Positions 1 through 64,000 of a DNA stretch of 64,000 bases are shown piece after piece (positions within the stretch are counted from its first letter, which is position 1; each line of letters starts with the position of its first letter). A model generated the notes under the pieces. It saw only the letters and a list, made by a program, of their open reading frames with translations, did not search any database and had not been told where the DNA came from. The DNA lies in IMG/VR virus record IMGVR_UViG_3300005066_000001; one strand, 5' to 3'. A program made the position numbers and the translations under genes. The stretch comes from a virus.

Positions 1-394
1 GTCGCCGTCTTTGTGATTTACTTCTGGTAAATTGTCAGGGTTAGGTATAAACGCACAAGCAATTACCCTGTGCAATCTTACCTTTTTATAAACCCCTTCA
101 GTATTTTTCATTGTTACAAAACAATACCCTGCTTTATCTATATAGACTTTTAATCTTTTCCAGTTAGGGTTGATAACATAACCTTCTTCATAAATTTTAT
201 AATTAGGATATTCATTTAGTTGTGTAAACATATATCTCCTTAGTTGCTTCGCTGCTGATTACCCATTGTACATCTTGACAATTTTCAAACTTTCACACCT
301 AATGTTACCATTTATGTTGTAGTTTGTCAAGCTTTAGGGCTTTCCAGCAATTCACCTAATTTTCGATATACATTACTGTATAAAGGAACTATTT

Positions 395-1480
395 TTAATT
401 CAACATTTGACCAATAGCTAAGATACCTTTTTCATACCTGAATTGATCAACACCGAGGGCTGTTGCATACTCGGAAAAACCTGTGAACAGCTCTTGCATC
501 TGTCCGCCATTCATAACCTCTTTACCAGCTACACTCATCTGAACGAAACCTTGGGCCGCTGTCTTCAAATCAAGGCCCAGTCTATAAGCTTCGTCTCTAA
601 TAAATTGAATTTTAGAAGCTGTCTCAGAGGTACTGTCAGAGGTCATCGACATTGCAGCATTGATACCTTCAAACATCTGTCCTGTTCGCATAACTGCTGC
701 ACCACCAGTAAATGCAAGGTTTGCTGCTGTCAAGGCAATGAACGCTGAACGGACTTCCCGTAATGTTCCGAGGAAATCTCTACCACCTGCACTGGCTCGC
801 TTGAAATCACGCTCTAATGCTGCTACACTTTGTCTATAAACCTGTAAGCTAATTGCACCAGATTTTAATTGAGCATTCAACGATGCTATTTGTGAACCCA
901 TTGCTGCATTTCCAGCACCACCAAACATACTGGTGCGTCTGATGTTTCCCGCACTAATGGTCTCTTGTGCTCTTGCAGATCTATTAGCTTCATTTCGTTG
1001 ATTTCGTATTGCTTCTCTACGAGCAATCAGCATATCACGAGAAGGCATAGGGCCCATGAATTGCCCTGCAATCTTATTCTTAAATTGTTCTTGTCGTTTT
1101 GCTTCAGATTCTTGCCTGCGAGCATCAATCTCTCTTAATTTCCTAAGGGTATCATTATGCTTTTTTGTAGCTGCCTCTGTTTGTCTTGCAATTCGTGCCT
1201 GCTCTTGGACAGCTTTCTTTGCTTCCCGTTGCTGCATTTTAGTATTGGTTCCGGGAGAAAATGGCATAGGGCCGACAAATTGACTCTTGCTGCCTCCACC
1301 TCCCCTGCCAGATGTTCCTGCAATCCTACGTCCAGCAGACATAGTAGAACTGATTTTTCCCTGTACCTTTGCCCACTCTGCGCCAACTTTTCGTATAGCC
1401 ATTAATGCACGTTTATACGAGGCATTATCAACCTTGAATTGAACAATATTTGTGATTTTGCTCACATTTATTTCTGTCAC
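395..1480 (-). CDS. hypothetical virion/tail-associated protein (coiled-coil, Gly-rich)
   Basis: 361-aa ORF at distal end of the structural block. Charged coiled-coil stretch and two copies of an F[VM]GPMP[FS] motif. No family recognised. Confidence 0.3.
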   Translation of the reverse strand: MTEINVSKITNIVQFKVDNASYKRALMAIRKVGAEWAKVQGKISSTMSAGRRIAGTSGRGGGGSKSQFVGPMPFSPGTNTKMQQREAKKAVQEQARIARQTEAATKKHNDTLRKLREIDARRQESEAKRQEQFKNKIAGQFMGPMPSRDMLIARREAIRNQRNEANRSARAQETISAGNIRRTSMFGGAGNAAMGSQIASLNAQLKSGAISLQVYRQSVAALERDFKRASAGGRDFLGTLREVRSAFIALTAANLAFTGGAAVMRTGQMFEGINAAMSMTSDSTSETASKIQFIRDEAYRLGLDLKTAAQGFVQMSVAGKEVMNGGQMQELFTGFSEYATALGVDQFRYEKGILAIGQMLN

Positions 1481-1506
1481 TTTTCCTCACATTTATATTG
1501 TTGTGA

Positions 1507-1545
1507 AACAAAATAAGCCGCCACCTTTTCAGGGGCAGCCTAAGA
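1507..1545 (-). terminator. putative rho-independent terminator (minus strand)
   Basis: On minus strand GCUGCC...GGCGGC stem (one G-U pair) followed by UUAUUUUGUUU. Lies between two minus-strand genes. Confidence 0.35.
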
Positions 1546-1558
1546 GCTTACTTACAAA

Positions 1559-1846
1559 TTATTTACGTTTATTCATACGTTCTATTTCATCATTTTGAAC
1601 ATTATGAGATACATTCTCAAGGAAATCCTTCATCTTCAAAAACTCATTTAATGCCAATAAGTCAGTAAAATACATATTGTCTACTGATTGTACTGTCTCG
1701 TTTGTTGAAGATATCACGTTGAACCTAAGAAAATCTATCCAAGTCAGTTTAGTATTTTTACTAACATAATCTATTGCTATTTTTACAATAGGGTTCATTT
1801 TAACTTTGGACTTACGGACAACTAGAGCTACTTCTTCTCTGCTCAA
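1559..1846 (-). CDS. hypothetical protein (tail module)
   Basis: 95-aa ORF with tight stop/start overlap (ATGA) with the upstream gene. No motif recognised. Confidence 0.4.
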   Translation of the reverse strand: MSREEVALVVRKSKVKMNPIVKIAIDYVSKNTKLTWIDFLRFNVISSTNETVQSVDNMYFTDLLALNEFLKMKDFLENVSHNVQNDEIERMNKRK

Positions 1847-2286
1847 GCTTTCTTGTTCAAGGTTTGATCCAGATTGGCTACCTTCAGACCGTTTGCCAGA
1901 AGATCCTTGAGCTGGGTCAAACCCTTCTTGAAAAAACTTGAGAAGTAAAATTCAAGGCAAACAATCATCAACTCCAGAGCACACTCTGGTGACAACTCAT
2001 CTAAATCCACTTTTCCTTGTCCGCCTTCCCCTGTACAAGATGATGTCAACAAACCAAACAGCTTCTCAAAACCATCATCTTCTAACTCACCACACAAGTA
2101 AAGCATAGAAGCAGGGATTACTTCCGAGAGGCGTTCACCACCCTGCATTGCTTCCGTTAATGTAGCAGAAACAGGAGCAAATAGCTTGCCCAATTTAAAT
2201 AGATTGTTGTATACTTTTCGTGTAGTCCAAGGTTCAAGGATATACTCTTTGTTATTACTAAGTTTGACTTCTTTAATTTGTGACAT
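1843..2286 (-). CDS. hypothetical protein (position compatible with a tail assembly chaperone)
   Basis: 147-aa acidic ORF immediately downstream of the sheath/tube genes. The call rests on gene order alone. Confidence 0.35.
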   Translation of the reverse strand: MSQIKEVKLSNNKEYILEPWTTRKVYNNLFKLGKLFAPVSATLTEAMQGGERLSEVIPASMLYLCGELEDDGFEKLFGLLTSSCTGEGGQGKVDLDELSPECALELMIVCLEFYFSSFFKKGLTQLKDLLANGLKVANLDQTLNKKA

Positions 2287-2352
2287 TATGAAAATCCTTT
2301 AGCTTTGTAGTTAAATTCGTTTATATTACGTGATACTATAATTATTATTATT

Positions 2353-2382
2353 GCCAAAAAGAGGGTGCCATTTCTGACACCC
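2353..2382 (-). terminator. rho-independent terminator downstream of the tail tube gene (minus strand)
   Basis: Minus-strand GGGTG-TCAGAAATGG-CACCC hairpin followed by UCUUUUU. Confidence 0.45.
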
Positions 2383-2425
2383 AACTACATAGCAAACTTT
2401 ATTATATTAATTTATATTATTGTAT

Positions 2426-2899
2426 TTATACGATACCCAAGAAACCTGCTGCTGCACCAAGAACACCAGTTGCAGTAGATGGTGCATACCAGCAATCCAA
2501 AACATAGAGTTCCCAATCCAACTGACCTACTTCTGACCCATAAGTGAGATCAGGTTGACGTTGAATATTTGCAAAAGATGCAATAGTGGGGCCTTGAGAC
2601 CCTTCAAGTAGGATAGGGAACCATACCATGCCTGTAGCATCTGCTTGTTTTTGCCAAGCACTCAGATAATCATTATATCCAGAGGTATTCTGAAGGCTTA
2701 GTGTAAGTACGCCAGAACGGTCACGAGAAAGGGCGGCAGAAGCCTCCCCATCAGTGCCAGTCATAGTCATGATATTATCACTATTACGGCTTACAGTAAT
2801 CTTAGTATCTGGTGCAAAGCCGTATGCACGGACACCGCCCAAGTAAAGCTTGACGTTCTTAGGGTCATATGCTTGCAAGGAAAGTAGTTGTGTAGACAT
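2426..2899 (-). CDS. tail tube protein (myovirus-type)
   Basis: 157-aa ORF directly downstream of a 464-aa sheath-like gene, the conserved sheath-then-tube order. Size and beta-rich composition are typical of FII/gp19-like tube proteins. Confidence 0.5.
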   Translation of the reverse strand: MSTQLLSLQAYDPKNVKLYLGGVRAYGFAPDTKITVSRNSDNIMTMTGTDGEASAALSRDRSGVLTLSLQNTSGYNDYLSAWQKQADATGMVWFPILLEGSQGPTIASFANIQRQPDLTYGSEVGQLDWELYVLDCWYAPSTATGVLGAAAGFLGIV

Positions 2900-2923
2900 T
2901 GTTTATTATCTCCTGTTCAGCAA

Positions 2924-4318
2924 TTAAGCAGTAATACGGTCAAGTTCAACGAATGCACGGATCTTGATAAAGTGCAGACTGTTGTTGTAAACTACCTCGA
3001 TACGGCAGTTGTCAAGGAAGCGAGCTGCAAGATCGTTAGTTGGGATCTGATTGCGAGGCGGAATCACGATGATCGGGCTGTAATCTGTCTTACCATCTGA
3101 ACTAAACCCATCGAGAATACCACCATTGCGGATTGCTGGATTGATTGGGTCATTCAACCAAATGCTGCGCAATACAGGAAGGTCTTGGTCAGACATCTTC
3201 ATACTTTGTCCCAAGTTGCTACGGCGATAGAGGTAACCGAATGTGCTCTCGTCAATCTTAGCACTAAACCAATGGCTAAACCGAATAGTATCGAAATACT
3301 GACCTGAAGCTACCTTACCTTCCCAAATAACATTTTGACCTTTTACAGTACGATAAATGTTACCATTCTTATTCCAAACAGTTTCACGATCAGTAACAGA
3401 AGTGCTATAGACTCTAATAGAAGGCATAGTTTTTAGGTGTAACGAATCACCAAAACTTGGGTCAATAGTTGCACATGCACCAACAATACCACCTTCACTC
3501 CAATCTTCATCAGCATCTGGATGATAGAAACCAATTGAAGTATCGTATGCTAGAGCTTTCAATTCAGACATAATATCAGTGGTTGATGCAGGATTGATAA
3601 TATCTGCATCAGCAGAGCTATAAACATGCATACGGCTAGGTTCAGCACTAGCGGCATAAGCAGCAGCAGCCTTGATGTCAGTATCGGTATGACTTTCGGT
3701 ACTCAGGAAATACCAATTACTATCTTCAGTATTAATCAGCGGTAGGCCAACAGCTACAGTTTCAGAACTGGTGTTGTTGATTACATACTGACCTTCCATA
3801 GAATAACCAACGCTCACAACTTGAGATGCAGTAGGTTCAATGGTTACTACTTCAGCAGCGGAAGAGGCAGTTACCAATGCCCCAATATCTGTGTCAGCTT
3901 CAAGTGCAGCGGCAACAGCAGTAGCTGCTTGTGCAGGAGTAGATGCAGCAGATAGGGAGGCAGTAGAGATGACCTTAACAAAAGAGCTGGTGTTTGTCTT
4001 GACAGTAACGTTCAGAGTCAGAACACCTGAATAAGATGCTTGATTATAAGTCACAGTTGTGCCAGTATAAGCAAGTCGCCCAACTTTAACTACATCAGGG
4101 CGGAACTTACCAGCAAAACAGTTTTCAGCAAAACGATGAACTGGACTACCTACAGCAAAACCAGCAGAAACAATACTATCAAGATCGCTATAAGACTGAA
4201 CTCGTGTAGTAAAGACATTAGTAGGTGTAACGAAAAGGGGGGTATCGAAGCCTAGTTGGTCGAGGGGACTAGTCGAGAGACTTACGACCACATCGACAAC
4301 TTTATCCTTATATGCCAT
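2924..4318 (-). CDS. tail sheath protein
   Basis: 464-aa Ser/Thr/Ala-rich protein upstream of the tube gene and downstream of the neck genes. Typical size and position for a contractile sheath. Confidence 0.5.
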   Translation of the reverse strand: MAYKDKVVDVVVSLSTSPLDQLGFDTPLFVTPTNVFTTRVQSYSDLDSIVSAGFAVGSPVHRFAENCFAGKFRPDVVKVGRLAYTGTTVTYNQASYSGVLTLNVTVKTNTSSFVKVISTASLSAASTPAQAATAVAAALEADTDIGALVTASSAAEVVTIEPTASQVVSVGYSMEGQYVINNTSSETVAVGLPLINTEDSNWYFLSTESHTDTDIKAAAAYAASAEPSRMHVYSSADADIINPASTTDIMSELKALAYDTSIGFYHPDADEDWSEGGIVGACATIDPSFGDSLHLKTMPSIRVYSTSVTDRETVWNKNGNIYRTVKGQNVIWEGKVASGQYFDTIRFSHWFSAKIDESTFGYLYRRSNLGQSMKMSDQDLPVLRSIWLNDPINPAIRNGGILDGFSSDGKTDYSPIIVIPPRNQIPTNDLAARFLDNCRIEVVYNNSLHFIKIRAFVELDRITA

Positions 4319-4397
4319 GAATATTAATCCTCTTTATTTATGGATTTATTAAGTTTGTGTATTTAAATTTGATAGGTTTGTACAAGGTATTCTTGAT

Positions 4398-4940
4398 TTA
4401 TGTTTGAACAATAACTCCACTCTCGACTGTATCTACTGGATCTTTTATTCCTAGAAGAATTCTAATTCTTTCTAAATCTTCAAATGCTCCATAATCACCA
4501 TCAACAAACAATACATTAAAGACTACAACAAAACGCGCCCTGTCCTCAAAAGTTTGATAATCGATTGGTACTCGTTGTTTCTGAGCATCTGTGCAAGAAG
4601 CAAAAGCAAATCTTGGATCTTTAAAATAATCTGTATTAATCCAAGGAAGATGAAGAGAATGTTTTATTTTTGAAGCATCATTTAATGTATCACCTTTACA
4701 AACTGTAATGATGAAGTTAACTTGACTGTTCCAACTTTGCCTTACAAAACCGTTGTCATCTAATTCTTCGTTAGAATGCCAATTAGGGTCTGCAATAACT
4801 GATTGTTCAATCATTACATAATCATCAGTTTGTTTAGGGATTACAGATTCACCCACCAATACTAATTTTCTATTTGTTACTGTTTTTATAAAGAAACCTA
4901 ACTTGTTGGTAAGGTCTTGAATTAATGTTTCATCATGCAC
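4398..4940 (-). CDS. hypothetical neck/tail-completion protein
   Basis: 180-aa ORF between the head and tail genes in the same transcription direction. Confidence 0.35.
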   Translation of the reverse strand: MHDETLIQDLTNKLGFFIKTVTNRKLVLVGESVIPKQTDDYVMIEQSVIADPNWHSNEELDDNGFVRQSWNSQVNFIITVCKGDTLNDASKIKHSLHLPWINTDYFKDPRFAFASCTDAQKQRVPIDYQTFEDRARFVVVFNVLFVDGDYGAFEDLERIRILLGIKDPVDTVESGVIVQT

Positions 4941-4949
4941 TAAGACTCC

Positions 4950-5369
4950 TTACTCAAAAGCACTTGGTTCTAAGATAACTAAATATTGATAACGTGGAAC
5001 ACCAGTATAAGGAAAACTAAGAGCACGTAATACAGTAAACCACAATTGCCTACCTGTAACACTACTCAGTTGTATTTGGTCACTCATAATTCCTGTACCA
5101 TCAATGCCAACAATCAAAGGGTCTGATGTCCACAAATAATATGATTCGTAGCTCTTTAAACCTGCCTCAGATAATTGGCTTTCAAACTTCTTAACAGCAT
5201 CACCAGTCAAAGGTTGAACTGAGCACTTATTAATTGTTTTACTTGTAAGAGTTATTGTGTTATTATCATTCTCAAAAGGACTGTCGGGGTTTTTTACCGA
5301 GGATCTTGAACGTGCATTCAATGTAACTTGAGGCAAAAGTGTGTTAGACCCAATTAATGAATAACTCAT
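4950..5369 (-). CDS. hypothetical head-tail joining protein
   Basis: 139-aa ORF; stop/start overlap (ATGA) with the upstream gene at 5369. Confidence 0.35.
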   Translation of the reverse strand: MSYSLIGSNTLLPQVTLNARSRSSVKNPDSPFENDNNTITLTSKTINKCSVQPLTGDAVKKFESQLSEAGLKSYESYYLWTSDPLIVGIDGTGIMSDQIQLSSVTGRQLWFTVLRALSFPYTGVPRYQYLVILEPSAFE

Positions 5370-5875
5370 TAGAATCTACCTCCTTTGCTAAAATTATACT
5401 CCGCATTCTGAGTAACTTTGTATTTACAGGAGTCACGAAGATCTGAAAAATGAATCATCGCATCATCAAAGCCTTTTACTGCTGCCCATGCTGGACTAAC
5501 CTTCGGGTTAGAGAAAGTTCCAGCATCGATAGTAAATTGAATAGACTCAACGTACTTCTGACCTACAACCTTCAATGCAGTTTCTGGCATCTTTCCTGCA
5601 ACCACAATACTTCTGTAAACATTCTTAATTAATCTGGGAAGTTCATACTTGAAAGATAAAGAGCTGGTTAACATCACATTACGTTGAGGAAGATTCCCGT
5701 AGCCAAACTCATGGATATTCATCAGTTGTGCTGTTGTCATTCCAGAATAATGTGGGTCATCATAGAAACCAGCTTCAACTTGTGTTTTAACTAATTGCTG
5801 TAGCCTTTTCTCAAATCTTCGTAAACCTGACATATCCATTTTTGTTGTAGCTTTCATTTTAATCATATTCTGCAC
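5369..5875 (-). CDS. hypothetical head-tail joining protein
   Basis: 168-aa ORF in the neck region, translationally coupled to its neighbours. Confidence 0.35.
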   Translation of the reverse strand: MQNMIKMKATTKMDMSGLRRFEKRLQQLVKTQVEAGFYDDPHYSGMTTAQLMNIHEFGYGNLPQRNVMLTSSLSFKYELPRLIKNVYRSIVVAGKMPETALKVVGQKYVESIQFTIDAGTFSNPKVSPAWAAVKGFDDAMIHFSDLRDSCKYKVTQNAEYNFSKGGRF

Positions 5876-6413
5876 CTAAGTGATAAATATAATTAGTGTC
5901 TCGTGTACTGCTTTCTTCATTATATTTTACTATTGAATCTACACGATTCCAACCACGACTATCAGGGTTCTTACGGATATCATCAACAATACTTTGTCGT
6001 ACACCACCAACAATAATAGTCAGTCCTCGACTGGATAGAGAAGGGTCAATATATTCTGGGTTTTCTGTAATATAATTAAGCAAATCCTTCCATGCTTGAA
6101 TTTGGGATCCACCCTTTACCGAGATTTGCTCTTGCCCAATCTTTTCTGTTCTTTCTGTATTATATCCACCACTCATTGTTGATTTTGCAATCAACCATTC
6201 AAGGCAAGATACGCAAACATTCCAAAGGACAAGTGGCAATTTTTCAGGGTTATTTGTTAAATCAAAATATAAAGACCATCTGTTGTAAAAAAGAACAATA
6301 ACATTGTCCGGCAGAATATCTGTAGGTAAACCACCCAAGATTATTCTTACGAACTCAATGACTTCCTCTTGGGTCATGGTATTACTCCAAATAATATAAA
6401 TAACATAGGACAT
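5859..6413 (-). CDS. hypothetical head-tail connector/adaptor protein
   Basis: 184-aa ORF in the neck region downstream of the capsid gene. Confidence 0.35.
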   Translation of the reverse strand: MSYVIYIIWSNTMTQEEVIEFVRIILGGLPTDILPDNVIVLFYNRWSLYFDLTNNPEKLPLVLWNVCVSCLEWLIAKSTMSGGYNTERTEKIGQEQISVKGGSQIQAWKDLLNYITENPEYIDPSLSSRGLTIIVGGVRQSIVDDIRKNPDSRGWNRVDSIVKYNEESSTRDTNYIYHLGAEYD

Positions 6414-6452
6414 ATTAACATAAAATTAAAAAAATATCAATATGTTATAAAA

Positions 6453-6845
6453 TTATTTAGTAGTTTTTCTAGTCCTTGCTGATGGTTTCTTTTCTACTTT
6501 TTCAACAACCTCTTCTTTGACTTCTTTTGTCTCTTGAGAATTACTTTCTTTATTGATATTTTCTTTTAGTTTAATCTGATAATCTAGATTAGTTACATAA
6601 GAATAAAAATTGTCTCTCTCGATTCCTACATTGGAGTCAATCCAATCAATAAATGTAGTACGGTCATAGATGTCTACATAAGTGTCATCTACCAATAGTC
6701 TGTAACTAAACATACCACCAATGTAGCTTTTATCCATATCAATATTGATACCACAAACTTCTTTCAAACCAAGGATAAAATTTCTTGGGTCATATGCTTT
6801 GAGTATCTTGTATTCTTCGTTGTATGTATACAAACTTTCCTCCAA
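6453..6845 (-). CDS. hypothetical protein with Lys/Glu-rich C-terminal tail
   Basis: 130-aa ORF immediately downstream of the major capsid gene and its terminator. Confidence 0.35.
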   Translation of the reverse strand: MEESLYTYNEEYKILKAYDPRNFILGLKEVCGINIDMDKSYIGGMFSYRLLVDDTYVDIYDRTTFIDWIDSNVGIERDNFYSYVTNLDYQIKLKENINKESNSQETKEVKEEVVEKVEKKPSARTRKTTK

Positions 6846-6880
6846 ATAATAAAACCGCCACCCTTGACAGGGGGCGGCTT
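6845..6880 (-). terminator. rho-independent terminator after the major capsid gene (minus strand)
   Basis: Minus-strand GCCGCCCCC-loop-GGGUGGCGG hairpin followed by UUUUAUUAUUU. Typical strong terminator after a highly expressed capsid gene. Confidence 0.55.
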
Positions 6881-6911
6881 ATGTTTTAGACTATAATACC
6901 AAACTAACTTA

Positions 6912-7952
6912 TTAGGTCAGGTGGATAATAGTAGCAGGTTTGGTTGCAAAGTACAGAGGGCTGGACTCTACTTCCATGCGATGTTGGGTATCATCAGCGG
7001 CGCGATATTCGAATGCAAACATCTCGTTACCACCTTGGTTAGCCAGAGACAGCTTGTTGGCTGGGCCAAAGTAACCACGATACAGACCATCAGTGTTACG
7101 AGGAATAGCAATACCTTTACCAGCACCAAGAACTTGCTGAGTACCACCTACAGTGTCGAAGGAGGGGTTGTATGCAATAAAACGAACACCACGATGTTCA
7201 AAGAAATCAACAACACCAAAATCGAAGTAGCTGGACAGGTCATCACGGAGACGCTGAACACCACTGTTTACATACATGTTGTAAACTTCACGGAACTTAG
7301 GATTAGCAATGATTTCATCAAACAGTGCATGGTCCAGAATGAAGTCAATACCAGAAACACGGTGGCCTTTACCTGCACCAGCAAGCTTACGTTTGACAGT
7401 AGCAATATTCTTATCAAGGTCTACAGAAGCGTTACCGGTATCAAGGTCAACAGTATAATCAGCAGCAAGGTTCAGACCAAACTCGGAGTACATGTCAACA
7501 ATAGTGTTACCATCACCATCTTTGGTTTGACCAGTCAGAGCGGAGAATTGCAGGAATTCATGAGTCTGATCCATGTTCAGACGCAGATCAAGAAGTTTCT
7601 CTGCACGAACACGGTCAAGGGCTTCTGCCATATCTGCTTCGCCGGGACGACGCTGATCTTGTACATCTTGGACAGTAATGTTATCAAAATGCTTGAAGTA
7701 AGGCAGTGCCAGAGCAAAAGTCTTAACAACACGGTCTTTACCTGCCACACCTTCATTATGGCGGCGGTCTGCCTGACCTAGAACTTTGATATCAGTTTCA
7801 GTACGGTCAAAGGTAATAGAAGTTTGAGAAGTTGGTTGAGTACGGAAGTAACCTTGGGACTTGATAAACCCAAATTGGTTATCAAGCTCCATAATCTCCT
7901 GAGTCCAGTCAGTGATTTGGTTAGCATTAGTAAAGCTATGAGTTTGAGCCAT
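6912..7952 (-). CDS. major capsid protein
   Basis: 346-aa ORF directly downstream of a scaffold-like acidic coiled-coil protein and followed by a strong terminator. Composition and size fit HK97-fold capsid proteins. Confidence 0.55.
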   Translation of the reverse strand: MAQTHSFTNANQITDWTQEIMELDNQFGFIKSQGYFRTQPTSQTSITFDRTETDIKVLGQADRRHNEGVAGKDRVVKTFALALPYFKHFDNITVQDVQDQRRPGEADMAEALDRVRAEKLLDLRLNMDQTHEFLQFSALTGQTKDGDGNTIVDMYSEFGLNLAADYTVDLDTGNASVDLDKNIATVKRKLAGAGKGHRVSGIDFILDHALFDEIIANPKFREVYNMYVNSGVQRLRDDLSSYFDFGVVDFFEHRGVRFIAYNPSFDTVGGTQQVLGAGKGIAIPRNTDGLYRGYFGPANKLSLANQGGNEMFAFEYRAADDTQHRMEVESSPLYFATKPATIIHLT

Positions 7953-7971
7953 TTAAATCTCCGTTATTATA

Positions 7972-8349
7972 TTAAACTTGTTTAACTACTTCAATGCCTT
8001 TAGCGGCAAGGGCAGCAGAGGCGGTATCGATATCGGCTGAAACTACAGCGTCAGCAAAAGACAGTTTGGAGCGACCTACTTGAGAAGGGCCACGAACCAG
8101 AACAACCAGTTTATGGTCGCCTGCGGCTTTGTCATATACACGGTCATCTACCAGAACAGCTACAGCATTGGCTACATTAGCTTTTGCTACCCAAACATAC
8201 TTACCAGCAGAAAGTTCCAGCACAGCACCAACAGGCATGTTAGCTGCAACAGTAACGGTAACTTCTTGACGGCAGTAACCAGTAGTAGGCATGTATTCAT
8301 GCTTAAGAACGTCACCAACCTTGGTTTTACGAGTTGCGATTTGAGTCAT
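7972..8349 (-). CDS. hypothetical head protein (possible decoration or accessory protein)
   Basis: 125-aa Ala/Val-rich ORF between the scaffold and capsid genes. Confidence 0.3.
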   Translation of the reverse strand: MTQIATRKTKVGDVLKHEYMPTTGYCRQEVTVTVAANMPVGAVLELSAGKYVWVAKANVANAVAVLVDDRVYDKAAGDHKLVVLVRGPSQVGRSKLSFADAVVSADIDTASAALAAKGIEVVKQV

Positions 8350-8362
8350 TATTTCCTCTTAA

Positions 8363-9433
8363 TTATTTCTTTTGTTTGCGGGCTTTCAGGATTTCAGCAA
8401 CGCGACTCTTGGATTTTTCAAGGTCGGTATTAACTTCTACTTCAGCTTCAATACCAGCTTCTTTTTCTACTACTGAACTCATAGCTTCTTTAGCTTTTTC
8501 AAGAGTATTCATTACCAGAACAGAGGCTTCGGATTTGAACAGTGCGTCAGTCAGAGCAACAGCTTCTTCTTCGGTTACAAAAGAATAGCCTTTAAATACT
8601 TCTAGCATTTGTGCTTTATCTGCTTCTTCTTGAGCTTTAATAAGTTCAAGCCGCTCTTGTTCTGCTTTTTCTTTTGCTTTTTCCAGTTGTTCAATACGCT
8701 CATTTTGTTGCTTAGTTGCTTTTTCAATTTCAGCAGCGATGAGAGCTTGAACTTCACTGGATTTCAAGATTTCTTGATTAATTTCCAATGGGTTCTCCAC
8801 ATCTTTAGATTTATTAACGTTAATATCATCAGAATCAGCAACAATGGAGGTGGATGCTTTTTCCAAAGATTCTTTAAATTCTGTTACAGCTTTGAATAAT
8901 TTGAGCTGTGCATCAGCTTTATTAACAGACTTTGAAACAATTTCATACAGACCAGTTTCAAGTTTGTCTTCAGCTTCCTCGGAAAGCTTGACTTTACCAT
9001 CAACAATCATATAATCTGTAATCTGAACAACAGGGGCGGCTGTGGAACCAACAGTTACAGCACCATCTTCGGTCATAGTAAAAGATGTCACCATCATTTC
9101 CCAACCGTCATAGTCACCAGTGGAAAAGTAGACTTGACCATCTTTCCAATCTTCAACACACAACCACTCATCTTTATCGCAATAAGCTTCTTTAAGCGCA
9201 TTTTGTAGAAGCATAGATTGGTTTTTCATGGACATGGCTTTTTGGATTTCTTCTGGGAAATTCTCAACACCAAACTTTTCAATTGATTTCATGATTTCAT
9301 CAGTCAATTCGATAGTGTCAGATTTCATAAGCAAAGAGATATGTCGGTTGTTTGCACTACCACCTTGCCCTTCATGACAAATGGCAAGATGAGGTGTCTT
9401 TTTAGCACCATCTTTTTTAATATCTAGTTTCAT
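8363..9433 (-). CDS. head scaffolding protein
   Basis: 356-aa highly acidic, Lys/Glu-rich predicted coiled-coil protein (EAEVEVNTDLEKSKSR..., IEQLEKAKEKAEQERLE) immediately upstream of the capsid gene. Confidence 0.5.
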   Translation of the reverse strand: MKLDIKKDGAKKTPHLAICHEGQGGSANNRHISLLMKSDTIELTDEIMKSIEKFGVENFPEEIQKAMSMKNQSMLLQNALKEAYCDKDEWLCVEDWKDGQVYFSTGDYDGWEMMVTSFTMTEDGAVTVGSTAAPVVQITDYMIVDGKVKLSEEAEDKLETGLYEIVSKSVNKADAQLKLFKAVTEFKESLEKASTSIVADSDDINVNKSKDVENPLEINQEILKSSEVQALIAAEIEKATKQQNERIEQLEKAKEKAEQERLELIKAQEEADKAQMLEVFKGYSFVTEEEAVALTDALFKSEASVLVMNTLEKAKEAMSSVVEKEAGIEAEVEVNTDLEKSKSRVAEILKARKQKK

Positions 9434-9918
9434 TATTCCTCATCATAAGGGTCGAAGGTCACATCGGTAATTTCACCTGTTTCTTTGTCGATAGAACCAC
9501 GAGCGCCAATGCTGACGCCTTGGATAATTCCAGCTTTCTTTAAAAGCCACAGATCGGAGTCATTGTATTTTGTCTTGACTACCCATGTACCCGCTTTAAT
9601 AGGTTGATTAGTAGCTTCAACAACTACATCAATTTCTTGTTGGATCCACGATTTTTCAATGGAAAACAAATCTGTATTAGCAAAATGGAACAAATTAGGT
9701 TTGACGTTGCCAAGTTCAAGATTTTTGTTGAAATTTTCGCAAGCCTTAGATACAGTCTCTTGCGACATCCACTCCCCATGAGCATCTTTGGTGTCGGGTT
9801 CGTAGACTACTTCATATGCAATCATTTCTTCTTTGACTTGAGTCTCAGAGACCTTCTTTGTTTTATTTTTGGTAAGGCACTTTGAGGTAGAAGTTCCCTT
9901 TGATATAGTACAAGGCAT
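9433..9918 (-). CDS. hypothetical head morphogenesis protein (candidate prohead protease)
   Basis: 161-aa ORF between the portal and scaffold genes, the usual protease position. No catalytic motif recognised. Confidence 0.25.
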   Translation of the reverse strand: MPCTISKGTSTSKCLTKNKTKKVSETQVKEEMIAYEVVYEPDTKDAHGEWMSQETVSKACENFNKNLELGNVKPNLFHFANTDLFSIEKSWIQQEIDVVVEATNQPIKAGTWVVKTKYNDSDLWLLKKAGIIQGVSIGARGSIDKETGEITDVTFDPYDEE

Positions 9919-10074
9919 TTAATTTACACCCCATTAATTAAATTGTTAACTTTCATAACATAAAAGTAATCTTATCATAAAATTTTAAAATTTTCAAGAA
10001 CTTTTTAAATAAATGTTTATTATTTACAAAGATTTAGGGAGAAATGTTGAAATTCTCCCTAAAACCTAAGCCAA

Positions 10075-11622
10075 TTACACTGTGGTTTGAGCGTTATTTG
10101 ATACCGAGCTATCCGAGTCTGACACTCCATCGCCAGTGCCATTGTTCATTCCTGACTCCATACCATCACCTGCTCTTGTGGTAGGTTTACCAACAAGCTC
10201 CAGAATCTCCTCTGGGGTTTCATCTGTAATCTTCCAATCAACACCGATGATATGTAGAATGTGATTAATGACTTCCTTATTACGTGGGATAAAACCTGTG
10301 GCACCCATACGTTGAATTGCAGCAGAGAATGTGTTAAGGTCAGTTTCTTCAATTTCTCCTGCTTCGAATCTTGGCATATCTTCATCTTCAAGATAAATGC
10401 TATTCAATGCAAGAAGTTGAGGAATTAAATTAACATTAATTTGTTCACAGATGGTATCAACATCTCTTTCTACGTAATGTGCATGTAACGATTGCTTACC
10501 TTCACTTAGTGCATAGGAACCAACTCCATCGTTGCCTAAGTTTAGAAAACCTGCACCAAGGCAGTCAAGGATTGCTTTGTGGCGGACATTAATCAACTCA
10601 GTAGTGGAGAATTGTTTACCTGCACCTTCAACACCTTTCAGTGTCATCTTATAAAGTTCATGGCCTGCTTCTACATCAGAAGGCAACATGAAAAACGCTT
10701 GTTCACCAGCATGGGCGTTAGCAGCATCGCGCATCAGCCCTGTGACGAAATCAGCTTCTGCCGAAGATGGATCCAAAGCAGCTTTGTTCAGAACGTCTGA
10801 GGGAATTTTAAGCTCGATTACACCACCTAAATCTCTAGCAGCCCCAATAACTTCATAGTTTTGAATAAGGATCTTTTCTCGCCATGCTTTATAGCACCCC
10901 ATCAGGGGAGATTCGCCAAAAGGATTGGATTCAGTTGCATTATAGGCAAAGATAAGGCATTTGTTGACAGGGATTTCAATTTTACCACGATCACTTAAAT
11001 CAGGATAAAACATTTGCATTACACCAGAACTATTTTTAAAATAGCTTGGGTTTTGGTTAATGCTTCTTATCTCTTTTCCGCCATCAATAAATGTAAACGG
11101 CTCACTTGAATCAAGGGAAGCTTGTGGCCTAGATGCTAGTTTTTTAATTTTGTATTTGCCAGCATATTTACCTTCATTAATTAAAGTAAACACTTTCTCA
11201 AGAATACTGAAACCATATTCATTGAATGTAGCTGCACTTCTTGCCATTTGACGCACAGTCCCAGAATCCATATTCTTTAGGCACCAAGTTACAAAATCAG
11301 CAGCCTCTTTAGACTTAGCAGAGCCTTGCTTAGGGACTACTCTCCATGTATTAAACGCTTTTTCAATAAACATGTATTTTATATTGAGCCCCTGTGCTAC
11401 CGACTCATCTTGTTTCATTGAATAATACGTTTTAACACAATGAGGCCATTTAAGTTCTCTTGGAGCCATTGACTCTGAATCTAAATGGATTTGAGAAAGA
11501 GCTAATGTCCCCATTTCTGACATACGAAGCCTAGAGGTGGAGACATTACTATTACCAGCTTTTTCAATTGGGTTTTTACGTGGCCTTCCTCGTTTTCTTG
11601 GTTGGTCAGGTTGTGTTGACAT
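10075..11622 (-). CDS. portal protein
   Basis: 515-aa ORF immediately downstream of the terminase large subunit. Basic N-terminus (RKRGRPRKNP), size and position typical of portals. Confidence 0.5.
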   Translation of the reverse strand: MSTQPDQPRKRGRPRKNPIEKAGNSNVSTSRLRMSEMGTLALSQIHLDSESMAPRELKWPHCVKTYYSMKQDESVAQGLNIKYMFIEKAFNTWRVVPKQGSAKSKEAADFVTWCLKNMDSGTVRQMARSAATFNEYGFSILEKVFTLINEGKYAGKYKIKKLASRPQASLDSSEPFTFIDGGKEIRSINQNPSYFKNSSGVMQMFYPDLSDRGKIEIPVNKCLIFAYNATESNPFGESPLMGCYKAWREKILIQNYEVIGAARDLGGVIELKIPSDVLNKAALDPSSAEADFVTGLMRDAANAHAGEQAFFMLPSDVEAGHELYKMTLKGVEGAGKQFSTTELINVRHKAILDCLGAGFLNLGNDGVGSYALSEGKQSLHAHYVERDVDTICEQINVNLIPQLLALNSIYLEDEDMPRFEAGEIEETDLNTFSAAIQRMGATGFIPRNKEVINHILHIIGVDWKITDETPEEILELVGKPTTRAGDGMESGMNNGTGDGVSDSDSSVSNNAQTTV

Positions 11623-11652
11623 TAAATCTCCGTCATGTTATATTTACATAGT

Positions 11653-12786
11653 CTAATACGATTTATTATGATAGAATGCGGCTGTTGGTGCATTGAATCG
11701 CGGCATTGTTGGTGCTTTATGAATTTTCTTTGTTGCTAAAAACGAAAAGACTGAAGCACAGGCATCAGGCCAATCATCTTTTCTGTCTGCTGTAGATCTC
11801 TCTCCATCAAAACTTTCAAGTTCTTTATAGAAAGCTGCAAGTGTTGCTGGTTCAAAAGTGTCTTCTACAATAGAAACCAAACCATTTTGACAAGCAGAGC
11901 TGAACGCTTCAAATCGTTTAAGTTTAGATTTGTTGGAGGGGTTAGGGTCTTCTTTTACAATAAACCCCTCATTAGTGAACATCTTAGCCATCTCGTTAAA
12001 CGCAAATGCACCAGCTTGTCCTGGATCTTTAGGAAGAACCACAATAGTGTCTGAGCCATCGTGTTTGGCTTGTAACAACATCCACGTATCACGAACACCG
12101 GGACGTTTTCTAAACCTACCATTCTGTCTAGTCAATTCATCAAAAGTTTCTTGAATATAATCACCAACAATAATATAAGTATCTTGGTTTGTTTTTAACA
12201 TTTTGATACTTGCGGTATAGTCAGGATATCTATTCTTATCAGATGGTTCAGCAGAAGCTAAGTCCCATCCTCGTGCTTCTGTGCAATTCAAAGGTACTTT
12301 GTCCAGCTTATTTAACCAACTGCGTTGGAAATAATTAGAACCTTCTGGGCGAGCATACCAGTTACCGTCCAATAGTCTGGCGCGGTTAATTGGTGACTGA
12401 GCTTTCAGTGCAGACAAATACTTTGGGTTAGATTTTATTAGTGCTGGGTTATCGAAGATAGTCCCGCTGATAAAAGTAAATGACATAGGAGGAATATAAA
12501 TCCTTTCACCATCATTTTCTTGATAACAAATATCAGGGTACGCTTCTGCTAACTCTTCCTCTGTATTAGCAAAAATAGGTTTATCATCAACAATAACGAA
12601 GTACCTAATAACTCCGTCTTTACTCTGGTCTGGATAGCCTTCTGGATCCAAATACCACTCAACGAACGAAAGCACCCAACTGTCCGGTGATGGGTTACAA
12701 GTCCCCATACAGAAGCTATCGCACTCCGCTTCAGAACGGAGACGTCCTATAAGGTATAAAAATTGAGATTGTGAGAAATGTGTCAA
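11653..12786 (-). CDS. terL: terminase large subunit, C-terminal exon (ATPase motif III plus nuclease domain)
   Basis: Contains GTCNPSPDSWVLSFVEW, which resembles the T4 gp17 TTPNG...HFYDIW ATPase coupling motif. An RNase-H-like nuclease region follows. The frame is closed by TGA at 12793-12795, so the N-terminal part is encoded elsewhere (14053-14421). Confidence 0.7.
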   Translation of the reverse strand: MTHFSQSQFLYLIGRLRSEAECDSFCMGTCNPSPDSWVLSFVEWYLDPEGYPDQSKDGVIRYFVIVDDKPIFANTEEELAEAYPDICYQENDGERIYIPPMSFTFISGTIFDNPALIKSNPKYLSALKAQSPINRARLLDGNWYARPEGSNYFQRSWLNKLDKVPLNCTEARGWDLASAEPSDKNRYPDYTASIKMLKTNQDTYIIVGDYIQETFDELTRQNGRFRKRPGVRDTWMLLQAKHDGSDTIVVLPKDPGQAGAFAFNEMAKMFTNEGFIVKEDPNPSNKSKLKRFEAFSSACQNGLVSIVEDTFEPATLAAFYKELESFDGERSTADRKDDWPDACASVFSFLATKKIHKAPTMPRFNAPTAAFYHNKSY

Positions 12787-12820
12787 TTGTGTTCACAGAG
12801 GTTCGCAACACCTCTCCCGC

Positions 12821-12975
12821 ATCATTACATGCTGCTCTATATTACTATAGAAGTTCAGATCATATCATCACCTGTTATGGTGCTTTGCGCTTCGGAGTAC
12901 CATTGGCTTGTACCCTACTCTACTTGCTTCTTCATTTACAATTAAGTAAACTATGCTTTCGATGATCGTTGCTCT
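12821..12975. repeat. intron structural module, copy A (~150 nt; paralog at 13141-13268)
   Basis: Shared blocks CTATATTACTATAGAAGTT[CG]AGA[TC]CATATCATCA, GCGCTTCGG and [AG]TCGTTGCTCTT are seen in both copies. Confidence 0.6.
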
Positions 12976-12989
12976 TTCCTTATTTATGA

Positions 12990-13085
12990 TAAGGCTTAGA
13001 TCAGGATTGTCCTCAACTTAATGGTCGGAGTTTCCCTGAGTTCACAAAGTTTATTGAGCTCAACATTCTAAGCTCATCGAAACCC
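12990..13085. repeat. intron structural module X (paralog at 13955-14050)
   Basis: AGATCAGGATTG[TC]CCTCAA[CT]TTAATG[GA]T[CT]GG[AG]GT[TC]CCCTGA[GA]TTCAC is shared with 13955-14050. Confidence 0.55.
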
Positions 13086-13140
13086 ACAAAAGAATATTGC
13101 AGACCCTGCATCGATCTTCAATGTAGTTCGTTAAACCACA

Positions 13141-13268
13141 CCAGCAGCATTACCTGCATCTCTATATTACTATAGAAGTTGAGACCATATCATCATCCTG
13201 CAATAATTACAGGATGGATAGCGCTTCGGGATACTTACCCCTACTTCCTCTCGGAATGGTCGTTGCTC
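13141..13268. repeat. intron structural module, copy B
   Basis: Paralog of 12821-12975; lies directly downstream (on the minus strand) of the HNH ORF stop codon. Confidence 0.6.
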
Positions 13269-13931
13269 TTAATTAAATTTGTAATTTTTTGAAATTTCTG
13301 TGAAGTATATCCGGCGTTTTATACAAGAAATAGACCTTTTATTAGCATTGGTAATCTCTTCTATTTCTGCATAACTTCTACCTTCTTGAAGTAATTCACA
13401 GATATTGATCACTGTTTCTACGCTTATTCTCTGGTCCCTCTTTACTACAGAGAAGTCATATTCATCAGAAATATAATTATATGATTTTTTGTTTTTTATT
13501 TCAGAAACTGTGTATTTAGGAACACCAAACATGTTAGATATATCACTATTTCTAAATCCATCACAAATTTTAGAACAAATTGCGTGAACTTGTTCATCGG
13601 TCAGCAGTGCGTTGTTTCTTAACCCTGTCCTCTCTGCGTGAACACAATTTTCAGAAGGCGTTACCCACTCTAAGTTCTCTACAGTATTATTTAATTTATT
13701 TCCGTCTTTATGATTAACTTCTTTTTTATTCTCTGGATTTTCAATAAAAGCTGTAGCTACCAAGCGATGAACTGAAAATTTATGTTTTTTCCCGTTTTCA
13801 TAACACTCTATGTACTGGTATCCTGCTGTGTCTGAGAATGGTTTTAAAAATCTGTTAGATTTTAAACTAAATATTTTACCTTCCCGTGATACGCAATAGT
13901 TTGGCTGGTCAACAAAAATCATATTTTTCAT
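13269..13931 (-). CDS. HNH homing endonuclease (intron-encoded)
   Basis: 220-aa ORF with a canonical HNH core (HRLVATAFIENP...VNHKDGNKLNNTVENLEWVTPSENCVHA). C-terminal region resembles DNA-binding modules of intron endonucleases. Embedded in the terL intervening sequence. Confidence 0.85.
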   Translation of the reverse strand: MKNMIFVDQPNYCVSREGKIFSLKSNRFLKPFSDTAGYQYIECYENGKKHKFSVHRLVATAFIENPENKKEVNHKDGNKLNNTVENLEWVTPSENCVHAERTGLRNNALLTDEQVHAICSKICDGFRNSDISNMFGVPKYTVSEIKNKKSYNYISDEYDFSVVKRDQRISVETVINICELLQEGRSYAEIEEITNANKRSISCIKRRIYFTEISKNYKFN

Positions 13932-13954
13932 TACAAATCTCCTACTATTTTCGG

Positions 13955-14050
13955 AATAATATTAAGATCAGGATTGCCCTCAATTTAATGATTGGGTGTC
14001 CCCTGAATTCACTATCTTATCATTTACATGTTACCATGTAAGGCCACCAG
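13955..14050. repeat. intron structural module X' (5' part of the HNH-containing intron)
   Basis: Paralog of 12990-13085; lies immediately 3' of terL exon 1 on the minus strand. Confidence 0.55.
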
Positions 14051-14052
14051 AA

Positions 14053-14421
14053 TTAATGGTTGGCTTCTGCTGTATCTTCGTGCTCTAAGTGGGTGTATTT
14101 AAGGTTCCCACCACCTGTTCCTTCGAAAATAATCTCCATGTCTTTTTCACGGATTCTTGGATTAAGTGGTCTGAAAAGTTTCTTGCTTTCTGTAAACAAT
14201 CCGCCAGCACCTTTAAGGGGGCCAGTTGTTCTTCGAAACATTACACCTTCAAAATTAGGATCTTGATATGCGTGTTTTAATGCTTTTATTAAAAGAAGTC
14301 TCGACTTGCCGCTACCTGCGGCACCGCCGTATATCATTACATCTACTTTTGTATCAAAAGCTTTTCGTTGTTTTCCCTCTTGAGGGGCTAAGTTAACAAC
14401 ATTATTTTGTTTAGTTGCCAA
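14053..14421 (-). CDS. terL: terminase large subunit, N-terminal exon (Walker A ATPase)
   Basis: 122-aa ORF with Walker A (YGGAAGSGKS) directly downstream of the terS-like gene. The frame runs into a stop inside the insertion, as expected for exon 1 reading into an intron. Confidence 0.75.
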   Translation of the reverse strand: MATKQNNVVNLAPQEGKQRKAFDTKVDVMIYGGAAGSGKSRLLLIKALKHAYQDPNFEGVMFRRTTGPLKGAGGLFTESKKLFRPLNPRIREKDMEIIFEGTGGGNLKYTHLEHEDTAEANH

Positions 14422-14769
14422 TTAACCTCCAAAATTAACTACAATACCTTTCTCTTGTTCATTTTCTTCAATTTTATCTTCGGTTACTTCAACAGATTCT
14501 TCCAACTCTGCTGCTTCAGACTCGATTAGTTGTTTGTGAAGTTCACTGCTGAGTTCCAATATGATCTTCGCATTACCAGCCCTGACTTGTGAAGGTGAAG
14601 ATTTATCCATCATAAGTGAATAAATAGTCTCTATTGCGTCTACACTAACTTCAATAATCCTACTTTTTAATTTAAACTGTTGACGTTCTGAATCAATCAG
14701 TAACTTGTCCTCAGAACGAGGACGACCTCTCCCACGTTTTTTAGGTTTATTTAATGGTGTTGTACTCAT
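14422..14769 (-). CDS. terS: terminase small subunit (putative)
   Basis: 115-aa protein with a basic N-terminus (KPKKRGRGRPRSEDK) and an acidic C-terminus. Its stop abuts the terL start (ATG at 14421). Confidence 0.45.
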   Translation of the reverse strand: MSTTPLNKPKKRGRGRPRSEDKLLIDSERQQFKLKSRIIEVSVDAIETIYSLMMDKSSPSQVRAGNAKIILELSSELHKQLIESEAAELEESVEVTEDKIEENEQEKGIVVNFGG

Positions 14770-14924
14770 GCTTATTTCCTTTTATAAATACAAAAGGAGG
14801 AATCAACAAACGTCAATTCCTCTGATTAACTATAAACAATATTAACATAAAAACATTAAAAAATCAAGTTAATTCGTAAACTCTTGAAATCCCTAAGTTT
14901 TATTTTAATAATTAAATTTAAGTA

Positions 14925-15350
14925 TTATAAACTACTAACTTCTCCTGTTTCTCTATTAATAACAAAACCATATTTTGCAAAGATAGCATCCATTTCTTCA
15001 TCTGTGCTAGGTTCTCTGTTAACCTGTTCTAGATAATCTTGCCAACGTTCTTCAAGAAACACATCAGGTGTGTCCTCGAACTTCTTATGAGCTTCTTGAC
15101 AGATTTCACAATTACAATATGGATGCAAGGAATCTTGGTACATCCTATATTTCAAATCTTCTTTAAATTCTTGTTCTGTTTCAATTTTATTTTCTGGTTG
15201 TTTAGTTCGTAATGTTCTCCGTTGTTTTGTCAATTTATTTGTCCTTCTTTTTCTTGACTCTTCTATTGTCATAAACACACCTGTCCTTTCTTCTTTTGTA
15301 AAAGGACTTTTAACTTCTCTGAGTTGTTTTGTCAATTTATTCATACTCAC
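14925..15350 (-). CDS. hypothetical protein (CxxC/HxxC containing)
   Basis: 141-aa ORF; a YCNCEICQEAH zinc-binding-like motif is present. Confidence 0.4.
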   Translation of the reverse strand: MSMNKLTKQLREVKSPFTKEERTGVFMTIEESRKRRTNKLTKQRRTLRTKQPENKIETEQEFKEDLKYRMYQDSLHPYCNCEICQEAHKKFEDTPDVFLEERWQDYLEQVNREPSTDEEMDAIFAKYGFVINRETGEVSSL

Positions 15351-15481
15351 TTACTTAGATACTTTGTCAGTACAAGACATAAGGCAGCTGATGAAAGTAC
15401 AATAGCAGATGCTATATGTTCTCCATGACTTGAAAGTACACAAACTACCGGTATTTGTATTGCTACTACTAAGTAGCCCAT

Positions 15482-15910
15482 TTACTTCTCCTTATAATCT
15501 TCAAAGATCTGTTTCATATGTTTTACTCTAGCCTCTTTAGTGTAACCTAACACCTCTACGCCTTCTACTGATTTTGACAATTCAATAGCTGATTCAATCT
15601 TTGTTGTATCATAATTTATAATCCATTCACAAAATTCTTCTGGTGTTTTAATATGTTCAGGAACCACAATAGGATTCTCATGAGCATTCTTGATTCTCCT
15701 GTCCATTTCTTCAATGTCATAATAGAAACCTGAATCTTCTTCAAGATCATCTTCATAAACTTCTACATGGCTCTTCCAGAACTCTTTGTGGTTGCTTCCA
15801 TCGCTATGTAACCTCATACTGCAAACAGGGCACTTCTCATAGTACACCCATCCTCCATTTAGATAAATAAAATTATCAAATTGTTCATTTTTAATTTTAC
15901 AATAGATCAT
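15482..15910 (-). CDS. hypothetical protein
   Basis: 142-aa ORF; CPVCSMRLHSDGSNH putative zinc ribbon. Confidence 0.4.
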   Translation of the reverse strand: MIYCKIKNEQFDNFIYLNGGWVYYEKCPVCSMRLHSDGSNHKEFWKSHVEVYEDDLEEDSGFYYDIEEMDRRIKNAHENPIVVPEHIKTPEEFCEWIINYDTTKIESAIELSKSVEGVEVLGYTKEARVKHMKQIFEDYKEK

Positions 15911-16202
15911 TTATATTGTCCTTGGTGGAATGTGTACTAACAACTTGATTCTCTCCCCAATGTCTAATCTGCTCTTGTGTCATTTCTTCAGGACAGAACT
16001 CTAGCATCAGTGCATCAATTTTAGCTTGTAATGCACAATTGCGTTTAGCAAGGTCAATGATAGTTTCATTGCTTTTTCTTGTTGCAAACTGAACCCCTGC
16101 CCTAAATGTGTCACTCAGTTGGCTAGGCTTTCCAATAGGCAATCTATGTAACTCAAGTCCTTCTCGTTCCCACTCTGTCAACTCAATCTTGTGCATACTC
16201 AT
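15897..16202 (-). CDS. hypothetical protein
   Basis: 101-aa ORF overlapping the downstream gene start. Confidence 0.4.
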   Translation of the reverse strand: MSMHKIELTEWEREGLELHRLPIGKPSQLSDTFRAGVQFATRKSNETIIDLAKRNCALQAKIDALMLEFCPEEMTQEQIRHWGENQVVSTHSTKDNINDLL

Positions 16203-16216
16203 AGTAATCTCCTTGA

Positions 16217-16591
16217 TTATTCGCTACAACTGATTAATACCTTTTCAAGCACATCAATATACCCGTCTTGCTGTTGTGTCAGTTTATCAAGTTTACGCAC
16301 CTTTACAACAGGGTTATCGCTTTTCTTGATACTGATAGTAACATAATCTGTTCTGACAGGCAAATCCTTTTTATCAAGACAAGGCATGTAAACTGGTACT
16401 TTTACTTCCTGAATTACAACCTTGACAGCAGGTTCGGGCTTAGATGAACATCCTGATAAAATTAACAAAGCAAGTAGCAAAACAATAACAATATTAACTG
16501 GTGTCAATAGATACCTAATCCATGCACCTATACCATTTAAAATTTCAACTAAGTCTCTCATGTTTTTATTCCTTATAAAAGTAACCAACAC
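16217..16591 (-). CDS. outer-membrane spanin (o-spanin lipoprotein)
   Basis: Signal peptide ending in the lipobox LLILSGC|SS, followed by a short Pro-rich periplasmic segment. Lies immediately downstream of the i-spanin-like gene. Confidence 0.5.
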   Translation of the reverse strand: MLVTFIRNKNMRDLVEILNGIGAWIRYLLTPVNIVIVLLLALLILSGCSSKPEPAVKVVIQEVKVPVYMPCLDKKDLPVRTDYVTISIKKSDNPVVKVRKLDKLTQQQDGYIDVLEKVLISCSE

Positions 16592-16656
16592 TACACTTTT
16601 TGTATGTAAACTAATAATATTTAATTAAAGGTGTAACATTGTACACCATAATAAAA

Positions 16657-17061
16657 CTACTCTCCAATCTTTGATAGTTCTCTTAGAGTATCAACGCACT
16701 CATCCTTTGTCAATCCCTCTTTTGAATTGATGTACTCTTCCAGATTTTGATTTGCCAACTCGGCTTTTTGCTTTTCATTGTCAAGTAGCTCTTTCAATGA
16801 TTCTTGTTTTTCTTTTGATTTGTCGGACAGCTCTTTCAACTTAACATTCTGCTCAGTTAATTTAATCTGAAGTTGGTCTATAGAAGCATTGCTAACTTTA
16901 AGGCGTTCTTCAACATGAACATTCTTCTGCTCTGCAAGAGCTAGTTCTGACTCAAGAATACTGTTACTAACATTCAGATAAAATATTGTAGCAATCAAGA
17001 TTACAATCAAAGATTGAACCCAATATTTTTTAACAAATTCAAGTACAAGTTTTAGTTCCAT
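16657..17061 (-). CDS. inner-membrane spanin (i-spanin, Rz-like)
   Basis: N-terminal transmembrane helix (WVQSLIVILIATIFYL) followed by a long charged coiled coil. This is the classic i-spanin architecture, upstream of a lipoprotein gene. Confidence 0.55.
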   Translation of the reverse strand: MELKLVLEFVKKYWVQSLIVILIATIFYLNVSNSILESELALAEQKNVHVEERLKVSNASIDQLQIKLTEQNVKLKELSDKSKEKQESLKELLDNEKQKAELANQNLEEYINSKEGLTKDECVDTLRELSKIGE

Positions 17062-17144
17062 ATGTTTTCCTTTTGTTGTGGATAAAATAAAAGCCCCGAA
17101 TCACGAGGAAACGAGGAAACGAGGCTTGTTGGTTAAATTTAAAT

Positions 17145-17219
17145 TGGCACAGGTACAGCGATTTGAACGCTGACAATCTTTTTAGAAGAAAGATATGCTA
17201 TCCATTACATCATACCTGC
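17145..17219 (-). tRNA. tRNA-Arg (anticodon TCT)
   Basis: Manual cloverleaf, 75 nt: acceptor GCAGGTA/TACCTGT (G1-U wobble); D-loop with GG; anticodon arm TCTTT-CTTCTAA-AAAGA; T-arm CAGCG-TTCAAAT-CGCTG; discriminator G and an encoded CCA. Confidence 0.65.
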
Positions 17220-17228
17220 AAGTTAATT

Positions 17229-17303
17229 TGGTGGGCCTAGATGGAATCCAACCATCCTTGAACCAGTTATGAGCTGGCTGCATTCGCAGACTGCCATAGG
17301 CCC
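17229..17303 (-). tRNA. tRNA-Met-like (anticodon CAT), atypical D- and T-loops
   Basis: Manual fold, 75 nt: acceptor GGGCCTA/TAGGCCC plus A plus CCA; anticodon arm GCCAG-CTCATAA-CTGGT; T-arm GATGG-TTGGATT-CCATC. T-loop has G at the usual C56 position and the D-loop lacks GG. Could be an initiator/elongator Met or an Ile(lysidine) tRNA. Confidence 0.5.
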
Positions 17304-17325
17304 TGTAAATCTTTAAAATACTTAG

Positions 17326-17408
17326 TGTTGGATGTGAGACTCGAACTCACGATGAGGTTTCCCTGCTGGATTACAAAACCAGTCGTATCGCCACTAACGG
17401 AATCCAAC
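17326..17408 (-). tRNA. tRNA (83 nt, long variable arm; anticodon uncertain, UGU if the loop is canonical)
   Basis: Acceptor GTTGGAT/ATCCAAC; T-arm GTGAG-TTCGAGT-CTCAC; D-loop TAGTGGCGAT; variable hairpin AGG-GAAA-CCT; anticodon region CTGGT-TTTGTAA-TCCAG with a U-U mismatch at 31-39. No encoded CCA. Confidence 0.4.
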
Positions 17409-17543
17409 ACTAAATACTCTAAAGAAGTCTCTCTTTTATCTTGCAGAGACCAACAAGAACCTATTCTTATCAAGTTCATAGGATTTTAAAACCTATGTAA
17501 TTATCTTATCAAAGAAACCTAAAAGAGTCAATACTTAAAACGA

Positions 17544-17978
17544 TTAGTACCACAAATTCTCATAGTATTTTGCGAATAACACTCTTCCTTCTTCACACTT
17601 CTTGTTATGTTCTTCAAGAGCATCATAATAACGTTCTCTTTCTTCTTCATTATCGTACTTCAAAAAGATTTGTGTTGACCCGTTAGTCTTTGTCTCTTTA
17701 CGTTCCATTTCAATTTTGAATTTGAAATCTCGGATATCTGGTATATTAGTCTTATCAAAAGCATAAATCATCTTATCGATAACACCGTGCCATTCTGCAA
17801 CATCTTCATCTGTTATGGCTGACCCTTTGACAAATGATGATGGAACCACTGAAAATTGTGAACTAGTAATTGTTTCTTTAAACTTGACCAAACCAGCAAG
17901 AATAATCTGAGATAGTGTATAATCTAAATCCCAAACATCACGACGACTTGCAACCCACTTACCTTTTGACTTGCGCAT
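17544..17978 (-). CDS. hypothetical protein
   Basis: 144-aa ORF with good coding statistics; no motif recognised. Confidence 0.4.
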   Translation of the reverse strand: MRKSKGKWVASRRDVWDLDYTLSQIILAGLVKFKETITSSQFSVVPSSFVKGSAITDEDVAEWHGVIDKMIYAFDKTNIPDIRDFKFKIEMERKETKTNGSTQIFLKYDNEEERERYYDALEEHNKKCEEGRVLFAKYYENLWY

Positions 17979-17988
17979 ACAATACCCC

Positions 17989-18396
17989 TTACTTATATTT
18001 CTTCTTCAGATTAACGGCTTGCTGTTCAATCTGTTGGCAAAAACTTTTCAACATTTCATGAACAATCGGATTATTTTTATCAGGAGAATCATTATAAACC
18101 TGAACTCCATTATTGACAAGTTGTTTGTACTTTTGTTCTACAATAATTTGTTTTCCATTGGTTTCGGGCCTATCAAGAGCATAGATGTGATTAACAGTAG
18201 AATAAAACAGTTCTGAATTATCATTAGAAATCAACCCAATAGCAGAACAGTAATCTCGTTTGCTAGAAACCTCTGTTAGAACTTGTAGTTCCTGCCATGT
18301 GACTTCTTTACGGAATGATTGATAATAAGTATAACCACCAACCACACAAACCAAAAGAATTATATATACTACGATTGCTAAAATTTTATTTTTCAT
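17989..18396 (-). CDS. hypothetical membrane-anchored protein
   Basis: 135 aa; N-terminal transmembrane helix (ILAIVVYIILLVCVVGGY). Confidence 0.4.
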   Translation of the reverse strand: MKNKILAIVVYIILLVCVVGGYTYYQSFRKEVTWQELQVLTEVSSKRDYCSAIGLISNDNSELFYSTVNHIYALDRPETNGKQIIVEQKYKQLVNNGVQVYNDSPDKNNPIVHEMLKSFCQQIEQQAVNLKKKYK

Positions 18397-18400
18397 TTAT

Positions 18401-18643
18401 TTACTCCTTTTCATAGGTAGCTAAATCACTACCTAGTTGCTGATACAACTCCATAAGATTCTCTTGAACATTCTCAAGTAGTTTGTAATGTTTCTTGACA
18501 GCAGGAAGAACGTCATCTAAATCTAAACCGCCATCTTCATTTGGAATAAATACACTTCCTAATGTTTCAGAAACCATATTAATAAGAACTGAAGTCCTAT
18601 CAAGAGCTTGGAAAATATCAAATTCTGTCGACTCATTTTTCAT
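18401..18643 (-). CDS. hypothetical protein
   Basis: 80-aa acidic ORF. Confidence 0.35.
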   Translation of the reverse strand: MKNESTEFDIFQALDRTSVLINMVSETLGSVFIPNEDGGLDLDDVLPAVKKHYKLLENVQENLMELYQQLGSDLATYEKE

Positions 18644-18817
18644 TTCCTATTCTCCTTCAACATTAAAAACCATTATCTTTCAAAAGTGAGAGTGCAACAG
18701 CGTAGCTTGTATAATCCGCAGGAGGAACATTCTTGTTATTTTTATGCTTCTCTTTCCAGTTCCTCATGTTTTCTACAATAGCAATCGCTTTAGTAATTGT
18801 CAAGTGTTTTCCATATT

Positions 18818-19057
18818 TCATTTATATTCCCCTATAAAATGATTAACAATCAATTCTTTGTTATCAAGATAATAATGAACATAGTCATAAAATCCATCAC
18901 AATAATCTTTTCCGTCATAGTAATATGAAGGTTCACTCTCTGTACGAAGTATTTGACGAAATCTTTCAGAAGGGTCTTCTCCTGCTTCTAAAGATTTTTC
19001 CAGTAAGCTTTCGGCATATTTTACTCCTTGGATATAATTACCTTTGCTGCGATTCAT
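18818..19057 (-). CDS. hypothetical protein
   Basis: 79-aa Tyr/Asp-rich ORF. Confidence 0.35.
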   Translation of the reverse strand: MNRSKGNYIQGVKYAESLLEKSLEAGEDPSERFRQILRTESEPSYYYDGKDYCDGFYDYVHYYLDNKELIVNHFIGEYK

Positions 19058-19521
19058 TTTATTTCCTCATCAAATACTCTAAAACTTGAATGTAGGTACA
19101 CATTATCAGGGATCTTATGTGTTGTCAACATTTCATACAGCTCTTTTGAAGAATATCCGTTAAGGTTTTTGCTATCAGCTTTGTACACCACAAAGAATTT
19201 AAGATGTTTATTTTGTTCAGCACACTCATAAAACTCTTTGATATTTTCAATCAAATCTTCTTTACTGATACTACGATAGCCTACTTTATGGTGCGTTTTA
19301 GTAGTGCCATTTGCAAGTTTCTCAACAAAACATTCTTTAAGGTTCTTTGTCACAAGAGCATAAGTTTGTCCTTGTAATCCACGGCCAATGCCATACTTAG
19401 CACCAAACTTCAATGCTGCCTTTGCTGCACCAGCTCCATGCCTTCCTTCAGGATTAGAACCGAAGACAAAAACATAGTTTGGTTCAAGTTGAGTTATTTG
19501 TTCTCCTGTCCAACACCTCAC
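19054..19521 (-). CDS. hypothetical protein with Gly-rich Rossmann-like motif (SLOG/DprA-like?)
   Basis: 155 aa with YVFVFGSNPEGRHGAGAAKAALKFGAKYG...TYALVTKN. Resembles nucleotide-binding loops of SLOG/LOG/DprA-type Rossmann folds; family not resolved. Confidence 0.3.
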   Translation of the reverse strand: MRCWTGEQITQLEPNYVFVFGSNPEGRHGAGAAKAALKFGAKYGIGRGLQGQTYALVTKNLKECFVEKLANGTTKTHHKVGYRSISKEDLIENIKEFYECAEQNKHLKFFVVYKADSKNLNGYSSKELYEMLTTHKIPDNVYLHSSFRVFDEEIK

Positions 19522-19946
19522 GATTTTTCCTTCATTTTATAAAGCATTTCCATTGTCTCTTTATTATAACTCAGACAATAACCATCAATTTGTTCACTAC
19601 CACAAGCACCTTCTCCACCTTCACAAACTAAGTAAATACTAAGAACTTCGTACTCATTACTTAGTGGATTTTCATAGAAGTTACCATTTTTGTACTCATA
19701 ATGCAAGTATTCATGAACTTGTTTTAGAATCCCTTTCTCACAGATTGGGCAAATAGTTCCTTCTGTATCTTCACAAATAGAAGGGCGTTCTAACCCAATT
19801 TCATCAGCATGAAGCCTAGCTCTGATTGTTTTTACACCTAAGTCCTTGTTTTTGTGCATGTACCTTGAACTATTGCAAATAACTTCGTGTCCTGAAGGAA
19901 GATGTTTTACTCTTACACAATTTTTAGAATAACATGATATTGACAT
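19518..19946 (-). CDS. hypothetical Cys-rich (zinc-binding) protein
   Basis: 142 aa with several CxxC/HxxC pairs (CPICEKG, CEGGEGAC). Confidence 0.35.
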   Translation of the reverse strand: MSISCYSKNCVRVKHLPSGHEVICNSSRYMHKNKDLGVKTIRARLHADEIGLERPSICEDTEGTICPICEKGILKQVHEYLHYEYKNGNFYENPLSNEYEVLSIYLVCEGGEGACGSEQIDGYCLSYNKETMEMLYKMKEKS

Positions 19947-19949
19947 AAT

Positions 19950-21260
19950 TCATACCTCTATCCTACAATTAAAATCACTACCAACTACACTCTTATAAGA
20001 TGCTTTCATTACTGACAACACCTCGCCAACATGACTTTGTGGAACAATTACACTATCATGTACAGTCAAAATAGGGATCTCCCTTTGAACACAATATTCA
20101 ATCACCATACTAATAATATCAGAGTCTAGTCTTTGCAAGTCAATACCAGCATCACTATGGAAGTATTTACTAATCATTTCATTGTGATCACTAAGAAACT
20201 CAATTGCATTGTATGGGTCTACGTCAACCAATCCTGCAAAATCTTGTTCATCTTCTGGCTTCTGTCTATCTTCTAGTAACAGTTGTTGCATTTTACCAGC
20301 AACCTGTCCACTTGACCTACCGTTAATCATCACCAACAGTGTTTTCTTCAGGAAGTTACGAACAGGATTATACTTACGATCTGTTTCCCTACGTTTCAGC
20401 ACAATATCTGGAACTACTTGGAAAGTATATGCCGCACCTTCTCCGCCATAAACATCAAAGTTTTCATCGAGTACGATACCTTCTTTCTCATAAAGAATAG
20501 AAGGGTGGAGTGCTTTGAAATCCATCTCTATCGTAAATTCACCATCAATTAATACGTACTCTCTATCTTGTTTACTTAACTGTTGAATACCACGACCGCT
20601 ACTATAGTACCTCCCACCTTTATCGAAGGAACTGCGGGAGAAAGAGCGATGTACTTGTGTATTCAACCTCTTACCTTGAAAAGTCACTTCTACACCTTCC
20701 ATAAAGGCATTATAAGAGTTAATCAAATCAATCATGCTACGAATCTCCTTTGTTCTGCGAAAAGGTAAGTTTTCACCCTTGACATCTCTTAATACTACTA
20801 CGTTTTCTAATAATTTAAACTTTAGTTTAGACTTGTCCACATTCTCTTCAATCAATTCGATAAGTGCTGGTTTGAATGTGATATGCCCAGTTTTCTTATG
20901 TTTATCGGATATGTAAAATCCCTTACTTGATTCTATGAAATTATATTTTTCAAGAAAATCTAATGTTTTAGTTATAGATTCGTAACCAATACGAAAATTC
21001 ATAACTTTACCATTAAATATCACATCTGTCTTATAAAAATTGTAATCCCTAGAAACATATAAACCAACACAACCATAATTGTATGCACGAACAATATTGT
21101 ACAACACACAATAAAAACCATCAGTTATTTGACTGAAAGACTTAACGTTATATTCTTTTATATATAAATCTCTAAGTTTATCTTTTATATTATTTAAATA
21201 TTTAGGTTTATAATTACTCCTAAATAAATAATCTCGATACTCTCTCTCAACCATACACAC
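19950..21260 (-). CDS. hypothetical 436-aa protein with polymerase-like motifs
   Basis: Ordered motifs SSGRGIQQLS (compare T7 RNAP motif A SCSGIQH), RNFLKKTLLVMINGRS (compare the RxxxK...YG motif B of PolA/ssRNAP) and TVHDSVIV (compare RNAP motif C HDS). The assignment is speculative. Confidence 0.25.
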   Translation of the reverse strand: MCMVEREYRDYLFRSNYKPKYLNNIKDKLRDLYIKEYNVKSFSQITDGFYCVLYNIVRAYNYGCVGLYVSRDYNFYKTDVIFNGKVMNFRIGYESITKTLDFLEKYNFIESSKGFYISDKHKKTGHITFKPALIELIEENVDKSKLKFKLLENVVVLRDVKGENLPFRRTKEIRSMIDLINSYNAFMEGVEVTFQGKRLNTQVHRSFSRSSFDKGGRYYSSGRGIQQLSKQDREYVLIDGEFTIEMDFKALHPSILYEKEGIVLDENFDVYGGEGAAYTFQVVPDIVLKRRETDRKYNPVRNFLKKTLLVMINGRSSGQVAGKMQQLLLEDRQKPEDEQDFAGLVDVDPYNAIEFLSDHNEMISKYFHSDAGIDLQRLDSDIISMVIEYCVQREIPILTVHDSVIVPQSHVGEVLSVMKASYKSVVGSDFNCRIEV

Positions 21261-21368
21261 TCCAATTAACCAACTAACTACTAACCATAACCATTATCAT
21301 CCACTCTTGAAATTTTTATCTGTCTGGAAGCCTTGGTACACAAGGGCTAGAGCGTAATAACCATAGTT

Positions 21369-21635
21369 TCAACTTTTGTGTTTGTACTCCCAAATTTTAT
21401 AGTTAACCCACAAGTTCATCCAAGACTGAGCACTACGGCCAAGACCTTTTTCAAGCTTGAATGCCATCTCAATAGTCAAGTCAGATTTGTTGTTGATAAG
21501 ACGACTAATCGTAGCCTGAGTTACACCACAAGCATCTGCAATTTGTTGCATAGTCATTTTACCACCTTCTTCCGACATATAGACCTCACGAATAAATTCA
21601 CCAAGGCTCATGTCATTTTCTTTGTACATTTCCAT
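21369..21635 (-). CDS. HTH-XRE family regulator, HigA-like
   Basis: 88 aa; helix-turn-helix QQIADACGVTQATISRLINNK and a HigA-like C-terminal SAQSWMNLWVNYKIWEY. Confidence 0.55.
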   Translation of the reverse strand: MEMYKENDMSLGEFIREVYMSEEGGKMTMQQIADACGVTQATISRLINNKSDLTIEMAFKLEKGLGRSAQSWMNLWVNYKIWEYKHKS

Positions 21636-21918
21636 TTTAGTCTCCTATTTACTATGTTACGTATTAAGTATATAATGTAATAAATAAAAAGTCAATAGAT
21701 TTTATTTAAATATCTCAAATAACCTATCAAACCTTAAAACATTCATAGAAAGCTCTATAATCAATTCTCGGTAGTTCAGGCTACCAACATACTCCTATTC
21801 TCAAACTATCCAGTAGGGAGCTTCTGGTAGCCTTTAAAATTGATATTCAGAGTCTGATAATGTTTAATCTCAGTTAACACCCCAATTCAGGTTGAGATTT
21901 GGTCGTATCAATACTATG

Positions 21919-22128
21919 TTACAATTGAAGTCTCTCCAACTCGGCTTGGATAACTTTATGGGCAGCAAGGTAATCTTCAAATATCTGATTCAAGTTTTCA
22001 TACTTTTCTTTCAGTTCTTCTAGTTCCTGTTTTTCTTGCAAGTACATTTTTGCAAGTTTATATGAAGTTTGTACAACAGATAGGTTCATTGCTTCTTCGT
22101 GTAGTTCAAAATTGTTGAGGTTATTCAT
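21919..22128 (-). CDS. hypothetical coiled-coil protein
   Basis: 69-aa ORF with heptad-like Leu/Glu repeats. Confidence 0.35.
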   Translation of the reverse strand: MNNLNNFELHEEAMNLSVVQTSYKLAKMYLQEKQELEELKEKYENLNQIFEDYLAAHKVIQAELERLQL

Positions 22129-22385
22129 TTGTTTTCTCCTAAATATTTAAACAATGGGTCGTTCATACATGACTCTAACATGGTAGTTGCCTCATGTAAA
22201 GCGTCTTTAAACAGGAAAGATTTTCCTGATTTCATTACTAATTGCCCAGCATAGACAGTCCAAGTAACATCTTCAAGATAACTGTATCTGGTAACTTTTG
22301 CACCCCATCTTGTTTCTGTTGATAATGTTGCAAGTTTAGTAATTTTGCTACTCTTTTCAAATTTTGTTTTAATTTGAAGTTTCAC
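22125..22385 (-). CDS. hypothetical protein
   Basis: 86-aa ORF overlapping its neighbours by 4 nt. Confidence 0.35.
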   Translation of the reverse strand: MKLQIKTKFEKSSKITKLATLSTETRWGAKVTRYSYLEDVTWTVYAGQLVMKSGKSFLFKDALHEATTMLESCMNDPLFKYLGENK

Positions 22386-22609
22386 AGTTTATACTCCTTT
22401 GTTTCATATGTAAAAAGTTCTCGTGCAATACCGTATTGATAGAGGTTCTGGTAAACACTAAACGCAGCATCTGCTGCAAATTTGAACTCTCTACCACTAG
22501 CCATCAGGATATTGGAGAGGTTTTTGTAGTGCTTGATTGCCATTTTTAGTTCTCTGTCTGAGAATACAAATCCTTGCGAATAACATTCATAAATATCTTT
22601 AGTTTCCAT
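22382..22609 (-). CDS. hypothetical protein
   Basis: 75-aa ORF. Confidence 0.35.
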   Translation of the reverse strand: METKDIYECYSQGFVFSDRELKMAIKHYKNLSNILMASGREFKFAADAAFSVYQNLYQYGIARELFTYETKEYKL

Positions 22610-23166
22610 TACGTTTCTCCTCTATTAGTTGTGTAACTATCTAAGCTTGTTTAAACAGCTCCTATGGCACTTTAAATCAATTCTGTTAGCTTGTCAATAC
22701 CATCGTAGCACTAATGCTATAAAATTGCTTAGAAACGATTCTATGAGCCTTTGTGTATTGTAAGATAGATTGTCATGTGTGTCAAGAAAAATTTTAGATA
22801 AAAGAAAAGGGCCAACACCCGAAGATGTGGCCCAGTATGATTAAAGAGAGGAGATTATGAGAGAAAATAGAAATAGATTGTATATCATGTAGGTCTCACT
22901 CGTCGCTGCGTAAATATTGGCAACCACCGCAACGGAGTCCCTGTTGCCTGCGCTACATAATACATTGAGACATTAATGTCTCGGCATCTTTGATGCTACC
23001 TAATATAAAATCAAACCACATTGCGTGGACAAAGAGCAAGGAGAGGATAGGGTGGATGTACAACTAGAGAAGGAGGACTCATGATCATTGTACATCACTT
23101 GCGGCTCTGTGAGCCTAAACTTATTTTATAATCTATAAATAATATTAACATTTAAAATTAAACTTG

Positions 23167-23511
23167 TCAAGAATTATTTTTAGGATAAATAGTAATGCGA
23201 TGTACCAATCCCACTTTTTCTAAATCATTAATAGCATACTTGACAGCGATATCATTGAACGAATATTCCCAGAAACTCAAGGGAAGACCACTAACAGTTG
23301 TTGCTAATGTTTCAGAAAAAGTGGTTGCTTCATCTTCATTTGTGAAAACAGTATCCGTTTTTTCAATCAAAACACTGTTACATATCTTGGAGTATACGAC
23401 ATGAAGGTTTGTTGGGACAGCCTTGAAATATTCTACTTCTTCGTGAGATAAAAGAACAGCTTCCTTGCTGAGGTTTTCCTTACCAGACGGTTTGTTGTTT
23501 TGTTGTTCCAT
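23167..23511 (-). CDS. hypothetical protein
   Basis: 114-aa ORF downstream of a long non-coding leader. Confidence 0.35.
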   Translation of the reverse strand: MEQQNNKPSGKENLSKEAVLLSHEEVEYFKAVPTNLHVVYSKICNSVLIEKTDTVFTNEDEATTFSETLATTVSGLPLSFWEYSFNDIAVKYAINDLEKVGLVHRITIYPKNNS

Positions 23512-23919
23512 AATTAATAGTTCTTGTTAATAAATTAGTATATGATTTAACTTTATCATAAAATTTTTAATTATTCAAGAACTTTATTGTACAAGTATTT
23601 TATTATAATGGTAAATCTAACAATCCGTTATACAATTCTAATCTAGCACTTATGTTTTGCGCTGCCTCTAATGATTCTATTTCTAACAGTATTTCCTTAT
23701 TTGGCTCTATAATCCAACCTGATCCATATGAGTTCCCAACAGATCCTTTTGATTGGTTAGACTATTAATGCTTGCATCCATGCCCTAAAGAGCATGGTTT
23801 TACGCACTAACTGATAAAACCCCATTCTGCCACAAGAGCAAAATAGGGTTAATAGTTACTTGACAAACTTATATTAACATATTTTTATAAAATTTTCAAT
23901 GTGTTAACAAACTATGTTT

Positions 23920-24102
23920 TTACAGAATAAGATTTTTAAATTTAATCTTCTGTTGTCCTTTATCTTTATACCACACTTCAAGAGACAATATAGCTTTATC
24001 TTGTTTGATATTTAGATCATGAACAACAATCTTATCAGCCTTGTAACAGAAACAAGAGAGTGAGTGTTCAAGTAGCTGCTCAAGGTTCCTACTTGTTTTC
24101 AT
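23920..24102 (-). CDS. hypothetical protein
   Basis: 60-aa ORF adjacent to the next ORF. Confidence 0.3.
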   Translation of the reverse strand: MKTSRNLEQLLEHSLSCFCYKADKIVVHDLNIKQDKAILSLEVWYKDKGQQKIKFKNLIL

Positions 24103-24347
24103 TACTTATTGTACTCCAAAATAAACATAGAACCAATATGCTCATCTTTCATCAATTCAATCACATCTTCTTTTGCCGAGGTTGTTGGATCTGAGAGCAT
24201 ATCGTAAACAAGATTTGTAAGATCTTCATCGTAGAGATTGACAACATCGTCAAAAATGAGAGTAAAGATCCTACCCCACGCCACAGAAGTATCAAATACC
24301 TCAGTATGGGTGTAATCGTTGATGCGGGATAGTATAATTTTAGACAT
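24102..24347 (-). CDS. hypothetical protein
   Basis: 81-aa acidic ORF. Confidence 0.35.
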   Translation of the reverse strand: MSKIILSRINDYTHTEVFDTSVAWGRIFTLIFDDVVNLYDEDLTNLVYDMLSDPTTSAKEDVIELMKDEHIGSMFILEYNK

Positions 24348-24530
24348 TCTTATCCTCCTTTGTTAAATAAAAATAAAAGCTGCTACAGATTTAATAATGA
24401 AATCAAACAGTTTGAAAGAATAATACCAGAACACAAATGAAAATGCAAGCAACATGACCCATACAATTCGAATTGTTACTGGATTCCATTTAAACTTAGA
24501 TTTAAGATATTGATACACTGTTGTTTCTCC

Positions 24531-24986
24531 TTATTTATCTTGGTTCGTTAGTTGTTTTAAAATACCATTGTTGATTCCATTAGTCAACATCTGTGATAAG
24601 TCTTTCATCATCTTTTCAATTGGATGATCAACAATAATAGTACTCTTGGAAATAGAGTCAAACTTGATTTTATCTTCCTGTAACTCCAACATGAACATTA
24701 GACTCGCAAAATCCTCGGGAAGAATTAGTAGTTGCGTCTCTTTCTTGTTTTCTGGAATCCAAGCTGGATAATCAGCATACGTAAACTGTTTGTATTGGTC
24801 ATCTTTATACCAACTACTAAAGTCATGGCCTTCTGGATATCCTCCGTAATCATTCCATTCATATCCAAAGTTATCCTCATCTGATTTGAGAATAAATCCG
24901 TTAAGTTTCAACAGGTTGCGAAAGCTATCGTTAATTTTATTATCCCAGACACCCTTGAGTGATACCTTATAGATTATTACATTCAC
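24531..24986 (-). CDS. hypothetical protein
   Basis: 151-aa ORF; first gene of the leftward (minus-strand) block at the divergent region. Confidence 0.4.
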   Translation of the reverse strand: MNVIIYKVSLKGVWDNKINDSFRNLLKLNGFILKSDEDNFGYEWNDYGGYPEGHDFSSWYKDDQYKQFTYADYPAWIPENKKETQLLILPEDFASLMFMLELQEDKIKFDSISKSTIIVDHPIEKMMKDLSQMLTNGINNGILKQLTNQDK

Positions 24987-25152
24987 TTATGTCTCCTTCT
25001 TTCTAACTAGATGTGAGTATAGTAATACACAACTCTCGTGGTGTCAAGAGAACAATGAAAAACTTTTGAAAGATTTTTCGTATGTTAACTGTTGACATAC
25101 TTTTCTTACGTGATACACTAATAAAACTTAAGACAAACTAAAGGAGAATCTT

Positions 25153-25431
25153 ATGTCAGATAATTTTGATGAAAATTTCGAAGAGTTCAGCGTTAATGAG
25201 GACATGATTTTTACTCGGGATATGCTGCTATCACAGGCAAGCGAGTTGCAAGATGTATATCGTTATATTTATGACTTTCATAGACAACACCCTTGTGAAG
25301 AACTGGCTGTTGTGCTAAGATATGTAGAGCTTGCAAGAATCGGTCTTGAACAAGCTTTTGATGTTTTGGATGACAAACTGTTTGACTCCAGTGAAGGGAA
25401 AGATTATACTTGGATTCCGAGTAAAGATTAA
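25153..25431 (+). CDS. hypothetical protein
   Basis: 92-aa acidic ORF; first gene of the rightward block. RBS AAGGAGAATCTTATG. Confidence 0.45.
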   Translation: MSDNFDENFEEFSVNEDMIFTRDMLLSQASELQDVYRYIYDFHRQHPCEELAVVLRYVELARIGLEQAFDVLDDKLFDSSEGKDYTWIPSKD

Positions 25432-25441
25432 GGAGAAACAA

Positions 25442-25699
25442 ATGGATAAAGCACGAGAAGATTTTGAAAAGTGGTTGCGATCAACAACCGATTTTGATAC
25501 ATATAGGACTAATTATGCTATGACAAAACCCGAAGATCAGCAGTGCATGTGTCACAGGACAAACCTAGCTTGGTTCGCATGGGAAGCTTCACGAGAATCT
25601 ATTGTTGTACAATTGCCTGAACATTGCAAAGGAAATGCTTTGACAGTTTCAGAACTTAAAGAACAGCTTGATAAAGAAGGAATTAAATATGACTTTTAA
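25442..25699 (+). CDS. hypothetical protein
   Basis: Start set to the ATG at 25442, after the RBS AGGAGAAACAA, within the longer tracked frame 25331-25699. Confidence 0.4.
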   Translation: MDKAREDFEKWLRSTTDFDTYRTNYAMTKPEDQQCMCHRTNLAWFAWEASRESIVVQLPEHCKGNALTVSELKEQLDKEGIKYDF

Positions 25700-25967
25700 A
25701 GATAAACCAAAACAACTGTTTTCTGCAAAACAACTATTGGAAATTAATAGTGCCGCTACTAATTTGGCAAATACCTCAATATTTGAGGCAGGGATCTTGT
25801 CTCTCGGTGGAGATCGTTGGGTAGGGCAGGAAGAAGGTGCATTATTGCCTCACATGAAACAACTTCTAAAAGCACTACCTTTAAAATTAATTTTTGAAGT
25901 TATGTCAGAACAAGAAAAGGAGAAAATTAGTGGAAAAGAAAGTAACTCAGAAAAAGACAGCAACTAA
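25668..25967 (+). CDS. hypothetical protein
   Basis: 99-aa ORF; RBS GAAGGAATTAAATATG. Confidence 0.4.
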   Translation: MIKKELNMTFKDKPKQLFSAKQLLEINSAATNLANTSIFEAGILSLGGDRWVGQEEGALLPHMKQLLKALPLKLIFEVMSEQEKEKISGKESNSEKDSN

Positions 25968-26256
25968 AAGTACAACATCAAAATCTGCACAACCTAAGCC
26001 TAAGTTTGACACAACAGCTTTTGTTTTCAGTTATCCAATTGAAGATATTAAAGCATGGCTAGATGCATTTGATTCTTCCTGTGAAGATAAGGAAGTGGAC
26101 TGGCCTTCACAGGACGAGTGTTCAGTGTATTGCCAATTGAAAAAGGATTATTTGACAGCACTTTCCGAAGGTGATAAGGTTATGCTGTTGAATGCTATTG
26201 AGAGTCGTGTCACAGGACTTTATGAAGGAAAGAAGAAAGGAGGTAAGAAAACGTGA
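25930..26256 (+). CDS. hypothetical Lys-rich protein
   Basis: GTG start at 25930 preceded by AAGGAGAAAATTA; in frame with the tracked ORF 25894-26256. Confidence 0.35.
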   Translation: MEKKVTQKKTATKSTTSKSAQPKPKFDTTAFVFSYPIEDIKAWLDAFDSSCEDKEVDWPSQDECSVYCQLKKDYLTALSEGDKVMLLNAIESRVTGLYEGKKKGGKKT

Positions 26257-26810
26257 TTAAATTTGGACAAAAACTAAAAAGCACAGACAATAGGAAATAT
26301 TTCGTAACATCAGATTTACATTTCTATCACAAACGTATCATGGATTTTTGTTCTGAAACTCGTCCATGGAAATCACTAGAAGAGATGCATGAATCTTTGA
26401 TTTCACACTGGAATAGTAAAGTATCTCAGGACGATATTGTCTTCCATCTTGGGGACTTTAGTTTCGTTGCAAAAGAAAAGACACAAGAGATTCTTTCTAA
26501 ACTCAATGGTGATGTTGTTTGGATTGCAGGAAATCATGACTATCGTGTTTTTAATCAGATGAATATAGAGTATCACCATTATTTCGAAGTAAGTTTTGAT
26601 AATATAAAAATATGTATGAGTCACTATCCTATAGTTAGATGGAATAGACAAAATTACGGAGCGATCCATGCCCACGGCCATGTTCATGGGAGTTATCAAG
26701 TTGAAGGCAGAGGTTGGGATGTTGGTTGGGACAACAACGGAAAGATATTATCATTGCCTGAACTTATTGATATAGCAAACAGAAAAGATATTATCGATAG
26801 ACACAAATAA
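26253..26810 (+). CDS. calcineurin-like metallophosphoesterase (candidate 3'-phosphatase of the RNA-repair module)
   Basis: Motifs DLHFYH, GDFSF, GNHDY and HGHVH are canonical metallophosphatase motifs. Overlaps the upstream gene at GTGA. Confidence 0.65.
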   Translation: MIKFGQKLKSTDNRKYFVTSDLHFYHKRIMDFCSETRPWKSLEEMHESLISHWNSKVSQDDIVFHLGDFSFVAKEKTQEILSKLNGDVVWIAGNHDYRVFNQMNIEYHHYFEVSFDNIKICMSHYPIVRWNRQNYGAIHAHGHVHGSYQVEGRGWDVGWDNNGKILSLPELIDIANRKDIIDRHK

Positions 26811-26819
26811 AGAGGGATT

Positions 26820-27407
26820 ATGATTTACGGAGTAGGGATAAATGATTACGAATATCCTGTTAAAATAAAAGGAAAACATATACCTGAATATTTAGTATGG
26901 AGAAGTATGATCTCCAGATGCTATAATACAAACTATCACAAAAGTAAAAACTATGAAAATCACACGGTGTGCGAAGAATGGTTAAGTTTTTCAAATTTTA
27001 AAAAGTGGATGGACACTAAAGATTGGGTAGGAAAACAGTTAGATAAAGATTTATTAATAGAAAATAATCTAATATATGGACCAGATACTTGCGTTTTTAT
27101 AAGCAGTGCACTTAATAAGTTTATTACAACAAAGCATAATTATCGGGGAGAATGCCCATTGGGCGTAACAAGGCAAAATGATGGTAATAATTTTGTAGCA
27201 ACAGTATCGGTTAATAGTAATAATGTATATCTTGGTAGTTTTAGAACCATGTACGAAGCACACTGTGCATGGAGAAATGAGAAAATGAAATTATTAAACG
27301 AATATATCAAAAACGAAAAGGATCCTGATGTGGTCAGAGGGTTAAATAGGGTGTATGAAAAACTCAAAATAGAAAAATTGAACAATCAAGAAACAAAGAG
27401 GTTATAA
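26820..27407 (+). CDS. AP2-domain homing-endonuclease-like protein lacking HNH catalytic residues (paralog 1 of 3)
   Basis: Shares YxxWxxMxxRCYN...VCEEWLSFSNFKKW...LDKDL and a C-terminal AP2-like YLGSF...EAHCAW with ORFs 39653-40216 and 41071-41763, and with the HNH-AP2 protein at 55933-56919. Confidence 0.5.
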   Translation: MIYGVGINDYEYPVKIKGKHIPEYLVWRSMISRCYNTNYHKSKNYENHTVCEEWLSFSNFKKWMDTKDWVGKQLDKDLLIENNLIYGPDTCVFISSALNKFITTKHNYRGECPLGVTRQNDGNNFVATVSVNSNNVYLGSFRTMYEAHCAWRNEKMKLLNEYIKNEKDPDVVRGLNRVYEKLKIEKLNNQETKRL

Positions 27408-27409
27408 CT

Positions 27410-28315
27410 ATGAAATTTAATGTCGAAGATTTGGTAGAACAAGGTCTTGTAAAGAAAAAGACCTATACTTCAGGAGAGTTTGCAGGACTTTCTATTCTTA
27501 AATATTCTAAGAAAGTCTTTTATAACAATCTATGGAATAGAGACAAACGACTGTTGGATTGTCGTGGTATGGTAGTTGATTCTGAAGATAACATTATTGT
27601 TTGGCCTTTTACAAAAGTTTTTAATCTTTATGAAAATAATACAAAAGTCTCACGAGATAAGATTGTAATTGCACCACGTAAAATTAATGGTTTTATGTGT
27701 GCTGTTTCTGTTTATAAAGGAGAGCCAATTTATTCAACAACTGGCTCATTGGATTCTAAATTTGCTAAAATGGCAAAAGAAGTTATTGAAAACCAAATGT
27801 TTAAAGATGAGCAATTTGAAGAAGGAAGGACGTATTTGTTTGAGATCTGTCATCCAGATGATCCGCACATTATAGAAGAAGAGTTCGGGGCGTATCTAAT
27901 CGGAGTAAGAAAACACAGCTCTGGTAAAATGATGTCAGAGTACACACTAAATGTTATTGCAGATGCTGATGGGTTTTATCGCCCAAGATTGACAGTAGGA
28001 AAATTCTCAGATATTTTAGAAGAATCTAAATCTTGCAAACATGAAGGTTTTATGATTATTGATCATGAAACTGGTAAAACACTGTGTAAATTGAAATCAA
28101 ATCATTACCTATCTAAGAAGGCAATTATGCGACTTGGACAAGCTAAAGTTGATGATATGTTTGATAATCCTGAGAAATTTAAACAACGAATTGATGAAGA
28201 ATTTTACGGGATTACAGATTTTATTGTAAAAACTGTTGACAAAGACCAATGGAAGTCTTATAATGATCAACAACGTAGGGCTTTTATTGAAAAATATTTT
28301 GGAGAACAGGAATGA
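27410..28315 (+). CDS. RNA ligase (Rnl family nucleotidyltransferase)
   Basis: Nucleotidyltransferase motif I KINGFM (the KxNG/KxHG variant seen in T4 Rnl2); 301 aa. Flanked by phosphoesterase and kinase genes. Confidence 0.5.
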   Translation: MKFNVEDLVEQGLVKKKTYTSGEFAGLSILKYSKKVFYNNLWNRDKRLLDCRGMVVDSEDNIIVWPFTKVFNLYENNTKVSRDKIVIAPRKINGFMCAVSVYKGEPIYSTTGSLDSKFAKMAKEVIENQMFKDEQFEEGRTYLFEICHPDDPHIIEEEFGAYLIGVRKHSSGKMMSEYTLNVIADADGFYRPRLTVGKFSDILEESKSCKHEGFMIIDHETGKTLCKLKSNHYLSKKAIMRLGQAKVDDMFDNPEKFKQRIDEEFYGITDFIVKTVDKDQWKSYNDQQRRAFIEKYFGEQE

Positions 28316-28707
28316 AAACGTGTATTCTGGTCAGAGGTGTGAGCGGTGCAGGAAAGTCAACATTTGTCCAAGAATGTTTTGGACGGTTTTGCAATCTTGA
28401 AGCAGATATGTACTTCATGAGAGACGGTAAATATTTGTTTGAACCTTCTAAATTAAAACAGGCTCATGGTTGGTGTCAATCTGAGACAGAAAGACAAATG
28501 AAGTTTGGTTATGATATTGTTGTTTCTAATACATTCACAACAGAGTGGGAAATGAAACCTTACCTTGACCTTGCTGAAAAATACGGATATACTGTTTTCA
28601 CAGTGATCGTCGAGAAAAGGCATGGAAATAAAGATGTTCACAATGTTCCAGAGGAAACACGACAGAAACAAGCTGAACGCCTTTATAAAAGTATCAAACT
28701 TATCTAA
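28312..28707 (+). CDS. polynucleotide 5'-kinase (P-loop)
   Basis: 131 aa with Walker A VRGVSGAGKSTF near the N-terminus. Size matches the Pnk kinase domain; translationally coupled (ATGA) to the RNA ligase gene. Confidence 0.55.
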   Translation: MKTCILVRGVSGAGKSTFVQECFGRFCNLEADMYFMRDGKYLFEPSKLKQAHGWCQSETERQMKFGYDIVVSNTFTTEWEMKPYLDLAEKYGYTVFTVIVEKRHGNKDVHNVPEETRQKQAERLYKSIKLI

Positions 28708-28716
28708 GAGGTAATT

Positions 28717-28947
28717 ATGAAAAGCAAAATCAAATGGTTGACAATGTTGGTATTTATTGGTATCATTATTGTTATCGCTACATTTGTGCCTAGTGTCAGC
28801 GCTACTGAGAGCAAGGCATACTCACGATATAAACTTGTTTCTGAGTCGGTTTCAGGGAAATATAAGACCTGTTTGTACCGCAATGTTAGAGGTGAGACAA
28901 AATCTACTTCGATTAGCAAAGGTAAGCGTTGTCCTAGTATTTATTGA
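28717..28947 (+). CDS. small secreted/membrane protein
   Basis: 76 aa with an N-terminal signal/TM sequence (LTMLVFIGIIIVIATFVPSVSA). Confidence 0.4.
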   Translation: MKSKIKWLTMLVFIGIIIVIATFVPSVSATESKAYSRYKLVSESVSGKYKTCLYRNVRGETKSTSISKGKRCPSIY

Positions 28948-28961
28948 TTTAAGGAGAAATT

Positions 28962-29189
28962 ATGGAAATTATAAATGTTTTGGAACAACTATATTTATTT
29001 GATATCTGGGTGTTTAGTCAGTGGTGGCTCTACGCACCGCTATTTATCCCAGCTATGTTTTATTTTGCATTCTTTGTTATTAAGTGGTCAGTATTGACAT
29101 GGCCTGTCTGGTATCCAATCATTACTATTATTAAAGCAATCAAAACTAAAATAGTTGTACATGTTAAAGAAGATAAGGAGAAAGAATGA
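28962..29189 (+). CDS. small membrane protein (two predicted TM helices)
   Basis: 75 aa, hydrophobic (LYAPLFIPAMFYFAFFVIKWSVLTWPVWYPIITII). Confidence 0.4.
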   Translation: MEIINVLEQLYLFDIWVFSQWWLYAPLFIPAMFYFAFFVIKWSVLTWPVWYPIITIIKAIKTKIVVHVKEDKEKE

Positions 29190-30280
29190 AACAAATTTAT
29201 AACACAATCTATGCACCTAACAAAGATAAATCAATCCAAGAATGGTCTGTATATGTTGATGGTAATATTGTTGCTGTAAAGTATGGAAAGTGGGGTGGAA
29301 AACTACAGACTAAGAAAACTGTATGCGAGTCTAAGAATGTAGGTAGGTCTAATGAAACGACACCAGAACAACAAGCCGTGCTTGAAGCTGAGTCTAAGTA
29401 TCGTGACCAGATTCGTAAAGGTTATGTTGAACGTGTAGAAGATGTTGAATTTAATGCAAATAAAAAATCTGTTATGTTGGCGGCTGACGCAAGCAAAAAG
29501 CCACACTTTGTTAAGTACCCTTGTCACATTCAACCCAAGCTAGACGGGAATAGAATGCTAGTTACTTTTGATGAAGATGGCGAACCTATTTTTAATAGTC
29601 GTGGAGCTAAAGTTTATCCTTCTCACAAACACCTTGCAGAACAACTAAAGTATCTGAGAGATAAGACTGGATTTGATAGTTTTGATGGTGAGTTGTATGT
29701 TCATGGAATGCCTTTGCAGAAAATTGTAAGTCTTGTCAAGAAAGTACAACCAGATAGTGCTAAACTTGAATATAGAATCTATGATATCCCTTCGGATAAA
29801 GTTTGGGAAGAACGAGTAAAAGATTTGACAAAGTTAGCTGGTTATCCTACACTTAGTATTCATACAGTACTTACAGAAGTTTGCTATGATGAACAACAAG
29901 CCAAGGTATCCATTAATAAGTACATGGAACAAGGCTACGAAGGGTTGATTATCAGAAATCTTGTTGGGAAATACGAGTTTGGACAACGAAGTAATGATCT
30001 TCTGAAATGGAAAGTATTCGAGAGTGATGAAGCATTTGTTTATGATGTAGAAATTGATAAAAATGAAGAAGGTGTACTTTTGTGTCGAATGAAGAATGGT
30101 ACAGAATTCCGTTGCAAAATGAAAGGTTCGCATGAAGAACGTCTTTACGAAGAGCAGTTGAAACTTATTGGAAAACATGTTACATTTACCTATCAAACGT
30201 TGACAGTTGATGGTGTACCGCAATTTCCTGTTGGTATTGCTGTTCGTGAACTTGATGAAAACTGGAATCCACAAGATTAA
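29186..30280 (+). CDS. ATP-dependent DNA ligase
   Basis: 364 aa; adenylation motif I QPKLDGNRM (KxDG) and the size of T7-type ligases. Confidence 0.6.
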   Translation: MKQIYNTIYAPNKDKSIQEWSVYVDGNIVAVKYGKWGGKLQTKKTVCESKNVGRSNETTPEQQAVLEAESKYRDQIRKGYVERVEDVEFNANKKSVMLAADASKKPHFVKYPCHIQPKLDGNRMLVTFDEDGEPIFNSRGAKVYPSHKHLAEQLKYLRDKTGFDSFDGELYVHGMPLQKIVSLVKKVQPDSAKLEYRIYDIPSDKVWEERVKDLTKLAGYPTLSIHTVLTEVCYDEQQAKVSINKYMEQGYEGLIIRNLVGKYEFGQRSNDLLKWKVFESDEAFVYDVEIDKNEEGVLLCRMKNGTEFRCKMKGSHEERLYEEQLKLIGKHVTFTYQTLTVDGVPQFPVGIAVRELDENWNPQD

Positions 30281-30291
30281 AAGGAGAACAA

Positions 30292-31071
30292 ATGAACTTT
30301 CAAAATAAAACAGAATTTCTGAATAGCCTTGTCAAGAAAGATAATGAAGTTAAGAAAGCACTAATAAAACTCTATCAAGGTGTCCGTGCTACAAATAACT
30401 TCCTTGGACTAGAAAATAGTCCTGAACTTCAAGATACTTATTATAAGCTTCGTATTGAGGAAGTTGGTGAATTGTTTACCGCTATTGAAAATGGGGATAA
30501 AGTAGAGTTCCTTGATGCTATTGTTGATGGGTTGGTGATTGTTGGTTATGAATTCTTCCTACGTGAAGGTGATAATCCAGAGAATCTGATTTGGATCAGT
30601 GATAATCCAGACCCAATTCACTATGAGATCGAATGGGCATACAACGGCTACCTTTCAAAGAATAATTATGATTCAGTATTGGAAGTAATGGAAAGTGTTT
30701 TCTACCAACTTGATATTAACCATCTGAAAGCTGTCAACGAGGTTCTTGAATCGAATTGGTCTAAGTTCCCAACTGTAACAGAGTTTGGGGAGAGCAATTG
30801 GTGGTCAAATGTAAGTGTTAAGTGTAACGAAAAAGTTAAACTTCGTGAATTGATTGAACATCAGATTGTTGAGATCGAAAAACAAGGGCGTTATGTTGAC
30901 GTTTACCATGAACTTCGTTATGATGAGTCTGTTGGGGAAGATCGGATTATCTTCTGGGCTAAAGGTGAGAAACAGAAAAATGGTTCAATCAAAGAATTTA
31001 AAGCACCGAAGTATGTCAAACCCACTGCAACCTTCAGTGAGCCAGACTTTGCAAGTTGTTGGCTAAGTTAA
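30292..31071 (+). CDS. hypothetical protein
   Basis: 259-aa ORF; RBS AAGGAGAACAAATG. Confidence 0.4.
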   Translation: MNFQNKTEFLNSLVKKDNEVKKALIKLYQGVRATNNFLGLENSPELQDTYYKLRIEEVGELFTAIENGDKVEFLDAIVDGLVIVGYEFFLREGDNPENLIWISDNPDPIHYEIEWAYNGYLSKNNYDSVLEVMESVFYQLDINHLKAVNEVLESNWSKFPTVTEFGESNWWSNVSVKCNEKVKLRELIEHQIVEIEKQGRYVDVYHELRYDESVGEDRIIFWAKGEKQKNGSIKEFKAPKYVKPTATFSEPDFASCWLS

Positions 31072-31258
31072 AGGAGAATTAATTTATGGATCTAGGAATA
31101 ATTTATAATCTACTTCAGAAAGCACAGACATTGAAGAAAATGAGTTGATGAATTCTAGAGAATGTGGTAATATTGAGGCAAGCAATAAGGTAAAAGTTAA
31201 GAATAAAATCTTGAACTTCATTAATAGTAAAACCAAAACAATAGAAGGAGAATAAATA

Positions 31259-31528
31259 ATGAAACTTAAGAAAATCAACAAAGATGGTGATTATGTTGTC
31301 AAGATGTCACAAGCTGAAATTAATCTTCTTCATGAAATGTTGGGTTATGTTTCTTTTAAAGGAATTAAACATTACCCTCTGATGGAAAAGACAGTAAAAG
31401 ATATGTTGAATTTTACAGACGATAATGCTTCAATTGTAGATGTATACGAGTGTTTTAAATTTGTAAAAGATGAGACATTTAAAGATCATGGTTCACTTGA
31501 AGTTATTAAAGATCTAAAGACCCAGTAA
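31259..31528 (+). CDS. hypothetical protein
   Basis: 89-aa ORF; RBS GAAGGAGAATAAATAATG. Confidence 0.4.
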   Translation: MKLKKINKDGDYVVKMSQAEINLLHEMLGYVSFKGIKHYPLMEKTVKDMLNFTDDNASIVDVYECFKFVKDETFKDHGSLEVIKDLKTQ

Positions 31529-31574
31529 GTTAAAACAATTAGTATAATTTATCAAATAAACAAAAGGAGAAAAT

Positions 31575-32444
31575 ATGAAGAAAATTATTGGTATTGCTGC
31601 TCTGGTTGCAATGCTTTCCGGTTGTGGTCAAATGGTTGAAGTCCCGCCTGCCCATGTAGGTAAGATCATGACAAAAGATGGTTATCAACCAGAAGAGATT
31701 GGAACCTCTAAGTTCCGTCTTGCACCATGCTGGTCTTATTGTGATAAACTTGTTCTACTCGATACATCAGATCGTTCCACAGTTGAAAGTCTGTCAATCT
31801 TTATTCCAACTGATAAACTTGAACTGGCAGTAGATGTACGAACTACGCTTAGTCTGAATCCAACTAAAACAGCAGCACTATTTGGAACTATCTCTCCTGT
31901 AGAGACTGGAGATAAGACACTGATTCCTTGGGAAAAAGTTTATGCAACATATGCGCAACAAATCGTCCAAGCTGAGGTACGTGAATATCTTTCTAATTAT
32001 TCCATTGGACAGATCGCAAGTAGTATGGAAAAGGTAAACAATGACCTTCGTAATATTTTGAGTAAAGCTATTGCATCACGTACTCCATTTGATGTACGAT
32101 ATGTCGGTGTGACACGAGTTCAGTATCCTAAGATTATTACTGATGCACAGGAGAATGCAGCACAACGCCGTGAACAGATTCAACAAGAAGAAGCACAGCT
32201 TCAAATTTCTAAAGTGAAACTTGAACGTGAACTGCAAGAAGCTCGTCTGCAACGTCAAATTGATTTTGAAAAAGCTCAAGGTGAAGCTGCTGCACAGAAA
32301 GTTCAAAAAGAAGTTGTTGATGATAAAGTGCTTGAACTTCGTCGCCTTGAGAATGAACGTGAATGGATCCAAAAATGGAATGGTCAGCTTCCTACAACTT
32401 CAATGGGTAACGCAATCCCAATGGTTACTTTGAATAATAAATAA
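31575..32444 (+). CDS. lipoprotein with SPFH/band-7-like coiled-coil region
   Basis: Signal peptide with lipobox AMLSGC|GQ. A central region is followed by a Gln/Glu-rich coiled coil (QRREQIQQEEAQLQISKVKLERELQEARLQRQ), reminiscent of prohibitin-like proteins. Confidence 0.4.
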   Translation: MKKIIGIAALVAMLSGCGQMVEVPPAHVGKIMTKDGYQPEEIGTSKFRLAPCWSYCDKLVLLDTSDRSTVESLSIFIPTDKLELAVDVRTTLSLNPTKTAALFGTISPVETGDKTLIPWEKVYATYAQQIVQAEVREYLSNYSIGQIASSMEKVNNDLRNILSKAIASRTPFDVRYVGVTRVQYPKIITDAQENAAQRREQIQQEEAQLQISKVKLERELQEARLQRQIDFEKAQGEAAAQKVQKEVVDDKVLELRRLENEREWIQKWNGQLPTTSMGNAIPMVTLNNK

Positions 32445-32452
32445 GGAAAACA

Positions 32453-32773
32453 TTGATGGTTATTATTCTTAATATTTTGCTTCCAGTTTTGTTGTTGTCT
32501 GTACTCGCCGCAGGGATGTGGCGATATAATAAAACTAAAAACAAATTGACAGTAATTAATACTGGTGTTATTATGGTTGTGGCTATGATGATTTATATGT
32601 TGATTCAGCCATCTTACCTCCCAAAAGGGAAAGCACCAAGAATGCAAGGTGTGACTTTTGAACAAAAAGAAGTTGAATTGAAAGATAGTCTAAGTAAACC
32701 AAAAGAACGTAATATTAATGAAACTATCACAGTTAAAGAAGAAGTTAAAAATATTCTAAAAGAGGAGAAATAA
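32453..32773 (+). CDS. small membrane protein
   Basis: 106 aa with two N-terminal TM helices, then a charged tail. Confidence 0.4.
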   Translation: MMVIILNILLPVLLLSVLAAGMWRYNKTKNKLTVINTGVIMVVAMMIYMLIQPSYLPKGKAPRMQGVTFEQKEVELKDSLSKPKERNINETITVKEEVKNILKEEK

Positions 32774-32776
32774 GTT

Positions 32777-33157
32777 TTGAGTAAGAAGAAGTTAAAGAAA
32801 GCACAAGAACGAATTAAAGTGTTGACCAATGTTCTATACGATATTGGGGATCAAGACGAATGTAGTATGAAACACGTAGGCCATGGAATTGCAATGTTGA
32901 TTAAAGGAAAGGATCCAGCAGTACAAGATAACTATATGGATTGGTGTTATCGAACTTCTGGCTTTAGTAAGCTTCTTAGTTTTTATGACGACTCTAATAA
33001 ACCAGAAGATGAGAATGAGTCTGTCCTAGTCGAATCCGGTTTCCAAGAAGTTATTTGGCGTGAAATTAAGAATTTGTATGATGAATTTGGAGATAAACTG
33101 TTTAATCCGAGTCATGAAACAATCCCATACGTAAAATACTATAAAGAATTTTATTAA
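32777..33157 (+). CDS. hypothetical protein
   Basis: 126 aa; TTG start after AAAGAGGAGAAATAAG. Confidence 0.4.
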   Translation: MSKKKLKKAQERIKVLTNVLYDIGDQDECSMKHVGHGIAMLIKGKDPAVQDNYMDWCYRTSGFSKLLSFYDDSNKPEDENESVLVESGFQEVIWREIKNLYDEFGDKLFNPSHETIPYVKYYKEFY

Positions 33158-33184
33158 TATTAAAATATAAAGGAGAAATAAAAT

Positions 33185-33481
33185 ATGGCTAAAGTTGAAC
33201 TGAAGAATGAACTCCCGCAAGATCAACAAGAGCGTAAGCGTCTGAGCAAAACCATTGAAGAAATGGTTGAAGTAATGCTACAACTGCAAGATCTAAAAGA
33301 AGCACTCAAAGATATTGTTGATTCAGAAAAAGAAATTCACCAATACAAACCAACTATGTTAAAATTCTATGCAAAACTGGAATTCGATAAGCGATACAAG
33401 GCAGAGAAGGAACGCAAGTCTCTTGAGGAAAAAGTTGAGAAAATTAATGAGCTGGATATTCTTATGGGCCGTAGTGAATAA
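33185..33481 (+). CDS. hypothetical coiled-coil protein
   Basis: 98-aa charged ORF; a hairpin terminator follows. Confidence 0.4.
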   Translation: MAKVELKNELPQDQQERKRLSKTIEEMVEVMLQLQDLKEALKDIVDSEKEIHQYKPTMLKFYAKLEFDKRYKAEKERKSLEEKVEKINELDILMGRSE

Positions 33482-33499
33482 ATTTTAAATAATATAAGG

Positions 33500-33526
33500 T
33501 GGTCACGTAGTGTGACCCTATTTGTT
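33500..33526 (+). terminator. putative terminator/attenuator hairpin
   Basis: GGTCAC-GTAGT-GTGACC followed by CTATTTGTT. Confidence 0.35.
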
Positions 33527-34694
33527 AGGAGGAATATTGTTTCCAGAATTCCAAATTAAAAATATCGAAGATTATATCACACAAGATACAAAATTAGTGA
33601 TAGACGCAGATGGTATATGTTATATGCCAGCAAGTATTATTGATGAGATGTATATCGAAGTGCTTCATAAATCTTCTGGTAATGTTAAAGAGTTCAAAAA
33701 CATCACAGAATTTAAAGGCAGAACTAAAGCTGTATCAGACGACTCTTGGTTAGGCTCTTTGAATGTCTCTCGTATTGCAAAAGGGCAACAACCGTTTTTA
33801 TTGGAAGATTTTGAAGTAACACCAAAGATTCGTGAAAAAATGAAGATTGACATTGCAACCAATGCTATCGATAATCATATTTCCATGATCTGTGAAAAAC
33901 TCAAGGTTCCGGTAGAACGGACAATATTGTTGCTTGGGGGCAAGGAAAATTTTAGGTTAGACTTACCTCTCCCAATTCAATACAAATCGGACAGAAATCG
34001 TGATTTGACACCTACCAGATTAAAACAAGTAAGGCAATACTTGATTGATAACTACAATGTTGAGATTACAGAAGGGCTGGAGTCTGACGATAAACTTGAA
34101 ATTTATGGGTTCAAAGGTTATCTTGATTATTTGAAATCTGGTAAGTTTAGTTATATTGTTGGAAGTAACGACAAGGATGCACGAGCTACACCATCATTGT
34201 TGTTTGATTGGTCAAGAGAAGATGGACAATTTAAGCAAGAATTTCCTTGGTTAATTCCAGACAGTTCTAAATCTGTTGGGGTTGGTGAATTTAATAAGGG
34301 GAAAGGTAAGTATCTTGGTTTTATTAACTACTGTTATCAACTCTTGGCAGGGGATACAAGTGACACCTATGCACCACATAAACACCTTCCAAGATTACCG
34401 AAAGAGCAACAGATGGGTGAGACTAAGTTTTTTAAATTGTTAATGTCTTGCGAAGATCCAAAAGAATTGCTACAATGTGTAGTAGATACTTATGTTATGT
34501 GGTTTCCTGAAGGAACACAGTATGTGGACTGGAAAGGAAATGAACAAAACCTGAGTACACTTGAATGGTTAGAGTTGCAGTGGCAGTGTGTTTATATGAA
34601 ACGAACATTAAATGATCCATTGACAATTAAAATGTTATTTGATAAGTTTGGTGTTGATTACAGCAGAACGTTAACGAAGAAGGAGAATAAATAA
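33522..34694 (+). CDS. putative 5'-3' exonuclease / flap endonuclease (RNase H-like)
   Basis: 390 aa; N-terminal KLVIDADGICYM resembles the FEN/T4 RNase H acidic motif (hhIDGxxhxxR). Start uncertain; a TTG at 33536 follows AGGAGGA. Confidence 0.3.
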   Translation: MLGGILFPEFQIKNIEDYITQDTKLVIDADGICYMPASIIDEMYIEVLHKSSGNVKEFKNITEFKGRTKAVSDDSWLGSLNVSRIAKGQQPFLLEDFEVTPKIREKMKIDIATNAIDNHISMICEKLKVPVERTILLLGGKENFRLDLPLPIQYKSDRNRDLTPTRLKQVRQYLIDNYNVEITEGLESDDKLEIYGFKGYLDYLKSGKFSYIVGSNDKDARATPSLLFDWSREDGQFKQEFPWLIPDSSKSVGVGEFNKGKGKYLGFINYCYQLLAGDTSDTYAPHKHLPRLPKEQQMGETKFFKLLMSCEDPKELLQCVVDTYVMWFPEGTQYVDWKGNEQNLSTLEWLELQWQCVYMKRTLNDPLTIKMLFDKFGVDYSRTLTKKENK

Positions 34695-34936
34695 TGGTAG
34701 ATATTGTAAATATTAACGGGTCACACAAATGGAACCAACCTTGCTCTGTAACTATTAAATTACATGATGTTGACCAAGCACACCAATTAGCCTCTGCATT
34801 AGATGATTTGCTATATGCAAGTCAAGGAGGCGGTGATTTTAGTCTGATTGGTGAAATCAACGGTGAAACTACAAGTCCACAATTTGTAGGTCATGATATT
34901 GCTTTTAAAGGTATTGAACTCAAGATTGGAGAATAA
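34694..34936 (+). CDS. hypothetical protein
   Basis: 80-aa ORF coupled to the upstream gene (ATAATGG). Confidence 0.4.
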   Translation: MVDIVNINGSHKWNQPCSVTIKLHDVDQAHQLASALDDLLYASQGGGDFSLIGEINGETTSPQFVGHDIAFKGIELKIGE

Positions 34937-35112
34937 ATAATGGCACATTTCTTTAGCGAAGGTGGATTTACTGTCCTACATCTGTTCGGATATAGACTTC
35001 AAATCGTAGACCGAAAACGCAATCCAATTCTTAATAGTTATGATTTGCCTGTATTTCAACCAAAGGAATTCAGGGTTTGGAAATACGGCATTAGTTTTAG
35101 TAAGGTTTAATA

Positions 35113-35376
35113 ATGACATTTAAAATTCAAGATACAAATGGAAAAGGTCTCCCAGAATACCCATCAGAAGTTGAATTGGCTGATATTACTGTTTATATTC
35201 ATGACAGCATGATGTTTGCAACACACGACTATCCATGCCCTGTTTGTAAAGTTACTTCTGCCGTTTATAACATGAGTAATGGAATCTTTCAACCATGCTG
35301 GGATTGTCAAAAGAAAGGTTATAAAATTGTTAAAGTTACTAAGGTTAAATCTTGGTTTAGTAAATTATTTAAATAA
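35113..35376 (+). CDS. hypothetical zinc-ribbon protein
   Basis: 87 aa with CPVCKV...CWDCQKKGYK. Confidence 0.4.
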   Translation: MTFKIQDTNGKGLPEYPSEVELADITVYIHDSMMFATHDYPCPVCKVTSAVYNMSNGIFQPCWDCQKKGYKIVKVTKVKSWFSKLFK

Positions 35377-35385
35377 GGAGAATAA

Positions 35386-35943
35386 TTGCGACTAATATCC
35401 TGTGATCAATCCACATCTCATTGCGCCGTTATATTCTGGCAAGATGATAAACCTGTTGATAAAAAACTTATCAGAACAGGTTCAACACATTCAAAAACAA
35501 AGTCTAAAAATGTCAACTATTTTCCTATTATTACACAACAGATTGATTTTGTTTGTGATAAGTTGTGCGAATATATTGAAGATTTTCAGCCTGATTATTT
35601 TGTCTTAGAGTCCCCTGCAATGGGGGCATTTGGTGATGCTAAAGCAACACTGCTGATACTGTTCCGTGCAATAAATGAAACATTAGTTGAAAAAACATAC
35701 TTGACAAAAGACCAAATTTCAAGTTATACTCCAACAAGCGTCAAAGCTTTTGCTCGTGAATACCTTCCTGAAGAAGAACGGTTTGTTAACAACAAGAAAA
35801 GAAAGATGGAGAAGAAAGATATGGTACGAGCTTGTGAATTAACAGAAGAAGGTTTTCTTGAAGGTTTGACATTAGCGTCAGGGAAAGCAGATTATGCAGA
35901 TGCTTATTTTATTGGTCTTAAGTTTATCAAGGAAAAACAATGA
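35386..35943 (+). CDS. putative RuvC-like Holliday junction resolvase
   Basis: N-terminal LISCDQSTSHCAVIFW resembles the RuvC/A22 hhGhDxG motif, and the acidic YFVLESP lies further on. Weak. Confidence 0.3.
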   Translation: MRLISCDQSTSHCAVIFWQDDKPVDKKLIRTGSTHSKTKSKNVNYFPIITQQIDFVCDKLCEYIEDFQPDYFVLESPAMGAFGDAKATLLILFRAINETLVEKTYLTKDQISSYTPTSVKAFAREYLPEEERFVNNKKRKMEKKDMVRACELTEEGFLEGLTLASGKADYADAYFIGLKFIKEKQ

Positions 35944-36133
35944 AACTTCAATATGATGTCAGTGGTTCAAACAATTGTATTGATCTTATATTATTAAATC
36001 ATGCAACTTCGAACGCAATACGGTATGCAGACGAAGGAAACTATGATATCATTAACACTAAGATTGTACAGACAACAGCAAGCCATGAATTTGTTATTCT
36101 ATTCCGAATGGAAGTTTTGTTAAAGGAGAAATA

Positions 36134-36571
36134 ATGAAATTGGAAATCGAACTTGTCCCAAAAACTGCGTGGTTTAATAATCTCCGCAGTTTCTTGACAA
36201 AAGAAGAATGGGATATTGTGCGGAAGAAGTGTTACAAAGAAGCAAACCACCGCTGCGAGATTTGCGGGAGTCAAGGAGATAATTGGCCTGTAGAGTGCCA
36301 CGAGATTTGGGAGTACACTAAAGCACGTAAAGTAAAACTTAAAGGGTTGATTGCACTGTGCCCCGATTGCCATGAAGTAAAACATATAGGGTTGGCACAA
36401 ATTCGTGGTAGATTCTACCCTGCATTAAATCACTTCATGAAAGTAAACAACGTATCAAAACAAGAGGCAATTAAATATGTTAACTCTTGTTTTTCTTTGT
36501 GGAATGAGAGAAACAAAGTTGATTGGAAATTAGATGTTTCATATTTAAAAGAGTACATGGAGAAGAATTGA
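36134..36571 (+). CDS. HNH nuclease
   Basis: CEICGSQGDNWPVECHEIWEY...CPDCHEVKHIG matches the C-x2-C...H...C-x2-C-H HNH zinc-finger nuclease signature. Confidence 0.55.
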   Translation: MKLEIELVPKTAWFNNLRSFLTKEEWDIVRKKCYKEANHRCEICGSQGDNWPVECHEIWEYTKARKVKLKGLIALCPDCHEVKHIGLAQIRGRFYPALNHFMKVNNVSKQEAIKYVNSCFSLWNERNKVDWKLDVSYLKEYMEKN

Positions 36572-37140
36572 GAAAACCAAGAAAGAAATCAGTAACAAAA
36601 AGAACAACGAGTAGGCGAAGAGTAATCTATAACTTTGTGTACGATAAAGACAAATGGATTAAAGGTTCAACTCAGATAAAGAAGCATCGTGAGATGCTTA
36701 TTGAAAATGCCTCTGAAAGCTCCTGTATGGCCTCTGGATTGCATTTCAGTAGTGAGGGGCTACAAGGGTACACCTTAGACCATTGTCACTCTACAGGGGT
36801 GATTAGGGGCGTTCTTAGAAGCGATATCAATATTTTTGCGGGACGTATTGAGAAATACTATAATAAGATTTTAGGTAAAACTGGATTATCTCTGATAGAA
36901 GTTCTTGAAGGACTATTAAATTACTTAAAATCATCAGAAGAAGATAGACAAACTGGAAATTATATGTTAGACTTCCGTATTGTTGATGCTGAACTAAAGC
37001 GAATAAGTCGGTGGAAGACAGAAACCATCCTCAATAAACTTAAAAATAAACTTGAACTTTTACCAGTAGAAGAGTATAATCGTCAACAAATAGTAGAAAT
37101 GTATATTAATCAGTTTGTCAAAGAGAAGGAGAATCAATGA
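36523..37140 (+). CDS. recombination endonuclease VII-like resolvase
   Basis: YTLDHCHSTGVIRGVLRSDINIFAGRIE matches the T4 endo VII motif LHLDHDH...VRGLLC. True start probably an internal ATG near 36694, because the tracked frame overlaps the previous gene. Confidence 0.55.
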   Translation: MEIRCFIFKRVHGEELRKPRKKSVTKRTTSRRRVIYNFVYDKDKWIKGSTQIKKHREMLIENASESSCMASGLHFSSEGLQGYTLDHCHSTGVIRGVLRSDINIFAGRIEKYYNKILGKTGLSLIEVLEGLLNYLKSSEEDRQTGNYMLDFRIVDAELKRISRWKTETILNKLKNKLELLPVEEYNRQQIVEMYINQFVKEKENQ

Positions 37141-37460
37141 ATAGTAGTAAATCCACAAATTACGAACTACTTACAAAGGAGTTAGCCTACCTTGTAAATC
37201 ACAGGTCTTCTTTGATCTGGGCAATTAAGATATTAACCGGAGATTACGATAGTCCATACAAAGACCAACAACCTAGTGTTATTATTGGTGTAAAACAAAG
37301 TACTGGCCCAGTACATGAAGCAGTTCTGTGTCAACCTGACAGTGACATTACTGAAAGTTTTATTCCAATTTTGCATACACAATTAGATATTTATAACAAA
37401 CGCATTAATGAAATCGAAAGTCTAATTAAAAGTGTTGACAAACTACTTGAAAATAAATAA
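37137..37460 (+). CDS. hypothetical protein
   Basis: 107-aa ORF overlapping its neighbour (ATGA). Confidence 0.4.
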   Translation: MNSSKSTNYELLTKELAYLVNHRSSLIWAIKILTGDYDSPYKDQQPSVIIGVKQSTGPVHEAVLCQPDSDITESFIPILHTQLDIYNKRINEIESLIKSVDKLLENK

Positions 37461-37474
37461 GGAGAACAAATAAT

Positions 37475-37825
37475 ATGTACGAATCTCAATACAGCTCTAA
37501 CCCAACCCTGACTCTTAACCCATTCACCGATAGTATTGAAGCTATTGCTGTATTCAAAGCTAATAAAGAGTTTCTTGACAGCCTGAATAAAGCAATTGTA
37601 GATGCAGGCGGTAATCCAAAAGTTATTGTTCGTCCAGATGTGACACTAACAGAGTTAATGAATATTCTTGGTGTAAATGGTGTTCGTTTTACTTTTGACC
37701 CAACTTTGAATAAAGGTAGCAATAGTGATATTCCTGTAAGTAATGGTGCTACATCAGGTACACCAAATGAAGTAGTTATCCAGATTACTGGTGATACAGA
37801 TACTGTTGTAGAGCAAGGAGAGTAA
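37475..37825 (+). CDS. hypothetical protein
   Basis: 116 aa; RBS AAGGAGAACAAATAATATG. Confidence 0.4.
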   Translation: MYESQYSSNPTLTLNPFTDSIEAIAVFKANKEFLDSLNKAIVDAGGNPKVIVRPDVTLTELMNILGVNGVRFTFDPTLNKGSNSDIPVSNGATSGTPNEVVIQITGDTDTVVEQGE

Positions 37826-37997
37826 CTCATGTTGCAGTTAACGAAACTTGCAGGGAAGGTTAAACTGCATTTAGATGACAGATATTGTCTGGTATCTAGT
37901 ACCTTACACAATAAACTAGAGTTGTTTAAAGATGAACGGTTTATCCGAGACTTCACTAATTTGTATGCTGCGATTAAATACTATGAGGAAGTAACTA

Positions 37998-38507
37998 TTG
38001 ATTCTTGAAAGTATTTTAACTTATCATCTAATTGTTGGGGCCATCTTGCATGGCCCTCCACTTCAATGGAGGGAGAATATAGTTGCTAGTAACAACGAAT
38101 ATAGGTGCCTTTTAAGAGCGGTTTGGCACGAAAGCAGAGGAGAGGAGTTTAAAGGGAAACTTTGGACTGCGAAGACAATATTGAACAGAACAAGAAGTGA
38201 AAGATTTCCACAATCAATATGCAAGGTGGTTTATCAAAAGTATCAGTTCAGTTTCGCCCATAAAATACCCATGAACAAACAAAATGTTAGACCTAAGACT
38301 GAATTAGAGAAGCAAACTTTCCGACAAGTTGAGCTTGCTTCATTTATTTCTATCTGGTCAGACAGACTAGGAGTTGATTTTACTGATAATTCTAAATATT
38401 ACCACACAACAAAAGTTAAGCCTAGTTGGAATTATAATAAATTAGAAAAAGTACAAATTGTTGGAAATCATGTATTCTATAGAGACATAAGAAAGGAGAA
38501 CAAGTGA
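37998..38507 (+). CDS. cell-wall hydrolase, SleB/Hydrolase_2-like
   Basis: RAVWHESRGEEFKGKLWTAKTILNRTRSERFPQSICKVVYQKYQFSF fits the SleB-type hydrolase core (EARGE...NR...QFS). Confidence 0.5.
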   Translation: MILESILTYHLIVGAILHGPPLQWRENIVASNNEYRCLLRAVWHESRGEEFKGKLWTAKTILNRTRSERFPQSICKVVYQKYQFSFAHKIPMNKQNVRPKTELEKQTFRQVELASFISIWSDRLGVDFTDNSKYYHTTKVKPSWNYNKLEKVQIVGNHVFYRDIRKENK

Positions 38508-38689
38508 ACCTAGTTGATGCAGTTGTTACAAAAGTTCTAAGCGAACCATATCTACTATTTAATAAGTATTGGGTAGATGTTGAGTATAATTGTTACGGAC
38601 AGGTATCTGAAACCAATATTATGTGTTCAACCGAAGAAACTGCTAAAGCAATTAAAGTTGGGCATACATTTCAAGTTTAAGGAGAATAA

Positions 38690-39649
38690 ATGAATTTTAA
38701 ATATTACAACGAAATCATAGATAAAATTGTATCACTAAAGCAACAAGGTGTCGGTTCCCGTCAAATTGCAAAACAACTGAATATTGGCAAGTCAACAGTG
38801 AACCAGTATTATTCTGCTTGGCTTGAACAGAATAATATTATTAATGATGATGTTAAAGACGGACCAAAAGTATTGGTATTAGACATAGAGACAGCACCTA
38901 TCCTCGGGTATGTGTGGCGACTGTGGAAACAGAATGTAGGATTGAACCAAATAAACACAGATTGGTATTTAATGTCCTTTGCTGCAAAATGGCTGGGATC
39001 TTCCGAAGATGATATTATTTACATGGATTCCCGAAACAATAAGAGTCCAGAGGATGATTCAGAGATGCTTAAAAAGCTATGGGAGCTTCTTGACCAAGCA
39101 GATTGGGTTGTGCATCAAAATGGTCGCAAATTCGATATCCCCAAAATTCGAGCTCGTATGGTACTAAATAAGATGAAGCCATTCTCTCCTGTACGTCACA
39201 TTGATACATTAGAAATCGCAAAACGTTGTTTCGGATTTACAAGTAACAAACTTGAGTATATGACAGATAAACTATGTACAAAATATAAAAAACAAAAACA
39301 TAACAAGTTTGCTGGGTTTGAACTTTGGTCTGAGTGCATGAAAGGGAATGTTGAAGCTTGGGAGGAAATGGAAACATATAATAAGTTCGATATCTTAAGT
39401 CTTGAAGAACTTTACTTTGCCCTTGTTCCTTGGTATGATAAACTTCCAAACCCGAACTTGTACTCTGATTCGTTAAAAATTAAATGTATTTGTGGATCTG
39501 CAAGACTGAAAGAACATGGTTTTGCAACAACTGATGTATCAAAATTCCAACAATATATTTGTGAGGATTGTGGGAAACATTATCGTGGACGTAAAAATCT
39601 GTTGACAAAAGAGAAGAAAAGTACAATACTGACAAACGTAAGAGAGTAA
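38690..39649 (+). CDS. HTH domain fused to DEDD-type 3'-5' exonuclease (RNase H-like fold)
   Basis: N-terminal HTH (VGSRQIAKQLNIGKSTVNQYY); Exo I motif VLVLDIETAP; Exo II-like HQNGRKFDIP; C-terminal Cys cluster. Confidence 0.5.
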   Translation: MNFKYYNEIIDKIVSLKQQGVGSRQIAKQLNIGKSTVNQYYSAWLEQNNIINDDVKDGPKVLVLDIETAPILGYVWRLWKQNVGLNQINTDWYLMSFAAKWLGSSEDDIIYMDSRNNKSPEDDSEMLKKLWELLDQADWVVHQNGRKFDIPKIRARMVLNKMKPFSPVRHIDTLEIAKRCFGFTSNKLEYMTDKLCTKYKKQKHNKFAGFELWSECMKGNVEAWEEMETYNKFDILSLEELYFALVPWYDKLPNPNLYSDSLKIKCICGSARLKEHGFATTDVSKFQQYICEDCGKHYRGRKNLLTKEKKSTILTNVRE

Positions 39650-39652
39650 TAA

Positions 39653-40216
39653 ATGACAAAAATAAAGACTGTTTGTGGTTTTGGTATAAACGATGCAAAC
39701 TATGAAGTACAGACAATGTGTTATTCAGAAGGAAAAGTGGTTAGGGTACATACGTGCCCTTATTACTCTAGATGGTACGACATGATCCGGCGGTGTTATA
39801 ATAAAAGAGCATTAAGTAAAAGAAATAGTTATGAAAAAGTAACAGTATGTGAAGACTGGGCTGTGTTTTCAAAATTTAAAGATTGGATGAGTAAACAAGA
39901 TTGGGAAAATAAGGTATTGGATAAAGACTTACTTAGTGGTATCGAATACTCACCAACAACATGTCTGTTTATCCCCGAATCAGTAAACGTTTTTATTAAA
40001 GATAGAGTTAAAAACAAAGCAAATAAACGTGGAAGTTATTACCATAGTCGTGATAAAGTATATGAAAGCTATTGTTCAAACCCATTTACAAAAAGACTAG
40101 AATACCTTGGTAGGTTTAAAAATGAAGATGATGCTCATAATGCATGGAAAGTACGAAAACTAGAGTTATGTTTAGAGTTTCATGATCGAGGTATTATTTT
40201 AATAAGACTATCTTAG
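39653..40216 (+). CDS. AP2-domain homing-endonuclease-like protein lacking HNH motif (paralog 2 of 3)
   Basis: YSRWYDMIRRCYN...VCEDWAVFSKFKDW...LDKDLL...YLGRFKNEDDAHNAW; same architecture as 26820-27407. Confidence 0.5.
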   Translation: MTKIKTVCGFGINDANYEVQTMCYSEGKVVRVHTCPYYSRWYDMIRRCYNKRALSKRNSYEKVTVCEDWAVFSKFKDWMSKQDWENKVLDKDLLSGIEYSPTTCLFIPESVNVFIKDRVKNKANKRGSYYHSRDKVYESYCSNPFTKRLEYLGRFKNEDDAHNAWKVRKLELCLEFHDRGIILIRLS

Positions 40217-40450
40217 ATTTATTAGTAGATTATATTTATAAAGTAGTATAATTTTGGAGTAGATACAGCAGCAACTGAATATTCTGGTGTTCTTGGTTTT
40301 AGTTCTATACCTGCACAAGTAGTTATGTGGCATGAACCAGAGGATAATATTGGTAAGAGTTCAGTTAAAGAGTTTAAGACAATTCAACTTGCAATTGTAG
40401 AATAACTTAAGTATAATTATTTTAAGCCGCTTGATTATAATCGGTGGCTT

Positions 40451-41071
40451 TTGTTTTATAAAGGAGGAAATATGGAATATAAAGCAGGTGATATAGTGGT
40501 TGCTAGAAATATTCATAATGAAAATAAGGAATTTATTTTTGAGGTTGACAATATTGTTGTACAAGATGAGGTACAACTTCTTTATGGTAAAGATGTTTTC
40601 AGCGGAAAAAGTGTGTATGCTGTACATGGGCGGTATTGTAAGTTGTACAGTAGAAGTGTAAAAATTTCTGATGTAGAACGGCTATCAGAATTTACAAAAG
40701 AGGAACACCACAGAATGCCTCAAGGTTTGGATAGAGATTCACGCCACAAGTGGGCCAAGGAAACATTAAGTGCTGCTGAAAAACAGAATAAAGAACCGAT
40801 TGAATCAGATGGCAAATCATCCAGTTACTACGATCTACAACTTAGCCAGAAAACAATTGATTTTATTAAAGAAAATGGTTATGTCAAGACAGAAATGCTG
40901 ATTTATGATATTTTCGATAATGATTTTGATTTCTCTAATGCTTTTAAGTCTCTTGTTCGTGCATGGGGAACAGTGAATGGTGCAGGAAAGAAGGGTAATA
41001 GTCTTGACTACGAACTCAACAAAATTGATTACAGTGTAAATAAAATTCGTGAATACCGAGGTGAAGAATAA
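40451..41071 (+). CDS. hypothetical protein
   Basis: 206 aa; RBS AAAGGAGGAAATATG. Confidence 0.4.
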   Translation: MFYKGGNMEYKAGDIVVARNIHNENKEFIFEVDNIVVQDEVQLLYGKDVFSGKSVYAVHGRYCKLYSRSVKISDVERLSEFTKEEHHRMPQGLDRDSRHKWAKETLSAAEKQNKEPIESDGKSSSYYDLQLSQKTIDFIKENGYVKTEMLIYDIFDNDFDFSNAFKSLVRAWGTVNGAGKKGNSLDYELNKIDYSVNKIREYRGEE

Positions 41072-41763
41072 TGATAATGACAAGTTACCCTAAAAACATA
41101 ACTAAAATTAACTTAACCTATTGGTTTGAACACAACTTACCACTGTATAATAAAGATAATAGGGGTGGTGTTAGAAAACTAATACATGGTGTTGGTGTAA
41201 ATGATGCAAATTACTCTGTTGCGGTACGAATAAGGAAAGAGCATAATATGTGCCCTGTGTATTCTGAGTGGAAGAGTATGCTATCCAGAGCATATAGTCA
41301 CAACAGACATAAAGTGCAACCAACTTACGAAGATATTACTGTTTGTGATGAATGGTTGTCGTTTTCTAATTTTAGAGTGTGGTATATTGATAATTACAAA
41401 GAGGGTTATCAGCTAGATAAAGATCTATTGATTTTTGGTAATAAAAAGTATTCACCAGAAACATGTGTGTTTGTTCCACAATGGTTGAATTCATTCACAT
41501 TAGGAAGAGATAAATCTCGCGGTAAATATAAAATAGGTGTATATTGGAACAAGAGAGCTAATAAATTTCAAAGTGCATGTAGTAATCCAAAAACTAAAAA
41601 GAGAGATCACCTTGGTTACTTTAATGATGAAAACCAAGCACATCTTGCATGGATTATGAGAAAATTAGAACTAGCGTTAGAATTAAAACCAGAAATGGAT
41701 GAAATAGATAGCAGAATATACTACACTGTTATACGTATTATTAAAGAAAAAGGTGAAAATTAA
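41071..41763 (+). CDS. AP2-domain homing-endonuclease-like protein lacking HNH motif (paralog 3 of 3)
   Basis: YSEWKSMLSRAY...VCDEWLSFSNFRVW...LDKDLL...HLGYFNDENQAHLAW. Confidence 0.5.
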   Translation: MIMTSYPKNITKINLTYWFEHNLPLYNKDNRGGVRKLIHGVGVNDANYSVAVRIRKEHNMCPVYSEWKSMLSRAYSHNRHKVQPTYEDITVCDEWLSFSNFRVWYIDNYKEGYQLDKDLLIFGNKKYSPETCVFVPQWLNSFTLGRDKSRGKYKIGVYWNKRANKFQSACSNPKTKKRDHLGYFNDENQAHLAWIMRKLELALELKPEMDEIDSRIYYTVIRIIKEKGEN

Positions 41764-42338
41764 TGACCACAATCGGAATTGATTTTGATTTGACAGTTGT
41801 TGATTGTGTCTTTCAACAAGGAGGTTGGATAGACCACTTGAACGCAATGTCGTATCATTATATTTCAAAAGAACAATTTGCAGTAATGAAAGAAATTGAT
41901 TATAATCTTGGTAGATATTATCCAGACTTGACTGAATCAGAAAGCTTTAGTTTCTGGAAAGATACTTCACTGTATCAAAAACTGAAACCATATAGAAGTG
42001 CTGTTGAAGTTATCAATAATCTTGCAAAGCAAGGGCACAAAATTGTGTTTATTAGCCACTGCCAGCAGAACCACTTCAAGAGTAAGGTAGTTGCAGCAAA
42101 AGAGTGGTTTGATATTCCAAAAGATTCCTTTGGTTTTATTGCAACAAAAGAGAAACATTTTGTTAATGTTGATGTAATGATTGATGACCGTAATCTGTTC
42201 TTAAATTCTTTTGGTGATAAAGTTATTAAAATTAAATTCAACACACCATACACTCAATGTGAAGATCTGGAAGTTTCTATTGACTTTCACAGCAATAATT
42301 GGCAAAGTATTGGTAAATTCCTTGAAGAAGTCTTATGA
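41763..42338 (+). CDS. HAD-family 5'(3')-deoxyribonucleotidase
   Basis: N-terminal IGIDFDLTVVD (HAD motif I DxDxT/V) and C-terminal VMIDDR. Size and pattern match the NT5C-type nucleotidases seen in phages. Confidence 0.55.
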   Translation: MTTIGIDFDLTVVDCVFQQGGWIDHLNAMSYHYISKEQFAVMKEIDYNLGRYYPDLTESESFSFWKDTSLYQKLKPYRSAVEVINNLAKQGHKIVFISHCQQNHFKSKVVAAKEWFDIPKDSFGFIATKEKHFVNVDVMIDDRNLFLNSFGDKVIKIKFNTPYTQCEDLEVSIDFHSNNWQSIGKFLEEVL

Positions 42339-42592
42339 GCAAAGATGCAGAAATTTATAAACTAAAACCATGCATAAAATGTGGAAGTTATAATCTAGAA
42401 ACAGATTCTACAGGTTGTCTTGAAATAAGAGGTGTTTGTTATCAGAGTGGTTGGGTATTATGTAAAGATTGTGGTAACGAAATTTGCGTAGAGTTTGATG
42501 ATGGCGGTAGTAATTTGATAGAGTGGCAAGACATGCTTGATATATGGAATGCCGGGGTTGTTTATGAAGGAGATATTTCATGTGACAAATAA
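42335..42592 (+). CDS. hypothetical zinc-ribbon protein
   Basis: 85 aa with CIKCGS...CKDCGNEIC. Confidence 0.4.
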   Translation: MSKDAEIYKLKPCIKCGSYNLETDSTGCLEIRGVCYQSGWVLCKDCGNEICVEFDDGGSNLIEWQDMLDIWNAGVVYEGDISCDK

Positions 42593-42778
42593 TAAATACT
42601 ACGCACAACGAGGACAGTATCTGGTTGTTATTGATTCAACAGGGAATAGGCTGGTAGAGACAACAATTAAACATAACAAATGCAGAAAACAATTTGATAT
42701 TGAGTTAGTAACAATATATAATATCCCAATGTCAGACATAAACAACGTGCAGATATACCTTGATGGAGTAAGGATAAG

Positions 42779-43057
42779 ATGAAACAGTTTAAAACTATAA
42801 GTATTTATGAATTTGCTGAGAAACACAATCTAAAAACAAAACTCTCAGATTTAGGTTTGCCAGACAAAGGTGAGATTGGTGAAGTAATTAGTTTAATGAA
42901 AAGTTACAACAAGAGTGAAGCTGAAATTTGTGTTTGGTTTCAGGCTACCAATAGTTGGTTAGGTGGTGAAAAACCTATTAACTACGTTAAGTACGCCGAA
43001 GGCGACTATTTGGTATATGTTGCTGAACAACATGTTCTACCAATAATGCATGGTTAG
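42779..43057 (+). CDS. hypothetical protein
   Basis: 92-aa ORF. Confidence 0.4.
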   Translation: MKQFKTISIYEFAEKHNLKTKLSDLGLPDKGEIGEVISLMKSYNKSEAEICVWFQATNSWLGGEKPINYVKYAEGDYLVYVAEQHVLPIMHG

Positions 43058-43065
43058 GAGGTTAG

Positions 43066-43911
43066 GTGAGTCCAGAGAAACAATATCTAAAATTATGTGA
43101 ACAAATTATCGAATTTGGGGAATGGGTATGTAATGAACGTACTGGAAAACGTTGTTTGACTATTCCAAATACAACAATGTATTATTCTGAAGATATTCCA
43201 GTGTTGACAACAAAACAAGTTGCAGTCAACAGTGCAATTGCTGAGATTATTGGGTATCTCAGAGGTTATACAGATGCTTCAGAATTTGACCGTATTGGGA
43301 CAAAGACTTGGTATGCTAATGCGAATCAAACAAAAGCTTGGTTAGATAATCCTAGTCGTAAAGGTGAAAACGATATGGGGCGAGTCTATGGCGCGACAGC
43401 CAAAGACTTTAATGGGGTTAATTTAATCAAGAAAGTTGTTGATGATTTGATTTCAGGAAAAGATGATCGCGGGGAAATTATCACGTTCTGGAATCCTGCT
43501 GATTTCGATAAAGGTTGCCTTCGCCCTTGTTTGATGCAACATCATTTTACAATTATTAATGACAAACTGTATTTAACAAGTTATCAGCGAAGTTGTGATG
43601 TTCCACTAGGTTTATCATTTAACATGATTCAAGTCTGGTTCTTATTGAAACTTATGTGTCATATAACAGGTTTTAAATTTGGTCGTGCGACACATCATAT
43701 TGTGAATTCTCATATTTACGAAGATCAGTTAGAAATCTTGAAAGAACAGCAATTGACACGTAAACCATTGAAGATTAAACCAAAGTTTGAATTTACAGAC
43801 AATATTAAAACTTTCGAGGACATTTTGATTGACAATCATGTTGCCAAAGACTACTATACCCTTACTGGTTACGAGCACCAAGGAAAGATTGTATTCCCTT
43901 TTAGCGAGTAA
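43066..43911 (+). CDS. thyA: thymidylate synthase (ThyA family)
   Basis: GTG start. RTGKRCLTIPNTTMYY...PVLTTK, RPCLMQHHF (catalytic Cys), YQRSCDVPLGLSFNMIQ (dUMP-binding R, D and N) and NSHIY all align with ThyA signatures. A DHFR gene lies directly downstream. Confidence 0.7.
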   Translation: MSPEKQYLKLCEQIIEFGEWVCNERTGKRCLTIPNTTMYYSEDIPVLTTKQVAVNSAIAEIIGYLRGYTDASEFDRIGTKTWYANANQTKAWLDNPSRKGENDMGRVYGATAKDFNGVNLIKKVVDDLISGKDDRGEIITFWNPADFDKGCLRPCLMQHHFTIINDKLYLTSYQRSCDVPLGLSFNMIQVWFLLKLMCHITGFKFGRATHHIVNSHIYEDQLEILKEQQLTRKPLKIKPKFEFTDNIKTFEDILIDNHVAKDYYTLTGYEHQGKIVFPFSE

Positions 43912-43931
43912 TACTTAAATAAGGAGAGTGT

Positions 43932-44471
43932 ATGAGTCTTAAAATGATTGTAGCAACAGGTAGTAATTTTGAAATCGGTATTGATAATAAATTATTGTGG
44001 CACCTACCAGAAGATATGAAATACTTTAAAGAGAAAACACTGAAGTCTAGTTTTGTTATAATGGGTAGAAAGACATTTGAATCTTTGAACTCACCTTTTG
44101 GATTAAAAGATAGATATAACATGGTACTTACAAACCAAGAAATGTCTATTAAGGACAGATTTAAACGATTGGATACGAATACGTGTTTAGTTTATCCGTT
44201 GTGGGAAAATGCTGTACAAGATACATCAGTGTGTTGTAAAGAGTCTTGGCTTATTGGTGGGTCTCAAATTTATGAAGCGTTTATTGACTATGTAGATGAA
44301 ATTCATTGGACACAAATTGAAAAGAGTTATCCAGAAGCAAATAAATTCTTGACTGATAAGACAATTGATAAGATGGTCAAAGATTTTGATAAAGGTACAA
44401 GAATCAAACAATGTTATGATGAAAAATCAGATACACATTTTACAATTAATGTTTTGAAAAGAATTAAATAA
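43932..44471 (+). CDS. frd: dihydrofolate reductase
   Basis: MIVATGSNFEIGIDNKLLWHLPEDMKYFKEKT matches the DHFR N-terminal signature (IxAxxxNxxIGxxxxLPWxLPxDxxxFkxxT). Confidence 0.7.
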   Translation: MSLKMIVATGSNFEIGIDNKLLWHLPEDMKYFKEKTLKSSFVIMGRKTFESLNSPFGLKDRYNMVLTNQEMSIKDRFKRLDTNTCLVYPLWENAVQDTSVCCKESWLIGGSQIYEAFIDYVDEIHWTQIEKSYPEANKFLTDKTIDKMVKDFDKGTRIKQCYDEKSDTHFTINVLKRIK

Positions 44472-44482
44472 AGGAGAAGTTT

Positions 44483-44809
44483 ATGGGTGTTGATTACAAT
44501 GCAGTTGGCGGAATCGGTGTTGAATTTAATGATGATTTACAATACAAAGCAATTGAGCTGGAATATTTTACAGAAGAAGAGTGGGACGAAGACCCATATG
44601 CTTGTATGGAATATCTAGGTATTACTTACGAAAAAGCAGGAAATGGTTGTTATGGCGGTACAGACTATTGGTACTTTATTGTAGACGGAAGCAATCTAAA
44701 AGAAGTTAATAACAACAAAGAGTCGTTTTTGAATACGATTAATTCTAAATTTAATGTAGAATATACCGAAGAAGATTTGAAAGTTATTAGTGAACTCCAT
44801 GTTTGGTAG
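44483..44809 (+). CDS. hypothetical protein
   Basis: 108-aa acidic ORF. Confidence 0.4.
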   Translation: MGVDYNAVGGIGVEFNDDLQYKAIELEYFTEEEWDEDPYACMEYLGITYEKAGNGCYGGTDYWYFIVDGSNLKEVNNNKESFLNTINSKFNVEYTEEDLKVISELHVW

Positions 44810-44825
44810 TTAATTAAAATATAAC

Positions 44826-44853
44826 TTGACTTTCTAATTTAAATCATTATAAT
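44826..44853 (+). promoter_or_regulatory. sigma70-like promoter (TTGACT-16-TATAAT)
   Basis: ttgact / tttctaatttaaatcat / tataat, upstream of the 44927 gene. Confidence 0.4.
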
Positions 44854-44926
44854 CATACAAACAAAATAACAAAAGATAGTAATCATAAAAAGTTGTAGGT
44901 TGCTATCTTAACAAAGGAGAGTATTA

Positions 44927-45475
44927 ATGAATCAATCAATTTCAAACCTGTCCCCTGAAGATAAATATAAGTCTGTTACTATTGACTTTCTTCGATCACT
45001 CCCTGAACTTGATGTAGATAACAATAAAAATCACCTAATGGCTGCTCTACATGTAATTGGTTTTGATGTTTCAAAGAAATTTGACTGTGTAGAAGGTGTT
45101 CTAGTCCGTTATCGCCATAGTCCGATGCATGTTCGTGAAACAACTATTTTCCAAGGACAACTACGAAGTGATTATCCTTACAAAAGTATCTATAAGAATC
45201 ATGATGTACTTGATGTAAATGCTAAAGACCCTAAGACAGGCAAAGAATTTAATGTTGTCGTAGAAATGCTTCAAGCTGAAAGCAAGAAAGTAGTTACAGA
45301 TTTGCCGTTTGATGTACCCGACTATGAGGGCGTTAATGGTATTAGCGAGAAAAACTATAATCGCAGCCAAGAAGAGAAATCACGATATAAAATTATTAAT
45401 CCACAAGATCTAAGTTTGAGTGAGTTGATGAAGCAAGATAATTTGTTCGAATCACCTTTTGAAGAGGATAAATAG
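44927..45475 (+). CDS. hypothetical protein
   Basis: 182-aa ORF; RBS AAAGGAGAGTATTAATG. Confidence 0.4.
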   Translation: MNQSISNLSPEDKYKSVTIDFLRSLPELDVDNNKNHLMAALHVIGFDVSKKFDCVEGVLVRYRHSPMHVRETTIFQGQLRSDYPYKSIYKNHDVLDVNAKDPKTGKEFNVVVEMLQAESKKVVTDLPFDVPDYEGVNGISEKNYNRSQEEKSRYKIINPQDLSLSELMKQDNLFESPFEEDK

Positions 45476-46026
45476 TGGCATCACCAAACTCTAAGAGAAA
45501 TAAGAGCAAAGACTATTCAGATTTGTATTCAACACCAGAAGTTGCACTTGATAAATTATTTGAAATTGTGAATTTCAGTAAAGATAAAAAATATTTTGAA
45601 CCCTGTGCAGGTATTGGTATTGTTAGTGAGTATCTTCGTAATAGAGGTTTGTTTGTTGTAACTAATGAGTTGTTTGAACATGGTTATACAACAGAATACA
45701 ACGAAGATTTCTTGAATACAGATATTGAGTTTAATTACGATACTATTATTTCAAATCCTCCTTATAAGTTAGCAAACGAATTTGTCAACAAAGGTTTTGA
45801 ATGTGCAAAAGAACAATACTTACTTCTTCGACTTCAATTCCTTGAAAGCAAGAAACGATACGAACAACTATTCAGTAAAGGTCATTTGAAGAATGTTTAT
45901 GTGTTTGTTAGTCGCATCAGTTGCACAGAAGGTGTTGAACAAAAAGAAACAGCAAATAGTGTAACATACTGTTGGTGCCATTTTGATAGTGATTATGTAG
46001 GACAACCAACACTCCATTGGATTTAA
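45475..46026 (+). CDS. DNA N6-adenine (or N4-cytosine) methyltransferase, small
   Basis: Motif I EPCAGIGIVSEY and motif IV ISNPPYK (the NPPY catalytic motif). Confidence 0.55.
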   Translation: MASPNSKRNKSKDYSDLYSTPEVALDKLFEIVNFSKDKKYFEPCAGIGIVSEYLRNRGLFVVTNELFEHGYTTEYNEDFLNTDIEFNYDTIISNPPYKLANEFVNKGFECAKEQYLLLRLQFLESKKRYEQLFSKGHLKNVYVFVSRISCTEGVEQKETANSVTYCWCHFDSDYVGQPTLHWI

Positions 46027-46304
46027 ATACGAGGTATAAAATGAAATATAGAAAGAAACCAGTAGTTATTGAAGCTATTCAATGGGAAGGTACAGCAATC
46101 TCTTTTAATGCTATCATGGATACATTCAAAGATATCAAATGGACTCCCGGAGAAATGGGTTCCTACTCATTTAATATTGAAACACTGGAAGGAACACATA
46201 TTGTTTCAAAAGGTGATTTTATTATAAAAGGTGTAAAAGGTGAATACTATCCTTGTAAACCCGATATCTTTGAAATTACTTATGAAAAGGTGGAGGATCA
46301 ATGA
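46017..46304 (+). CDS. hypothetical protein
   Basis: 95-aa ORF. Confidence 0.4.
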   Translation: MDLNTRYKMKYRKKPVVIEAIQWEGTAISFNAIMDTFKDIKWTPGEMGSYSFNIETLEGTHIVSKGDFIIKGVKGEYYPCKPDIFEITYEKVEDQ

Positions 46305-46522
46305 GTAAGAAAGAAAAAGAAGAAGGTAAAATTCCAGCATGGCAATTAAAAGGGTTTGAGTGCAAGAAATCATACCAAGGTTGGCTCTACTTCAATGGAC
46401 TTGTCTCTGAAGAAGCAACATATGATAATATCTATCAGGATGCTTTCACAGGAAAAACAATCAACATTGAAGATTATTAATTCAGATTGAATATAAATAA
46501 TAAAAATATAATGGAGGAATAA

Positions 46523-48781
46523 TTGATTAAAAGTGTAATCAAACGTAATGGTGAAGTTGTTGAGTTCGACCCAAACAAACTGAATAAGTGGGCTGAGTGG
46601 GCCAGTGAATCTAAAGTATCTTGGTCAGAAATTGTAATGAGTGCAACTAAGAAACTGTCCGATATGTGCTCTACCAAAGATATCCACAAGGCGCTTATTG
46701 ACACCTGTCTTGAAAAGGCAACATACCAACATGCAGATGTTGCAGCACGACTCCTTGTTGGGGATATCTATAAAGAAGTGTTTGGTGATTTTGTAGAACC
46801 ACCCTCTCTTTTTGAGTTCTATACAAAAATGGTAGAATCAGAAAAGTGGATTGACATGGAGTACGTTGAAGAAGAACTTGACGAAATTGATTCTTTTGTT
46901 ATCCACAATAAAGATTTCGGATACCAATACTCAAGCCTTCGTCAAATGTGTGATAAATACATGCTTAAAAACAAGCATACTGGACAACTGTTTGAATCAC
47001 CTCAGTTTATGTATGTGGGTATTGCTCTGGCGGCTATGCAGAATCAACCACAAGAGCGGAGAGTTGAAGATGTAATCAAACTGTACACCTATCTGTCAGA
47101 TTTGAAGATTAATGTTCCAACACCAACTCTTTCTGGTATGAGAACTAAGTTTAAAGGTTATGCAAGTTGCTGTTTGTTTACTACGCACGATACAGCAGAG
47201 AGTATTGAAGTAGGTAGCCACATTGCCTATATGATGACTTGCGCATCAGCAGGGATTGGTGGTTACATGCATACTCGTTCAGTAAAAGACCCTGTTCGTG
47301 GTGGCGACATTGTACACTATGGTAAACTACCTTACCTTCGGTACTACGAAAGTGCTGTCAAATCTACAAAGCAAGCAGTACGTGGCGGTAGTGCAACAAT
47401 GCACATTAATATTCTAGATCCTGAAATTGAAGATTTGATTCGTCTAAAACATCCAACTACACCGACACAAAAACAGATTCGTGGGTTGGATTATAGTAAC
47501 AGCATGAACAAACTGTTTATTCAGAAAGTTGCTAAGAACGAGCAGTGGATGTTAATTAGTCCATACTACGCTCAAGATTTGTATGATAAGTTTTATAGTT
47601 CAGATTATGAAGGTTTTGTTGAACTGTATGACAAATACGACAAATCAGATATTAAAGAAAAGAAGTATGTCAATGCTCGTGAATTGGCAATTGATATTCA
47701 AAAGAACTGGCGTGAATCTGGTCGAACATACAAGACATTTATTGACGAGATTAATCGACATACTCCATTTAAAGAGCCAATCTACAGCTCAAATTTATGC
47801 CAAGAAATCACGCTACCTACAAAAGGATTTAAGAGTATTGTAGATTTGTATGGAACAGATGGTGATGCAGGAGAAGTAGCATTGTGTTTTATTGGTGCAA
47901 TTGTAGCAGGACGTGTTACACAAGAAGAGTACGAAGATGTTGCTTATTATACAACCTTACTAATCGACAACACTATTGACTTGATGGAATACCCATTCCC
48001 CCAGATGGAAGTAACAGCAAAAGCTCGCAGAAGTATTGGTGTTGGTATTGTTAACCTAGCAAACTATCTTGCATCACAGAATGCAGGTTATACAAGCAAT
48101 AAAGGTAAACGTCTTATTCACGAACTAGCAGAAATGCACAGCTACTATATGCACAAAGCTTCTCTTCGTCTTGCAAAAGAAAAGGGTAATGCAGAATGGA
48201 TTGGTAAAACTAAATATCCTAAAGGTTGGTTGCCTATTGACACATACAATAAAAATGTAGATGATGTTGTTGATAGTTCGTTGGTATTTGACTGGGAACA
48301 GTTACGACAAGAAATTATTGAACAAGGCGGGTTGCGCAATAGTGTCCTTGAGGCACACATGCCCGGAGAAAGTAGTTCTCTAGCATCAAACACAACTAAC
48401 GGTCTTTATCCAATTCGTAGTGAACTGATTATTAAATCTTCGGATATAAACAAAATTCCAGTGTTTGTACCAGATTATGATAATTTGATTACTCGATACA
48501 GTTACGAGAAGTGTTGGGATGTCCCATTTAAGGACTTGGTAGACATGTATGCAATTGTTCAGAAGTTCTGTGGGCAAGCTATTAGTGCTGACTTTTATTT
48601 CGATACCTCTAAATATCAAGATGGTAAGATCGGTACGAAGGAAGACTTGACGAACTTGCTATATATGTGTAAGATGGGACTCAAGACTCATTATTACTGC
48701 AATACAAAATCCAAATCCGATGAAGTTGAGCAACTGACTTCGCAAGAATCTGGTTGTGCGTCAGGTGGTTGCAGTTTGTAA
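46523..48781 (+). CDS. nrdA: ribonucleotide reductase class I alpha subunit
   Basis: 752 aa; N-terminal ATP-cone (VIKRNGEVVEFDPNKL); C-terminal Cys pair (GCASGGCSL); nrdB downstream. TTG start after GGAGGAATAA. Confidence 0.7.
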   Translation: MIKSVIKRNGEVVEFDPNKLNKWAEWASESKVSWSEIVMSATKKLSDMCSTKDIHKALIDTCLEKATYQHADVAARLLVGDIYKEVFGDFVEPPSLFEFYTKMVESEKWIDMEYVEEELDEIDSFVIHNKDFGYQYSSLRQMCDKYMLKNKHTGQLFESPQFMYVGIALAAMQNQPQERRVEDVIKLYTYLSDLKINVPTPTLSGMRTKFKGYASCCLFTTHDTAESIEVGSHIAYMMTCASAGIGGYMHTRSVKDPVRGGDIVHYGKLPYLRYYESAVKSTKQAVRGGSATMHINILDPEIEDLIRLKHPTTPTQKQIRGLDYSNSMNKLFIQKVAKNEQWMLISPYYAQDLYDKFYSSDYEGFVELYDKYDKSDIKEKKYVNARELAIDIQKNWRESGRTYKTFIDEINRHTPFKEPIYSSNLCQEITLPTKGFKSIVDLYGTDGDAGEVALCFIGAIVAGRVTQEEYEDVAYYTTLLIDNTIDLMEYPFPQMEVTAKARRSIGVGIVNLANYLASQNAGYTSNKGKRLIHELAEMHSYYMHKASLRLAKEKGNAEWIGKTKYPKGWLPIDTYNKNVDDVVDSSLVFDWEQLRQEIIEQGGLRNSVLEAHMPGESSSLASNTTNGLYPIRSELIIKSSDINKIPVFVPDYDNLITRYSYEKCWDVPFKDLVDMYAIVQKFCGQAISADFYFDTSKYQDGKIGTKEDLTNLLYMCKMGLKTHYYCNTKSKSDEVEQLTSQESGCASGGCSL

Positions 48782-48795
48782 GTTGTAAACAAGAG

Positions 48796-48820
48796 GAGGC
48801 TTATAATGAGCCTCTTTTAT
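48796..48820 (+). terminator. rho-independent terminator after nrdA
   Basis: GAGGCT-TATAATG-AGCCTC then TTTTAT. Confidence 0.5.
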
Positions 48821-48832
48821 TATGGATTTGTA

Positions 48833-48861
48833 TTGACATTTTCAAATTAAGGTAGTATAAT
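48833..48861 (+). promoter_or_regulatory. consensus sigma70 promoter (TTGACA-17-TATAAT)
   Basis: ttgaca / ttttcaaattaaggtag / tataat, 32 nt upstream of the 48893 gene. Confidence 0.55.
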
Positions 48862-48892
48862 GCAAGTTCATAGTAAAAGGAGGTAGAATTAA

Positions 48893-49753
48893 GTGGCTGA
48901 AAATAAGAAGAAACAACAAAAAGCTGAAGATTTTATAGGTGAGACGTTTAATAATGGCAGATTAAGGGTTGTAGGAATTGCAGGTAAGGATAAATGGGGA
49001 ATTTCATTATTTAAAGTAACTTGTACTGAATGTTCTAAAGATCCTGAACTGTTTCCAGATGGTTATTTTGTTAGTACAAAAAGTAACCTGAAGAATGGGC
49101 GGAAACCCTGCGGTTGTTCTAAGTACGAATGGGAAGATTGGCAATATCTGATTCTTGCTCGTAGAGCAGGAGAAGAGAAAGGATTTGTTGTTCATGGTTT
49201 TGCAGAAGAGTTTCATGGGGCATATACAAAACTAAACCTAGAATGTTTAAAAGACAGTTATAAGTGGACTGCAAGTATTGATAATGTAATCAATAACGGC
49301 AGATGTTGTCCTAAGTGTTCTGGAAATGCCAGACCAACAGAACAAGAAGCCCTGCAAAAATGTATTGATATCTGCAAAGAAATGGATTACGATGCTGTTG
49401 GCTTTGTTGGTGGATATAAAAATAACCGTTCTCATTTTGAATACAATTGTAAGATTCACGGAAAACAGGGTGTCAGCTATCACAATTTTGTAAACAATGG
49501 GACACGTTGTGGTGGTTGTTGGAAAGATAGGCAAGTTGAATTACTAAGAGATAACGGAAACGGCAACGGATACTATCCCGAAAGAAAAGATGAAATTGAT
49601 TTTCTTTATGTCTTAGACTTCAATGGTAAATTCATCAAAGTTGGAAGATCTTTTATTGTTGACGATAGGATTAAGAAGTTAAGGTCTTTATCTAAAATTA
49701 AAAAGATCTATAAATTGAGGACCTTTTACAGCAACACATCAAGAGATTTATGA
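48893..49753 (+). CDS. Zn-ribbon/GIY-YIG-like homing-endonuclease-like protein, copy 1 (C-terminus frameshifted)
   Basis: Paralog of 60545-61543 (same N-terminus MxENKKKQQKAEDFIG, CxxC repeats, YVLDFNGKFIKVGRS GIY-YIG-like segment). Relative to copy 2, one extra T in a T-run near 49726 shifts the last ~45 codons into another frame (continues to 49893). Confidence 0.5.
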   Translation: MAENKKKQQKAEDFIGETFNNGRLRVVGIAGKDKWGISLFKVTCTECSKDPELFPDGYFVSTKSNLKNGRKPCGCSKYEWEDWQYLILARRAGEEKGFVVHGFAEEFHGAYTKLNLECLKDSYKWTASIDNVINNGRCCPKCSGNARPTEQEALQKCIDICKEMDYDAVGFVGGYKNNRSHFEYNCKIHGKQGVSYHNFVNNGTRCGGCWKDRQVELLRDNGNGNGYYPERKDEIDFLYVLDFNGKFIKVGRSFIVDDRIKKLRSLSKIKKIYKLRTFYSNTSRDL

Positions 49754-49921
49754 CTACGAACAAGAGCTACATACTGAACTACGAGAAAGAAATTTCCAAC
49801 ATTATGTAGATTGGAGTACAGAGTGTTTTGATAATGACTGTCAATACACTCTAAACAAACTTCTTGACAACTGTGATTTAGAAGAAGTAAAATAACATAA
49901 ATTGAATAAAGGAGGAAATAA

Positions 49922-51007
49922 ATGGCAGTTTTTAATTATGAAAATACTCAACGACACGAAGGGCACTACCCTCTATTCCTTGGGCAGCAACCAGCACTTC
50001 ACGATAGCATCAACACAACATACCCACAGATCTTTAAACTTTACAAGAAACTGAAGTCTGTTGACTGGAGTGAAGATGAGGTTGACCTTCAACAATCCCG
50101 CTTCGATTTCGAGAATTGCCCAAAGAATCAATACGAAGTAATGGTTAAAACTCTGGCCTATCAGTGGGAGCTTGATAGCATTGCTTCTCGTTCTATTGCA
50201 CCGCTTCTTGCACCATTTGTATCAAATAGTGAATATTGGGCAGCAGCTTCTTATGTATCGCAAAATGAAGTGCTTCACAGTTTAACATATTCCGAAATTG
50301 GTCGACAGTGTTTCAAGAATCCAGAAGTATTGTTTGCTGAAGTAGAGAGAAATGAAGTTACTGAACGTGGCTATGATTTTGGTATCGTGTTCAAAGAACT
50401 TGAACAACTTGGTGCTAAGTATAATCTTGGTCTTGTAGATAAAAATGACCCAATCGTCAAAGAAACTATTGCAAAAACATTAGTAGCCCTGTATGCTCTT
50501 GAAGGTATTAGTTTCATGGCATCGTTTGCTTGCACATTTGCACTAGCACAACAAGATTTGTTTATCGGTGTTGCCAAATTAGTTCAGAAAATTATGATCG
50601 ATGAACAATATCATACCCAACTTGATAAAATTGTTATTGAGACCCTACAAAACGACCCTGAATGGAAGCAAACATTTAAAGATATTAAACCTTGGACAAA
50701 AGAATATCTTGACAAGGTTGTACAGCGAGAGCTAAACTGGAACGAATACTTGTTCTCAGAAGGGCGTAGTATTCTGGGCTTGAACAAGCAACTATTGGAT
50801 GAGTGGGTTGTTTGGTCTGCAACCCCATTGTACAAAGTGTTGAATGTTCATAATGACAATGTAGTTCCCGAATCCCACCCAATTCCTTGGTTGAATGACT
50901 GGATTGACATTGACTCCCATCAAGTAGCAGCACAAGAAGCTACTATTGTCAATTATGTTTTGAATGCAACTAAAGATGACCTTGGGGATGATGAATTAGA
51001 GTTTTAA
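49922..51007 (+). CDS. nrdB: ribonucleotide reductase class I beta subunit
   Basis: 361 aa, directly follows the nrdA region; ferritin-like di-iron helices; acidic C-terminal tail (DDLGDDELEF) typical of R2. Confidence 0.6.
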   Translation: MAVFNYENTQRHEGHYPLFLGQQPALHDSINTTYPQIFKLYKKLKSVDWSEDEVDLQQSRFDFENCPKNQYEVMVKTLAYQWELDSIASRSIAPLLAPFVSNSEYWAAASYVSQNEVLHSLTYSEIGRQCFKNPEVLFAEVERNEVTERGYDFGIVFKELEQLGAKYNLGLVDKNDPIVKETIAKTLVALYALEGISFMASFACTFALAQQDLFIGVAKLVQKIMIDEQYHTQLDKIVIETLQNDPEWKQTFKDIKPWTKEYLDKVVQRELNWNEYLFSEGRSILGLNKQLLDEWVVWSATPLYKVLNVHNDNVVPESHPIPWLNDWIDIDSHQVAAQEATIVNYVLNATKDDLGDDELEF

Positions 51008-51010
51008 ATG

Positions 51011-51039
51011 TTGACAAAGCACATGGAAGTGCTTATAAT
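51011..51039 (+). promoter_or_regulatory. consensus sigma70 promoter (TTGACA-17-TATAAT)
   Basis: ttgaca / aagcacatggaagtgct / tataat, upstream of the glutaredoxin-like gene. Confidence 0.55.
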
Positions 51040-51081
51040 TAATTTAATATTTACAGCATCAAATAACAAAAGGAGAAAATT

Positions 51082-51357
51082 ATGAATAAAGAAAGTGATA
51101 TCGTTGTTGCACAAAATACTTTTATTGTATATGGTGGTGCAGGTTGTAGTAATTGCCAGCAGGTAGTTCAATTGTTGAACCAAAAGAACAAGGCTTTTAT
51201 CTACAAATCCTTCGGAGAAGATTACGAGCTTCAAGAGTTGATCGATCTTGGGGTCAATTCTAGGAGTATCCCGCAAGTATTTGTCATGGGAGAAGGAAAT
51301 GTTCTGAAACATGTTGGTGGTTTGATGGAAGTTGTTCGTTTTCTGAAAGATAGTTGA
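51082..51357 (+). CDS. glutaredoxin/NrdH-like redoxin
   Basis: 91 aa; CxxC active site (GAGCSNCQQ) and thioredoxin-fold length. Sits between nrdB and nrdD. Confidence 0.55.
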   Translation: MNKESDIVVAQNTFIVYGGAGCSNCQQVVQLLNQKNKAFIYKSFGEDYELQELIDLGVNSRSIPQVFVMGEGNVLKHVGGLMEVVRFLKDS

Positions 51358-51433
51358 TTTGAATCAATGTCAAAACATGAAAATGTGATAAAATAGATGT
51401 CCACATACAATAACAAAGAGGAAATTATTTTAG

Positions 51434-53212
51434 ATGTTCACTAAGCTAACGGAAAAACAACTTAATAATAAAATCAAATATATCCACCAATACATTGATG
51501 CAGAAAATGCAGCAACAGGGAGTAAATTTAATAGTAATTCAAATGTAACCATGAAGAATGTTACAACACTACAAGGAAGTTTGTACGAAGACTTCGGTAT
51601 TCAACTCCATCGTAAAACAACTTACGATAAAATTGAAGAAATGTTTGGTAAAGACCTTGCAGAACAGTGCCTTAAGGACCTAGAAGAACATCGTATTTAC
51701 GTACATGATGAAACTAATCCGGTCTTCGGCTATTGTGCCTCAATCTCTATTTTCCCAATGGTCACAGAAGGATTGAAAAGTCTCGGTGGAATGAGCAATG
51801 CACCAAAGAATATTTTTAGTTTTATTGACCAACTTTGTTCTACTGTTTATCTTGTTAGTGCTCAAATTGCTGGTGCAGTAGGTGTACCGGAAGCTTTAGT
51901 TTATGCAGATTACTATTTCCGTAAATCTTTTGGTAATAATTATCATGAAAATGAGCTAACAAAACAACTACTCCAAGGTTTGATTTATAAACTCAATGAA
52001 CCATCGGGCGCTAGGTCATATCAATCCCCCTTTACTAACTTTTTGATTTACGACAAATATTATTTTGAAGCAGTGTTCGGTCAAATGGTTTATCCTGATT
52101 TTACACAACCTGTTTGGAACAGTATTAGTAAACTTCAAAAATTGTTTGTTGAGACCCTAGACAAAGAACGTGATAACGGTATTATTACTTTCCCTGTTGT
52201 AACATTTAGTATGCTGACAGAGAATGGTAGCCCGAAAGATAAAGAGTACCACAACTATGCAGCACAACAATTGCACAAAGGAAATAGTTTCTTTATTTAT
52301 CTGAGCGATAACCCTGACAGTATTTCGAGCTGTTGCCGCCTTGCTAATAAAACTAATTTCAAAGAGTTTGCAAATAGTTCTGGTGTTGGTGGTGTTAAAG
52401 TAGGTAGTGTTGGTGTGATTACCATTGACTTTAATCGAATCTATCAGACAATGAACGAAAAAGAGATTAAAGAACAGGTTAAACGTGTTCATAAGTATCT
52501 CGCAGCACGTCGAGCGTTTATTGCAGAGCTTGATGATAAAGGTATGATTCCTATTTATAAAGCTGGGTACATTGAGCTTGATAAACTATACTCAACAGTG
52601 GGTCTTGGCGGTTTGGTGGAGGCTGCTGAATATCACGGTTATACTCCGATCCATAAAGACAAAGATTATATGAACTTTATGGAAAACGTGTTGGTTATGG
52701 TTGAACAGCTTAATTCTGAAGCACAAGAGTACTTTGGTTTCAAAATCAATGCAGAGCAAGCTCCACTAGAGTCAGCAGGGTATAAACTTGCACAATGGGC
52801 AAAAGAAGATGGTTTGAAAGTTAACCGTGATGTTTATACAAGCTATATGTATGTTCCGTCTGACAATACTAATTTTATGGATAAACTTATTGCTCACGGA
52901 AAACAACTTACATCTAAAACTTCCGGTGGTAGTGCAGCACACATTAATCTTGAAGATTTGTTGACAGAACAACAATATTATGCAATTATTGAAGCATCAG
53001 CACAACTTGGTGTGCCATACTTCTGTTTCAATACTAAAATGACTATTTGTAATGATTGTGAACACATCTCGAGGACAACAGATCGTTACTGCAAGAAATG
53101 TGGTTCATCGGACGTAGATTCCGCCACACGAGTGGTTGGTTATTTGAAACGAGTTACTAACTTCTCTTCTGCACGACAACAAGAAGAGTCAACAAGACAT
53201 TATGCAAAATAA
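51434..53212 (+). CDS. nrdD: anaerobic ribonucleoside-triphosphate reductase
   Basis: 592 aa; C-terminal zinc ribbon (CNDCEH...CKKCGS) followed by glycyl-radical motif TRVVGYL. Confidence 0.65.
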   Translation: MFTKLTEKQLNNKIKYIHQYIDAENAATGSKFNSNSNVTMKNVTTLQGSLYEDFGIQLHRKTTYDKIEEMFGKDLAEQCLKDLEEHRIYVHDETNPVFGYCASISIFPMVTEGLKSLGGMSNAPKNIFSFIDQLCSTVYLVSAQIAGAVGVPEALVYADYYFRKSFGNNYHENELTKQLLQGLIYKLNEPSGARSYQSPFTNFLIYDKYYFEAVFGQMVYPDFTQPVWNSISKLQKLFVETLDKERDNGIITFPVVTFSMLTENGSPKDKEYHNYAAQQLHKGNSFFIYLSDNPDSISSCCRLANKTNFKEFANSSGVGGVKVGSVGVITIDFNRIYQTMNEKEIKEQVKRVHKYLAARRAFIAELDDKGMIPIYKAGYIELDKLYSTVGLGGLVEAAEYHGYTPIHKDKDYMNFMENVLVMVEQLNSEAQEYFGFKINAEQAPLESAGYKLAQWAKEDGLKVNRDVYTSYMYVPSDNTNFMDKLIAHGKQLTSKTSGGSAAHINLEDLLTEQQYYAIIEASAQLGVPYFCFNTKMTICNDCEHISRTTDRYCKKCGSSDVDSATRVVGYLKRVTNFSSARQQEESTRHYAK

Positions 53213-53261
53213 TTGTTAACCCGACTTGAATCTTTAAGTCCAAACTGGTAACATAAATTAT

Positions 53262-53289
53262 GGCTTGTTAACTCTGACAAGCCTTTTAT
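53262..53289 (+). terminator. rho-independent terminator after nrdD
   Basis: GGCTTGT-TAACTCTG-ACAAGCC then TTTTAT. Confidence 0.5.
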
Positions 53290-53467
53290 AAAACAAAGGA
53301 GAATAAATAATGGCTACACGCAAGCAAGCACGTAAAACATTCCAACGTGAACTACAAAAATCTCTTCGTCAGAACACAAAGAAAACTAAACAGCAACGTC
53401 AACCTTCACAGGAACATCAACTGTTTAGTGAACTTGATAACACTTTTAAAGACTAAGGAGAAAATAA

Positions 53468-53869
53468 TTGGAACAAAACAATGAACTAAAGACTAAACTA
53501 ATTTCTGAATATGTAGATCAGTACAGCCAAGAGTACATTGATTCTCAAGTAGAAACAGAAATGATGATTTTTGAAACGTTCGAACAACTAATGGGGGAAT
53601 ATCACAAGAATAGTAAAGAATACAAAAACGCTAAAAGTGAATATGACAAACAGGTGAAAGTTCTTGAATACTTTAAATCTAATAGTTTTGCCGAACTGTA
53701 CAAAGAGCAATACAAGAAAGAAATGGAAGTCCTGACTCTTGAGCAAGTTCAACATCTGATTATGCAACAAGAACTAATTTTCAAAGTAAAAGGTATTTCT
53801 AAGAACATGACAACTATGATTGTTGATCTTGCGGAAAATATCTCTGGTGAACAGAAACTATCGGCATAG
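53468..53869 (+). CDS. hypothetical protein
   Basis: 133 aa, no Cys, so not NrdG. TTG start after AAGGAGAAAATAA. Confidence 0.4.
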   Translation: MEQNNELKTKLISEYVDQYSQEYIDSQVETEMMIFETFEQLMGEYHKNSKEYKNAKSEYDKQVKVLEYFKSNSFAELYKEQYKKEMEVLTLEQVQHLIMQQELIFKVKGISKNMTTMIVDLAENISGEQKLSA

Positions 53870-53877
53870 GAGGTTAA

Positions 53878-54294
53878 ATGTTTAAACTATCACAACGTAG
53901 TTTGAATCGGCTTGTTGGAGTTAATGAAAATTTGGTTAACGTTGTAAAACGTGCAATTGAAATCAGTGAAGTAGATTTCATGGTTATCGAAGGTCTTCGT
54001 ACAAAACAGCGACAAGAGGAGCTGTATGCACAAGGACGAACCAAACCCGGAAAGGTTGTCACATGGACGATGAAATCTAAGCATATTGATGGGCTGGCCG
54101 TTGATATTGCTCCCTGCAATAAAGATGGAAGTATTAACTGGAACGACTTGAAAATGTTTGATAAAATGGCTGATGCAATGTTTAAAGCCGCTAAGGAACT
54201 AAACATCAACATTCGATGGGGCCGTGATTGGGACATGGACGGTATCAGGGGAGAAAAAGGTGAAACTGATTCCCCTCACTTTGAGTTAGTATAG
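53878..54294 (+). CDS. peptidase M15 (L-alanyl-D-glutamate / D-Ala-D-Ala carboxypeptidase-type) endolysin
   Basis: Zinc-ligand motifs SKHIDGLAVDI and DSPHFE (the SxHxxGxAxD ... DxxH pattern of the VanY/M15 family). Size as in T5-type endolysins. Confidence 0.6.
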   Translation: MFKLSQRSLNRLVGVNENLVNVVKRAIEISEVDFMVIEGLRTKQRQEELYAQGRTKPGKVVTWTMKSKHIDGLAVDIAPCNKDGSINWNDLKMFDKMADAMFKAAKELNINIRWGRDWDMDGIRGEKGETDSPHFELV

Positions 54295-54296
54295 TT

Positions 54297-54566
54297 ATGA
54301 AAATAAATAAAGATAGCTACCAAATACTTAAGAAATATTCAGACGACATTATCTATGATGATAAATATGAAGCAACATTGAAGCAATGGTTAGATTCTTA
54401 TGGTGCAAATATTCGCTCTGAACTAGATGAAGATGGGAACTATTGTGACCTAATTACTTTTGGTTCTGCCTATGCTGTGTGGAAGATGATGGAGAGATTT
54501 AGGAAACAAGTTGTTCGTGAAACTCTGGGTTTGTTGGTAGAAGGACAAGAAAATGATGCACTATAG
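54297..54566 (+). CDS. hypothetical protein
   Basis: 89-aa ORF. Confidence 0.4.
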   Translation: MKINKDSYQILKKYSDDIIYDDKYEATLKQWLDSYGANIRSELDEDGNYCDLITFGSAYAVWKMMERFRKQVVRETLGLLVEGQENDAL

Positions 54567-54581
54567 CGGAGGTTTAAAAGT

Positions 54582-54962
54582 ATGTCTGTACCTCTAGATA
54601 AAATTGTGTCCAGCATGACAGATGCAGATTGGTTGCAAGTACATGTAATATCGCAAGTTAATCTCTTCGAGACAAAATTCAATACTCGAATTGATTCACA
54701 AGACATCGAAGATGTTTGCAAGATTGTTGCAGATATGAAACTTCCAGAAGGGTTGGATACATATATTGCAATGTTGTTTTTGTTACCGTCTATTCATAAT
54801 GATTATGTTTATGCAGATATTGCTAAACTAAAGATGCAAGGGTTGACATTAGGTTTAGATATGTTAACATACATGTATAGTCAATTTTGTATCACAGATG
54901 GTTATGATGAACAAGTAGCTTTTATTTTTAAGAATTGCATTCAGCATACAATTCCATTCTAA
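54582..54962 (+). CDS. hypothetical protein
   Basis: 126-aa ORF; RBS GGAGGTTTAAAAGTATG. Confidence 0.4.
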   Translation: MSVPLDKIVSSMTDADWLQVHVISQVNLFETKFNTRIDSQDIEDVCKIVADMKLPEGLDTYIAMLFLLPSIHNDYVYADIAKLKMQGLTLGLDMLTYMYSQFCITDGYDEQVAFIFKNCIQHTIPF

Positions 54963-55016
54963 AGAGTAGTGTTAAACACACAATTCCATTTTAATCAACA
55001 CCAAGGAGGTGTTATA

Positions 55017-55805
55017 GTGAGAGAAGATTATTGGTCTGACGCACACGAGCAAGATTCCAGTTTTCAACAACATAAAGAGGTGAATAAAAAGATGAAAGGA
55101 CGCAACAATACTCCTAACACTTTTAAAGCGAAAACAGATAGTAATAGGGACACAACACCTCTTCGTCCGATGAATGACCGTCAAGCAGAGTACATTGACG
55201 CTATTTACAACCATGCCGTGGTTATTGCCACTGGTGTTTGGGGGTCAAGTAAAACATACATCCCGTCTGTTATTGCTTGTGATATGTTGCTTGCCAAAAA
55301 GATTGACAAAATTGTAGTAGCTCGTCCCGCAGAAGGTAAGGCTAAATCTGTAGGGTTCTATAAAGGAACTAAGAACGAAAAACTCGAAGGTTGGGTGGCT
55401 CCAATTGCAGATGTATTTAAGAAGCGACTGGGTATCGGGCACTACGAAGCTTATGTTGAAAATGGGAAGATTGAACTACTCTCACTTGAACAAGTGAAGG
55501 GTCGTTCTTGGGACAACACCTTTGTAATTGTGGATGAAGCTGAAGATTTGGCCCCAGAGGTAGCTAAATCTCTTGTAGGACGGCAAGGTGTAAATTCTAT
55601 CACAGTGATCACTGGGGATATTGACCAAAAAGATCTTAAAAGTTATAGTGGACTAGAGCTGTTACTCGAAGTTTCAAAGTACGGTAACATTGATATGAGT
55701 ATTATTGATTTTGATAAATGGGAATACTGTGTACGTTCTCAAGAAGCAAAAGCTTGGGGTATGGCATTTGAGAAATATGAGCGCCGAAATGGTAGAGTAA
55801 AATAA
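55017..55805 (+). CDS. phoH: PhoH-like ATPase
   Basis: P-loop VVIATGVWGSSKTY and the DEAQN-like FVIVDEAEDL. Start taken as GTG at 55017, after CAAGGAGGTGTTATA, within the tracked frame 54969-55805. Confidence 0.55.
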   Translation: MREDYWSDAHEQDSSFQQHKEVNKKMKGRNNTPNTFKAKTDSNRDTTPLRPMNDRQAEYIDAIYNHAVVIATGVWGSSKTYIPSVIACDMLLAKKIDKIVVARPAEGKAKSVGFYKGTKNEKLEGWVAPIADVFKKRLGIGHYEAYVENGKIELLSLEQVKGRSWDNTFVIVDEAEDLAPEVAKSLVGRQGVNSITVITGDIDQKDLKSYSGLELLLEVSKYGNIDMSIIDFDKWEYCVRSQEAKAWGMAFEKYERRNGRVK

Positions 55806-55824
55806 AGTGTTTATATAAGATGAA

Positions 55825-55850
55825 GCGACCCAAGAGGTCGCTTTTATTTT
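55825..55850 (+). terminator. rho-independent terminator after phoH
   Basis: GCGACC-CAAGA-GGTCGC then TTTTATTTT. Confidence 0.55.
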
Positions 55851-55885
55851 GCTTCAATAGTAAGGAAGAATCTTACCCAAAATAC

Positions 55886-55914
55886 TTGACATTTTGTGCC
55901 AAAACTGATAAAAT
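55886..55914 (+). promoter_or_regulatory. sigma70-like promoter (TTGACA-17-TAAAAT)
   Basis: ttgaca / ttttgtgccaaaactga / taaaat, upstream of the HNH-AP2 gene. Confidence 0.5.
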
Positions 55915-55932
55915 ATTCTTTTGTAATCAAAA

Positions 55933-56919
55933 TTGGAGGCGAAGTTGGATAATTTTATTAACACAAAACACGGTAAACTGACTGTTATAGCAATAACAGA
56001 TAAAGTAGACAAGTATAACAGAAAAATATATGAATTACAATGTGATTGTGGCAACACAACATTTAAAACCAAAAATGAAGTAACAAACAAAAGAGGGCCA
56101 AGGTCTTGCGGATGTATCCCAAGAAAACGTAAGACAAAAGACATTAGTGGTGAGAGGTTTACAAAACTAATAGCAGTAATGCCGACTGGAGAAAAATCAA
56201 AAAATGGGGATGCCTTATGGTACTGTGAGTGTGATTGTGGCAAAAGTACGATAACAACCATAGGAAGACTGAACTTTGGGCATACAAAATCTTGTGGTTG
56301 TTTGAAGAATGAGGTAATACCTTTTAAAAGTAATTATCACGGAATGAAAAACACGCCTGAGTATAATTCTTGGAGAAAGATGAAAGAACGGTGCTATGAT
56401 ATAAACAACTCTGATTATAAAAATTATGGAGCTGTCGGTATTACAATGCCGGAGGAGTGGAAAGATAATTTCCTTAGATTTTATCAAGATGTAGGTAAAT
56501 GCCCATGTAAGGGTTATACGGTGGACAGAGTAGATTGCAACCTAAGTTACAGTAAGGAAAATTGTAGATGGGCCAGCCCGCACATTCAAGCAAGGAACAG
56601 GTTAAAAACAAAGACTTCTAAAACATCAAAGTATAAAGGGGTTAGCTATGATAAAGCAGCAGATAAGTGGTCAGCAAGATTTACCATCAGTTCCGGGGGA
56701 AATCTCTATGGAGGACGGATCTTTAGATATGAAACAGAGGAAGAGGCAGCATCTGCTTATGACCTAGCTACAATGTTGGTTTTTGAAGGATTTCCAACAA
56801 GTATTTATAATTTGAACAATTCTGGGTTTGATGTAGATGAAATTAACAAAGATATTTATTTCTTTAAAGTGCACCTCCCAAAACTAAAAGAGATTGCGAA
56901 TTTAGTGTATAAAGATTAA
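55933..56919 (+). CDS. HNH homing endonuclease with AP2 DNA-binding domain (free-standing)
   Basis: N-terminal repeated CDCG/CGC zinc-ribbon units; HNH-type core GYTVDRVDCNLSYSKENCRWAS; AP2 domain YKGVSYDKAADKWSARFT...YLGG-like. Confidence 0.65.
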   Translation: MEAKLDNFINTKHGKLTVIAITDKVDKYNRKIYELQCDCGNTTFKTKNEVTNKRGPRSCGCIPRKRKTKDISGERFTKLIAVMPTGEKSKNGDALWYCECDCGKSTITTIGRLNFGHTKSCGCLKNEVIPFKSNYHGMKNTPEYNSWRKMKERCYDINNSDYKNYGAVGITMPEEWKDNFLRFYQDVGKCPCKGYTVDRVDCNLSYSKENCRWASPHIQARNRLKTKTSKTSKYKGVSYDKAADKWSARFTISSGGNLYGGRIFRYETEEEAASAYDLATMLVFEGFPTSIYNLNNSGFDVDEINKDIYFFKVHLPKLKEIANLVYKD

Positions 56920-56992
56920 AATCTTATCTTGACATCCTTGAGAAAGTATGCGAATATAACAATATTGAACTTGAGAGAAAAGGAGATTATGA

Positions 56993-57568
56993 ATGAAAGA
57001 TACCATCAAAATTAAAGTGGAAGAACGTTCTTGGGGACAACCTGAAGAAACCTATAACGAAGAGATTGACAACTACGAAGAAACAGATAATAATGTAACC
57101 AAATACGATATTAAGTGTAAAGTTGAAATTAACGGAAAAGAGATTAAGCACTACACGGATTTATATGCTTTTATTCGTGAATTTGTAAATAAAAGTGTCG
57201 TATCAAACTATGCTGATTGGTGTGGTGAAAGTTACAAAGATACCGGAATAGAATATATTCCAATTACCAAATCTTGGCATTATAACCTCACTTGTTTTTA
57301 TCCGTTTACTTGTTCTTGTGGAGTATCTGTGTGCGCCAGTATATGGGATGGTGTTCATGTCAAATGGCGTAAGAATAGTGTAGAGTGGAGAATCAAGGAT
57401 AAACATGATGGTTATGAAAAAATTCTAGATAAAATGTTTTATAGTTTTGACCGAAAACAATATGAACAAGAAGTATTGACAGCATATCAAACGTTGTGTA
57501 AACTTGTTGAAAATAATCCAAAGAACGAAAGTGCTTGGTTTGTTTATGAGTTTGAAGGTAAGATTTAA
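56993..57568 (+). CDS. hypothetical protein
   Basis: 191-aa ORF; RBS AAAAGGAGATTATGAATG. Confidence 0.4.
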   Translation: MKDTIKIKVEERSWGQPEETYNEEIDNYEETDNNVTKYDIKCKVEINGKEIKHYTDLYAFIREFVNKSVVSNYADWCGESYKDTGIEYIPITKSWHYNLTCFYPFTCSCGVSVCASIWDGVHVKWRKNSVEWRIKDKHDGYEKILDKMFYSFDRKQYEQEVLTAYQTLCKLVENNPKNESAWFVYEFEGKI

Positions 57569-57837
57569 GGAGAAATAGATGGTTTATGTGATTCTAATTT
57601 GTTTGGTTGTTACTGTAATTGCAGCCTGCCGTTCAATTCTAGGTTATGAAGAAATGAAAAAAGATAGTTGGTTAGATCGGGTCTTGTTGGCACTTCTTTG
57701 GTTGAACTTGACATTTGTTCTTCTAGAGAATATTCCAAAATAGTCCAATAGCTAATATTTTACAATTTTATTGTTAATAATTGTTACCATTGTATGTTTA
57801 TGGTAAACTTTTAAGTGTGTTGATATAAGAGGAGATA

Positions 57838-58044
57838 TTGATGAAGTGTATTATAATTTACATGATTGGGTGTGCTTTACTATACTTTATACCTTCATGC
57901 ATTGGTGCATTTGCACACCTAGATTGGGAGTTTTTTGATTTCTACACTTGGGACATAAACTCACGAGCCACTTACGCCATGTTTGTATTAATGTGGACAA
58001 TCCTAGCTATTTGTTATATTTGTGCGGAGAAGAAAACACAATGA
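57838..58044 (+). CDS. small membrane protein (tandem paralog a)
   Basis: 68 aa, two TM helices; IGAFAHLDWEFFDFYTW is shared with the next ORF. Confidence 0.4.
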   Translation: MMKCIIIYMIGCALLYFIPSCIGAFAHLDWEFFDFYTWDINSRATYAMFVLMWTILAICYICAEKKTQ

Positions 58045-58220
58045 ATTTTGTAGTTTGGTTAATTTTATGTATTGGGATTTATATCGCACCAGCAGGTATA
58101 GGTGCTTTTATTAATCTAGATTGGACATATCTAGATTTTACAACATGGTCTATTGAAGCACGTATTGTATATATTGTTATGGTTATTGGCTGCACTCTAG
58201 TATGTGCAATTGATGGGTGA
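58041..58220 (+). CDS. small membrane protein (tandem paralog b)
   Basis: ATG at 58041 inside the tracked frame 57948-58220. Sequence GIGAFINLDWTYLDFTTW; overlaps paralog a by 4 nt. Confidence 0.4.
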   Translation: MNFVVWLILCIGIYIAPAGIGAFINLDWTYLDFTTWSIEARIVYIVMVIGCTLVCAIDG

Positions 58221-58324
58221 AAATATGTTTAAATGTAATGAAATAGAGGGGAAACAAATAATGACAAAACACTACAATTCTAGAGTGTGGCTTAACTCTT
58301 CACAGTCCCCCATCAACAGGTAGC

Positions 58325-58522
58325 ATGGTTTGTTATTATGGTAAAAGTAGTTGGGATGGTGAGCAAATTGATATGTTTATAGAGGTATCCAGTTGCCATG
58401 AGATAGCTAGACTACATAAGAGCAGAACTGATACAGCACAACAATATATTGCAAAGTTAAGGAAAATGCAGAAAGAATTAAGTAAATATATTGAATTTCT
58501 AGACAATACAGCATCAAAGTAA
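58325..58522 (+). CDS. hypothetical protein
   Basis: 65-aa ORF. Confidence 0.3.
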   Translation: MVCYYGKSSWDGEQIDMFIEVSSCHEIARLHKSRTDTAQQYIAKLRKMQKELSKYIEFLDNTASK

Positions 58523-58554
58523 ATTGTATCGACGTATTAATTGAGGTATTTAAC

Positions 58555-58854
58555 ATGACAAAACAATATAATCCCAACGATTACATTTTTCTCTGTCAAT
58601 CAGATGAAGGTTTCGTACTTGCACAAAATACAATATCTGATATAATTACAAGTGTCCAGAAACCAGATAAGGTTCTTGGATATACAAAAGACTTTAATGA
58701 GGTTTGCAAATTGTTTACTGAGTGTATTGACATCATGGTTGAAGGTGAGTATAATATAGGTGACAAGATTAGTTATAATAACTGTCAATACTACGTTCTT
58801 GAAATTGGAGAGAACAGCGAAGAGGGTCTGCAAGAATTGATTGTTGGTCGGTAA
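58555..58854 (+). CDS. hypothetical protein
   Basis: 99-aa ORF. Confidence 0.4.
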   Translation: MTKQYNPNDYIFLCQSDEGFVLAQNTISDIITSVQKPDKVLGYTKDFNEVCKLFTECIDIMVEGEYNIGDKISYNNCQYYVLEIGENSEEGLQELIVGR

Positions 58855-58870
58855 CAAAAGGGAGGAATAA

Positions 58871-59074
58871 ATGGATAAACGTGATCTAAAAGAATATGGT
58901 ATTGCACATCGAGCTTGCCAAACTATCTCTGATATTATTGAAAAGCTGGAAAATATGGATACTGTCTTAGAGCATGACAGTGATAAAATGGAAGAATTCA
59001 TACAACACCTGTGTAATATCAGAGACAACGAGGTTAATTTTTATATTGATTTTGAGAATGACCACTGTAATTAA
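58871..59074 (+). CDS. hypothetical protein
   Basis: 67 aa; RBS AAAGGGAGGAATAAATG. Confidence 0.4.
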   Translation: MDKRDLKEYGIAHRACQTISDIIEKLENMDTVLEHDSDKMEEFIQHLCNIRDNEVNFYIDFENDHCN

Positions 59075-59088
59075 AGGAGGATACTAAT

Positions 59089-59538
59089 ATGCAAACAAGT
59101 ATGAGTTGTACCAAGATAAATGCACTTATGGACACACAATTGGTATACCCTGAAGTTATCCGTGAACACATGGAACGACTTTATGCGGTAGCTGAGAGCA
59201 ACTATGTCTACAAGAACCGAAAAAAGTTTAATTTCATGAAATTTGGATATACTTCTGAAGAAGTTCTTAAACAACAGTTTGAATCTATCTTCAAAGATTA
59301 CCGTGAACTTCACAAGGATATTGATACACTAAAACATCTGCATTGTTTGGAGCCGTGGCAAGTATCAGAGATGAAGAGGTTAATGAAAATCTACAATTGT
59401 CTTGTTGCATTGCAGAAAATTATTCGTTTATATTTGTTCTCTGATAATCCGGTACAAGTAGACTATAACACTGTTTCTTGGTTGAATTTCCTATACAAAA
59501 ACGAAGGAGAGATCCGTAGTTATATTAGGAATGTTTAA
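59089..59538 (+). CDS. hypothetical protein
   Basis: 149 aa; RBS TAAAGGAGGATACTAATATG. Confidence 0.4.
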   Translation: MQTSMSCTKINALMDTQLVYPEVIREHMERLYAVAESNYVYKNRKKFNFMKFGYTSEEVLKQQFESIFKDYRELHKDIDTLKHLHCLEPWQVSEMKRLMKIYNCLVALQKIIRLYLFSDNPVQVDYNTVSWLNFLYKNEGEIRSYIRNV

Positions 59539-59577
59539 GTTGTAAATTACTATTTAATAACAGAAGGAGAAATTAAT

Positions 59578-60456
59578 TTGACTACAATCGCAGTAAAAGA
59601 TGGTATTATGGTAGGTGACGGTCGTTGTTCACTTGGTAGCACCGTAATCAAAGATGATATGGTAAAAGTCTTTTGGGTTAACAACCACTTGATGGGTGGG
59701 GCAGGACGAGCACGGTCTATCAGCACCTTTGCCCAATGGTTGCAGAAACACACAGATTACACAATTGTTAATCAAGAAGTTGGAGATCTTGTTGATTTGA
59801 TTCCGCCTGTTCTACAGGACGACGAGGAGTTTACGGCGTTGGTTTTGACTCCAGACAAACAAGTTTTGATGTATGATGGTAATGTCGCTCTTAATCTTGG
59901 GCACGATGTTCAAGCATCAATTGGTTCAGGTAGTGTATTCGCCCTTGCAGCCATGGATGCTGGTGCATCAGCAGAAGATGCAGTCAAAATTGCAATGAAA
60001 CGGGATGTTTATTCTGGTGGTGAAATCACTGTCGTTCAACTAGAAGAAGAATCTGAACCTATAACACGAGAAGTTGCAGAGAACCTTTCAAAAGACGAGC
60101 TGATTAACATGTTTTTCGGGGAGCAAGAATCCAGTGAAGCTGTCGTAAATAAAGAAACATGCACGATTGGTGTTAAGGAGTACGATGACAGTTTGATTCG
60201 TATTTATTCTTGGACAGATGATATTGTAGTGTTGTTTAATGAGGATGCAAGAGAATATATTTTTAAAATTGACAATATTGAATATGATATCAATGGAGAT
60301 TTTACACCAGCTTACTTTGTTGTTGACTCAGGATTTAGTACAGAAGAGTTTAGAAGCCTCTGTAATGATATGGATATACAATATTCACTGAACAATACCA
60401 GAGAACAACTTTCTTCTAAGATTATCAAAGAAATAAAATCAAAGATTACAAATTAA
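59578..60456 (+). CDS. HslV-like Ntn-hydrolase (proteasome beta-type peptidase) with ~115-aa acidic C-terminal extension
   Basis: N-terminus (M)TTIAVKDGIMVGDGRCSLGSTVIKDDMVKVFWVNNHLMGGAGRARSISTF aligns with the HslV start TTIVSVRRNG...GDGQVSLGNTVMK...GFAG...AFTLFE, including the Thr1 nucleophile. TTG start after GAAGGAGAAATTAA. Confidence 0.55.
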   Translation: MTTIAVKDGIMVGDGRCSLGSTVIKDDMVKVFWVNNHLMGGAGRARSISTFAQWLQKHTDYTIVNQEVGDLVDLIPPVLQDDEEFTALVLTPDKQVLMYDGNVALNLGHDVQASIGSGSVFALAAMDAGASAEDAVKIAMKRDVYSGGEITVVQLEEESEPITREVAENLSKDELINMFFGEQESSEAVVNKETCTIGVKEYDDSLIRIYSWTDDIVVLFNEDAREYIFKIDNIEYDINGDFTPAYFVVDSGFSTEEFRSLCNDMDIQYSLNNTREQLSSKIIKEIKSKITN

Positions 60457-60460
60457 ATAT

Positions 60461-60494
60461 AGCACAAGGAGCAGTTTGCTCCTTGTGCTATTTT
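60461..60494 (+). terminator. rho-independent terminator
   Basis: AGCACAAGGAGCA-GTTT-GCTCCTTGTGCT then ATTTT. Confidence 0.55.
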
Positions 60495-60544
60495 AGCATG
60501 GGTATATTACATATGTATATTGATAGTATTGGATTGGAGTCTAA

Positions 60545-61543
60545 ATGACTGAAAATAAAAAGAAACAACAAAAAGCTGAAGATTTCATAGGTTGGAAAAG
60601 TAAAGATGGAAAACTAGAAGTTATTGGTATTATTGAGAAATCGAAGCATACCACTTTTAAAGTTACCTGTACGGAATGTTCCAAAGATCCTGAATTATTC
60701 CATGATGGATATTTTGTTAGTGTCAAAAGTAGTTTGGTTAAAGAAATCAAACCTTGTGGTTGTGGGAAAAATGTAAGATGGAGGGACTTTCAATATTTAA
60801 TATTAGCCCGTAGAGCATCAAAAGACAGGTTTATTGTTCATGGTTTTGTTGAAGGATTTAAAAATCAAAACACCAAACTAAACCTTGAATGTTTGAAAGA
60901 TGGGCATAAGTGGACTGCAAGTATTAATGATATTATTAATAGTGGCAAAGGTTGTTCAAAGTGTGCTGGTGTATATAGGCCAACAGAACAAGAAGCATTG
61001 CAAAAATGTATTGATATTTGTAAAGAAATGAGCTATGATGTTGTTGGTTTTGTTGGTGGATATAAAAACAACACTTCTCGTTTTGAGTACATCTGCAAAA
61101 TTCATGGAAAACAGAATGTTAGATATGGTAATTTTGTAAACAAAGGAACACGTTGTCGGGGTTGTGCTAAAGATGAAACCATTAGAAGATTAAGGGAAGA
61201 TGGAAATGGTAATGGATACTATCCCGAAAGAAAAGATGAAACTGATTTCTTGTACATCTTGAACTTCAATGGTAAATTCATTAAAGTTGGAAGGTCTTTT
61301 CTTGTTGATAAAAGAGTTGATGCTTTAAAGTCTATATCTAAAATCAAAAAGATTCACAAACTCAGAATATTCACAGCAACACATCAAGAGATTTATGATT
61401 TTGAACAAGAACTACATAACGAGTTACGAGAAAGAAACTTCCAACATTATGTAGATTGGTCAACAGAGTGTTTTGAAAATGATTCACTGTTCGTTCTCAA
61501 TAAATTTCTGGATAGTTGTGGTCTAGAAGAAATAAAACAATGA
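60545..61543 (+). CDS. Zn-ribbon/GIY-YIG-like homing-endonuclease-like protein, copy 2 (intact)
   Basis: 332 aa. CxxC pairs CTECSKD, CGCGKN, CSKCAG, CRGC; then YILNFNGKFIKVGRSFLVDKRVDALKS, a GIY-YIG-like segment. Paralog of 48893-49753. Confidence 0.5.
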   Translation: MTENKKKQQKAEDFIGWKSKDGKLEVIGIIEKSKHTTFKVTCTECSKDPELFHDGYFVSVKSSLVKEIKPCGCGKNVRWRDFQYLILARRASKDRFIVHGFVEGFKNQNTKLNLECLKDGHKWTASINDIINSGKGCSKCAGVYRPTEQEALQKCIDICKEMSYDVVGFVGGYKNNTSRFEYICKIHGKQNVRYGNFVNKGTRCRGCAKDETIRRLREDGNGNGYYPERKDETDFLYILNFNGKFIKVGRSFLVDKRVDALKSISKIKKIHKLRIFTATHQEIYDFEQELHNELRERNFQHYVDWSTECFENDSLFVLNKFLDSCGLEEIKQ

Positions 61544-61556
61544 TGTGATATATCTA

Positions 61557-61580
61557 GGTGCCCTTAGGGGCACCCTTATT
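61557..61580 (+). terminator. rho-independent terminator (palindromic, possibly bidirectional)
   Basis: GGTGCCC-TTAG-GGGCACC then CTTATTT. Confidence 0.55.
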
Positions 61581-61591
61581 TGAATTTTGTA

Positions 61592-61620
61592 TTGACACTT
61601 TAATATTTATGTTGTAGTAT
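61592..61620 (+). promoter_or_regulatory. sigma70-like promoter (TTGACA-17-TAGTAT)
   Basis: ttgaca / ctttaatatttatgttg / tagtat, upstream of the 61641 gene. Confidence 0.45.
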
Positions 61621-61640
61621 ACAAACATAATTAAGACAAA

Positions 61641-61829
61641 ATGGGAAATAGAGTGAGACCTTGTTTTAACACATGTTGTGAAAATGGAAAAGAAGTAGAG
61701 TACCTTGACGATGACACAATAGTTGTAACAGAAGAGGATTGCCATATCTGCCACGGAACAGGTGAAGTTGAAGACTATTGTTTCTGTGCTGCCTATGAAC
61801 CAAATGAATGTGTGCGGTGCATGGGATGA
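61641..61829 (+). CDS. small zinc-binding protein
   Basis: 62 aa with CCENG, CHICHGTG, CFCAAY, CVRC; four Cys/His pairs. Confidence 0.4.
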   Translation: MGNRVRPCFNTCCENGKEVEYLDDDTIVVTEEDCHICHGTGEVEDYCFCAAYEPNECVRCMG

Positions 61830-61899
61830 TGTACGGGATAGTTGGTATGATAATGAAGAGCAATTTTATAATGAAGATCTTGAAGAGGAAGAATAATTA

Positions 61900-62121
61900 A
61901 TGGCACGAAAACCTAAGAAGAAAGTAGATGTTTATTGTGAATTTGAGGATATAACTTTTCCATGTACAGTATTGGCTATTGGTCAGCCAAACAGGCCTGA
62001 GGTACTAGAAGGGTGTGAGTATATTTGTGTTGACAAAGTAGGTCAGAATCTGGTAGTACTGGACTCTCGTGGAAGGGAACTGTTCTTCCATAAGCAATGG
62101 TTTGTGTTGGTTGACGAATAG
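61900..62121 (+). CDS. hypothetical protein
   Basis: 73-aa ORF. Confidence 0.4.
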   Translation: MARKPKKKVDVYCEFEDITFPCTVLAIGQPNRPEVLEGCEYICVDKVGQNLVVLDSRGRELFFHKQWFVLVDE

Positions 62122-62131
62122 GGAGAGCTAC

Positions 62132-62425
62132 ATGATTTGGTATAAATATGTTAATTACAAGGTATTACCTGACGAATTAACAAAGAAGATGATAGATGCT
62201 TGGGATTCAAGCCCAAATAATAACGAAGATGATAATGTTAATATGCGAGAAGCATTTTATGCAATGTTCAAAGCAACTGAAACAGAAACAGTTGGTGAAA
62301 TTTGTGTTGATATGCTAGAAAATATTATTGAAGCCTATAAAGTGTACCACAATACCACGCACAATAACTACATTACTATGTTGGAAAACACCATCAACTA
62401 TCTTAAAACGGAGAGTAAAGTTTAA
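62132..62425 (+). CDS. hypothetical protein
   Basis: ATG at 62132 after TAGGGAGAGCTAC, in frame with the tracked ORF 62069-62425. Confidence 0.4.
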   Translation: MIWYKYVNYKVLPDELTKKMIDAWDSSPNNNEDDNVNMREAFYAMFKATETETVGEICVDMLENIIEAYKVYHNTTHNNYITMLENTINYLKTESKV

Positions 62426-62977
62426 ATGAATAAAGATAAAGTATATGAAACATTAATGAACCAATCATCCACGGATTCATACTATTTGCATTGTATTGTT
62501 GAATGCACGGAACAAATCAAACACATGAAGACAAGACTTGAAGATATGGTTAAACACCAAGAAACTTATGAAAATAAGCCCTACATTCTTTATCATAAAG
62601 GTCTTTGGGATAACTATAGTTTAGATTTGGATAGTCTTGTAGAGTTGACTTTGGAGTTCAAATCTGAATACGACAAAGCAGTAGAATCAGGAAAGTATTT
62701 AAACGTTGATTTCTGTAAAATAAAGCATAAAGACGAATGCCCAGAATCAGATGTTGACCAATTTGGTTGGGATGAAGAACACGGTAACTGTTATGTTTAT
62801 GAGTGGGACAGTTATGAAGGTTGGCACAATTATGGTGAACTGTGGGTAATTGTTGTTACTGACAAGATGACAGGAAAAGTTGAAGACACCATAACATACA
62901 AGAATCTTCAAAAACAACTAGAACAACTTGAGCGCGACCTCAAGAATAACATTGAATATTGTAAATTGTTTGAATAA
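62426..62977 (+). CDS. hypothetical protein
   Basis: 183-aa acidic, Tyr/Trp-rich ORF. Confidence 0.4.
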   Translation: MNKDKVYETLMNQSSTDSYYLHCIVECTEQIKHMKTRLEDMVKHQETYENKPYILYHKGLWDNYSLDLDSLVELTLEFKSEYDKAVESGKYLNVDFCKIKHKDECPESDVDQFGWDEEHGNCYVYEWDSYEGWHNYGELWVIVVTDKMTGKVEDTITYKNLQKQLEQLERDLKNNIEYCKLFE

Positions 62978-63711
62978 GGAGAGAAGATGAACATAATCTT
63001 TGGACAACAAACACAATTTGAGTATATTAATTACAAAGTAATCAAATCAACACGAAATGTTATCCCTATGTCACTATATTTTGGTGCAACAGAATTTCAC
63101 CCAGAAAACCAATGGTTAACGACTGTATATGACCTAGATAAATAGTGTGAACGAACTTTTGCACTAAATGATATTGTTGTTGGTTCTTTTGCAGAACAGA
63201 TTAGTCAGTTGTCTTGGAAACAACACAAGATTAGTATAACACACAATCCAATACCTGCGCCTATTCCACAATGCCGGAGTAATTACAGTAAGTGTTTGGT
63301 TTGTTGGAAATATCACTACAACGGGAACCTTCCGTGCCCTTACGGTAAATTTACAAGTGGGGAATAATTATGAAATATATTTATATTTGTTATAAATGCA
63401 GACACGCATATAAGCACAATGTAAAATGGTGTACACAAACATATTGGTCTGAATCAGAACGACGCATAATCAAATGTGGAGGTAGGTGTTTGGAGAGAAT
63501 TGATGAAAATAACTGATTGTTTAATTAGAGTTATTGATTTCTTTGATAACATCATAGATCCACCCTAAACTTGGCGTAAACACCCTAAATATCCTTGGAT
63601 ACTATTAAGTTCTAAAGGTTATTGGAAACTTGATACAAAGAATGAAGAGTTTTGGAAAGGTGTGTTTGAAAAATGGGACAAAGCTGATGGTCAAAAGAAG
63701 GGGAACCACAA

Positions 63712-64000
63712 TTGAAATATTATACAGGGGTGGGTAGTCGAGAGACACCACAACACATTCTAAAATTTATTGAACAAGTTGCATATTGGTTGGCTGGACG
63801 AGGTTATACTGGTCGTTCTGGGAGTGCAGCAGGTGCTGATAGTGCTTTTGAACAAGGTTTTAATCATTATGAGATTATCAATGGTGTTTCAGACCATGTT
63901 AGTTTTGAAGCATACCTTCCTTGGAAAGGCTTCTCGGATATTCGTGAAGACAGTACACACCTTGTTACACCAACCCTGCCAAACTATAATGAAGCTGTAG
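63712..64000 (+). CDS. DprA/SLOG-like Rossmann-fold protein (partial; runs off the window end)
   Basis: TGVGSRETPQHILKFIEQVAYWLAGRGYTGRSGSAAGADSAFEQG fits the DprA/Smf pattern (GSR...G...A..LA..G..vvSGxAxGxDxaAh.ga). TTG start after AAGAAGGGG; in a different frame from the tracked 63770-64000 ORF. Confidence 0.4.
   Translation, partial: MKYYTGVGSRETPQHILKFIEQVAYWLAGRGYTGRSGSAAGADSAFEQGFNHYEIINGVSDHVSFEAYLPWKGFSDIREDSTHLVTPTLPNYNEAV

Follow-up and report, generated by a model that had tools for sequence, protein, structure and literature searches.

Are four related genes scattered over one phage genome a working homing endonuclease accompanied by three broken copies, or something else? The question is raised by a stretch of viral DNA of 64,000 nucleotides (hereafter the window), in which a preliminary description had seen one intact HNH-AP2 protein, here called O4, and three shorter paralogs, O1-O3, that had lost the HNH catalytic block. 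The phage is one of Aeromonas and belongs to the genus Plateaulakevirus; 16 Plateaulakevirus records match the window at 80-90% identity (megablast). All four open reading frames are uninterrupted (Table 1), and tblastn with all four as queries found no fifth copy in the whole 64 kb. This distance holds seven or more genes that resemble homing-endonuclease genes (HEGs), and four architectures are represented among them. The genes around O1-O4 have unrelated functions in nucleotide or DNA metabolism, as had been described (the neighbours of O4 are phoH and an unknown gene), and no recognisable anti-defence locus was seen around any of the four.

Table 1. Positions in the window of the four genes, their parts and the associated features.
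Feature	Position	Strand	Length	Remarks
O1	26820-27407	+	195 aa	Family A (IPA-HNH type); phrog_953, E 1.7e-77
O1, D75-K76-D77 ... N99 block	~27039-27122			
O1, AP2-like region	~27159-27299			
O2	39653-40216	+	187 aa	Family A; phrog_953, E 2.7e-67
O2, D90-K91-D92 ... N112 block	~39917-39994			
O3	41071-41763	+	230 aa	Family A
O3, predicted beta-beta-alpha block	41407-41499			Residues 113-143
O3, D116-K117-D118	41416-41424			
O3, AP2 domain	41530-41676			Residues 154-202
O4	55933-56919	+	328 aa	Family B
O4, Cys-rich repeats	55954-56130 and 56140-56316			Pattern CxC/CxCxC ... CxC
O4, helical W..M..RC region	56338-56517			
O4, beta-beta-alpha block (predicted)	56518-56598			VDRVD...NCRW...Q..N
O4, AP2	56626-56784			
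Canonical HNH_3 gene	13269-13931			Sole one of the genome; separate from O1-O4
CapR-domain T5orf172-type genes	48893-49753 and 60545-61543			Pfam T5orf172 match in one
HTH and RNase_H-like exonuclease gene tied to O2	38690-39649	+		Pfam RNase_H_2, HTH_7; diverged tract left of O2
3' remnant of the 2L372X locus gene	40253-40402	+	50 codons	Right junction of the O2 cassette
phoH allele tied to O4	54969-55805	+		Diverged tract left of O4
Terminator-like hairpin	55822-55844	+		After phoH; consensus match only
Best sigma70-like site of the region	55886-55914	+		TTGACA, 17 nt spacer, TAAAAT, extended TG; consensus match only

Results

Three plus one

O1, O2 and O3 are 38-42% identical to one another (BLASTP, E 6e-29 to 2e-42), and O4 is 25-29% identical to them (E 3e-6 to 5e-3). 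Because O1-O3 match phrog_953 (E 1e-67 to 1e-83) and O4 matches phrog_374 (E 9e-78), the set is best described as three plus one, and we refer to the two groups as family A and family B. The proposal that all four ORFs form one homologous family is upheld, the link to O4 resting on the family profiles: in hhalign, families A and B align over their full length with a probability of 98.7% (E 3.5e-16), and the middle domain without AP2 does so with 99.0% (E 2.5e-18). The motifs quoted earlier also exist and align, namely W..M..RCY, VCEEW.SF.NF, LDKDLL against VDRVD, and the C-terminal YLG.F...A..AW. Genes of other phages come closer to O1-O3 (57% identity for one in PAc) than O1-O3 do to one another.

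O1-O3 and the IPA-HNH family

ICP1-like Phage AP2-associated HNH (IPA-HNH) genes were described from gp59 and gp209 of the Vibrio phage ICP1, with gp59, gp114/115-116 and gp209 as the ICP1 members and with the HNH assignment resting on HHsearch; Plateaulakeviruses were highlighted in that study for T5orf172 genes, not for IPA-HNH (Barth, Dunham and Seed, 2023; PMC10448857). By sequence comparison, O1-O3 are members of this already described family. The family-A HMM matches gp59 at E 3.5e-34 and gp209 at E 1.2e-36, the two ICP1 proteins are 29-37% identical to O1-O3 (BLASTP; O1 against gp59, E 1.7e-19), and both carry LDKD...C..VP..N. A Pfam match is absent for O1-O3 and likewise for gp59, in agreement with the published description. 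A family-A tblastn search returned 1517 phage records, mostly from phages of Vibrio, Pseudomonas (KIL phages) and Rheinheimera, which are the hosts of taxa named in PMC10448857 (ICP1, Flaumdravirus and Barbavirus).

The block of O1-O3 reads L-D-K-D...Y-S-P..C...W-L-N and is predicted to fold as beta-beta-alpha. D116, K117, D118 and N140 (O3 numbering) are present in 121/121 family-A sequences, at overall identities of 45-60%. Since this motif is family-wide, invariant and common to gp59 and gp209, it is ancient and not the outcome of a local loss. What had been taken for a missing catalytic block in O1-O3 is a homologous variant of it.

O4 as a member of a sister family

O4 is only marginally similar to gp59 (E 2.7e-6) and is thus treated as a sister family rather than as IPA-HNH; gp59 matches the family-B profile at E 6e-13. 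Judging by its sequence, O4 is built on the same core as O1-O3, with two additional N-terminal Cys-rich repeats that are putatively DNA-binding and weakly CapR-like. Repeat 1 aligns with the CapR domains of the window itself at 90.7% probability (hhalign, E 1e-6) and repeat 2 at 12%, while the Pfam CapR model gives no match to O4 and matches 1 of 84 relatives at 1e-3. The repeat signature CxCxC-x18-CxC has the spacing reported for the conserved cysteines of CasPRIB1. The hairpin after phoH and the sigma70-like site ahead of the gene make O4 look like a transcription unit of its own.

AP2 domain and predicted fold

AP2 at the C-terminus of both families is confirmed by profile comparison and by the predicted fold. 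In Pfam, HNH is negative for all four proteins and AP2 (PF00847) matches O4 below the gathering score (28.2 bits, E 2.3e-6; cutoff 33.3); O1-O3 have no AP2 match at all, so that none of the four passes the threshold. However, relatives match Pfam AP2 at E<=0.01 (24/73 in family A, 21/84 in family B), the family-A profile matches WRI1 at E 8e-4, and hhalign to the AP2 of canonical proteins gives probabilities of 97.6-97.9%, which together argue for divergent AP2 members and not for non-members. Both AF2 models have a pLDDT of about 93 and show strand-strand-helix at the motif. The predicted beta-beta-alpha module lies between the helical region and AP2, which is itself modelled as a three-stranded sheet on one helix, like solved AP2 domains.

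The HNH question

The Pfam HNH models (PF13392 and PF01844) gave no match to O1-O4 even at E values up to 1, nor to any of 157 family members (0/73 in family A, 0/84 in family B). Positive controls were detected, namely p17, p50 and p58 of the Xanthomonas phage Xp10 (about 1e-15) and ICP1 gp80, and PF13392 is found in 120/120 Xp10 p17 homologs. Residues 186-284 of O4 align with HNH_3-AP2 at 97.9% probability, with identical spacing between block and AP2 (hhalign). Once AP2 is left out, the probability of a relation to HNH_3 falls to 1% for family A and 23% for family B (E 9e-4). PHROG HNH families 99 and 4578 align across the O4 block; in O1-O3 only AP2 aligns with them, and no nuclease is recognised in these three proteins by sequence or fold. 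As far as profile alignments tell, the predicted beta-beta-alpha module of family B descends from the HNH_3 module, and that of family A does so by its homology to family B.

Where the general-base His would stand, family A (D-K-D ... N) has a Lys that never varies (K76, K91 and K117 in O1-O3, 121/121 sequences), and family B (D-R ... N ... Q..N) has Arg. When O4 is aligned with canonical HNH_3-AP2 proteins, R199 falls at the catalytic His and Q219 at the metal-binding Asn. These residues are well conserved in family B (R199 in 111/121, N210 in 107/121, Q219 in 106/121 and N222 in 104/121), and His occurs at the aligned position in 2/121 family-B and 0/121 family-A sequences. On these alignments the classic catalytic His is absent from all four proteins, and the picture of one intact and three broken copies does not hold: O4, which had been called an intact HNH, shares with 84 relatives the absence of a Pfam HNH match and differs from a canonical active site at both the His and the metal-Asn position. 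To our knowledge, a general-base His is used by every characterised beta-beta-alpha-Me nuclease, including I-HmuI, the colicins, Cas9 HNH and T4 endonuclease VII. We found in the literature no published biochemical demonstration of cleavage for these families.

Intactness and selection

O1-O3 keep every family-A invariant residue. O2 is devoid of the C-terminal ~25 residues of the family (C-terminal helices) and, judging from this, may be impaired. O3 and O4 each have a dN/dS of 0.11 and are under purifying selection. Taken in the sense of decay, the earlier view of O1-O3 as inactive is contradicted by the retained residues and by this ratio for O3.

Insertion sites and mosaic tracts

Related phages either do not have these genes or carry another member at the same spot, which is the behaviour of mobile inserts that had been suspected. 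Comparison with genomes about 85-90% identical in the DNA that can be aligned located the polymorphic spots. O1 has no counterpart in 2L372X, PAc and phiA047, and its right junction is exact at 27411. Against 2L372X, O3 stands out as a clean insertion of 689 bp; the member that occupies this site in 2L372D is only 47% identical, and the one at the O2 site in phiA047 only 40%. Further family-A copies occupy differing positions in PAc, phiA047, 2L372D and 4L372XY. O4 is not at its site in PAc or 2L372X, the two relatives compared here, and is missing from the top tblastn matches; the site holds a family-A gene (PAc_0152) in PAc and an unrelated ORF in 2L372X. ICP1 gp209 lies directly downstream of phoH, like O4 and PAc_0152. 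Sensitive Rfam scans, which recover the terL group I intron as a positive control, found no introns around O1-O4.

A strongly diverged tract lies upstream of each of O1, O2 and O4, the gene standing at its right edge. The phoH gene beside O4 has 33% amino acid identity to phoH of 2L372X and of PAc, whereas the genes flanking it have 86-91% to 2L372X and 86% and 69% to PAc. In contig L011, phoH is 97.7% identical and an O4 ortholog is also present. Among related phages the site downstream of phoH is found with family B, with family A or with neither, and each state goes with a different phoH allele. The exonuclease gene tied to O2 is 94% identical to that of phiA047 and 40% to that of PAc, and has only its first ~45-67 codons in common with a 418-aa gene of 2L372X. 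A remnant with 94% identity to residues 369-418 of that 2L372X protein (tblastn) follows O2, which forms the right edge of the replaced cassette. At the mosaic edges, amino acid identity rises from 40% or unrelated in the exonuclease to 94-97% in the next downstream gene, and from 64-75% in the phosphatase to 79-95% in the RNA ligase.

Discussion

We favour, with a probability of roughly 0.58, the reading that O1-O3 (IPA-HNH) and O4 (sister family) are free-standing elements of the homing type, active now or until recently, whose active site is non-canonical. In a co-infected cell, the AP2 domain, aided in O4 by the Cys repeats, would recognise in an element-less genome a site within or beside the neighbouring gene, the modified beta-beta-alpha module would nick or cut it, and recombinational repair would copy into the recipient both the gene and the donor sequence next to it. 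The co-copied donor sequence is proposed to give rise to the mosaic tracts. Several observations run counter to this: almost all members are without the general-base His and the Pfam HNH count is 0/157; without AP2, family A is unlike HNH_3 (1%) and family B marginal (23%); AP2-plus-CapR proteins that are purely DNA-binding repressors do exist (CasPRs); and presence or absence and mosaic edges can also arise by ordinary recombination or through cuts made by other HEGs.

It is possible, if doubtful, that all four proteins are instead nuclease-dead, sequence-specific DNA binders derived from HNH-AP2 HEGs, acting as repressors, silencers or site-protection factors, with their patchy distribution due to recombination or to other nucleases. 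The replacement of the catalytic His by Lys or Arg nearly throughout both families fits such a role, as do the absence of a recognisable nuclease in O1-O3, the promoter-like and terminator-like signals of O4, and its combination of AP2 with Cys-rich repeats of CasPR-like spacing, the first of them aligning with CapR. CasPRs, which combine CapR and AP2, have been shown experimentally to be anti-CRISPR DNA-binding repressors (bioRxiv 10.64898/2026.02.23.707548), and the canonical HNH_3 gene and the two CapR-domain T5orf172-type genes of this genome would be available to supply breaks. However, 3-7 copies per genome at variable intergenic sites in several unrelated lineages are the signature of self-mobile genes and not of regulators, and differing members swap at the same site. 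The D-K-D and Asn residues are invariant exactly at the metal and base positions of HNH, beyond what a scaffold needs. Moreover, CasPRIB1 homologs are few outside Bacillota according to the preprint, and O1-O4 are not set in a recognisable anti-defence locus. We consider about as tentative the idea that both modules are catalytically dead HNH relics, and that the proteins are sequence-specific DNA binders which keep spreading in the manner of homing elements without a nuclease of their own, perhaps by shielding their own allele from the cuts of other nucleases of the genome, by directing such cuts, or by silencing genes of the host or of competing phages as CasPRs and CapR do.

The model of the preliminary description, a catalytically intact O4 beside block-less, inactive or domesticated O1-O3, is improbable. 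The O4 block (VDRVD...ENCRW) is indeed nearer to HNH_3 than that of O1-O3, as seen with PHROG 99 and 4578 and with hhalign, but it has Arg and Gln at the critical positions and no Pfam HNH match, and the one canonical HNH_3 gene of the genome is another ORF. The motif of O1-O3 is ancient and shared with gp59 and gp209, these genes resemble those of other phages more than each other, and purifying selection also speaks against the model. That the genes are decaying, pseudogenised HEG remnants without current function is very improbable: models of the HEG life cycle (PMC2248197) expect an element to degenerate once it is fixed, and O2 is C-terminally truncated relative to the family consensus, but the reading frames are uninterrupted, O1-O3 retain their invariant residues, dN/dS is low in O3 and O4, and the AF2 models are very confident.

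The closest known relatives of O1-O3 are the IPA-HNH genes of ICP1, which share the LDKD...Y.P..C...N block, the C-terminal AP2 and the lack of a Pfam HNH_3 match, and which are likewise free-standing, multi-copy and located beside replication or nucleotide-metabolism genes. They differ in host and lineage, and identity is only 29-37%. Canonical HNH_3(HNN)-AP2 free-standing genes form a class to which Magnani et al. (2004) drew attention. In Xp10 p17, p50 and p58, as in O1-O4, a nuclease-type block is followed by AP2 at a spacing of ~10-12 residues, and several copies of such genes lie scattered over phage genomes; however, the Xp10 proteins have D-H...N...N where O1-O4 have D-K-D or D-R, and they are without the extra helical region of ~60 residues (W..M..RC..VC.EW..F..F).

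O4 resembles CasPRs in joining Cys-rich CapR-like module(s) to AP2, a likeness judged by the reported Cys spacing of CasPRIB1 (QDA75636.1). Together with the PLE-encoded repressor CapR, CasPRs provide a precedent for HEG-derived DNA-binding modules that serve as pure repressors. CasPRIB1, however, is a 19 kDa protein from acr loci of Bacillota prophages, whereas O4 has 328 residues, follows phoH in an Aeromonas phage of lytic type, and contains the additional D-R beta-beta-alpha module. The T5orf172/CapR HEGs (ICP1 gp53 and the two genes of the window) are free-standing like O4 and have an N-terminal CapR weakly similar to its repeats; unlike O4, they carry a GIY-YIG-type T5orf172 effector and have neither a beta-beta-alpha block nor AP2.

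Genes of this kind are routinely labelled "HNH endonuclease", yet no HNH profile matches among the 240 family members listed. With the His nearly absent as well, nuclease activity should not be assumed. The window offers a compact natural experiment, with its several HEG-like genes and with the states of the phoH site tied to phoH alleles. If the proteins cut, they would represent a variant of beta-beta-alpha chemistry that works without the His; otherwise they would be mobile DNA binders of a very abundant kind, present in more than 1,500 phage records.

Four related genes in a Plateaulakevirus genome

The window (64 kb, G+C 35.6%) was matched by 16 Aeromonas phage records of the genus Plateaulakevirus, among them vB_AceP_PAc (PAc), phiA047, 2L372X, 2L372D and 4L372XY, at 80-90% nucleotide identity over 27-54% (megablast, 20-kb query). 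In addition, metagenomic contigs as long as 118 kb encode an identical copy of the protein of O3, one of the ORFs under study. The window is therefore a phage genome of the Plateaulakevirus group. All four ORFs of the preliminary description, here O1 to O4, were confirmed (table), and tblastn over the whole window found no fifth paralog.

The proposed four-member family was correct as to homology and incorrect as to composition, since three ORFs belong to one family (family A) and O4 to a sister family (family B). O1, O2 and O3 are 38-42% identical to one another (E 6e-29 to 2e-42), and O4 is 25-29% identical to them (E 3e-6 to 5e-3). Profiles from alignments of 73 O3 relatives (A2) and 84 O4 relatives (A3) matched each other with a probability of 98.7% (hhalign, E 3.5e-16), and of 99.0% (E 2.5e-18) when the AP2 region was left out. 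PHROGs assignments agree with the three-plus-one split: O1-O3 fall in phrog_953 and O4 in phrog_374, both labeled "HNH endonuclease". NCBIfam had no match for any of the four. Each of O1-O3 has nearer relatives among genes of other phages than among its paralogs, and on this ground recent intragenomic duplication was rejected as their origin.

Positions of the genes and RNA features discussed
Feature	Sequence	Position	Strand	Remarks
O1	window	26820-27407	+	family A
O2	window	39653-40216	+	family A
O3	window	41071-41763	+	family A
O4	window	55933-56919	+	family B
O3 insert	window	41074-41762		689 bp
Gene preceding O2	window	38690-39649	+	HTH start, RNase_H-like exonuclease body
Gene remnant	window	40253-40402	+	directly after O2, untranslated
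phoH	window	54969-55805	+	
Terminase ORF	window	11653-12786	-	Terminase_6N
Terminase ORF	window	14053-14421	-	Terminase_6N
Group I intron	window	12835-13079	-	RF00028, 61.5 bits, above gathering score
Second RF00028 match	window	13160-13397	-	45.7 bits
HNH_3 gene	window	13269-13931	-	canonical Pfam HNH_3, E 4e-11
tRNA gene	window	17148-17219	-	Rfam, 56.7 bits
tRNA gene	window	17326-17408	-	Rfam, 47.9 bits
ORF	window	36134-36571	+	no Pfam match
ORF	window	36523-37140	+	Pfam Endonuclease_7, E 1.4e-7
nrdA	window	46523-48781		
HEG-like gene	window	48893-49753	+	Pfam CapR, E 4e-47; ICP1 gp53-like; between nrdA and nrdB
nrdB	window	49922-51007		
HEG-like gene	window	60545-61543	+	Pfam CapR, E 4e-44; ICP1 gp53-like; also T5orf172
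Family-A gene	L003	4843-5472		none at this position in window
Family-A gene	L005	3495-4124		none at this position in window
Family-A gene	L005	9618-10325		none at this position in window
Family-A gene	L004	10143-10850		none at this position in window
Family-A gene	L001	8434-9105		none at this position in window
Family-A gene	L001	11561-12067		none at this position in window

Domain architecture and conservation

An AP2 domain in all four proteins was borne out by several approaches. Pfam AP2 matched 24/73 and 21/84 relatives of the two families; taken singly, O1-O3 had no Pfam AP2 match, and the only Pfam match among the four proteins was that of O4 to AP2, at a sub-threshold 28.2 bits (cut-off 33.3). 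The family-A profile matched the AP2 structure of WRI1 (E 8e-4). When both family profiles were searched against PDB sequences, that of family A returned AP2 alone, and that of family B a lipoprotein at chance level. AlphaFold models were confident (pLDDT 93.1 and 92.7), and the AP2 regions aligned at hhalign probabilities of 97.6-97.9% with those of canonical HNH_3-AP2 proteins (120 homologs of p17 from Xanthomonas phage Xp10).

O4 had been taken for an intact HNH endonuclease, which was not upheld. Pfam HNH models matched neither O4 nor its 84 relatives, in a scan that recovered Xp10 p17, p50 and p58 at about 1e-15 and PF13392 in 120/120 p17 homologs. Residues 186-284 of O4 do align with the HNH_3 block plus AP2 of the canonical proteins (hhalign), placing D198 at the Asp, R199 at the catalytic His, N210 at the structural Asn and Q219 at the metal-binding Asn. 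Arg occupies the catalytic-His position in 111 of 121 family-B sequences and His in only two. Compared without AP2, the O4 and HNH_3 blocks show a marginal resemblance (E 9e-4, probability 23%).

Nor have O1-O3 lost a catalytic block, as had been suggested; they carry a homologous, highly conserved variant of it. Profile-profile comparison makes their LDKDLL stretch homologous to the O4 block, VDRVD...ENCRW in O4 corresponding to LDKDLL...Y(S/G)P..C.F...(L/V)N.F in O1-O3. The block is predicted to form strand-strand-helix (residues 113-116, 133-136 and 137-143), and LDKDLL...N is the most conserved part of family A: D116, K117, D118 and N140 are identical in 121/121 sequences, most of which are 45-60% identical to O3 overall. 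On its own, the family-A middle domain did not resemble HNH_3 (probability 1%). The block is not a local degeneration, because gp59 and gp209 of Vibrio phage ICP1 have the same motif (family-A profile, E 3.5e-34 and 1.2e-36). These two proteins were the prototypes for defining "IPA-HNH" homing-endonuclease genes (HEGs), which combine an HNH-like region visible only to HHsearch and too divergent for Pfam HNH_3 with a C-terminal AP2, and in which Barbaviruses and Flaumdraviruses are rich (Barth, Dunham and Seed, 2023; PMC10448857). Family-A tblastn returned 1517 phage records, with Vibrio, Pseudomonas (KIL phages) and Rheinheimera foremost.

The N-terminus of O4 contains two Cys-rich repeats with signatures CxC-x19-CxC and CxCxC-x18-CxC. 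They did not match Pfam CapR and did not resemble ICP1 gp53 (about 1 bit). The sole support for a CapR relationship was the repeat 1 profile, which aligned with the genuine CapR domains encoded in the window (hhalign, 90.7%, E 1e-6); repeat 2 reached only 12%. The Cys spacing is identical to the one published for CasPR proteins, anti-CRISPR repressors, in their CapR domain (bioRxiv 10.64898/2026.02.23.707548). No Listeria record, sought as a link between O4 and CasPR, appeared in a spread sample of 60 of 984 phage hits. In protein P0202, O4-type repeats are joined to a canonical Pfam HNH/HNH_5 (E 1.6e-6) that replaces the D-R block and AP2, which indicates module shuffling among nuclease families.

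Every family-A invariant residue is present in O1-O3. Selection is purifying, with a dN/dS of 0.11 in each of two comparisons: O3 with an ortholog of 86% identity, likewise located just upstream of an NT5C gene, and O4 with an ortholog of 95% identity, used because dS against a 74% ortholog was saturated. O2 may be impaired because it stops about 25 residues before the C-terminal helices of the family.

Insertion sites and mosaic edges

Comparison with related phages, as the preliminary description had advised, located an empty O3 site. In 2L372X one base stands in place of the O3 insert, the sequence on either side remains alignable as far as the junction, and each end has a TAATG stop/start overlap. 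O3 is also missing from PAc, 4L372XY and phiA047, and 2L372D has a family-A gene exactly at its site that is only 47% identical, between flanking genes at 87-95%. O1 is missing from 2L372X, PAc and phiA047; the junction to its right falls exactly where the RNA-ligase gene starts (27411), and the one to its left is blurred within the 3' end of a metallophosphatase gene.

The O2 locus is a cassette replacement. 2L372X, 2L372D and 4L372XY have a metallophosphatase-like gene of 418 aa there, and phiA047 has a family-A gene, 40% identical, at the place of O2. Of the window gene preceding O2, no more than the initial ~45-67 codons have a counterpart in the 418-aa gene; about 45 codons kept from that gene encode an HTH and are joined to the RNase_H-like exonuclease body. 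The final 50 codons of the 418-aa gene persist as a dead remnant (94% aa identity). An intron origin for O2, prompted by a 234-bp gap 3' of it, was rejected because the gap is this remnant and sensitive Rfam scans were negative. Such scans found no introns around any of the four genes and did detect, as a control, the group I intron in terL, missed earlier when the entire window was scanned with Rfam at gathering threshold.

O4 lies between phoH and a gene of unknown function; in front of it are a hairpin resembling a terminator and the region's best match to a promoter. Its site holds a family-A gene in PAc (E 1.8e-83) and an unrelated 133-aa ORF in 2L372X; in ICP1, gp209 likewise directly follows phoH. 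phoH itself is hypervariable: any two of the three alleles compared (window, 2L372X, PAc) are only 32-34% identical. Nucleotide similarity to relatives ends about 50 nt into phoH and returns just past O4. The window-type phoH allele (97.7%) recurs on a metagenomic contig whose O4 ortholog is 74% identical in amino acid sequence.

The gene upstream of O1, O2 and O4 is far more diverged from relatives than surrounding genes. At O4, phoH has 33% amino acid identity, against mostly 86-91% for its flanking genes (86-91% vs 2L372X; 86% and, for the upstream gene, 69% vs PAc). At O2, the exonuclease is 40% identical or non-homologous and the next downstream gene 94-97%; at O1, the phosphatase is at 64-75% and the RNA ligase at 79-95%. 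This is the pattern named in the title of Barth et al. (PMC10448857), nuclease genes at boundaries of genetic exchange.

Extra family-A copies occur at differing positions in PAc, phiA047, 2L372D and 4L372XY. Relatives carry such genes also where the window lacks one, for example after DNA ligase or before the 5'-3' exonuclease, and these are variously annotated as hypothetical, HNH endonuclease or DNA-binding domain protein.

Other HEG-like genes and ORFs

Counting the two CapR-domain genes, HEG-like genes in the window number at least seven and represent four architectures. A group I intron divides the large terminase gene into two ORFs, and the HNH_3 gene in the interval between them resembles ICP1 gp80. 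Two further ORFs share a 49-nt overlap (36134-36571 and 36523-37140), and the 4L372XY counterpart of the first is annotated as HNH endonuclease.

Discussion

We favor, at a probability of roughly 0.6, that O1-O4 are free-standing homing-type elements. The AP2 domain, together with the Cys repeats in O4, would recognize a site in or near a conserved neighbor gene; the modified beta-beta-alpha module would nick or break element-less genomes in co-infection; and repair would then copy the element with adjoining donor sequence. The analysis establishes the family assignments, elements of the fold, conserved residues, site polymorphism, mosaic edges and purifying selection, from which target recognition, cutting and homing are inferred.

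Under the main rival, the module would have no catalytic activity left and the proteins would act as DNA binders. The general-base His is missing, we found no published cleavage assay, and CasPR provides a precedent for CapR plus AP2 repressors; next to these points stand the four residues invariant across family A. We regard this explanation as rather unlikely, while well ahead of the others. An intact HNH in O4 with the catalytic block lost from O1-O3 is very improbable given the Arg in O4 and the conserved variant block in O1-O3. Simple decay of the genes is hardly credible beside dN/dS values of 0.11.

Phage HNH-AP2 endonuclease genes had already been described (PMC2248197 and older literature that it and PMC10448857 cite), and genes of the O1-O4 kind are already known, IPA-HNH having been named in 2023. 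The window contributes new members, from a lineage for which PMC10448857 stressed T5orf172 genes. It also adds a residue-level point, replacement of the catalytic His in both families, by Lys in A and by Arg in B. Finally, it illustrates clearly how a single phoH-linked site can be occupied by a member of either family or be empty.

Follow-up and report, generated by a model that had tools for sequence, protein, structure and literature searches.

In phage T4, the spacer between nrdA and nrdB is occupied by mobE (Wilson and Edgell 2009, PMC2790892), a free-standing gene, lodged in neither an intron nor an intein, that is variably present and is predicted to specify an HNH enzyme. A second group of genes found next to those for ribonucleotide reductase (RNR) comprises the CapR/T5orf172 genes of ICP1 and the Plateaulakeviruses (Netter et al. 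2021, PMC8096241; Barth et al. 2023, PMC10448857), in which T5orf172 is a GIY-YIG subfamily domain and CapR a zinc-finger DNA-binding domain of the CxxC...CxC type. These genes occur in multiple copies, are variably present and are found at boundaries of sequence exchange, and in the Plateaulakeviruses they are abundant, clustered near RNR genes, and often frameshifted (PMC10448857). Homing by the ICP1-type genes has been stated to be experimentally unverified (PMC10448857), while their N-terminal part is related to PLE CapR, a DNA-binding repressor (PMC8096241). Membership of the T5orf172 class places them in the same superfamily as the GIY-YIG enzymes of T4, i.e. I-TevI and the Seg proteins (PMC10448857), which also consist of DNA-binding and nuclease modules, and of which I-TevI also represses through DNA binding alone.

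The gene described here was found in a 64,000 nt stretch of viral DNA (IMG/VR record IMGVR_UViG_3300005066_000001), hereafter called the window, the source of which is an uncultured Plateaulakevirus-like Aeromonas phage, with best DNA matches of 80-90% identity to members of the genus Plateaulakevirus. It has the same domain architecture as the ICP1 and Plateaulakevirus genes, shares 36-37% identity with the former and 68-75% with the latter, and resembles them in copy number, variable presence, location beside RNR genes, frameshifting, and association with a sequence-exchange boundary. There is no difference in kind between them, and the window gene represents an allele not listed before, its phage being uncultured. 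With mobE it has in common the nrdA-nrdB position, the free-standing state and the variable presence, so that the parallel to T-even phages drawn in an original prediction, made from the letters of the window, holds for position. It does not extend to homology, which was rejected because mobE belongs to the HNH family whereas the window gene is of the CapR/T5orf172 type; nor is the window phage itself T4-like. Among phages of this group, mobE has its true counterpart in vB_AceP_PAc (PAc), where an HNH gene fills the corresponding spacer. Compared with I-TevI, the domain order is reversed, the nuclease being N-terminal in I-TevI but C-terminal in the window gene, and the DNA-binding module consists of CapR zinc fingers rather than a helix-turn-helix. 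The reading frame of the window gene is interrupted by a single additional base, which most probably reflects a real and recent decay of a selfish homing-endonuclease gene.

The insertion site is flanked on the left by nrdA (46523-48781; RNR large subunit, 752 aa) and on the right by nrdB (49922-51007; small subunit, 361 aa), all features described here being on the plus strand, and the gene that starts at 48893 is a free-standing one between them, just as originally predicted. The nrdA gene of the window is uninterrupted and without an intron; its homologs on the contigs described below contain the ATP-cone, Ribonuc_red_lgN and Ribonuc_red_lgC domains and the copies in relatives are annotated as nrdA, while nrdB is identified by the Ribonuc_red_sm domain in contig annotation. 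The 1.1 kb cassette that fills the spacer (48782-49910) carries a hairpin, a promoter, a Shine-Dalgarno sequence, a GTG start codon and the broken ORF. Its 5' edge, directly 3' of the nrdA stop codon, is formed by a hairpin with a U-rich tail (48792-48823, the hairpin itself at 48792-48818), which has a folding energy of -14.8 kcal/mol (z = -3.84), a value matched by no shuffled sequence. The hairpin is retained in cassette-bearing phages with paired changes (AGGCT..AGCCT vs GGGCT..AGCCC), and a different hairpin is present in the spacer of phages with an empty site. It looks like an intrinsic terminator, in agreement with the terminator that had been predicted ahead of the gene. A terminator scanner placed the hairpin at 48792 on the minus strand only.

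Downstream of the hairpin is a sigma-70-type promoter, TTGACA-17-TATAAT (48833-48861), which matches the consensus at 12 of 12 positions, exactly as had been claimed for it. Orthologous cassettes have TTGACA-17-TACAAT, and the promoter is missing from empty-site phages. The idea that the cassette promoter is in itself special was rejected, since it is one of four perfect TTGACA-17-TATAAT sites in the window, and sites with at most one mismatch number 13, against 1.29 expected by chance; strong promoters of this kind are thus a general feature of the phage. The Shine-Dalgarno sequence, AAGGAGG (48877-48883), read directly from the DNA, lies 9 nt 5' of the GTG start and is conserved in the orthologs. 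A second promoter-like site, TTGACA-18-TAAAAT (49864-49893, 11 of 12 matches), is found within the 3' end of the ORF, facing nrdB; it is kept in four orthologous cassettes, and a 43-nt insertion in one of the contigs described below (L011) has duplicated part of it. No terminator was detected 3' of the cassette ORF in the window sequence.

As encoded, the zero-frame ORF runs from the GTG at 48893 to a stop codon at 49751-49753 and specifies 286 aa (48893-49753), made up of three CapR domains, the first ~45 residues of T5orf172, and seven out-of-frame residues (YSNTSRDL*). Pfam detected CapR (PF21817) in this product with E = 4e-47 in three stretches, and gave no match to T5orf172. When the frame is restored, T5orf172 is matched with E = 0.0056 (17.6 bits), a weak score below the cut-off of 20, and the intact paralog of the window (60545-61543, 332 aa, CapR x3 plus T5orf172, as established by alignment and Pfam) reaches 20.6 bits; in both, the C-terminal match to T5orf172/MUG113 is weak. 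At the family level the domain is clear, as all 30 aligned homologs match both CapR and T5orf172 (E <= 0.01; best E = 1.9e-6) and 23 of the 30 match MUG113, and the ancestral gene is therefore regarded as a member of the CapR/T5orf172 family; the window allele now specifies no more than roughly half of the T5orf172 domain. The gene also matched PHROG 681, 'endonuclease', with E = 8e-72. By tblastn, relatives were found in 353 phage records, most of which belong to phages of Vibrio (ICP1 among them), Salmonella, Escherichia and Aeromonas; a single Plateaulakevirus genome can have as many as 10 matching places.

Several features bear on the nature of the two modules. All 30 homologs keep the CapR cysteines C44, C47, C73 and C75 and their equivalents in the later repeats, and Y239, G251, R252, E289, H293 and N314, whose catalytic role is presumed, are likewise invariant in the family alignment. 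AlphaFold2, run with the 30-sequence alignment, modelled the CapR part with pLDDT 80-95 and the T5orf172 part with pLDDT below 50. The order of secondary-structure elements in residues 235-326 (two strands, helix, strand, helices) is compatible with a GIY-YIG alpha/beta fold, which has conserved Tyr, Tyr, Arg, Glu and Asn, but at the same pLDDT of below 50. The window gene lacks a canonical GIY...YIG motif and matched no solved GIY-YIG structure in sequence or fold: Foldseek of the model against the PDB gave no match at E < 0.001, and a sequence profile searched against PDB chains returned only chance-level matches to retinol-binding proteins (E = 0.22). No HNH family was matched in the Pfam search of the gene. 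A weak match to PHROG 559, 'HNH endonuclease' (E = 1e-10 to 3e-13), is confined to residues 5-226, i.e. the CapR region, and so does not indicate an HNH domain. Taken across the 30 homologs, there is firm ground for describing the gene as a putative homing endonuclease of the CapR/T5orf172 type, with T5orf172 assigned to the GIY-YIG superfamily. The predicted GIY-YIG/Zn-ribbon architecture can be refined: the putative nuclease domain is T5orf172, classed as a GIY-YIG subfamily, and the supposed Zn-ribbons are three CapR homology domains.

The reading frame departs after residue 279, where an ancestral TTT has become TTTT (49724-49727), as judged from alignments to the paralog, to four orthologs at the same locus, and to three contigs (L015, L012 and L011). 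The DNA alignment of the two paralogs contains a single-base gap at this site, 'GAGGACCTTTTACAGC' in the window against 'CAGAA-TATTCACAGC' in the paralog, and homology continues through the C-terminus to a common stop codon. By tblastn against the paralog, residues 1-279 are 69% identical in one frame and residues 276-331 are 80% identical in the next. The four orthologs read '...ATC-TTTACAGC' (ATC TTT ACA GC), compared to ACC TTTT ACA GC in the window, which identifies the extra base as a T within the run at 49724-49727. The extra T had been predicted near 49726, with a shift into the +1 frame, and both points were borne out; only the extent needed correction, since the stop codon of the displaced frame ends at 49895, not 49893.

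The displaced portion, made up of the final 55 codons of T5orf172, is found by translation in the +1 frame (49728-49895), where no stop codon intervenes before the ancestral TAA at 49893-49895. It contains the family-invariant residues H282, Q283, Y286, E289, Q290, H293, R297, W307, S308, E310, C311, F312 and N314. Compared with four relatives in its original frame, the segment has an omega (dN/dS) of 0.04-0.12 at dS ~1, values pointing to strong past purifying selection on a sequence that was evidently functional until very recently, and for this reason the frameshift is considered to be recent.

Near-identical contigs, recovered by way of the database protein P0001, its cluster mates, and an identical NrdB protein, provide an allele series. 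P0001 is the exact 286-aa product, with V as its first residue, while the 119 other database homologs among those listed are all full length (118 of 321-351 aa and one of 414 aa). Contig L010 (JGI 3300005076) differs from the window by 19 SNPs in 3.7 kb, none of them in the cassette, and has the same TTTT run. Contig L015 (Logan ERR13714764, 99.9% identity) has TTT and an uninterrupted frame, and encodes a protein identical at every residue to the restored one. Contig L012 (ENA ERZ1305919, 692x coverage, 99.92% identity over 8.7 kb) also has TTT but is interrupted elsewhere, by an additional AG after 49582; it carries G49731T as well, and its product is 241 aa long, the frame being lost at residue 229 rather than at residue 279 as in the window and L010. 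A fourth contig, L011 (Logan ERR11525782, 95% identity), is in frame at both sites, and its last ten codons are rewritten by the 43-nt insertion. The window and L012 show six differences, four of them within 49531-49731 (P = 0.002, with the whole ORF as target) and the other two outside the cassette. That +AG and +T might form a compensating pair (net +3) was considered and rejected, as no contig has both. Since near-identical contigs carry intact, +T and +AG alleles, two independent frameshifts have arisen from an intact ancestor in a population differing by ~0.1%. New to this study is the observation of one intact and two independently frameshifted alleles in backgrounds that are at least 99.9% identical.

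The same contigs bear on another reading, in which the phage itself has an intact gene and the additional T was introduced in sequencing or assembly. In favour of it, the change alters the length of a homopolymer by one base, an intact allele exists in a contig of 99.9% identity (L015), and reads may be common to the window and L010, since the assemblies of both come from JGI. However, L010 is a distinct haplotype, by virtue of its SNPs, and the extra T goes together with another derived change, G at 49531, found solely in the window and L010. The run is just four bases long. The window is otherwise base-for-base identical to the independent Logan contigs L014 and L016 and, outside the cassette, shows two differences from L012 in 8.7 kb, and the quality of the assembly is therefore judged to be high. 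An error is thus very improbable, and decay is preferred to it because a second, non-identical contig carries the same extra T. A scan of IMG/VR and JGI metagenome contigs with the 30-nt frameshift context, in either its TTT or TTTT form, returned no exact match.

Could the shift be made good during translation? The mRNA at the site reads ACC_UUU_UAC, and 3 nt separate its UUU codon from a GAGG on the 5' side. It thus recalls prfB-type and UUU_Y sites in combining a slippery P-site codon (UUU_U), able to re-pair in the +1 frame, with a Shine-Dalgarno-like element upstream (PMC5009743). A leaky or programmed +1 slip at such a site might yield a little of the full-length protein and so attenuate a toxic enzyme. 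UUU_Ynn has been called especially +1-prone in bacteria, even without a stop codon (PMC5009743), the downstream frame is fully open, and a +1 slip would restore exactly the protein of L015. In five long genes of the window, only 9 of 70 TTT codons precede a pyrimidine, a raw count that would fit avoidance of such sites. Against this, UAC in the A site specifies an amino acid and is common enough (46 TAC vs 80 TAT in five genes), the slow A-site codon of prfB-type sites is missing, and any gain of a single base in the homopolymer creates a site of this kind automatically. Nor is the site conserved, being absent from L015, L012, the 95%-identical L011, the four orthologs, the paralog, and the 119 listed homologs. 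The full-length product of a +1 shift would carry the junction peptide ...KLRTFTATHQEIY... at this position. A slip of this kind, leaky or programmed, is considered very unlikely, and at the level of sequence comparison a conserved programmed frameshift is ruled out, because near-identical intact and alternative alleles exist. A related idea, that the inserted T acts as an attenuating indel, giving mostly a CapR-only protein and a trickle of the ancestral enzyme through +1 slippage of a few per cent, is highly improbable. Slippage during transcription is known from sites with runs far longer than four nucleotides. The choice of decay over a programmed shift rests on the near-identical contigs, which carry either an intact allele or another frameshift. 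Decay had been one of three options left open by the original prediction, next to programmed frameshifting and sequencing error, and it is the contig alleles that single it out.

A further alternative accepts the frameshift as real but proposes that truncation was selected, with a nuclease-dead protein of three CapR domains being kept to bind DNA, either for repression or for protection of the endonuclease's own target. There are precedents in the satellite protein CapR, which is derived from such endonucleases, and in I-TevI, which doubles as a repressor. Both independent frameshifts, at residues 279 and 229, cut T5orf172 only and spare all three CapR domains, an outcome that such selection and neutral decay would both yield; the CapR region is the part of the protein that is modelled confidently and to which the PLE repressor is related, and the strong promoter and Shine-Dalgarno sequence are fully intact in all alleles. 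On the other hand, two events falling in the last third of a gene are expected by chance about once in nine times, and are too few to tell selection from neutral decay. Divergence among the alleles stays within 0.1%, which makes them exceedingly recent and gives no sign of a lasting truncated form, none of the 119 other homologs listed is truncated, and an intact allele coexists with the truncated ones. Selection for the truncated form is, on balance, unlikely.

Comparison with related phages supports the view that the cassette is autonomous, as the original prediction had suggested, and mobile, with its promoter travelling along. In Aeromonas phages 2L372D, 2L372X, 4L372D and 4L372XY the nrdA-nrdB spacer holds an orthologous cassette with the hairpin, the promoter and an intact gene of 332-335 codons, the closest deposited ortholog being ~81% identical in DNA to the window gene. 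The spacer is empty in phiA009, phiA019 and TS9, where it measures 53 nt and has the different hairpin mentioned above, while in PAc it is taken up by the unrelated HNH endonuclease gene of 217 codons (PHROG 953, E = 6e-80). Because the spacer holds a CapR/T5orf172 cassette, an HNH gene or nothing among these relatives, it is a hot spot for unrelated endonuclease genes in this phage genus. The paralog at 60545-61543 is an insertion too, being absent from phiA009 and phiA019, and its flanks are contiguous in phiA009.

Movement between genomes is also visible in L011, whose identity to the window is 97-100% between 48738 and 49737 and falls to only 79-93% in the adjoining parts of nrdA and nrdB. 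This pattern indicates that diverged genomes have recently exchanged the cassette and that a breakpoint falls within the nuclease domain; exchange boundaries of this sort have been described by Barth et al. 2023 (PMC10448857).

Decay of a selfish element, the favoured explanation, may be pictured as follows. If the gene behaves as other free-standing homing endonucleases of phages do, mixed infections would allow its intact protein to cut a cassette-free genome near the nrdA-nrdB junction, and repair from a cassette-bearing genome would then copy the gene into the cut site. The three N-terminal CapR domains would serve for DNA binding and the C-terminal T5orf172 domain as the putative nuclease. 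The one-base insertion removes invariant residues of the nuclease domain, including glutamates 289 and 291, and leaves the three DNA-binding domains in place. That the protein acts as a homing nuclease, where it would cut, and that truncation abolishes its function are all presumed here. The window allele would then belong to the degenerating stage in the life cycle of homing endonucleases, an ordinary stage for such elements, seen here while still polymorphic: the same phage population also contains the unbroken gene and another allele with a frameshift of separate origin.

For annotation, the locus is better described as a frameshifted CapR/T5orf172 homing-endonuclease pseudogene than as two hypothetical ORFs, and the nrdA-nrdB spacer is worth recording as a hot spot of unrelated endonuclease genes, as it is in T4. 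Beyond annotation the significance is small, as both the phenomenon and the family and phage genus have been documented before. The modest addition is a view of the homing-endonuclease cycle as it occurs in nature, and an allele series that may be used for testing the putative homing of T5orf172/CapR genes.

In the Logan contig L011 (ERR11525782), 95% identical to the window, the allele of the cassette gene between nrdA and nrdB has a 43-nt insertion near its 3' end (about 1525-1570 of that contig, placed after window position 49863), which duplicates the TTGACA-containing segment. The last ~10 codons are replaced through this insertion, giving the end ...DSNLVAGNFEEISC; it counts as a third lesion type for this gene. 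Two independent Logan assemblies (L014 and L016) showed 100% identity to the window, and the ends of both contigs fall at exactly window position 49814, within the cassette, probably because the adjoining segment is common to the paralogous copies or is strain-variable.

Of the 19 SNPs separating the window from L010 (JGI 3300005076), the contig with the same extra T, 15 were packed into 95 bp in the 5' part of nrdD (window 51669-51763), most of them at third codon positions, with distances divisible by three between them. In a sequence that is otherwise identical, this cluster has the appearance of a short patch acquired by gene conversion from a diverged relative. The record for nrdB of phiA047 (L009, 833-2000) gives two overlapping CDS, which suggests that this essential gene is frameshifted in the record, either truly or through assembly.

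Compared with phiA009 and phiA019, the intact paralog (60545-61543) is likewise an insertion. A hairpin with a 15-bp stem precedes it (60459-60491), and a terminator-like hairpin follows it (61557-61574); the paralog lacks its own strong consensus promoter. Immediately upstream of the paralog cassette is an ORF of 292 aa with a TTG start (59578-60456), of which N-terminal residues 4-59 gave a weak match to the Pfam Proteasome-subunit family (E = 7e-6).

Perfect TTGACA-17-TATAAT sites occur four times in the window, all on the + strand (28236, 48833, 51011 and 58727), and one of them is directly 3' of nrdB. When up to one mismatch was permitted, the whole window contained 13 such sites against 1.3 expected, with 11 of the 13 on the + strand, and the phage seems to depend strongly on consensus promoters of the host sigma-70 type. 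Across the window nrdA, nrdB and nrdD genes, 59578-60456 and 60545-61543, a pyrimidine follows just 9 of 70 in-frame TTT codons. This may mean that UUU_Y, a context prone to +1 shifts, is avoided, or it may be an ordinary bias in codon pairs.

The nrdA genes of phiA009, PAc and phiA047 (L002, L003 and L007) are split by ~238 nt without an ORF (758-971 in phiA009), at the equivalent of window position 47794/47801 and within the conserved motif ...SSNL|CQEI..., and their GenBank entries give the split gene as two CDS. Compared with Rfam, the interruption gave a full-length match to the group I intron model RF00028 (35 bits, E = 2e-7), below the gathering score of 50. The window nrdA is without the intron. 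The nrdA-nrdB spacer of PAc (Aeromonas phage vB_AceP_PAc; L003, 2047-2700) carries a gene of 217 aa, annotated as hypothetical and unrelated to the window cassette. Pfam gave no match for this gene, and the PHROG comparison assigned it to PHROG 953, 'HNH endonuclease' (E = 6e-80); one insertion site therefore serves two different endonuclease families.

Follow-up and report, generated by a model that had tools for sequence, protein, structure and literature searches.

The gene at positions 59578 to 60456 of the 64,000-nucleotide stretch of viral DNA analysed here (the window) encodes a protein that starts like HslV and is considerably longer. It raises the questions of whether the product is a proteasome-type peptidase with its catalytic residues in place, whether it would work with or against HslU, and what the long C-terminal extension contributes.

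A catalogued phage family of proteasome-type peptidases

59563 to 59569, + strand: Shine-Dalgarno site GAAGGAG, read in the sequence, 8 nt 5' of the TTG start
59578 to 60456, + strand: complete open reading frame of 292 amino acids plus stop codon; predicted proteasome-type Ntn peptidase with a C-terminal module, matching PHROG 1040 and identical to the metagenomic protein P0001

The open reading frame is real, and its product, read directly from the sequence, starts M-TTIAVKDGIMVGDGRCSLGSTVIKDD...GGAGRARSISTF. An M-T-T N-terminus is present in 124 of the best 150 representatives (out of 2386), which supports the TTG start at 59578, as does the strong ribosome-binding site. Both the position of the gene and its HslV-like N-terminus with a Thr1 nucleophile, as given in the original prediction, were borne out, with the threonine at position 2 invariant in an alignment of 76 sequences. 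An identical protein (P0001), for which there are 246 homologs, is encoded on a 118-kb JGI metagenomic contig. The window belongs to an Aeromonas myophage-like genome, kin to Plateaulakevirus (2L372D, phiA009), and DNA matches of the region were limited to 15 Aeromonas phage records with 73–88% identity.

At the protein level, tblastn detected relatives in 165 phage records, from phages of Aeromonas, Escherichia (including Phapecoctavirus and Justusliebigvirus), Vibrio, Klebsiella and Shewanella, and many of these records are already annotated 'peptidase HslV family'. When 1.84 billion representatives were searched exhaustively, 2386 of them matched. The product also matches PHROG 1040, named 'peptidase HslV family', over residues 1–291 (profile positions 14–270 of 277; E 6.6e-47, 161 bits), a name likewise held by the homologs in Aeromonas phages 2L372D, 4L372D and 4L372XY and in phAPEC8 and VnaP. 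The gene had been treated as unusual, but it is already catalogued as PHROG 1040, as 'peptidase HslV family' in RefSeq, and as PPH/RPC in PMC8665760. Phage proteasome homologs are widespread, as the 165 phage genomes and 2386 representative matches illustrate, and none has an assigned function; the literature searched on phage HslV-like, PPH and ClpP-like proteins yielded no functional, biochemical or genetic study of any member. On these matches, we regard the gene as encoding a putative peptidase of an already catalogued but functionally uncharacterised phage family.

The Ntn domain and its catalytic residues

59578 to 60042, + strand: predicted Ntn (proteasome beta/HslV-like) peptidase domain, amino acids 1–155, delimited by profiles, the 76-sequence alignment, an AlphaFold2 model and Foldseek

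The Pfam family PF00227 matched the product with 26.3 bits (gathering cut-off 22.4; E 6.9e-6), and most homologs carry a precomputed annotation to the same family. By sequence, the nearest solved relatives were HslV of T. maritima (1m4y; E 7e-4) and also proteasome beta5. An AlphaFold2 model of the whole product, computed with the 76-sequence alignment as input, had a mean pLDDT of 85, with values of 85–98 across residues 1–155, and the best Foldseek matches of this model were HslV from several species, BPH and 20S beta (E ~1e-8, probability 1.00). The alpha-beta-beta-alpha sandwich of the original prediction is accordingly what model and structural matches give, and the likeness to HslV and proteasome subunits clearly exceeds chance.

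An alignment to E. coli HslV, the sequence of which was verified against PDB 5ji3, served to check the residue register. In this register T2 corresponds to Thr1, D14 to Asp17, K30 to Lys33, G43 to Gly47, S117 to Ser129, G118 to Gly130, D143 to Asp166 and S146 to Ser169. Across the 76 sequences T2, K30, G43, G116 and G118 are invariant, while conservation is at least 90% at D14, S117, D143, S146 and G147, meaning that the equivalents of Thr1, Lys33 and Ser129–Gly130, which had been singled out beforehand, are all invariant or nearly so. Judged by its profile matches and model, the product is a proteasome-type Ntn hydrolase (PF00227/MEROPS T1), as originally proposed, with PF00227 above its cut-off, the catalytic set kept and HslV, BPH and 20S beta as its structural matches. 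The full proteasome-type catalytic set is intact and the product is predicted to be catalytically competent. Its nucleophilic threonine would be bared merely by removal of the initiator methionine, with no propeptide. We also looked within the window for a second Ntn or ClpP paralog and found none, and PADLOC profiles of anti-phage defence gave no matches to the product up to an E value of 1.

Relation to HslV and HslU

The PHROG 1040 name implies HslV, yet the product fails the curated HslV models. The two NCBIfam HslV equivalog models, NF003964 and TIGR03692, have cut-offs of 137 and 157.75 bits, and the product reached 25.1 and 24.4 bits with them, respectively; the archaeal proteasome beta model gave slightly more than either of these two scores. 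DSSP analysis of the AlphaFold2 model showed one long helix at residues 45–71 followed by coil at 72–84; helix H2 is absent, the corresponding segment being a proline-containing acidic coil that is wholly deleted from the ~140-residue relatives in the alignment. Compared with HslV, 9 residues are also missing between H3 and H4. The pocket of HslV that receives the HslU tail is reported to be lined by Phe54, Phe57, Lys80 and Gln114 (PMC6429459); the phage protein has Ser, Ala and Leu in place of Phe54, Phe57 and Gln114, and an acidic coil with Pro-Pro where Lys80 would lie. Lys24 aligns with HslV Lys28, but the equivalent of Lys28 is not conserved in the 76-sequence consensus. Furthermore, no AAA+ unfoldase or hslU was found among the annotated open reading frames of the + strand arm that carries the gene, and no AAA+ unfoldase was found in the related cassettes of other phages that we examined.

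The protein resembles HslV (ClpQ) in its Ntn fold, its M-T-T start, a Thr1 bared by removal of methionine and the Asp17/Lys33/Gly/Ser-Gly catalytic constellation, and differs from it in having no H2, a pocket that is not conserved, the H3–H4 deletion, an extra 137-residue module and no adjacent hslU. On model scores and predicted structure we conclude that it is not an HslV ortholog, and the initial identification as HslV was not upheld, with scores more than 110 bits below both equivalog cut-offs and H2 replaced by coil.

It had also been suggested that the protein could act as a decoy for HslU. A phage protein that assembles like HslV and either uses or sequesters the HslU of its host would agree with the presence of HslV structures among the best fold matches and with the HslV-like N-terminal sequence, including Lys24 aligned to Lys28, and the likely gammaproteobacterial host is expected to possess HslUV. 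However, because the equivalog models fail, H2 is missing from the model, the pocket residues are not conserved and no AAA+ gene lies nearby, a role as HslU partner or decoy is unlikely. The higher score of the archaeal proteasome beta model and the lack of a conserved Lys28 equivalent across the family also count against it, as does the finding, described below, that the same tail is joined in other phages to a ClpP-type domain, which docks unfoldases differently and, as an interchangeable warhead, cannot dock HslU. Overall we give assembly and use or capture of HslU in the manner of HslV very little credence. In terms of annotation, members of this family should not be taken as HslV orthologs, and cooperation with HslU is not to be expected of them.

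Fit to the PPH and RPC proteins

PPH and RPC are group I proteasome-like proteins, described with occurrence in tailed phages and a compact core without H2 and S12/H5 (Fuchs, Alva and Lupas 2021, PMC8665760). RPC is given there as 'related to PPH, with a C-terminal extension', its extra domain matched no known structure, and it was reported only from Proteobacteria and not from phages (PMC8665760). The phage protein fits the descriptions of these groups, which are represented by WP_042125023.1 (PPH) and WP_140207863 (RPC). DSSP of the model likewise gave a compact core without the H2 and S12/H5 elements. Occurrence in tailed phages and the ~140-residue length of many of the nearest relatives, which is the size of PPH, are shared with PPH, and an additional C-terminal domain (residues 158–292) is shared with RPC; a core of ~155 residues, with coil kept at the H2 position, is unlike either. 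The linker motif, the putative SAP-like fold and the sharing of a module with ClpP-like proteases, all reported below, do not appear in PMC8665760.

BPH (PDB 5ovs/5ovt), similarly a group I homolog, is not known to have an ATPase partner. It was among the top structural matches, although with lower similarity (TM 0.54, 18% identity), and it lacks a C-terminal module. It assembles as a tetradecamer; some of the phage-type proteasome homologs may not form stacked rings (Fuchs et al., PMC8665760).

Anatomy of the C-terminal extension

60049 to 60126, + strand: conserved linker motif, amino acids 158–183 (ESEPITREVAENLSKDELINMFFGEQ), with two short modelled helices; recombination junction
60118 to 60183, + strand: predicted disordered acidic tether, amino acids 181–202, pLDDT <50, variable in length and sequence
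60190 to 60453, + strand: predicted folded C-terminal domain, amino acids 205–292, modelled as a four-stranded beta-meander followed by three helices
60307 to 60447, + strand: putative SAP/LEM/HeH (Rho-N-like) helical sub-domain, amino acids 244–290

The Ntn domain ends near residue 155, leaving an extension of ~137 residues with a net charge of -14 and a pI of 4.2. An acidic extension of ~115 residues had been described at the outset; it is indeed long and acidic, but it amounts to ~137 residues, is mostly folded in the model, and is not distinctive in its acidity, with the protease domain also acidic (pI 4.4).

Its most conserved part is the linker motif, with the consensus E-P-x-[LI]-T-R-E-x4-[LM]-S-K-[ED]-E-L-[IL]-x2-[FL]-F-G-E, in which the lysine of 'SK' is invariant. 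The helices modelled in it (residues 164–169 and 172–180) have pLDDT values of 65–74. Relatives of 183–200 residues end with this motif, and it is also common to phage ClpP-like proteins. The C-terminal domain was modelled with pLDDT 84–96 as part of the full-length protein, and with pLDDT 90.3 and pTM 0.81 when modelled alone.

The end of the C-terminal domain has a putative SAP/LEM/HeH-like fold. Sequence searches returned no significant SAP/LEM/HeH match for this domain, with Pfam giving weak matches to EAD7 and Rho_N; a profile search of the PDB gave nothing significant, and the sole significant match in BFVD was the homolog from 4L372XY. Unlike SAP/LEM/HeH motifs and the Rho N-terminal helical domain, it has a beta-meander before the helices and is net acidic. 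A net acidic charge would be unusual for a DNA binder.

A portable tail behind exchangeable protease heads

One of the representative matches, P0209, aligns to the phage protein only at residues 154–290. It carries a Clp-protease domain (PF00574) ahead of the same linker and C-terminal domain, and its module is 41% identical to that of our protein over 150 residues (E 2e-22). When compared with 2L372D, the metagenomic contig encoding P0209 has 87–88% DNA identity immediately upstream of the gene and across the tail, but ~590 bp at the protease domain has no match to 2L372D. This pair amounts to an in-situ replacement of the Ntn domain. While this first pair rests on a 1.7-kb metagenomic contig (L002), both members of a second are cultured phages. 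These are VnaP and PWH3a-P1 of Vibrio natriegens, which have complete genomes of ~129 kb with the same gene order, in which VnaP_091 is of the Ntn type and VPIG_00091 of PWH3a-P1, at the same position, is of the ClpP type. Their tails are 45% identical over 132 residues (E 3e-25) and the flanks are syntenic with 74–85% identity. A profile built only from Ntn-linked tails scored 38.5 bits on the ClpP tail of PWH3a-P1; it gave weak scores of 10.9 and 7.7 bits on the tails of ICP1 and KLEP7, respectively, at the same terminal position. By alignment and synteny, these are two independent swaps.

The ClpP-like proteins near PhoH (ICP1 'ClpP ATP-dependent protease subunit', PWH3a-P1 VPIG_00091, KLEP7 gp112 and the metagenomic P0209) share with the Ntn-type protein their genomic position, the linker motif, an acidic stretch and a C-terminal domain with a putative HeH-like end, and the modules of P0209 and PWH3a-P1 are 41–45% identical to those of Ntn-type proteins. 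They differ in the protease itself, a Clp-fold Ser-His-Asp domain that is unrelated to Ntn hydrolases. In an alignment to E. coli ClpP, these domains appear to retain the Ser, His and Asp/Glu positions.

The same mosaicism is seen among the Ntn-type proteins. Some close relatives have an N-terminal domain 97% identical to that of our protein and a module only 43–51% identical, and in others this is reversed, with 70% identity in the N-terminal domain and 100% in the module. The aligned sequences indicate that the module recombines and diversifies independently of the protease domain, and that the tail is portable, with two unrelated protease folds exchangeable before it in the same genomic slot. 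We found no earlier description of Ntn and ClpP heads being swapped on a common tail, and this is the main addition of the present analysis. A search for other fusion partners with a linker plus C-terminal domain profile (A2) gave 94 matches, all Ntn-type proteins, and a tail-only profile that included the ClpP tails (A4) added only three short KLEP7-like tail fragments.

These exchanges bear on two other explanations of the protein. In one, the module would serve the assembly, gating or auto-regulation of the protease particle, perhaps by capping the pore or driving oligomerisation, and the enzyme would be a general peptidase that recycles peptides to amino acids. Many relatives are bare cores of ~140 residues or cores with the linker motif only: among the best 150 of the 2386 matches, 77 have at most 165 residues, 31 have 166–215 and 42 are longer. 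Since so many relatives lack the folded C-terminal domain, it would be dispensable for the basic activity of the family, and the conservation of the linker motif above the rest of the extension also fits such a role. However, an element of this kind should evolve together with the protease fold that it serves, and instead the module is common to two folds and recombines freely. A tether of predicted disorder also separates it from the core. We consider a regulatory module possible, though doubtful.

The other is that the Ntn domain carries out non-proteolytic chemistry, as a connectase-like ligase or transpeptidase, or as an amidase on a non-protein substrate. In favour of this, connectase, a ligase, belongs to the proteasome-like superfamily, and the chemistry of Ntn hydrolases is varied (PMC8665760). 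Against this, the complete proteasome-type set of proteolytic residues is conserved, and the in-situ replacement by a ClpP-type Ser-His-Asp domain points to hydrolysis of peptide bonds as the activity that both have in common. Non-proteolytic chemistry would be a considerable surprise.

Genomic context and expression

58727 to 58755, + strand: perfect sigma-70 consensus promoter, TTGACA-17-TATAAT, the nearest upstream of the protease gene
59089 to 59538, + strand: gene for a 149-residue protein, directly upstream of the protease gene
60459 to 60491, no strand assigned: perfect 15-bp stem-loop, terminator-like, 3 nt after the stop codon; called on the - strand by the scan and followed on the + strand by TTTTAG

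The + strand arm around the gene encodes a DNA polymerase exonuclease subunit, ligases, ThyA, DHFR, NrdAB, NrdD and PhoH, with homing endonucleases interspersed, and the protease slot lies downstream of PhoH. A cassette of lysozyme, PhoH, one or more small open reading frames and the protease recurs in ICP1, KLEP7, PWH3a-P1, VnaP, phAPEC8 and 2L372D, and the gene list of phage V22 suggests the same arrangement. The V22 paper merely lists the genes.

In all related cassettes examined, the protease is preceded by a gene for a protein of 149–166 residues. A tblastn search with the 149-residue protein of the window, with E values up to 10, gave matches only in Aeromonas phages. A conserved upstream partner gene was considered, but profile-profile comparison with the versions in Vibrio phages gave a P value of 0.025 and a probability of 2%, and we do not claim homology.

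Across the whole window there are 21 near-consensus sigma-70 promoters (at most one mismatch) versus 4.7 expected, and all four perfect ones are on the + strand of the replication arm. When sigma-70 sites of every class were counted in the surrounding 4.8 kb, there were 25 versus 21.7 expected, which is not above chance. The promoter at 58727–58755 likely serves the string of genes starting at 58871, 59089 and 59578, and would do so early. From the location in the replication arm, the sigma-70 promoter enrichment and the hairpin after the stop codon, we infer early expression of the protease gene, driven by the host polymerase. The earlier placement of the gene in a phage early region agrees with this + strand replication and nucleotide-metabolism arm and its excess of near-consensus promoters.

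An additional enzyme beside the capsid protease

6912 to 7952, head-module strand: major head protein
9433 to 9918, head-module strand: Peptidase_S78_2 (XkdF-type) protease, E 1.7e-21, between the portal and a putative scaffold gene
10075 to 11622, head-module strand, opposite to the protease gene: portal

A further explanation would have the protease associated with the virion or procapsid, the C-terminal module targeting it to capsid or scaffold, and the enzyme processing or accompanying packaged proteins. The ClpP-like domain that takes the place of the Ntn domain is indeed closest to 'head maturation protease, ClpP-related', with a score of 70.8 bits that does not reach the cut-off of 120. 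However, the head module, which also has a probable scaffold and a decoration protein, has its own canonical S78 protease, and the Ntn protease gene lies ~50 kb from the head genes, on the other strand and within the replication arm with its early sigma-70 promoters. A separate S78 homolog annotated 'capsid protease' is likewise encoded by ICP1, far from the gene in which that phage joins ClpP to the module, and S78 homologs are also found in Phapecoctaviruses. The separate S78 proteases in the window and in ICP1 indicate that the protease of the PhoH-proximal slot is an additional enzyme. Prohead protease was rejected as the main explanation on these grounds, and a virion-associated role in the wider sense is improbable.

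Proposed function

We propose that the gene encodes an early auxiliary, chamber-forming peptidase that is independent of HslU and receives its targeting or specificity from its tail, and we put the probability of this reading at roughly one half. The link to function comes from the module being common to two folds at the same slot and recombining independently, which points to a chamber-forming peptidase delivered by its tail. Likewise, a tail that is common to two unrelated folds and diversifies fastest fits a role in specificity.

In detail, a threonine peptidase of the PPH/RPC lineage (PHROG 1040) would be made early from promoters of the host RNA polymerase. It would consist of two parts, a protease 'warhead' (residues 1–155) and the portable C-terminal module, the latter comprising a helical motif, a disordered acidic tether and an 85-residue alpha/beta domain with a SAP/LEM/HeH-like end. 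The protease would be enzymatically active, assemble into a ring and act without HslU or another unfoldase, and it would not be the head-maturation enzyme. The tail would have a targeting role, tethering the protease to a partner in the infected cell that could be nucleic acid or protein. This partner may be host proteins that are to be removed, either for host takeover or as counter-defence, two roles that the original prediction also raised.

HslV and ClpP alone cleave only peptides or unfolded chains, so that degradation of proteins by this peptidase without an unfoldase is an assumption. We give a more specific version of the proposal a low probability. Here the protein would be a modular 'targeted degrader', in which the fast-evolving SAP-like module picks a host protein that is bound to DNA or RNA, or a defence protein, and is joined by a flexible tether to an unfoldase-independent chambered warhead of Ntn or ClpP type that is exchanged freely in natural populations.

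For the auxiliary peptidase with a targeting tail, a bare 'peptidase HslV family' label is replaced by a testable design, in which the partner of the tail would probably reveal the substrate. If it is true that the tail targets host defence or nucleoid proteins, these phages would possess a natural modular device for protein degradation with an exchangeable catalytic head.

A conserved gene order around the slot protease

Comparison of the cassette order in phages ICP1, PWH3a-P1, VnaP, KLEP7, phAPEC8 and 2L372D (loci L003, L004, L005, L006 and L007, plus the window) revealed an order conserved across distant myophages, with a T4-like lysozyme followed by a PhoH-like ATPase, one or more small ORFs, and an auxiliary protease. 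This last gene, here termed the slot protease, has either a proteasome-type (Ntn) or a ClpP-type head.

Window 54969-55805, PhoH gene, with the cassette running on to 59578
Window 59089-59538 (+), 149-aa gene directly 5' of the slot protease

A gene of 149-166 aa consistently lies directly 5' of the slot protease, with either protease type. The genes at this position are the window gene and 2L372D_209, which are 93% identical, VnaP_090 and PWH3a_00092, which are 58% identical, phAPEC8 gp174, and KLEP7 gp113. On visual inspection their C-termini appear similar (N-x-V-x-V-[DN]...YKN), and between the Aeromonas and Vibrio versions there was no tblastn match and no significant hhalign score (P 0.025).

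A second proteasome-like gene, co-occurring protease types and alternative tails

In Aeromonas phage 2L372D and the 1.7-kb metagenomic contig L002, the 149-aa gene and the main protease gene flank a second proteasome-like gene.

2L372D 8432-8983, gene 2L372D_210, 183 aa, PF00227
L002 135-686, the same gene, 183 aa, PF00227

The encoded protein begins M/L-TCIIALRD...GD... and matches PF00227 over the whole domain, slightly under threshold (E 4.9e-4, 20.2 bits), with weak matches also to the NCBIfam HslV models. As this gene is missing from the window, it is accessory and may encode a partner subunit.

Vibrio phage VnaP has an Ntn-type slot protease and, ~4 kb downstream, a distinct ClpP-like gene.

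VnaP 9869-10465, ClpP-like gene VnaP_103, 198 aa

Likewise, the gene list of Alteromonas phage V22 contains a proteasome-like gene as well as one for a Clp protease, and thus both protease types can co-occur within a single phage genome. In addition, some family members, P0142 and P0150 among the representative hits, have a different, Trp-rich C-terminal domain behind the same linker motif (e.g. ...GWDIVWWKVDDE), which shows that tail domains of more than one kind are joined to this protease core.

Homing endonucleases and an apparently split terminase

The genome shows heavy colonisation by homing endonucleases.

Window 48893-49753 (+), PHROG 681 endonuclease, paralog 1, between nrdA and nrdB
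Window 60545-61543 (+), PHROG 681 endonuclease, paralog 2, directly downstream of the protease gene
Window 26820, 39653, 41071 and 55933, several HNH endonucleases
Window 11653-12786, 13269-13931 and 14053-14421 (all -), large terminase region, PHROG 979

In 2L372D, no gene of this length occupies the site matching window 60545-61543. The large terminase gene appears split: an HNH endonuclease ORF (-) divides an N-terminal part, covering PHROG 979 positions 151-258, from a C-terminal part covering positions 274-619, and this separation suggests an intron or homing-endonuclease insertion.

Promoters and tRNA genes

Four perfect TTGACA-17-TATAAT promoters were found, all within the replication and metabolism arm and on its + strand, and over the whole window matches with at most one mismatch were ~4.5-fold enriched relative to shuffles.

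Window 28236, 48833, 51011 and 58727 (+), perfect promoters

Three tRNA genes (Arg-TCT, Met-CAT and Thr-TGT) are clustered at window 17145-17408 (-).
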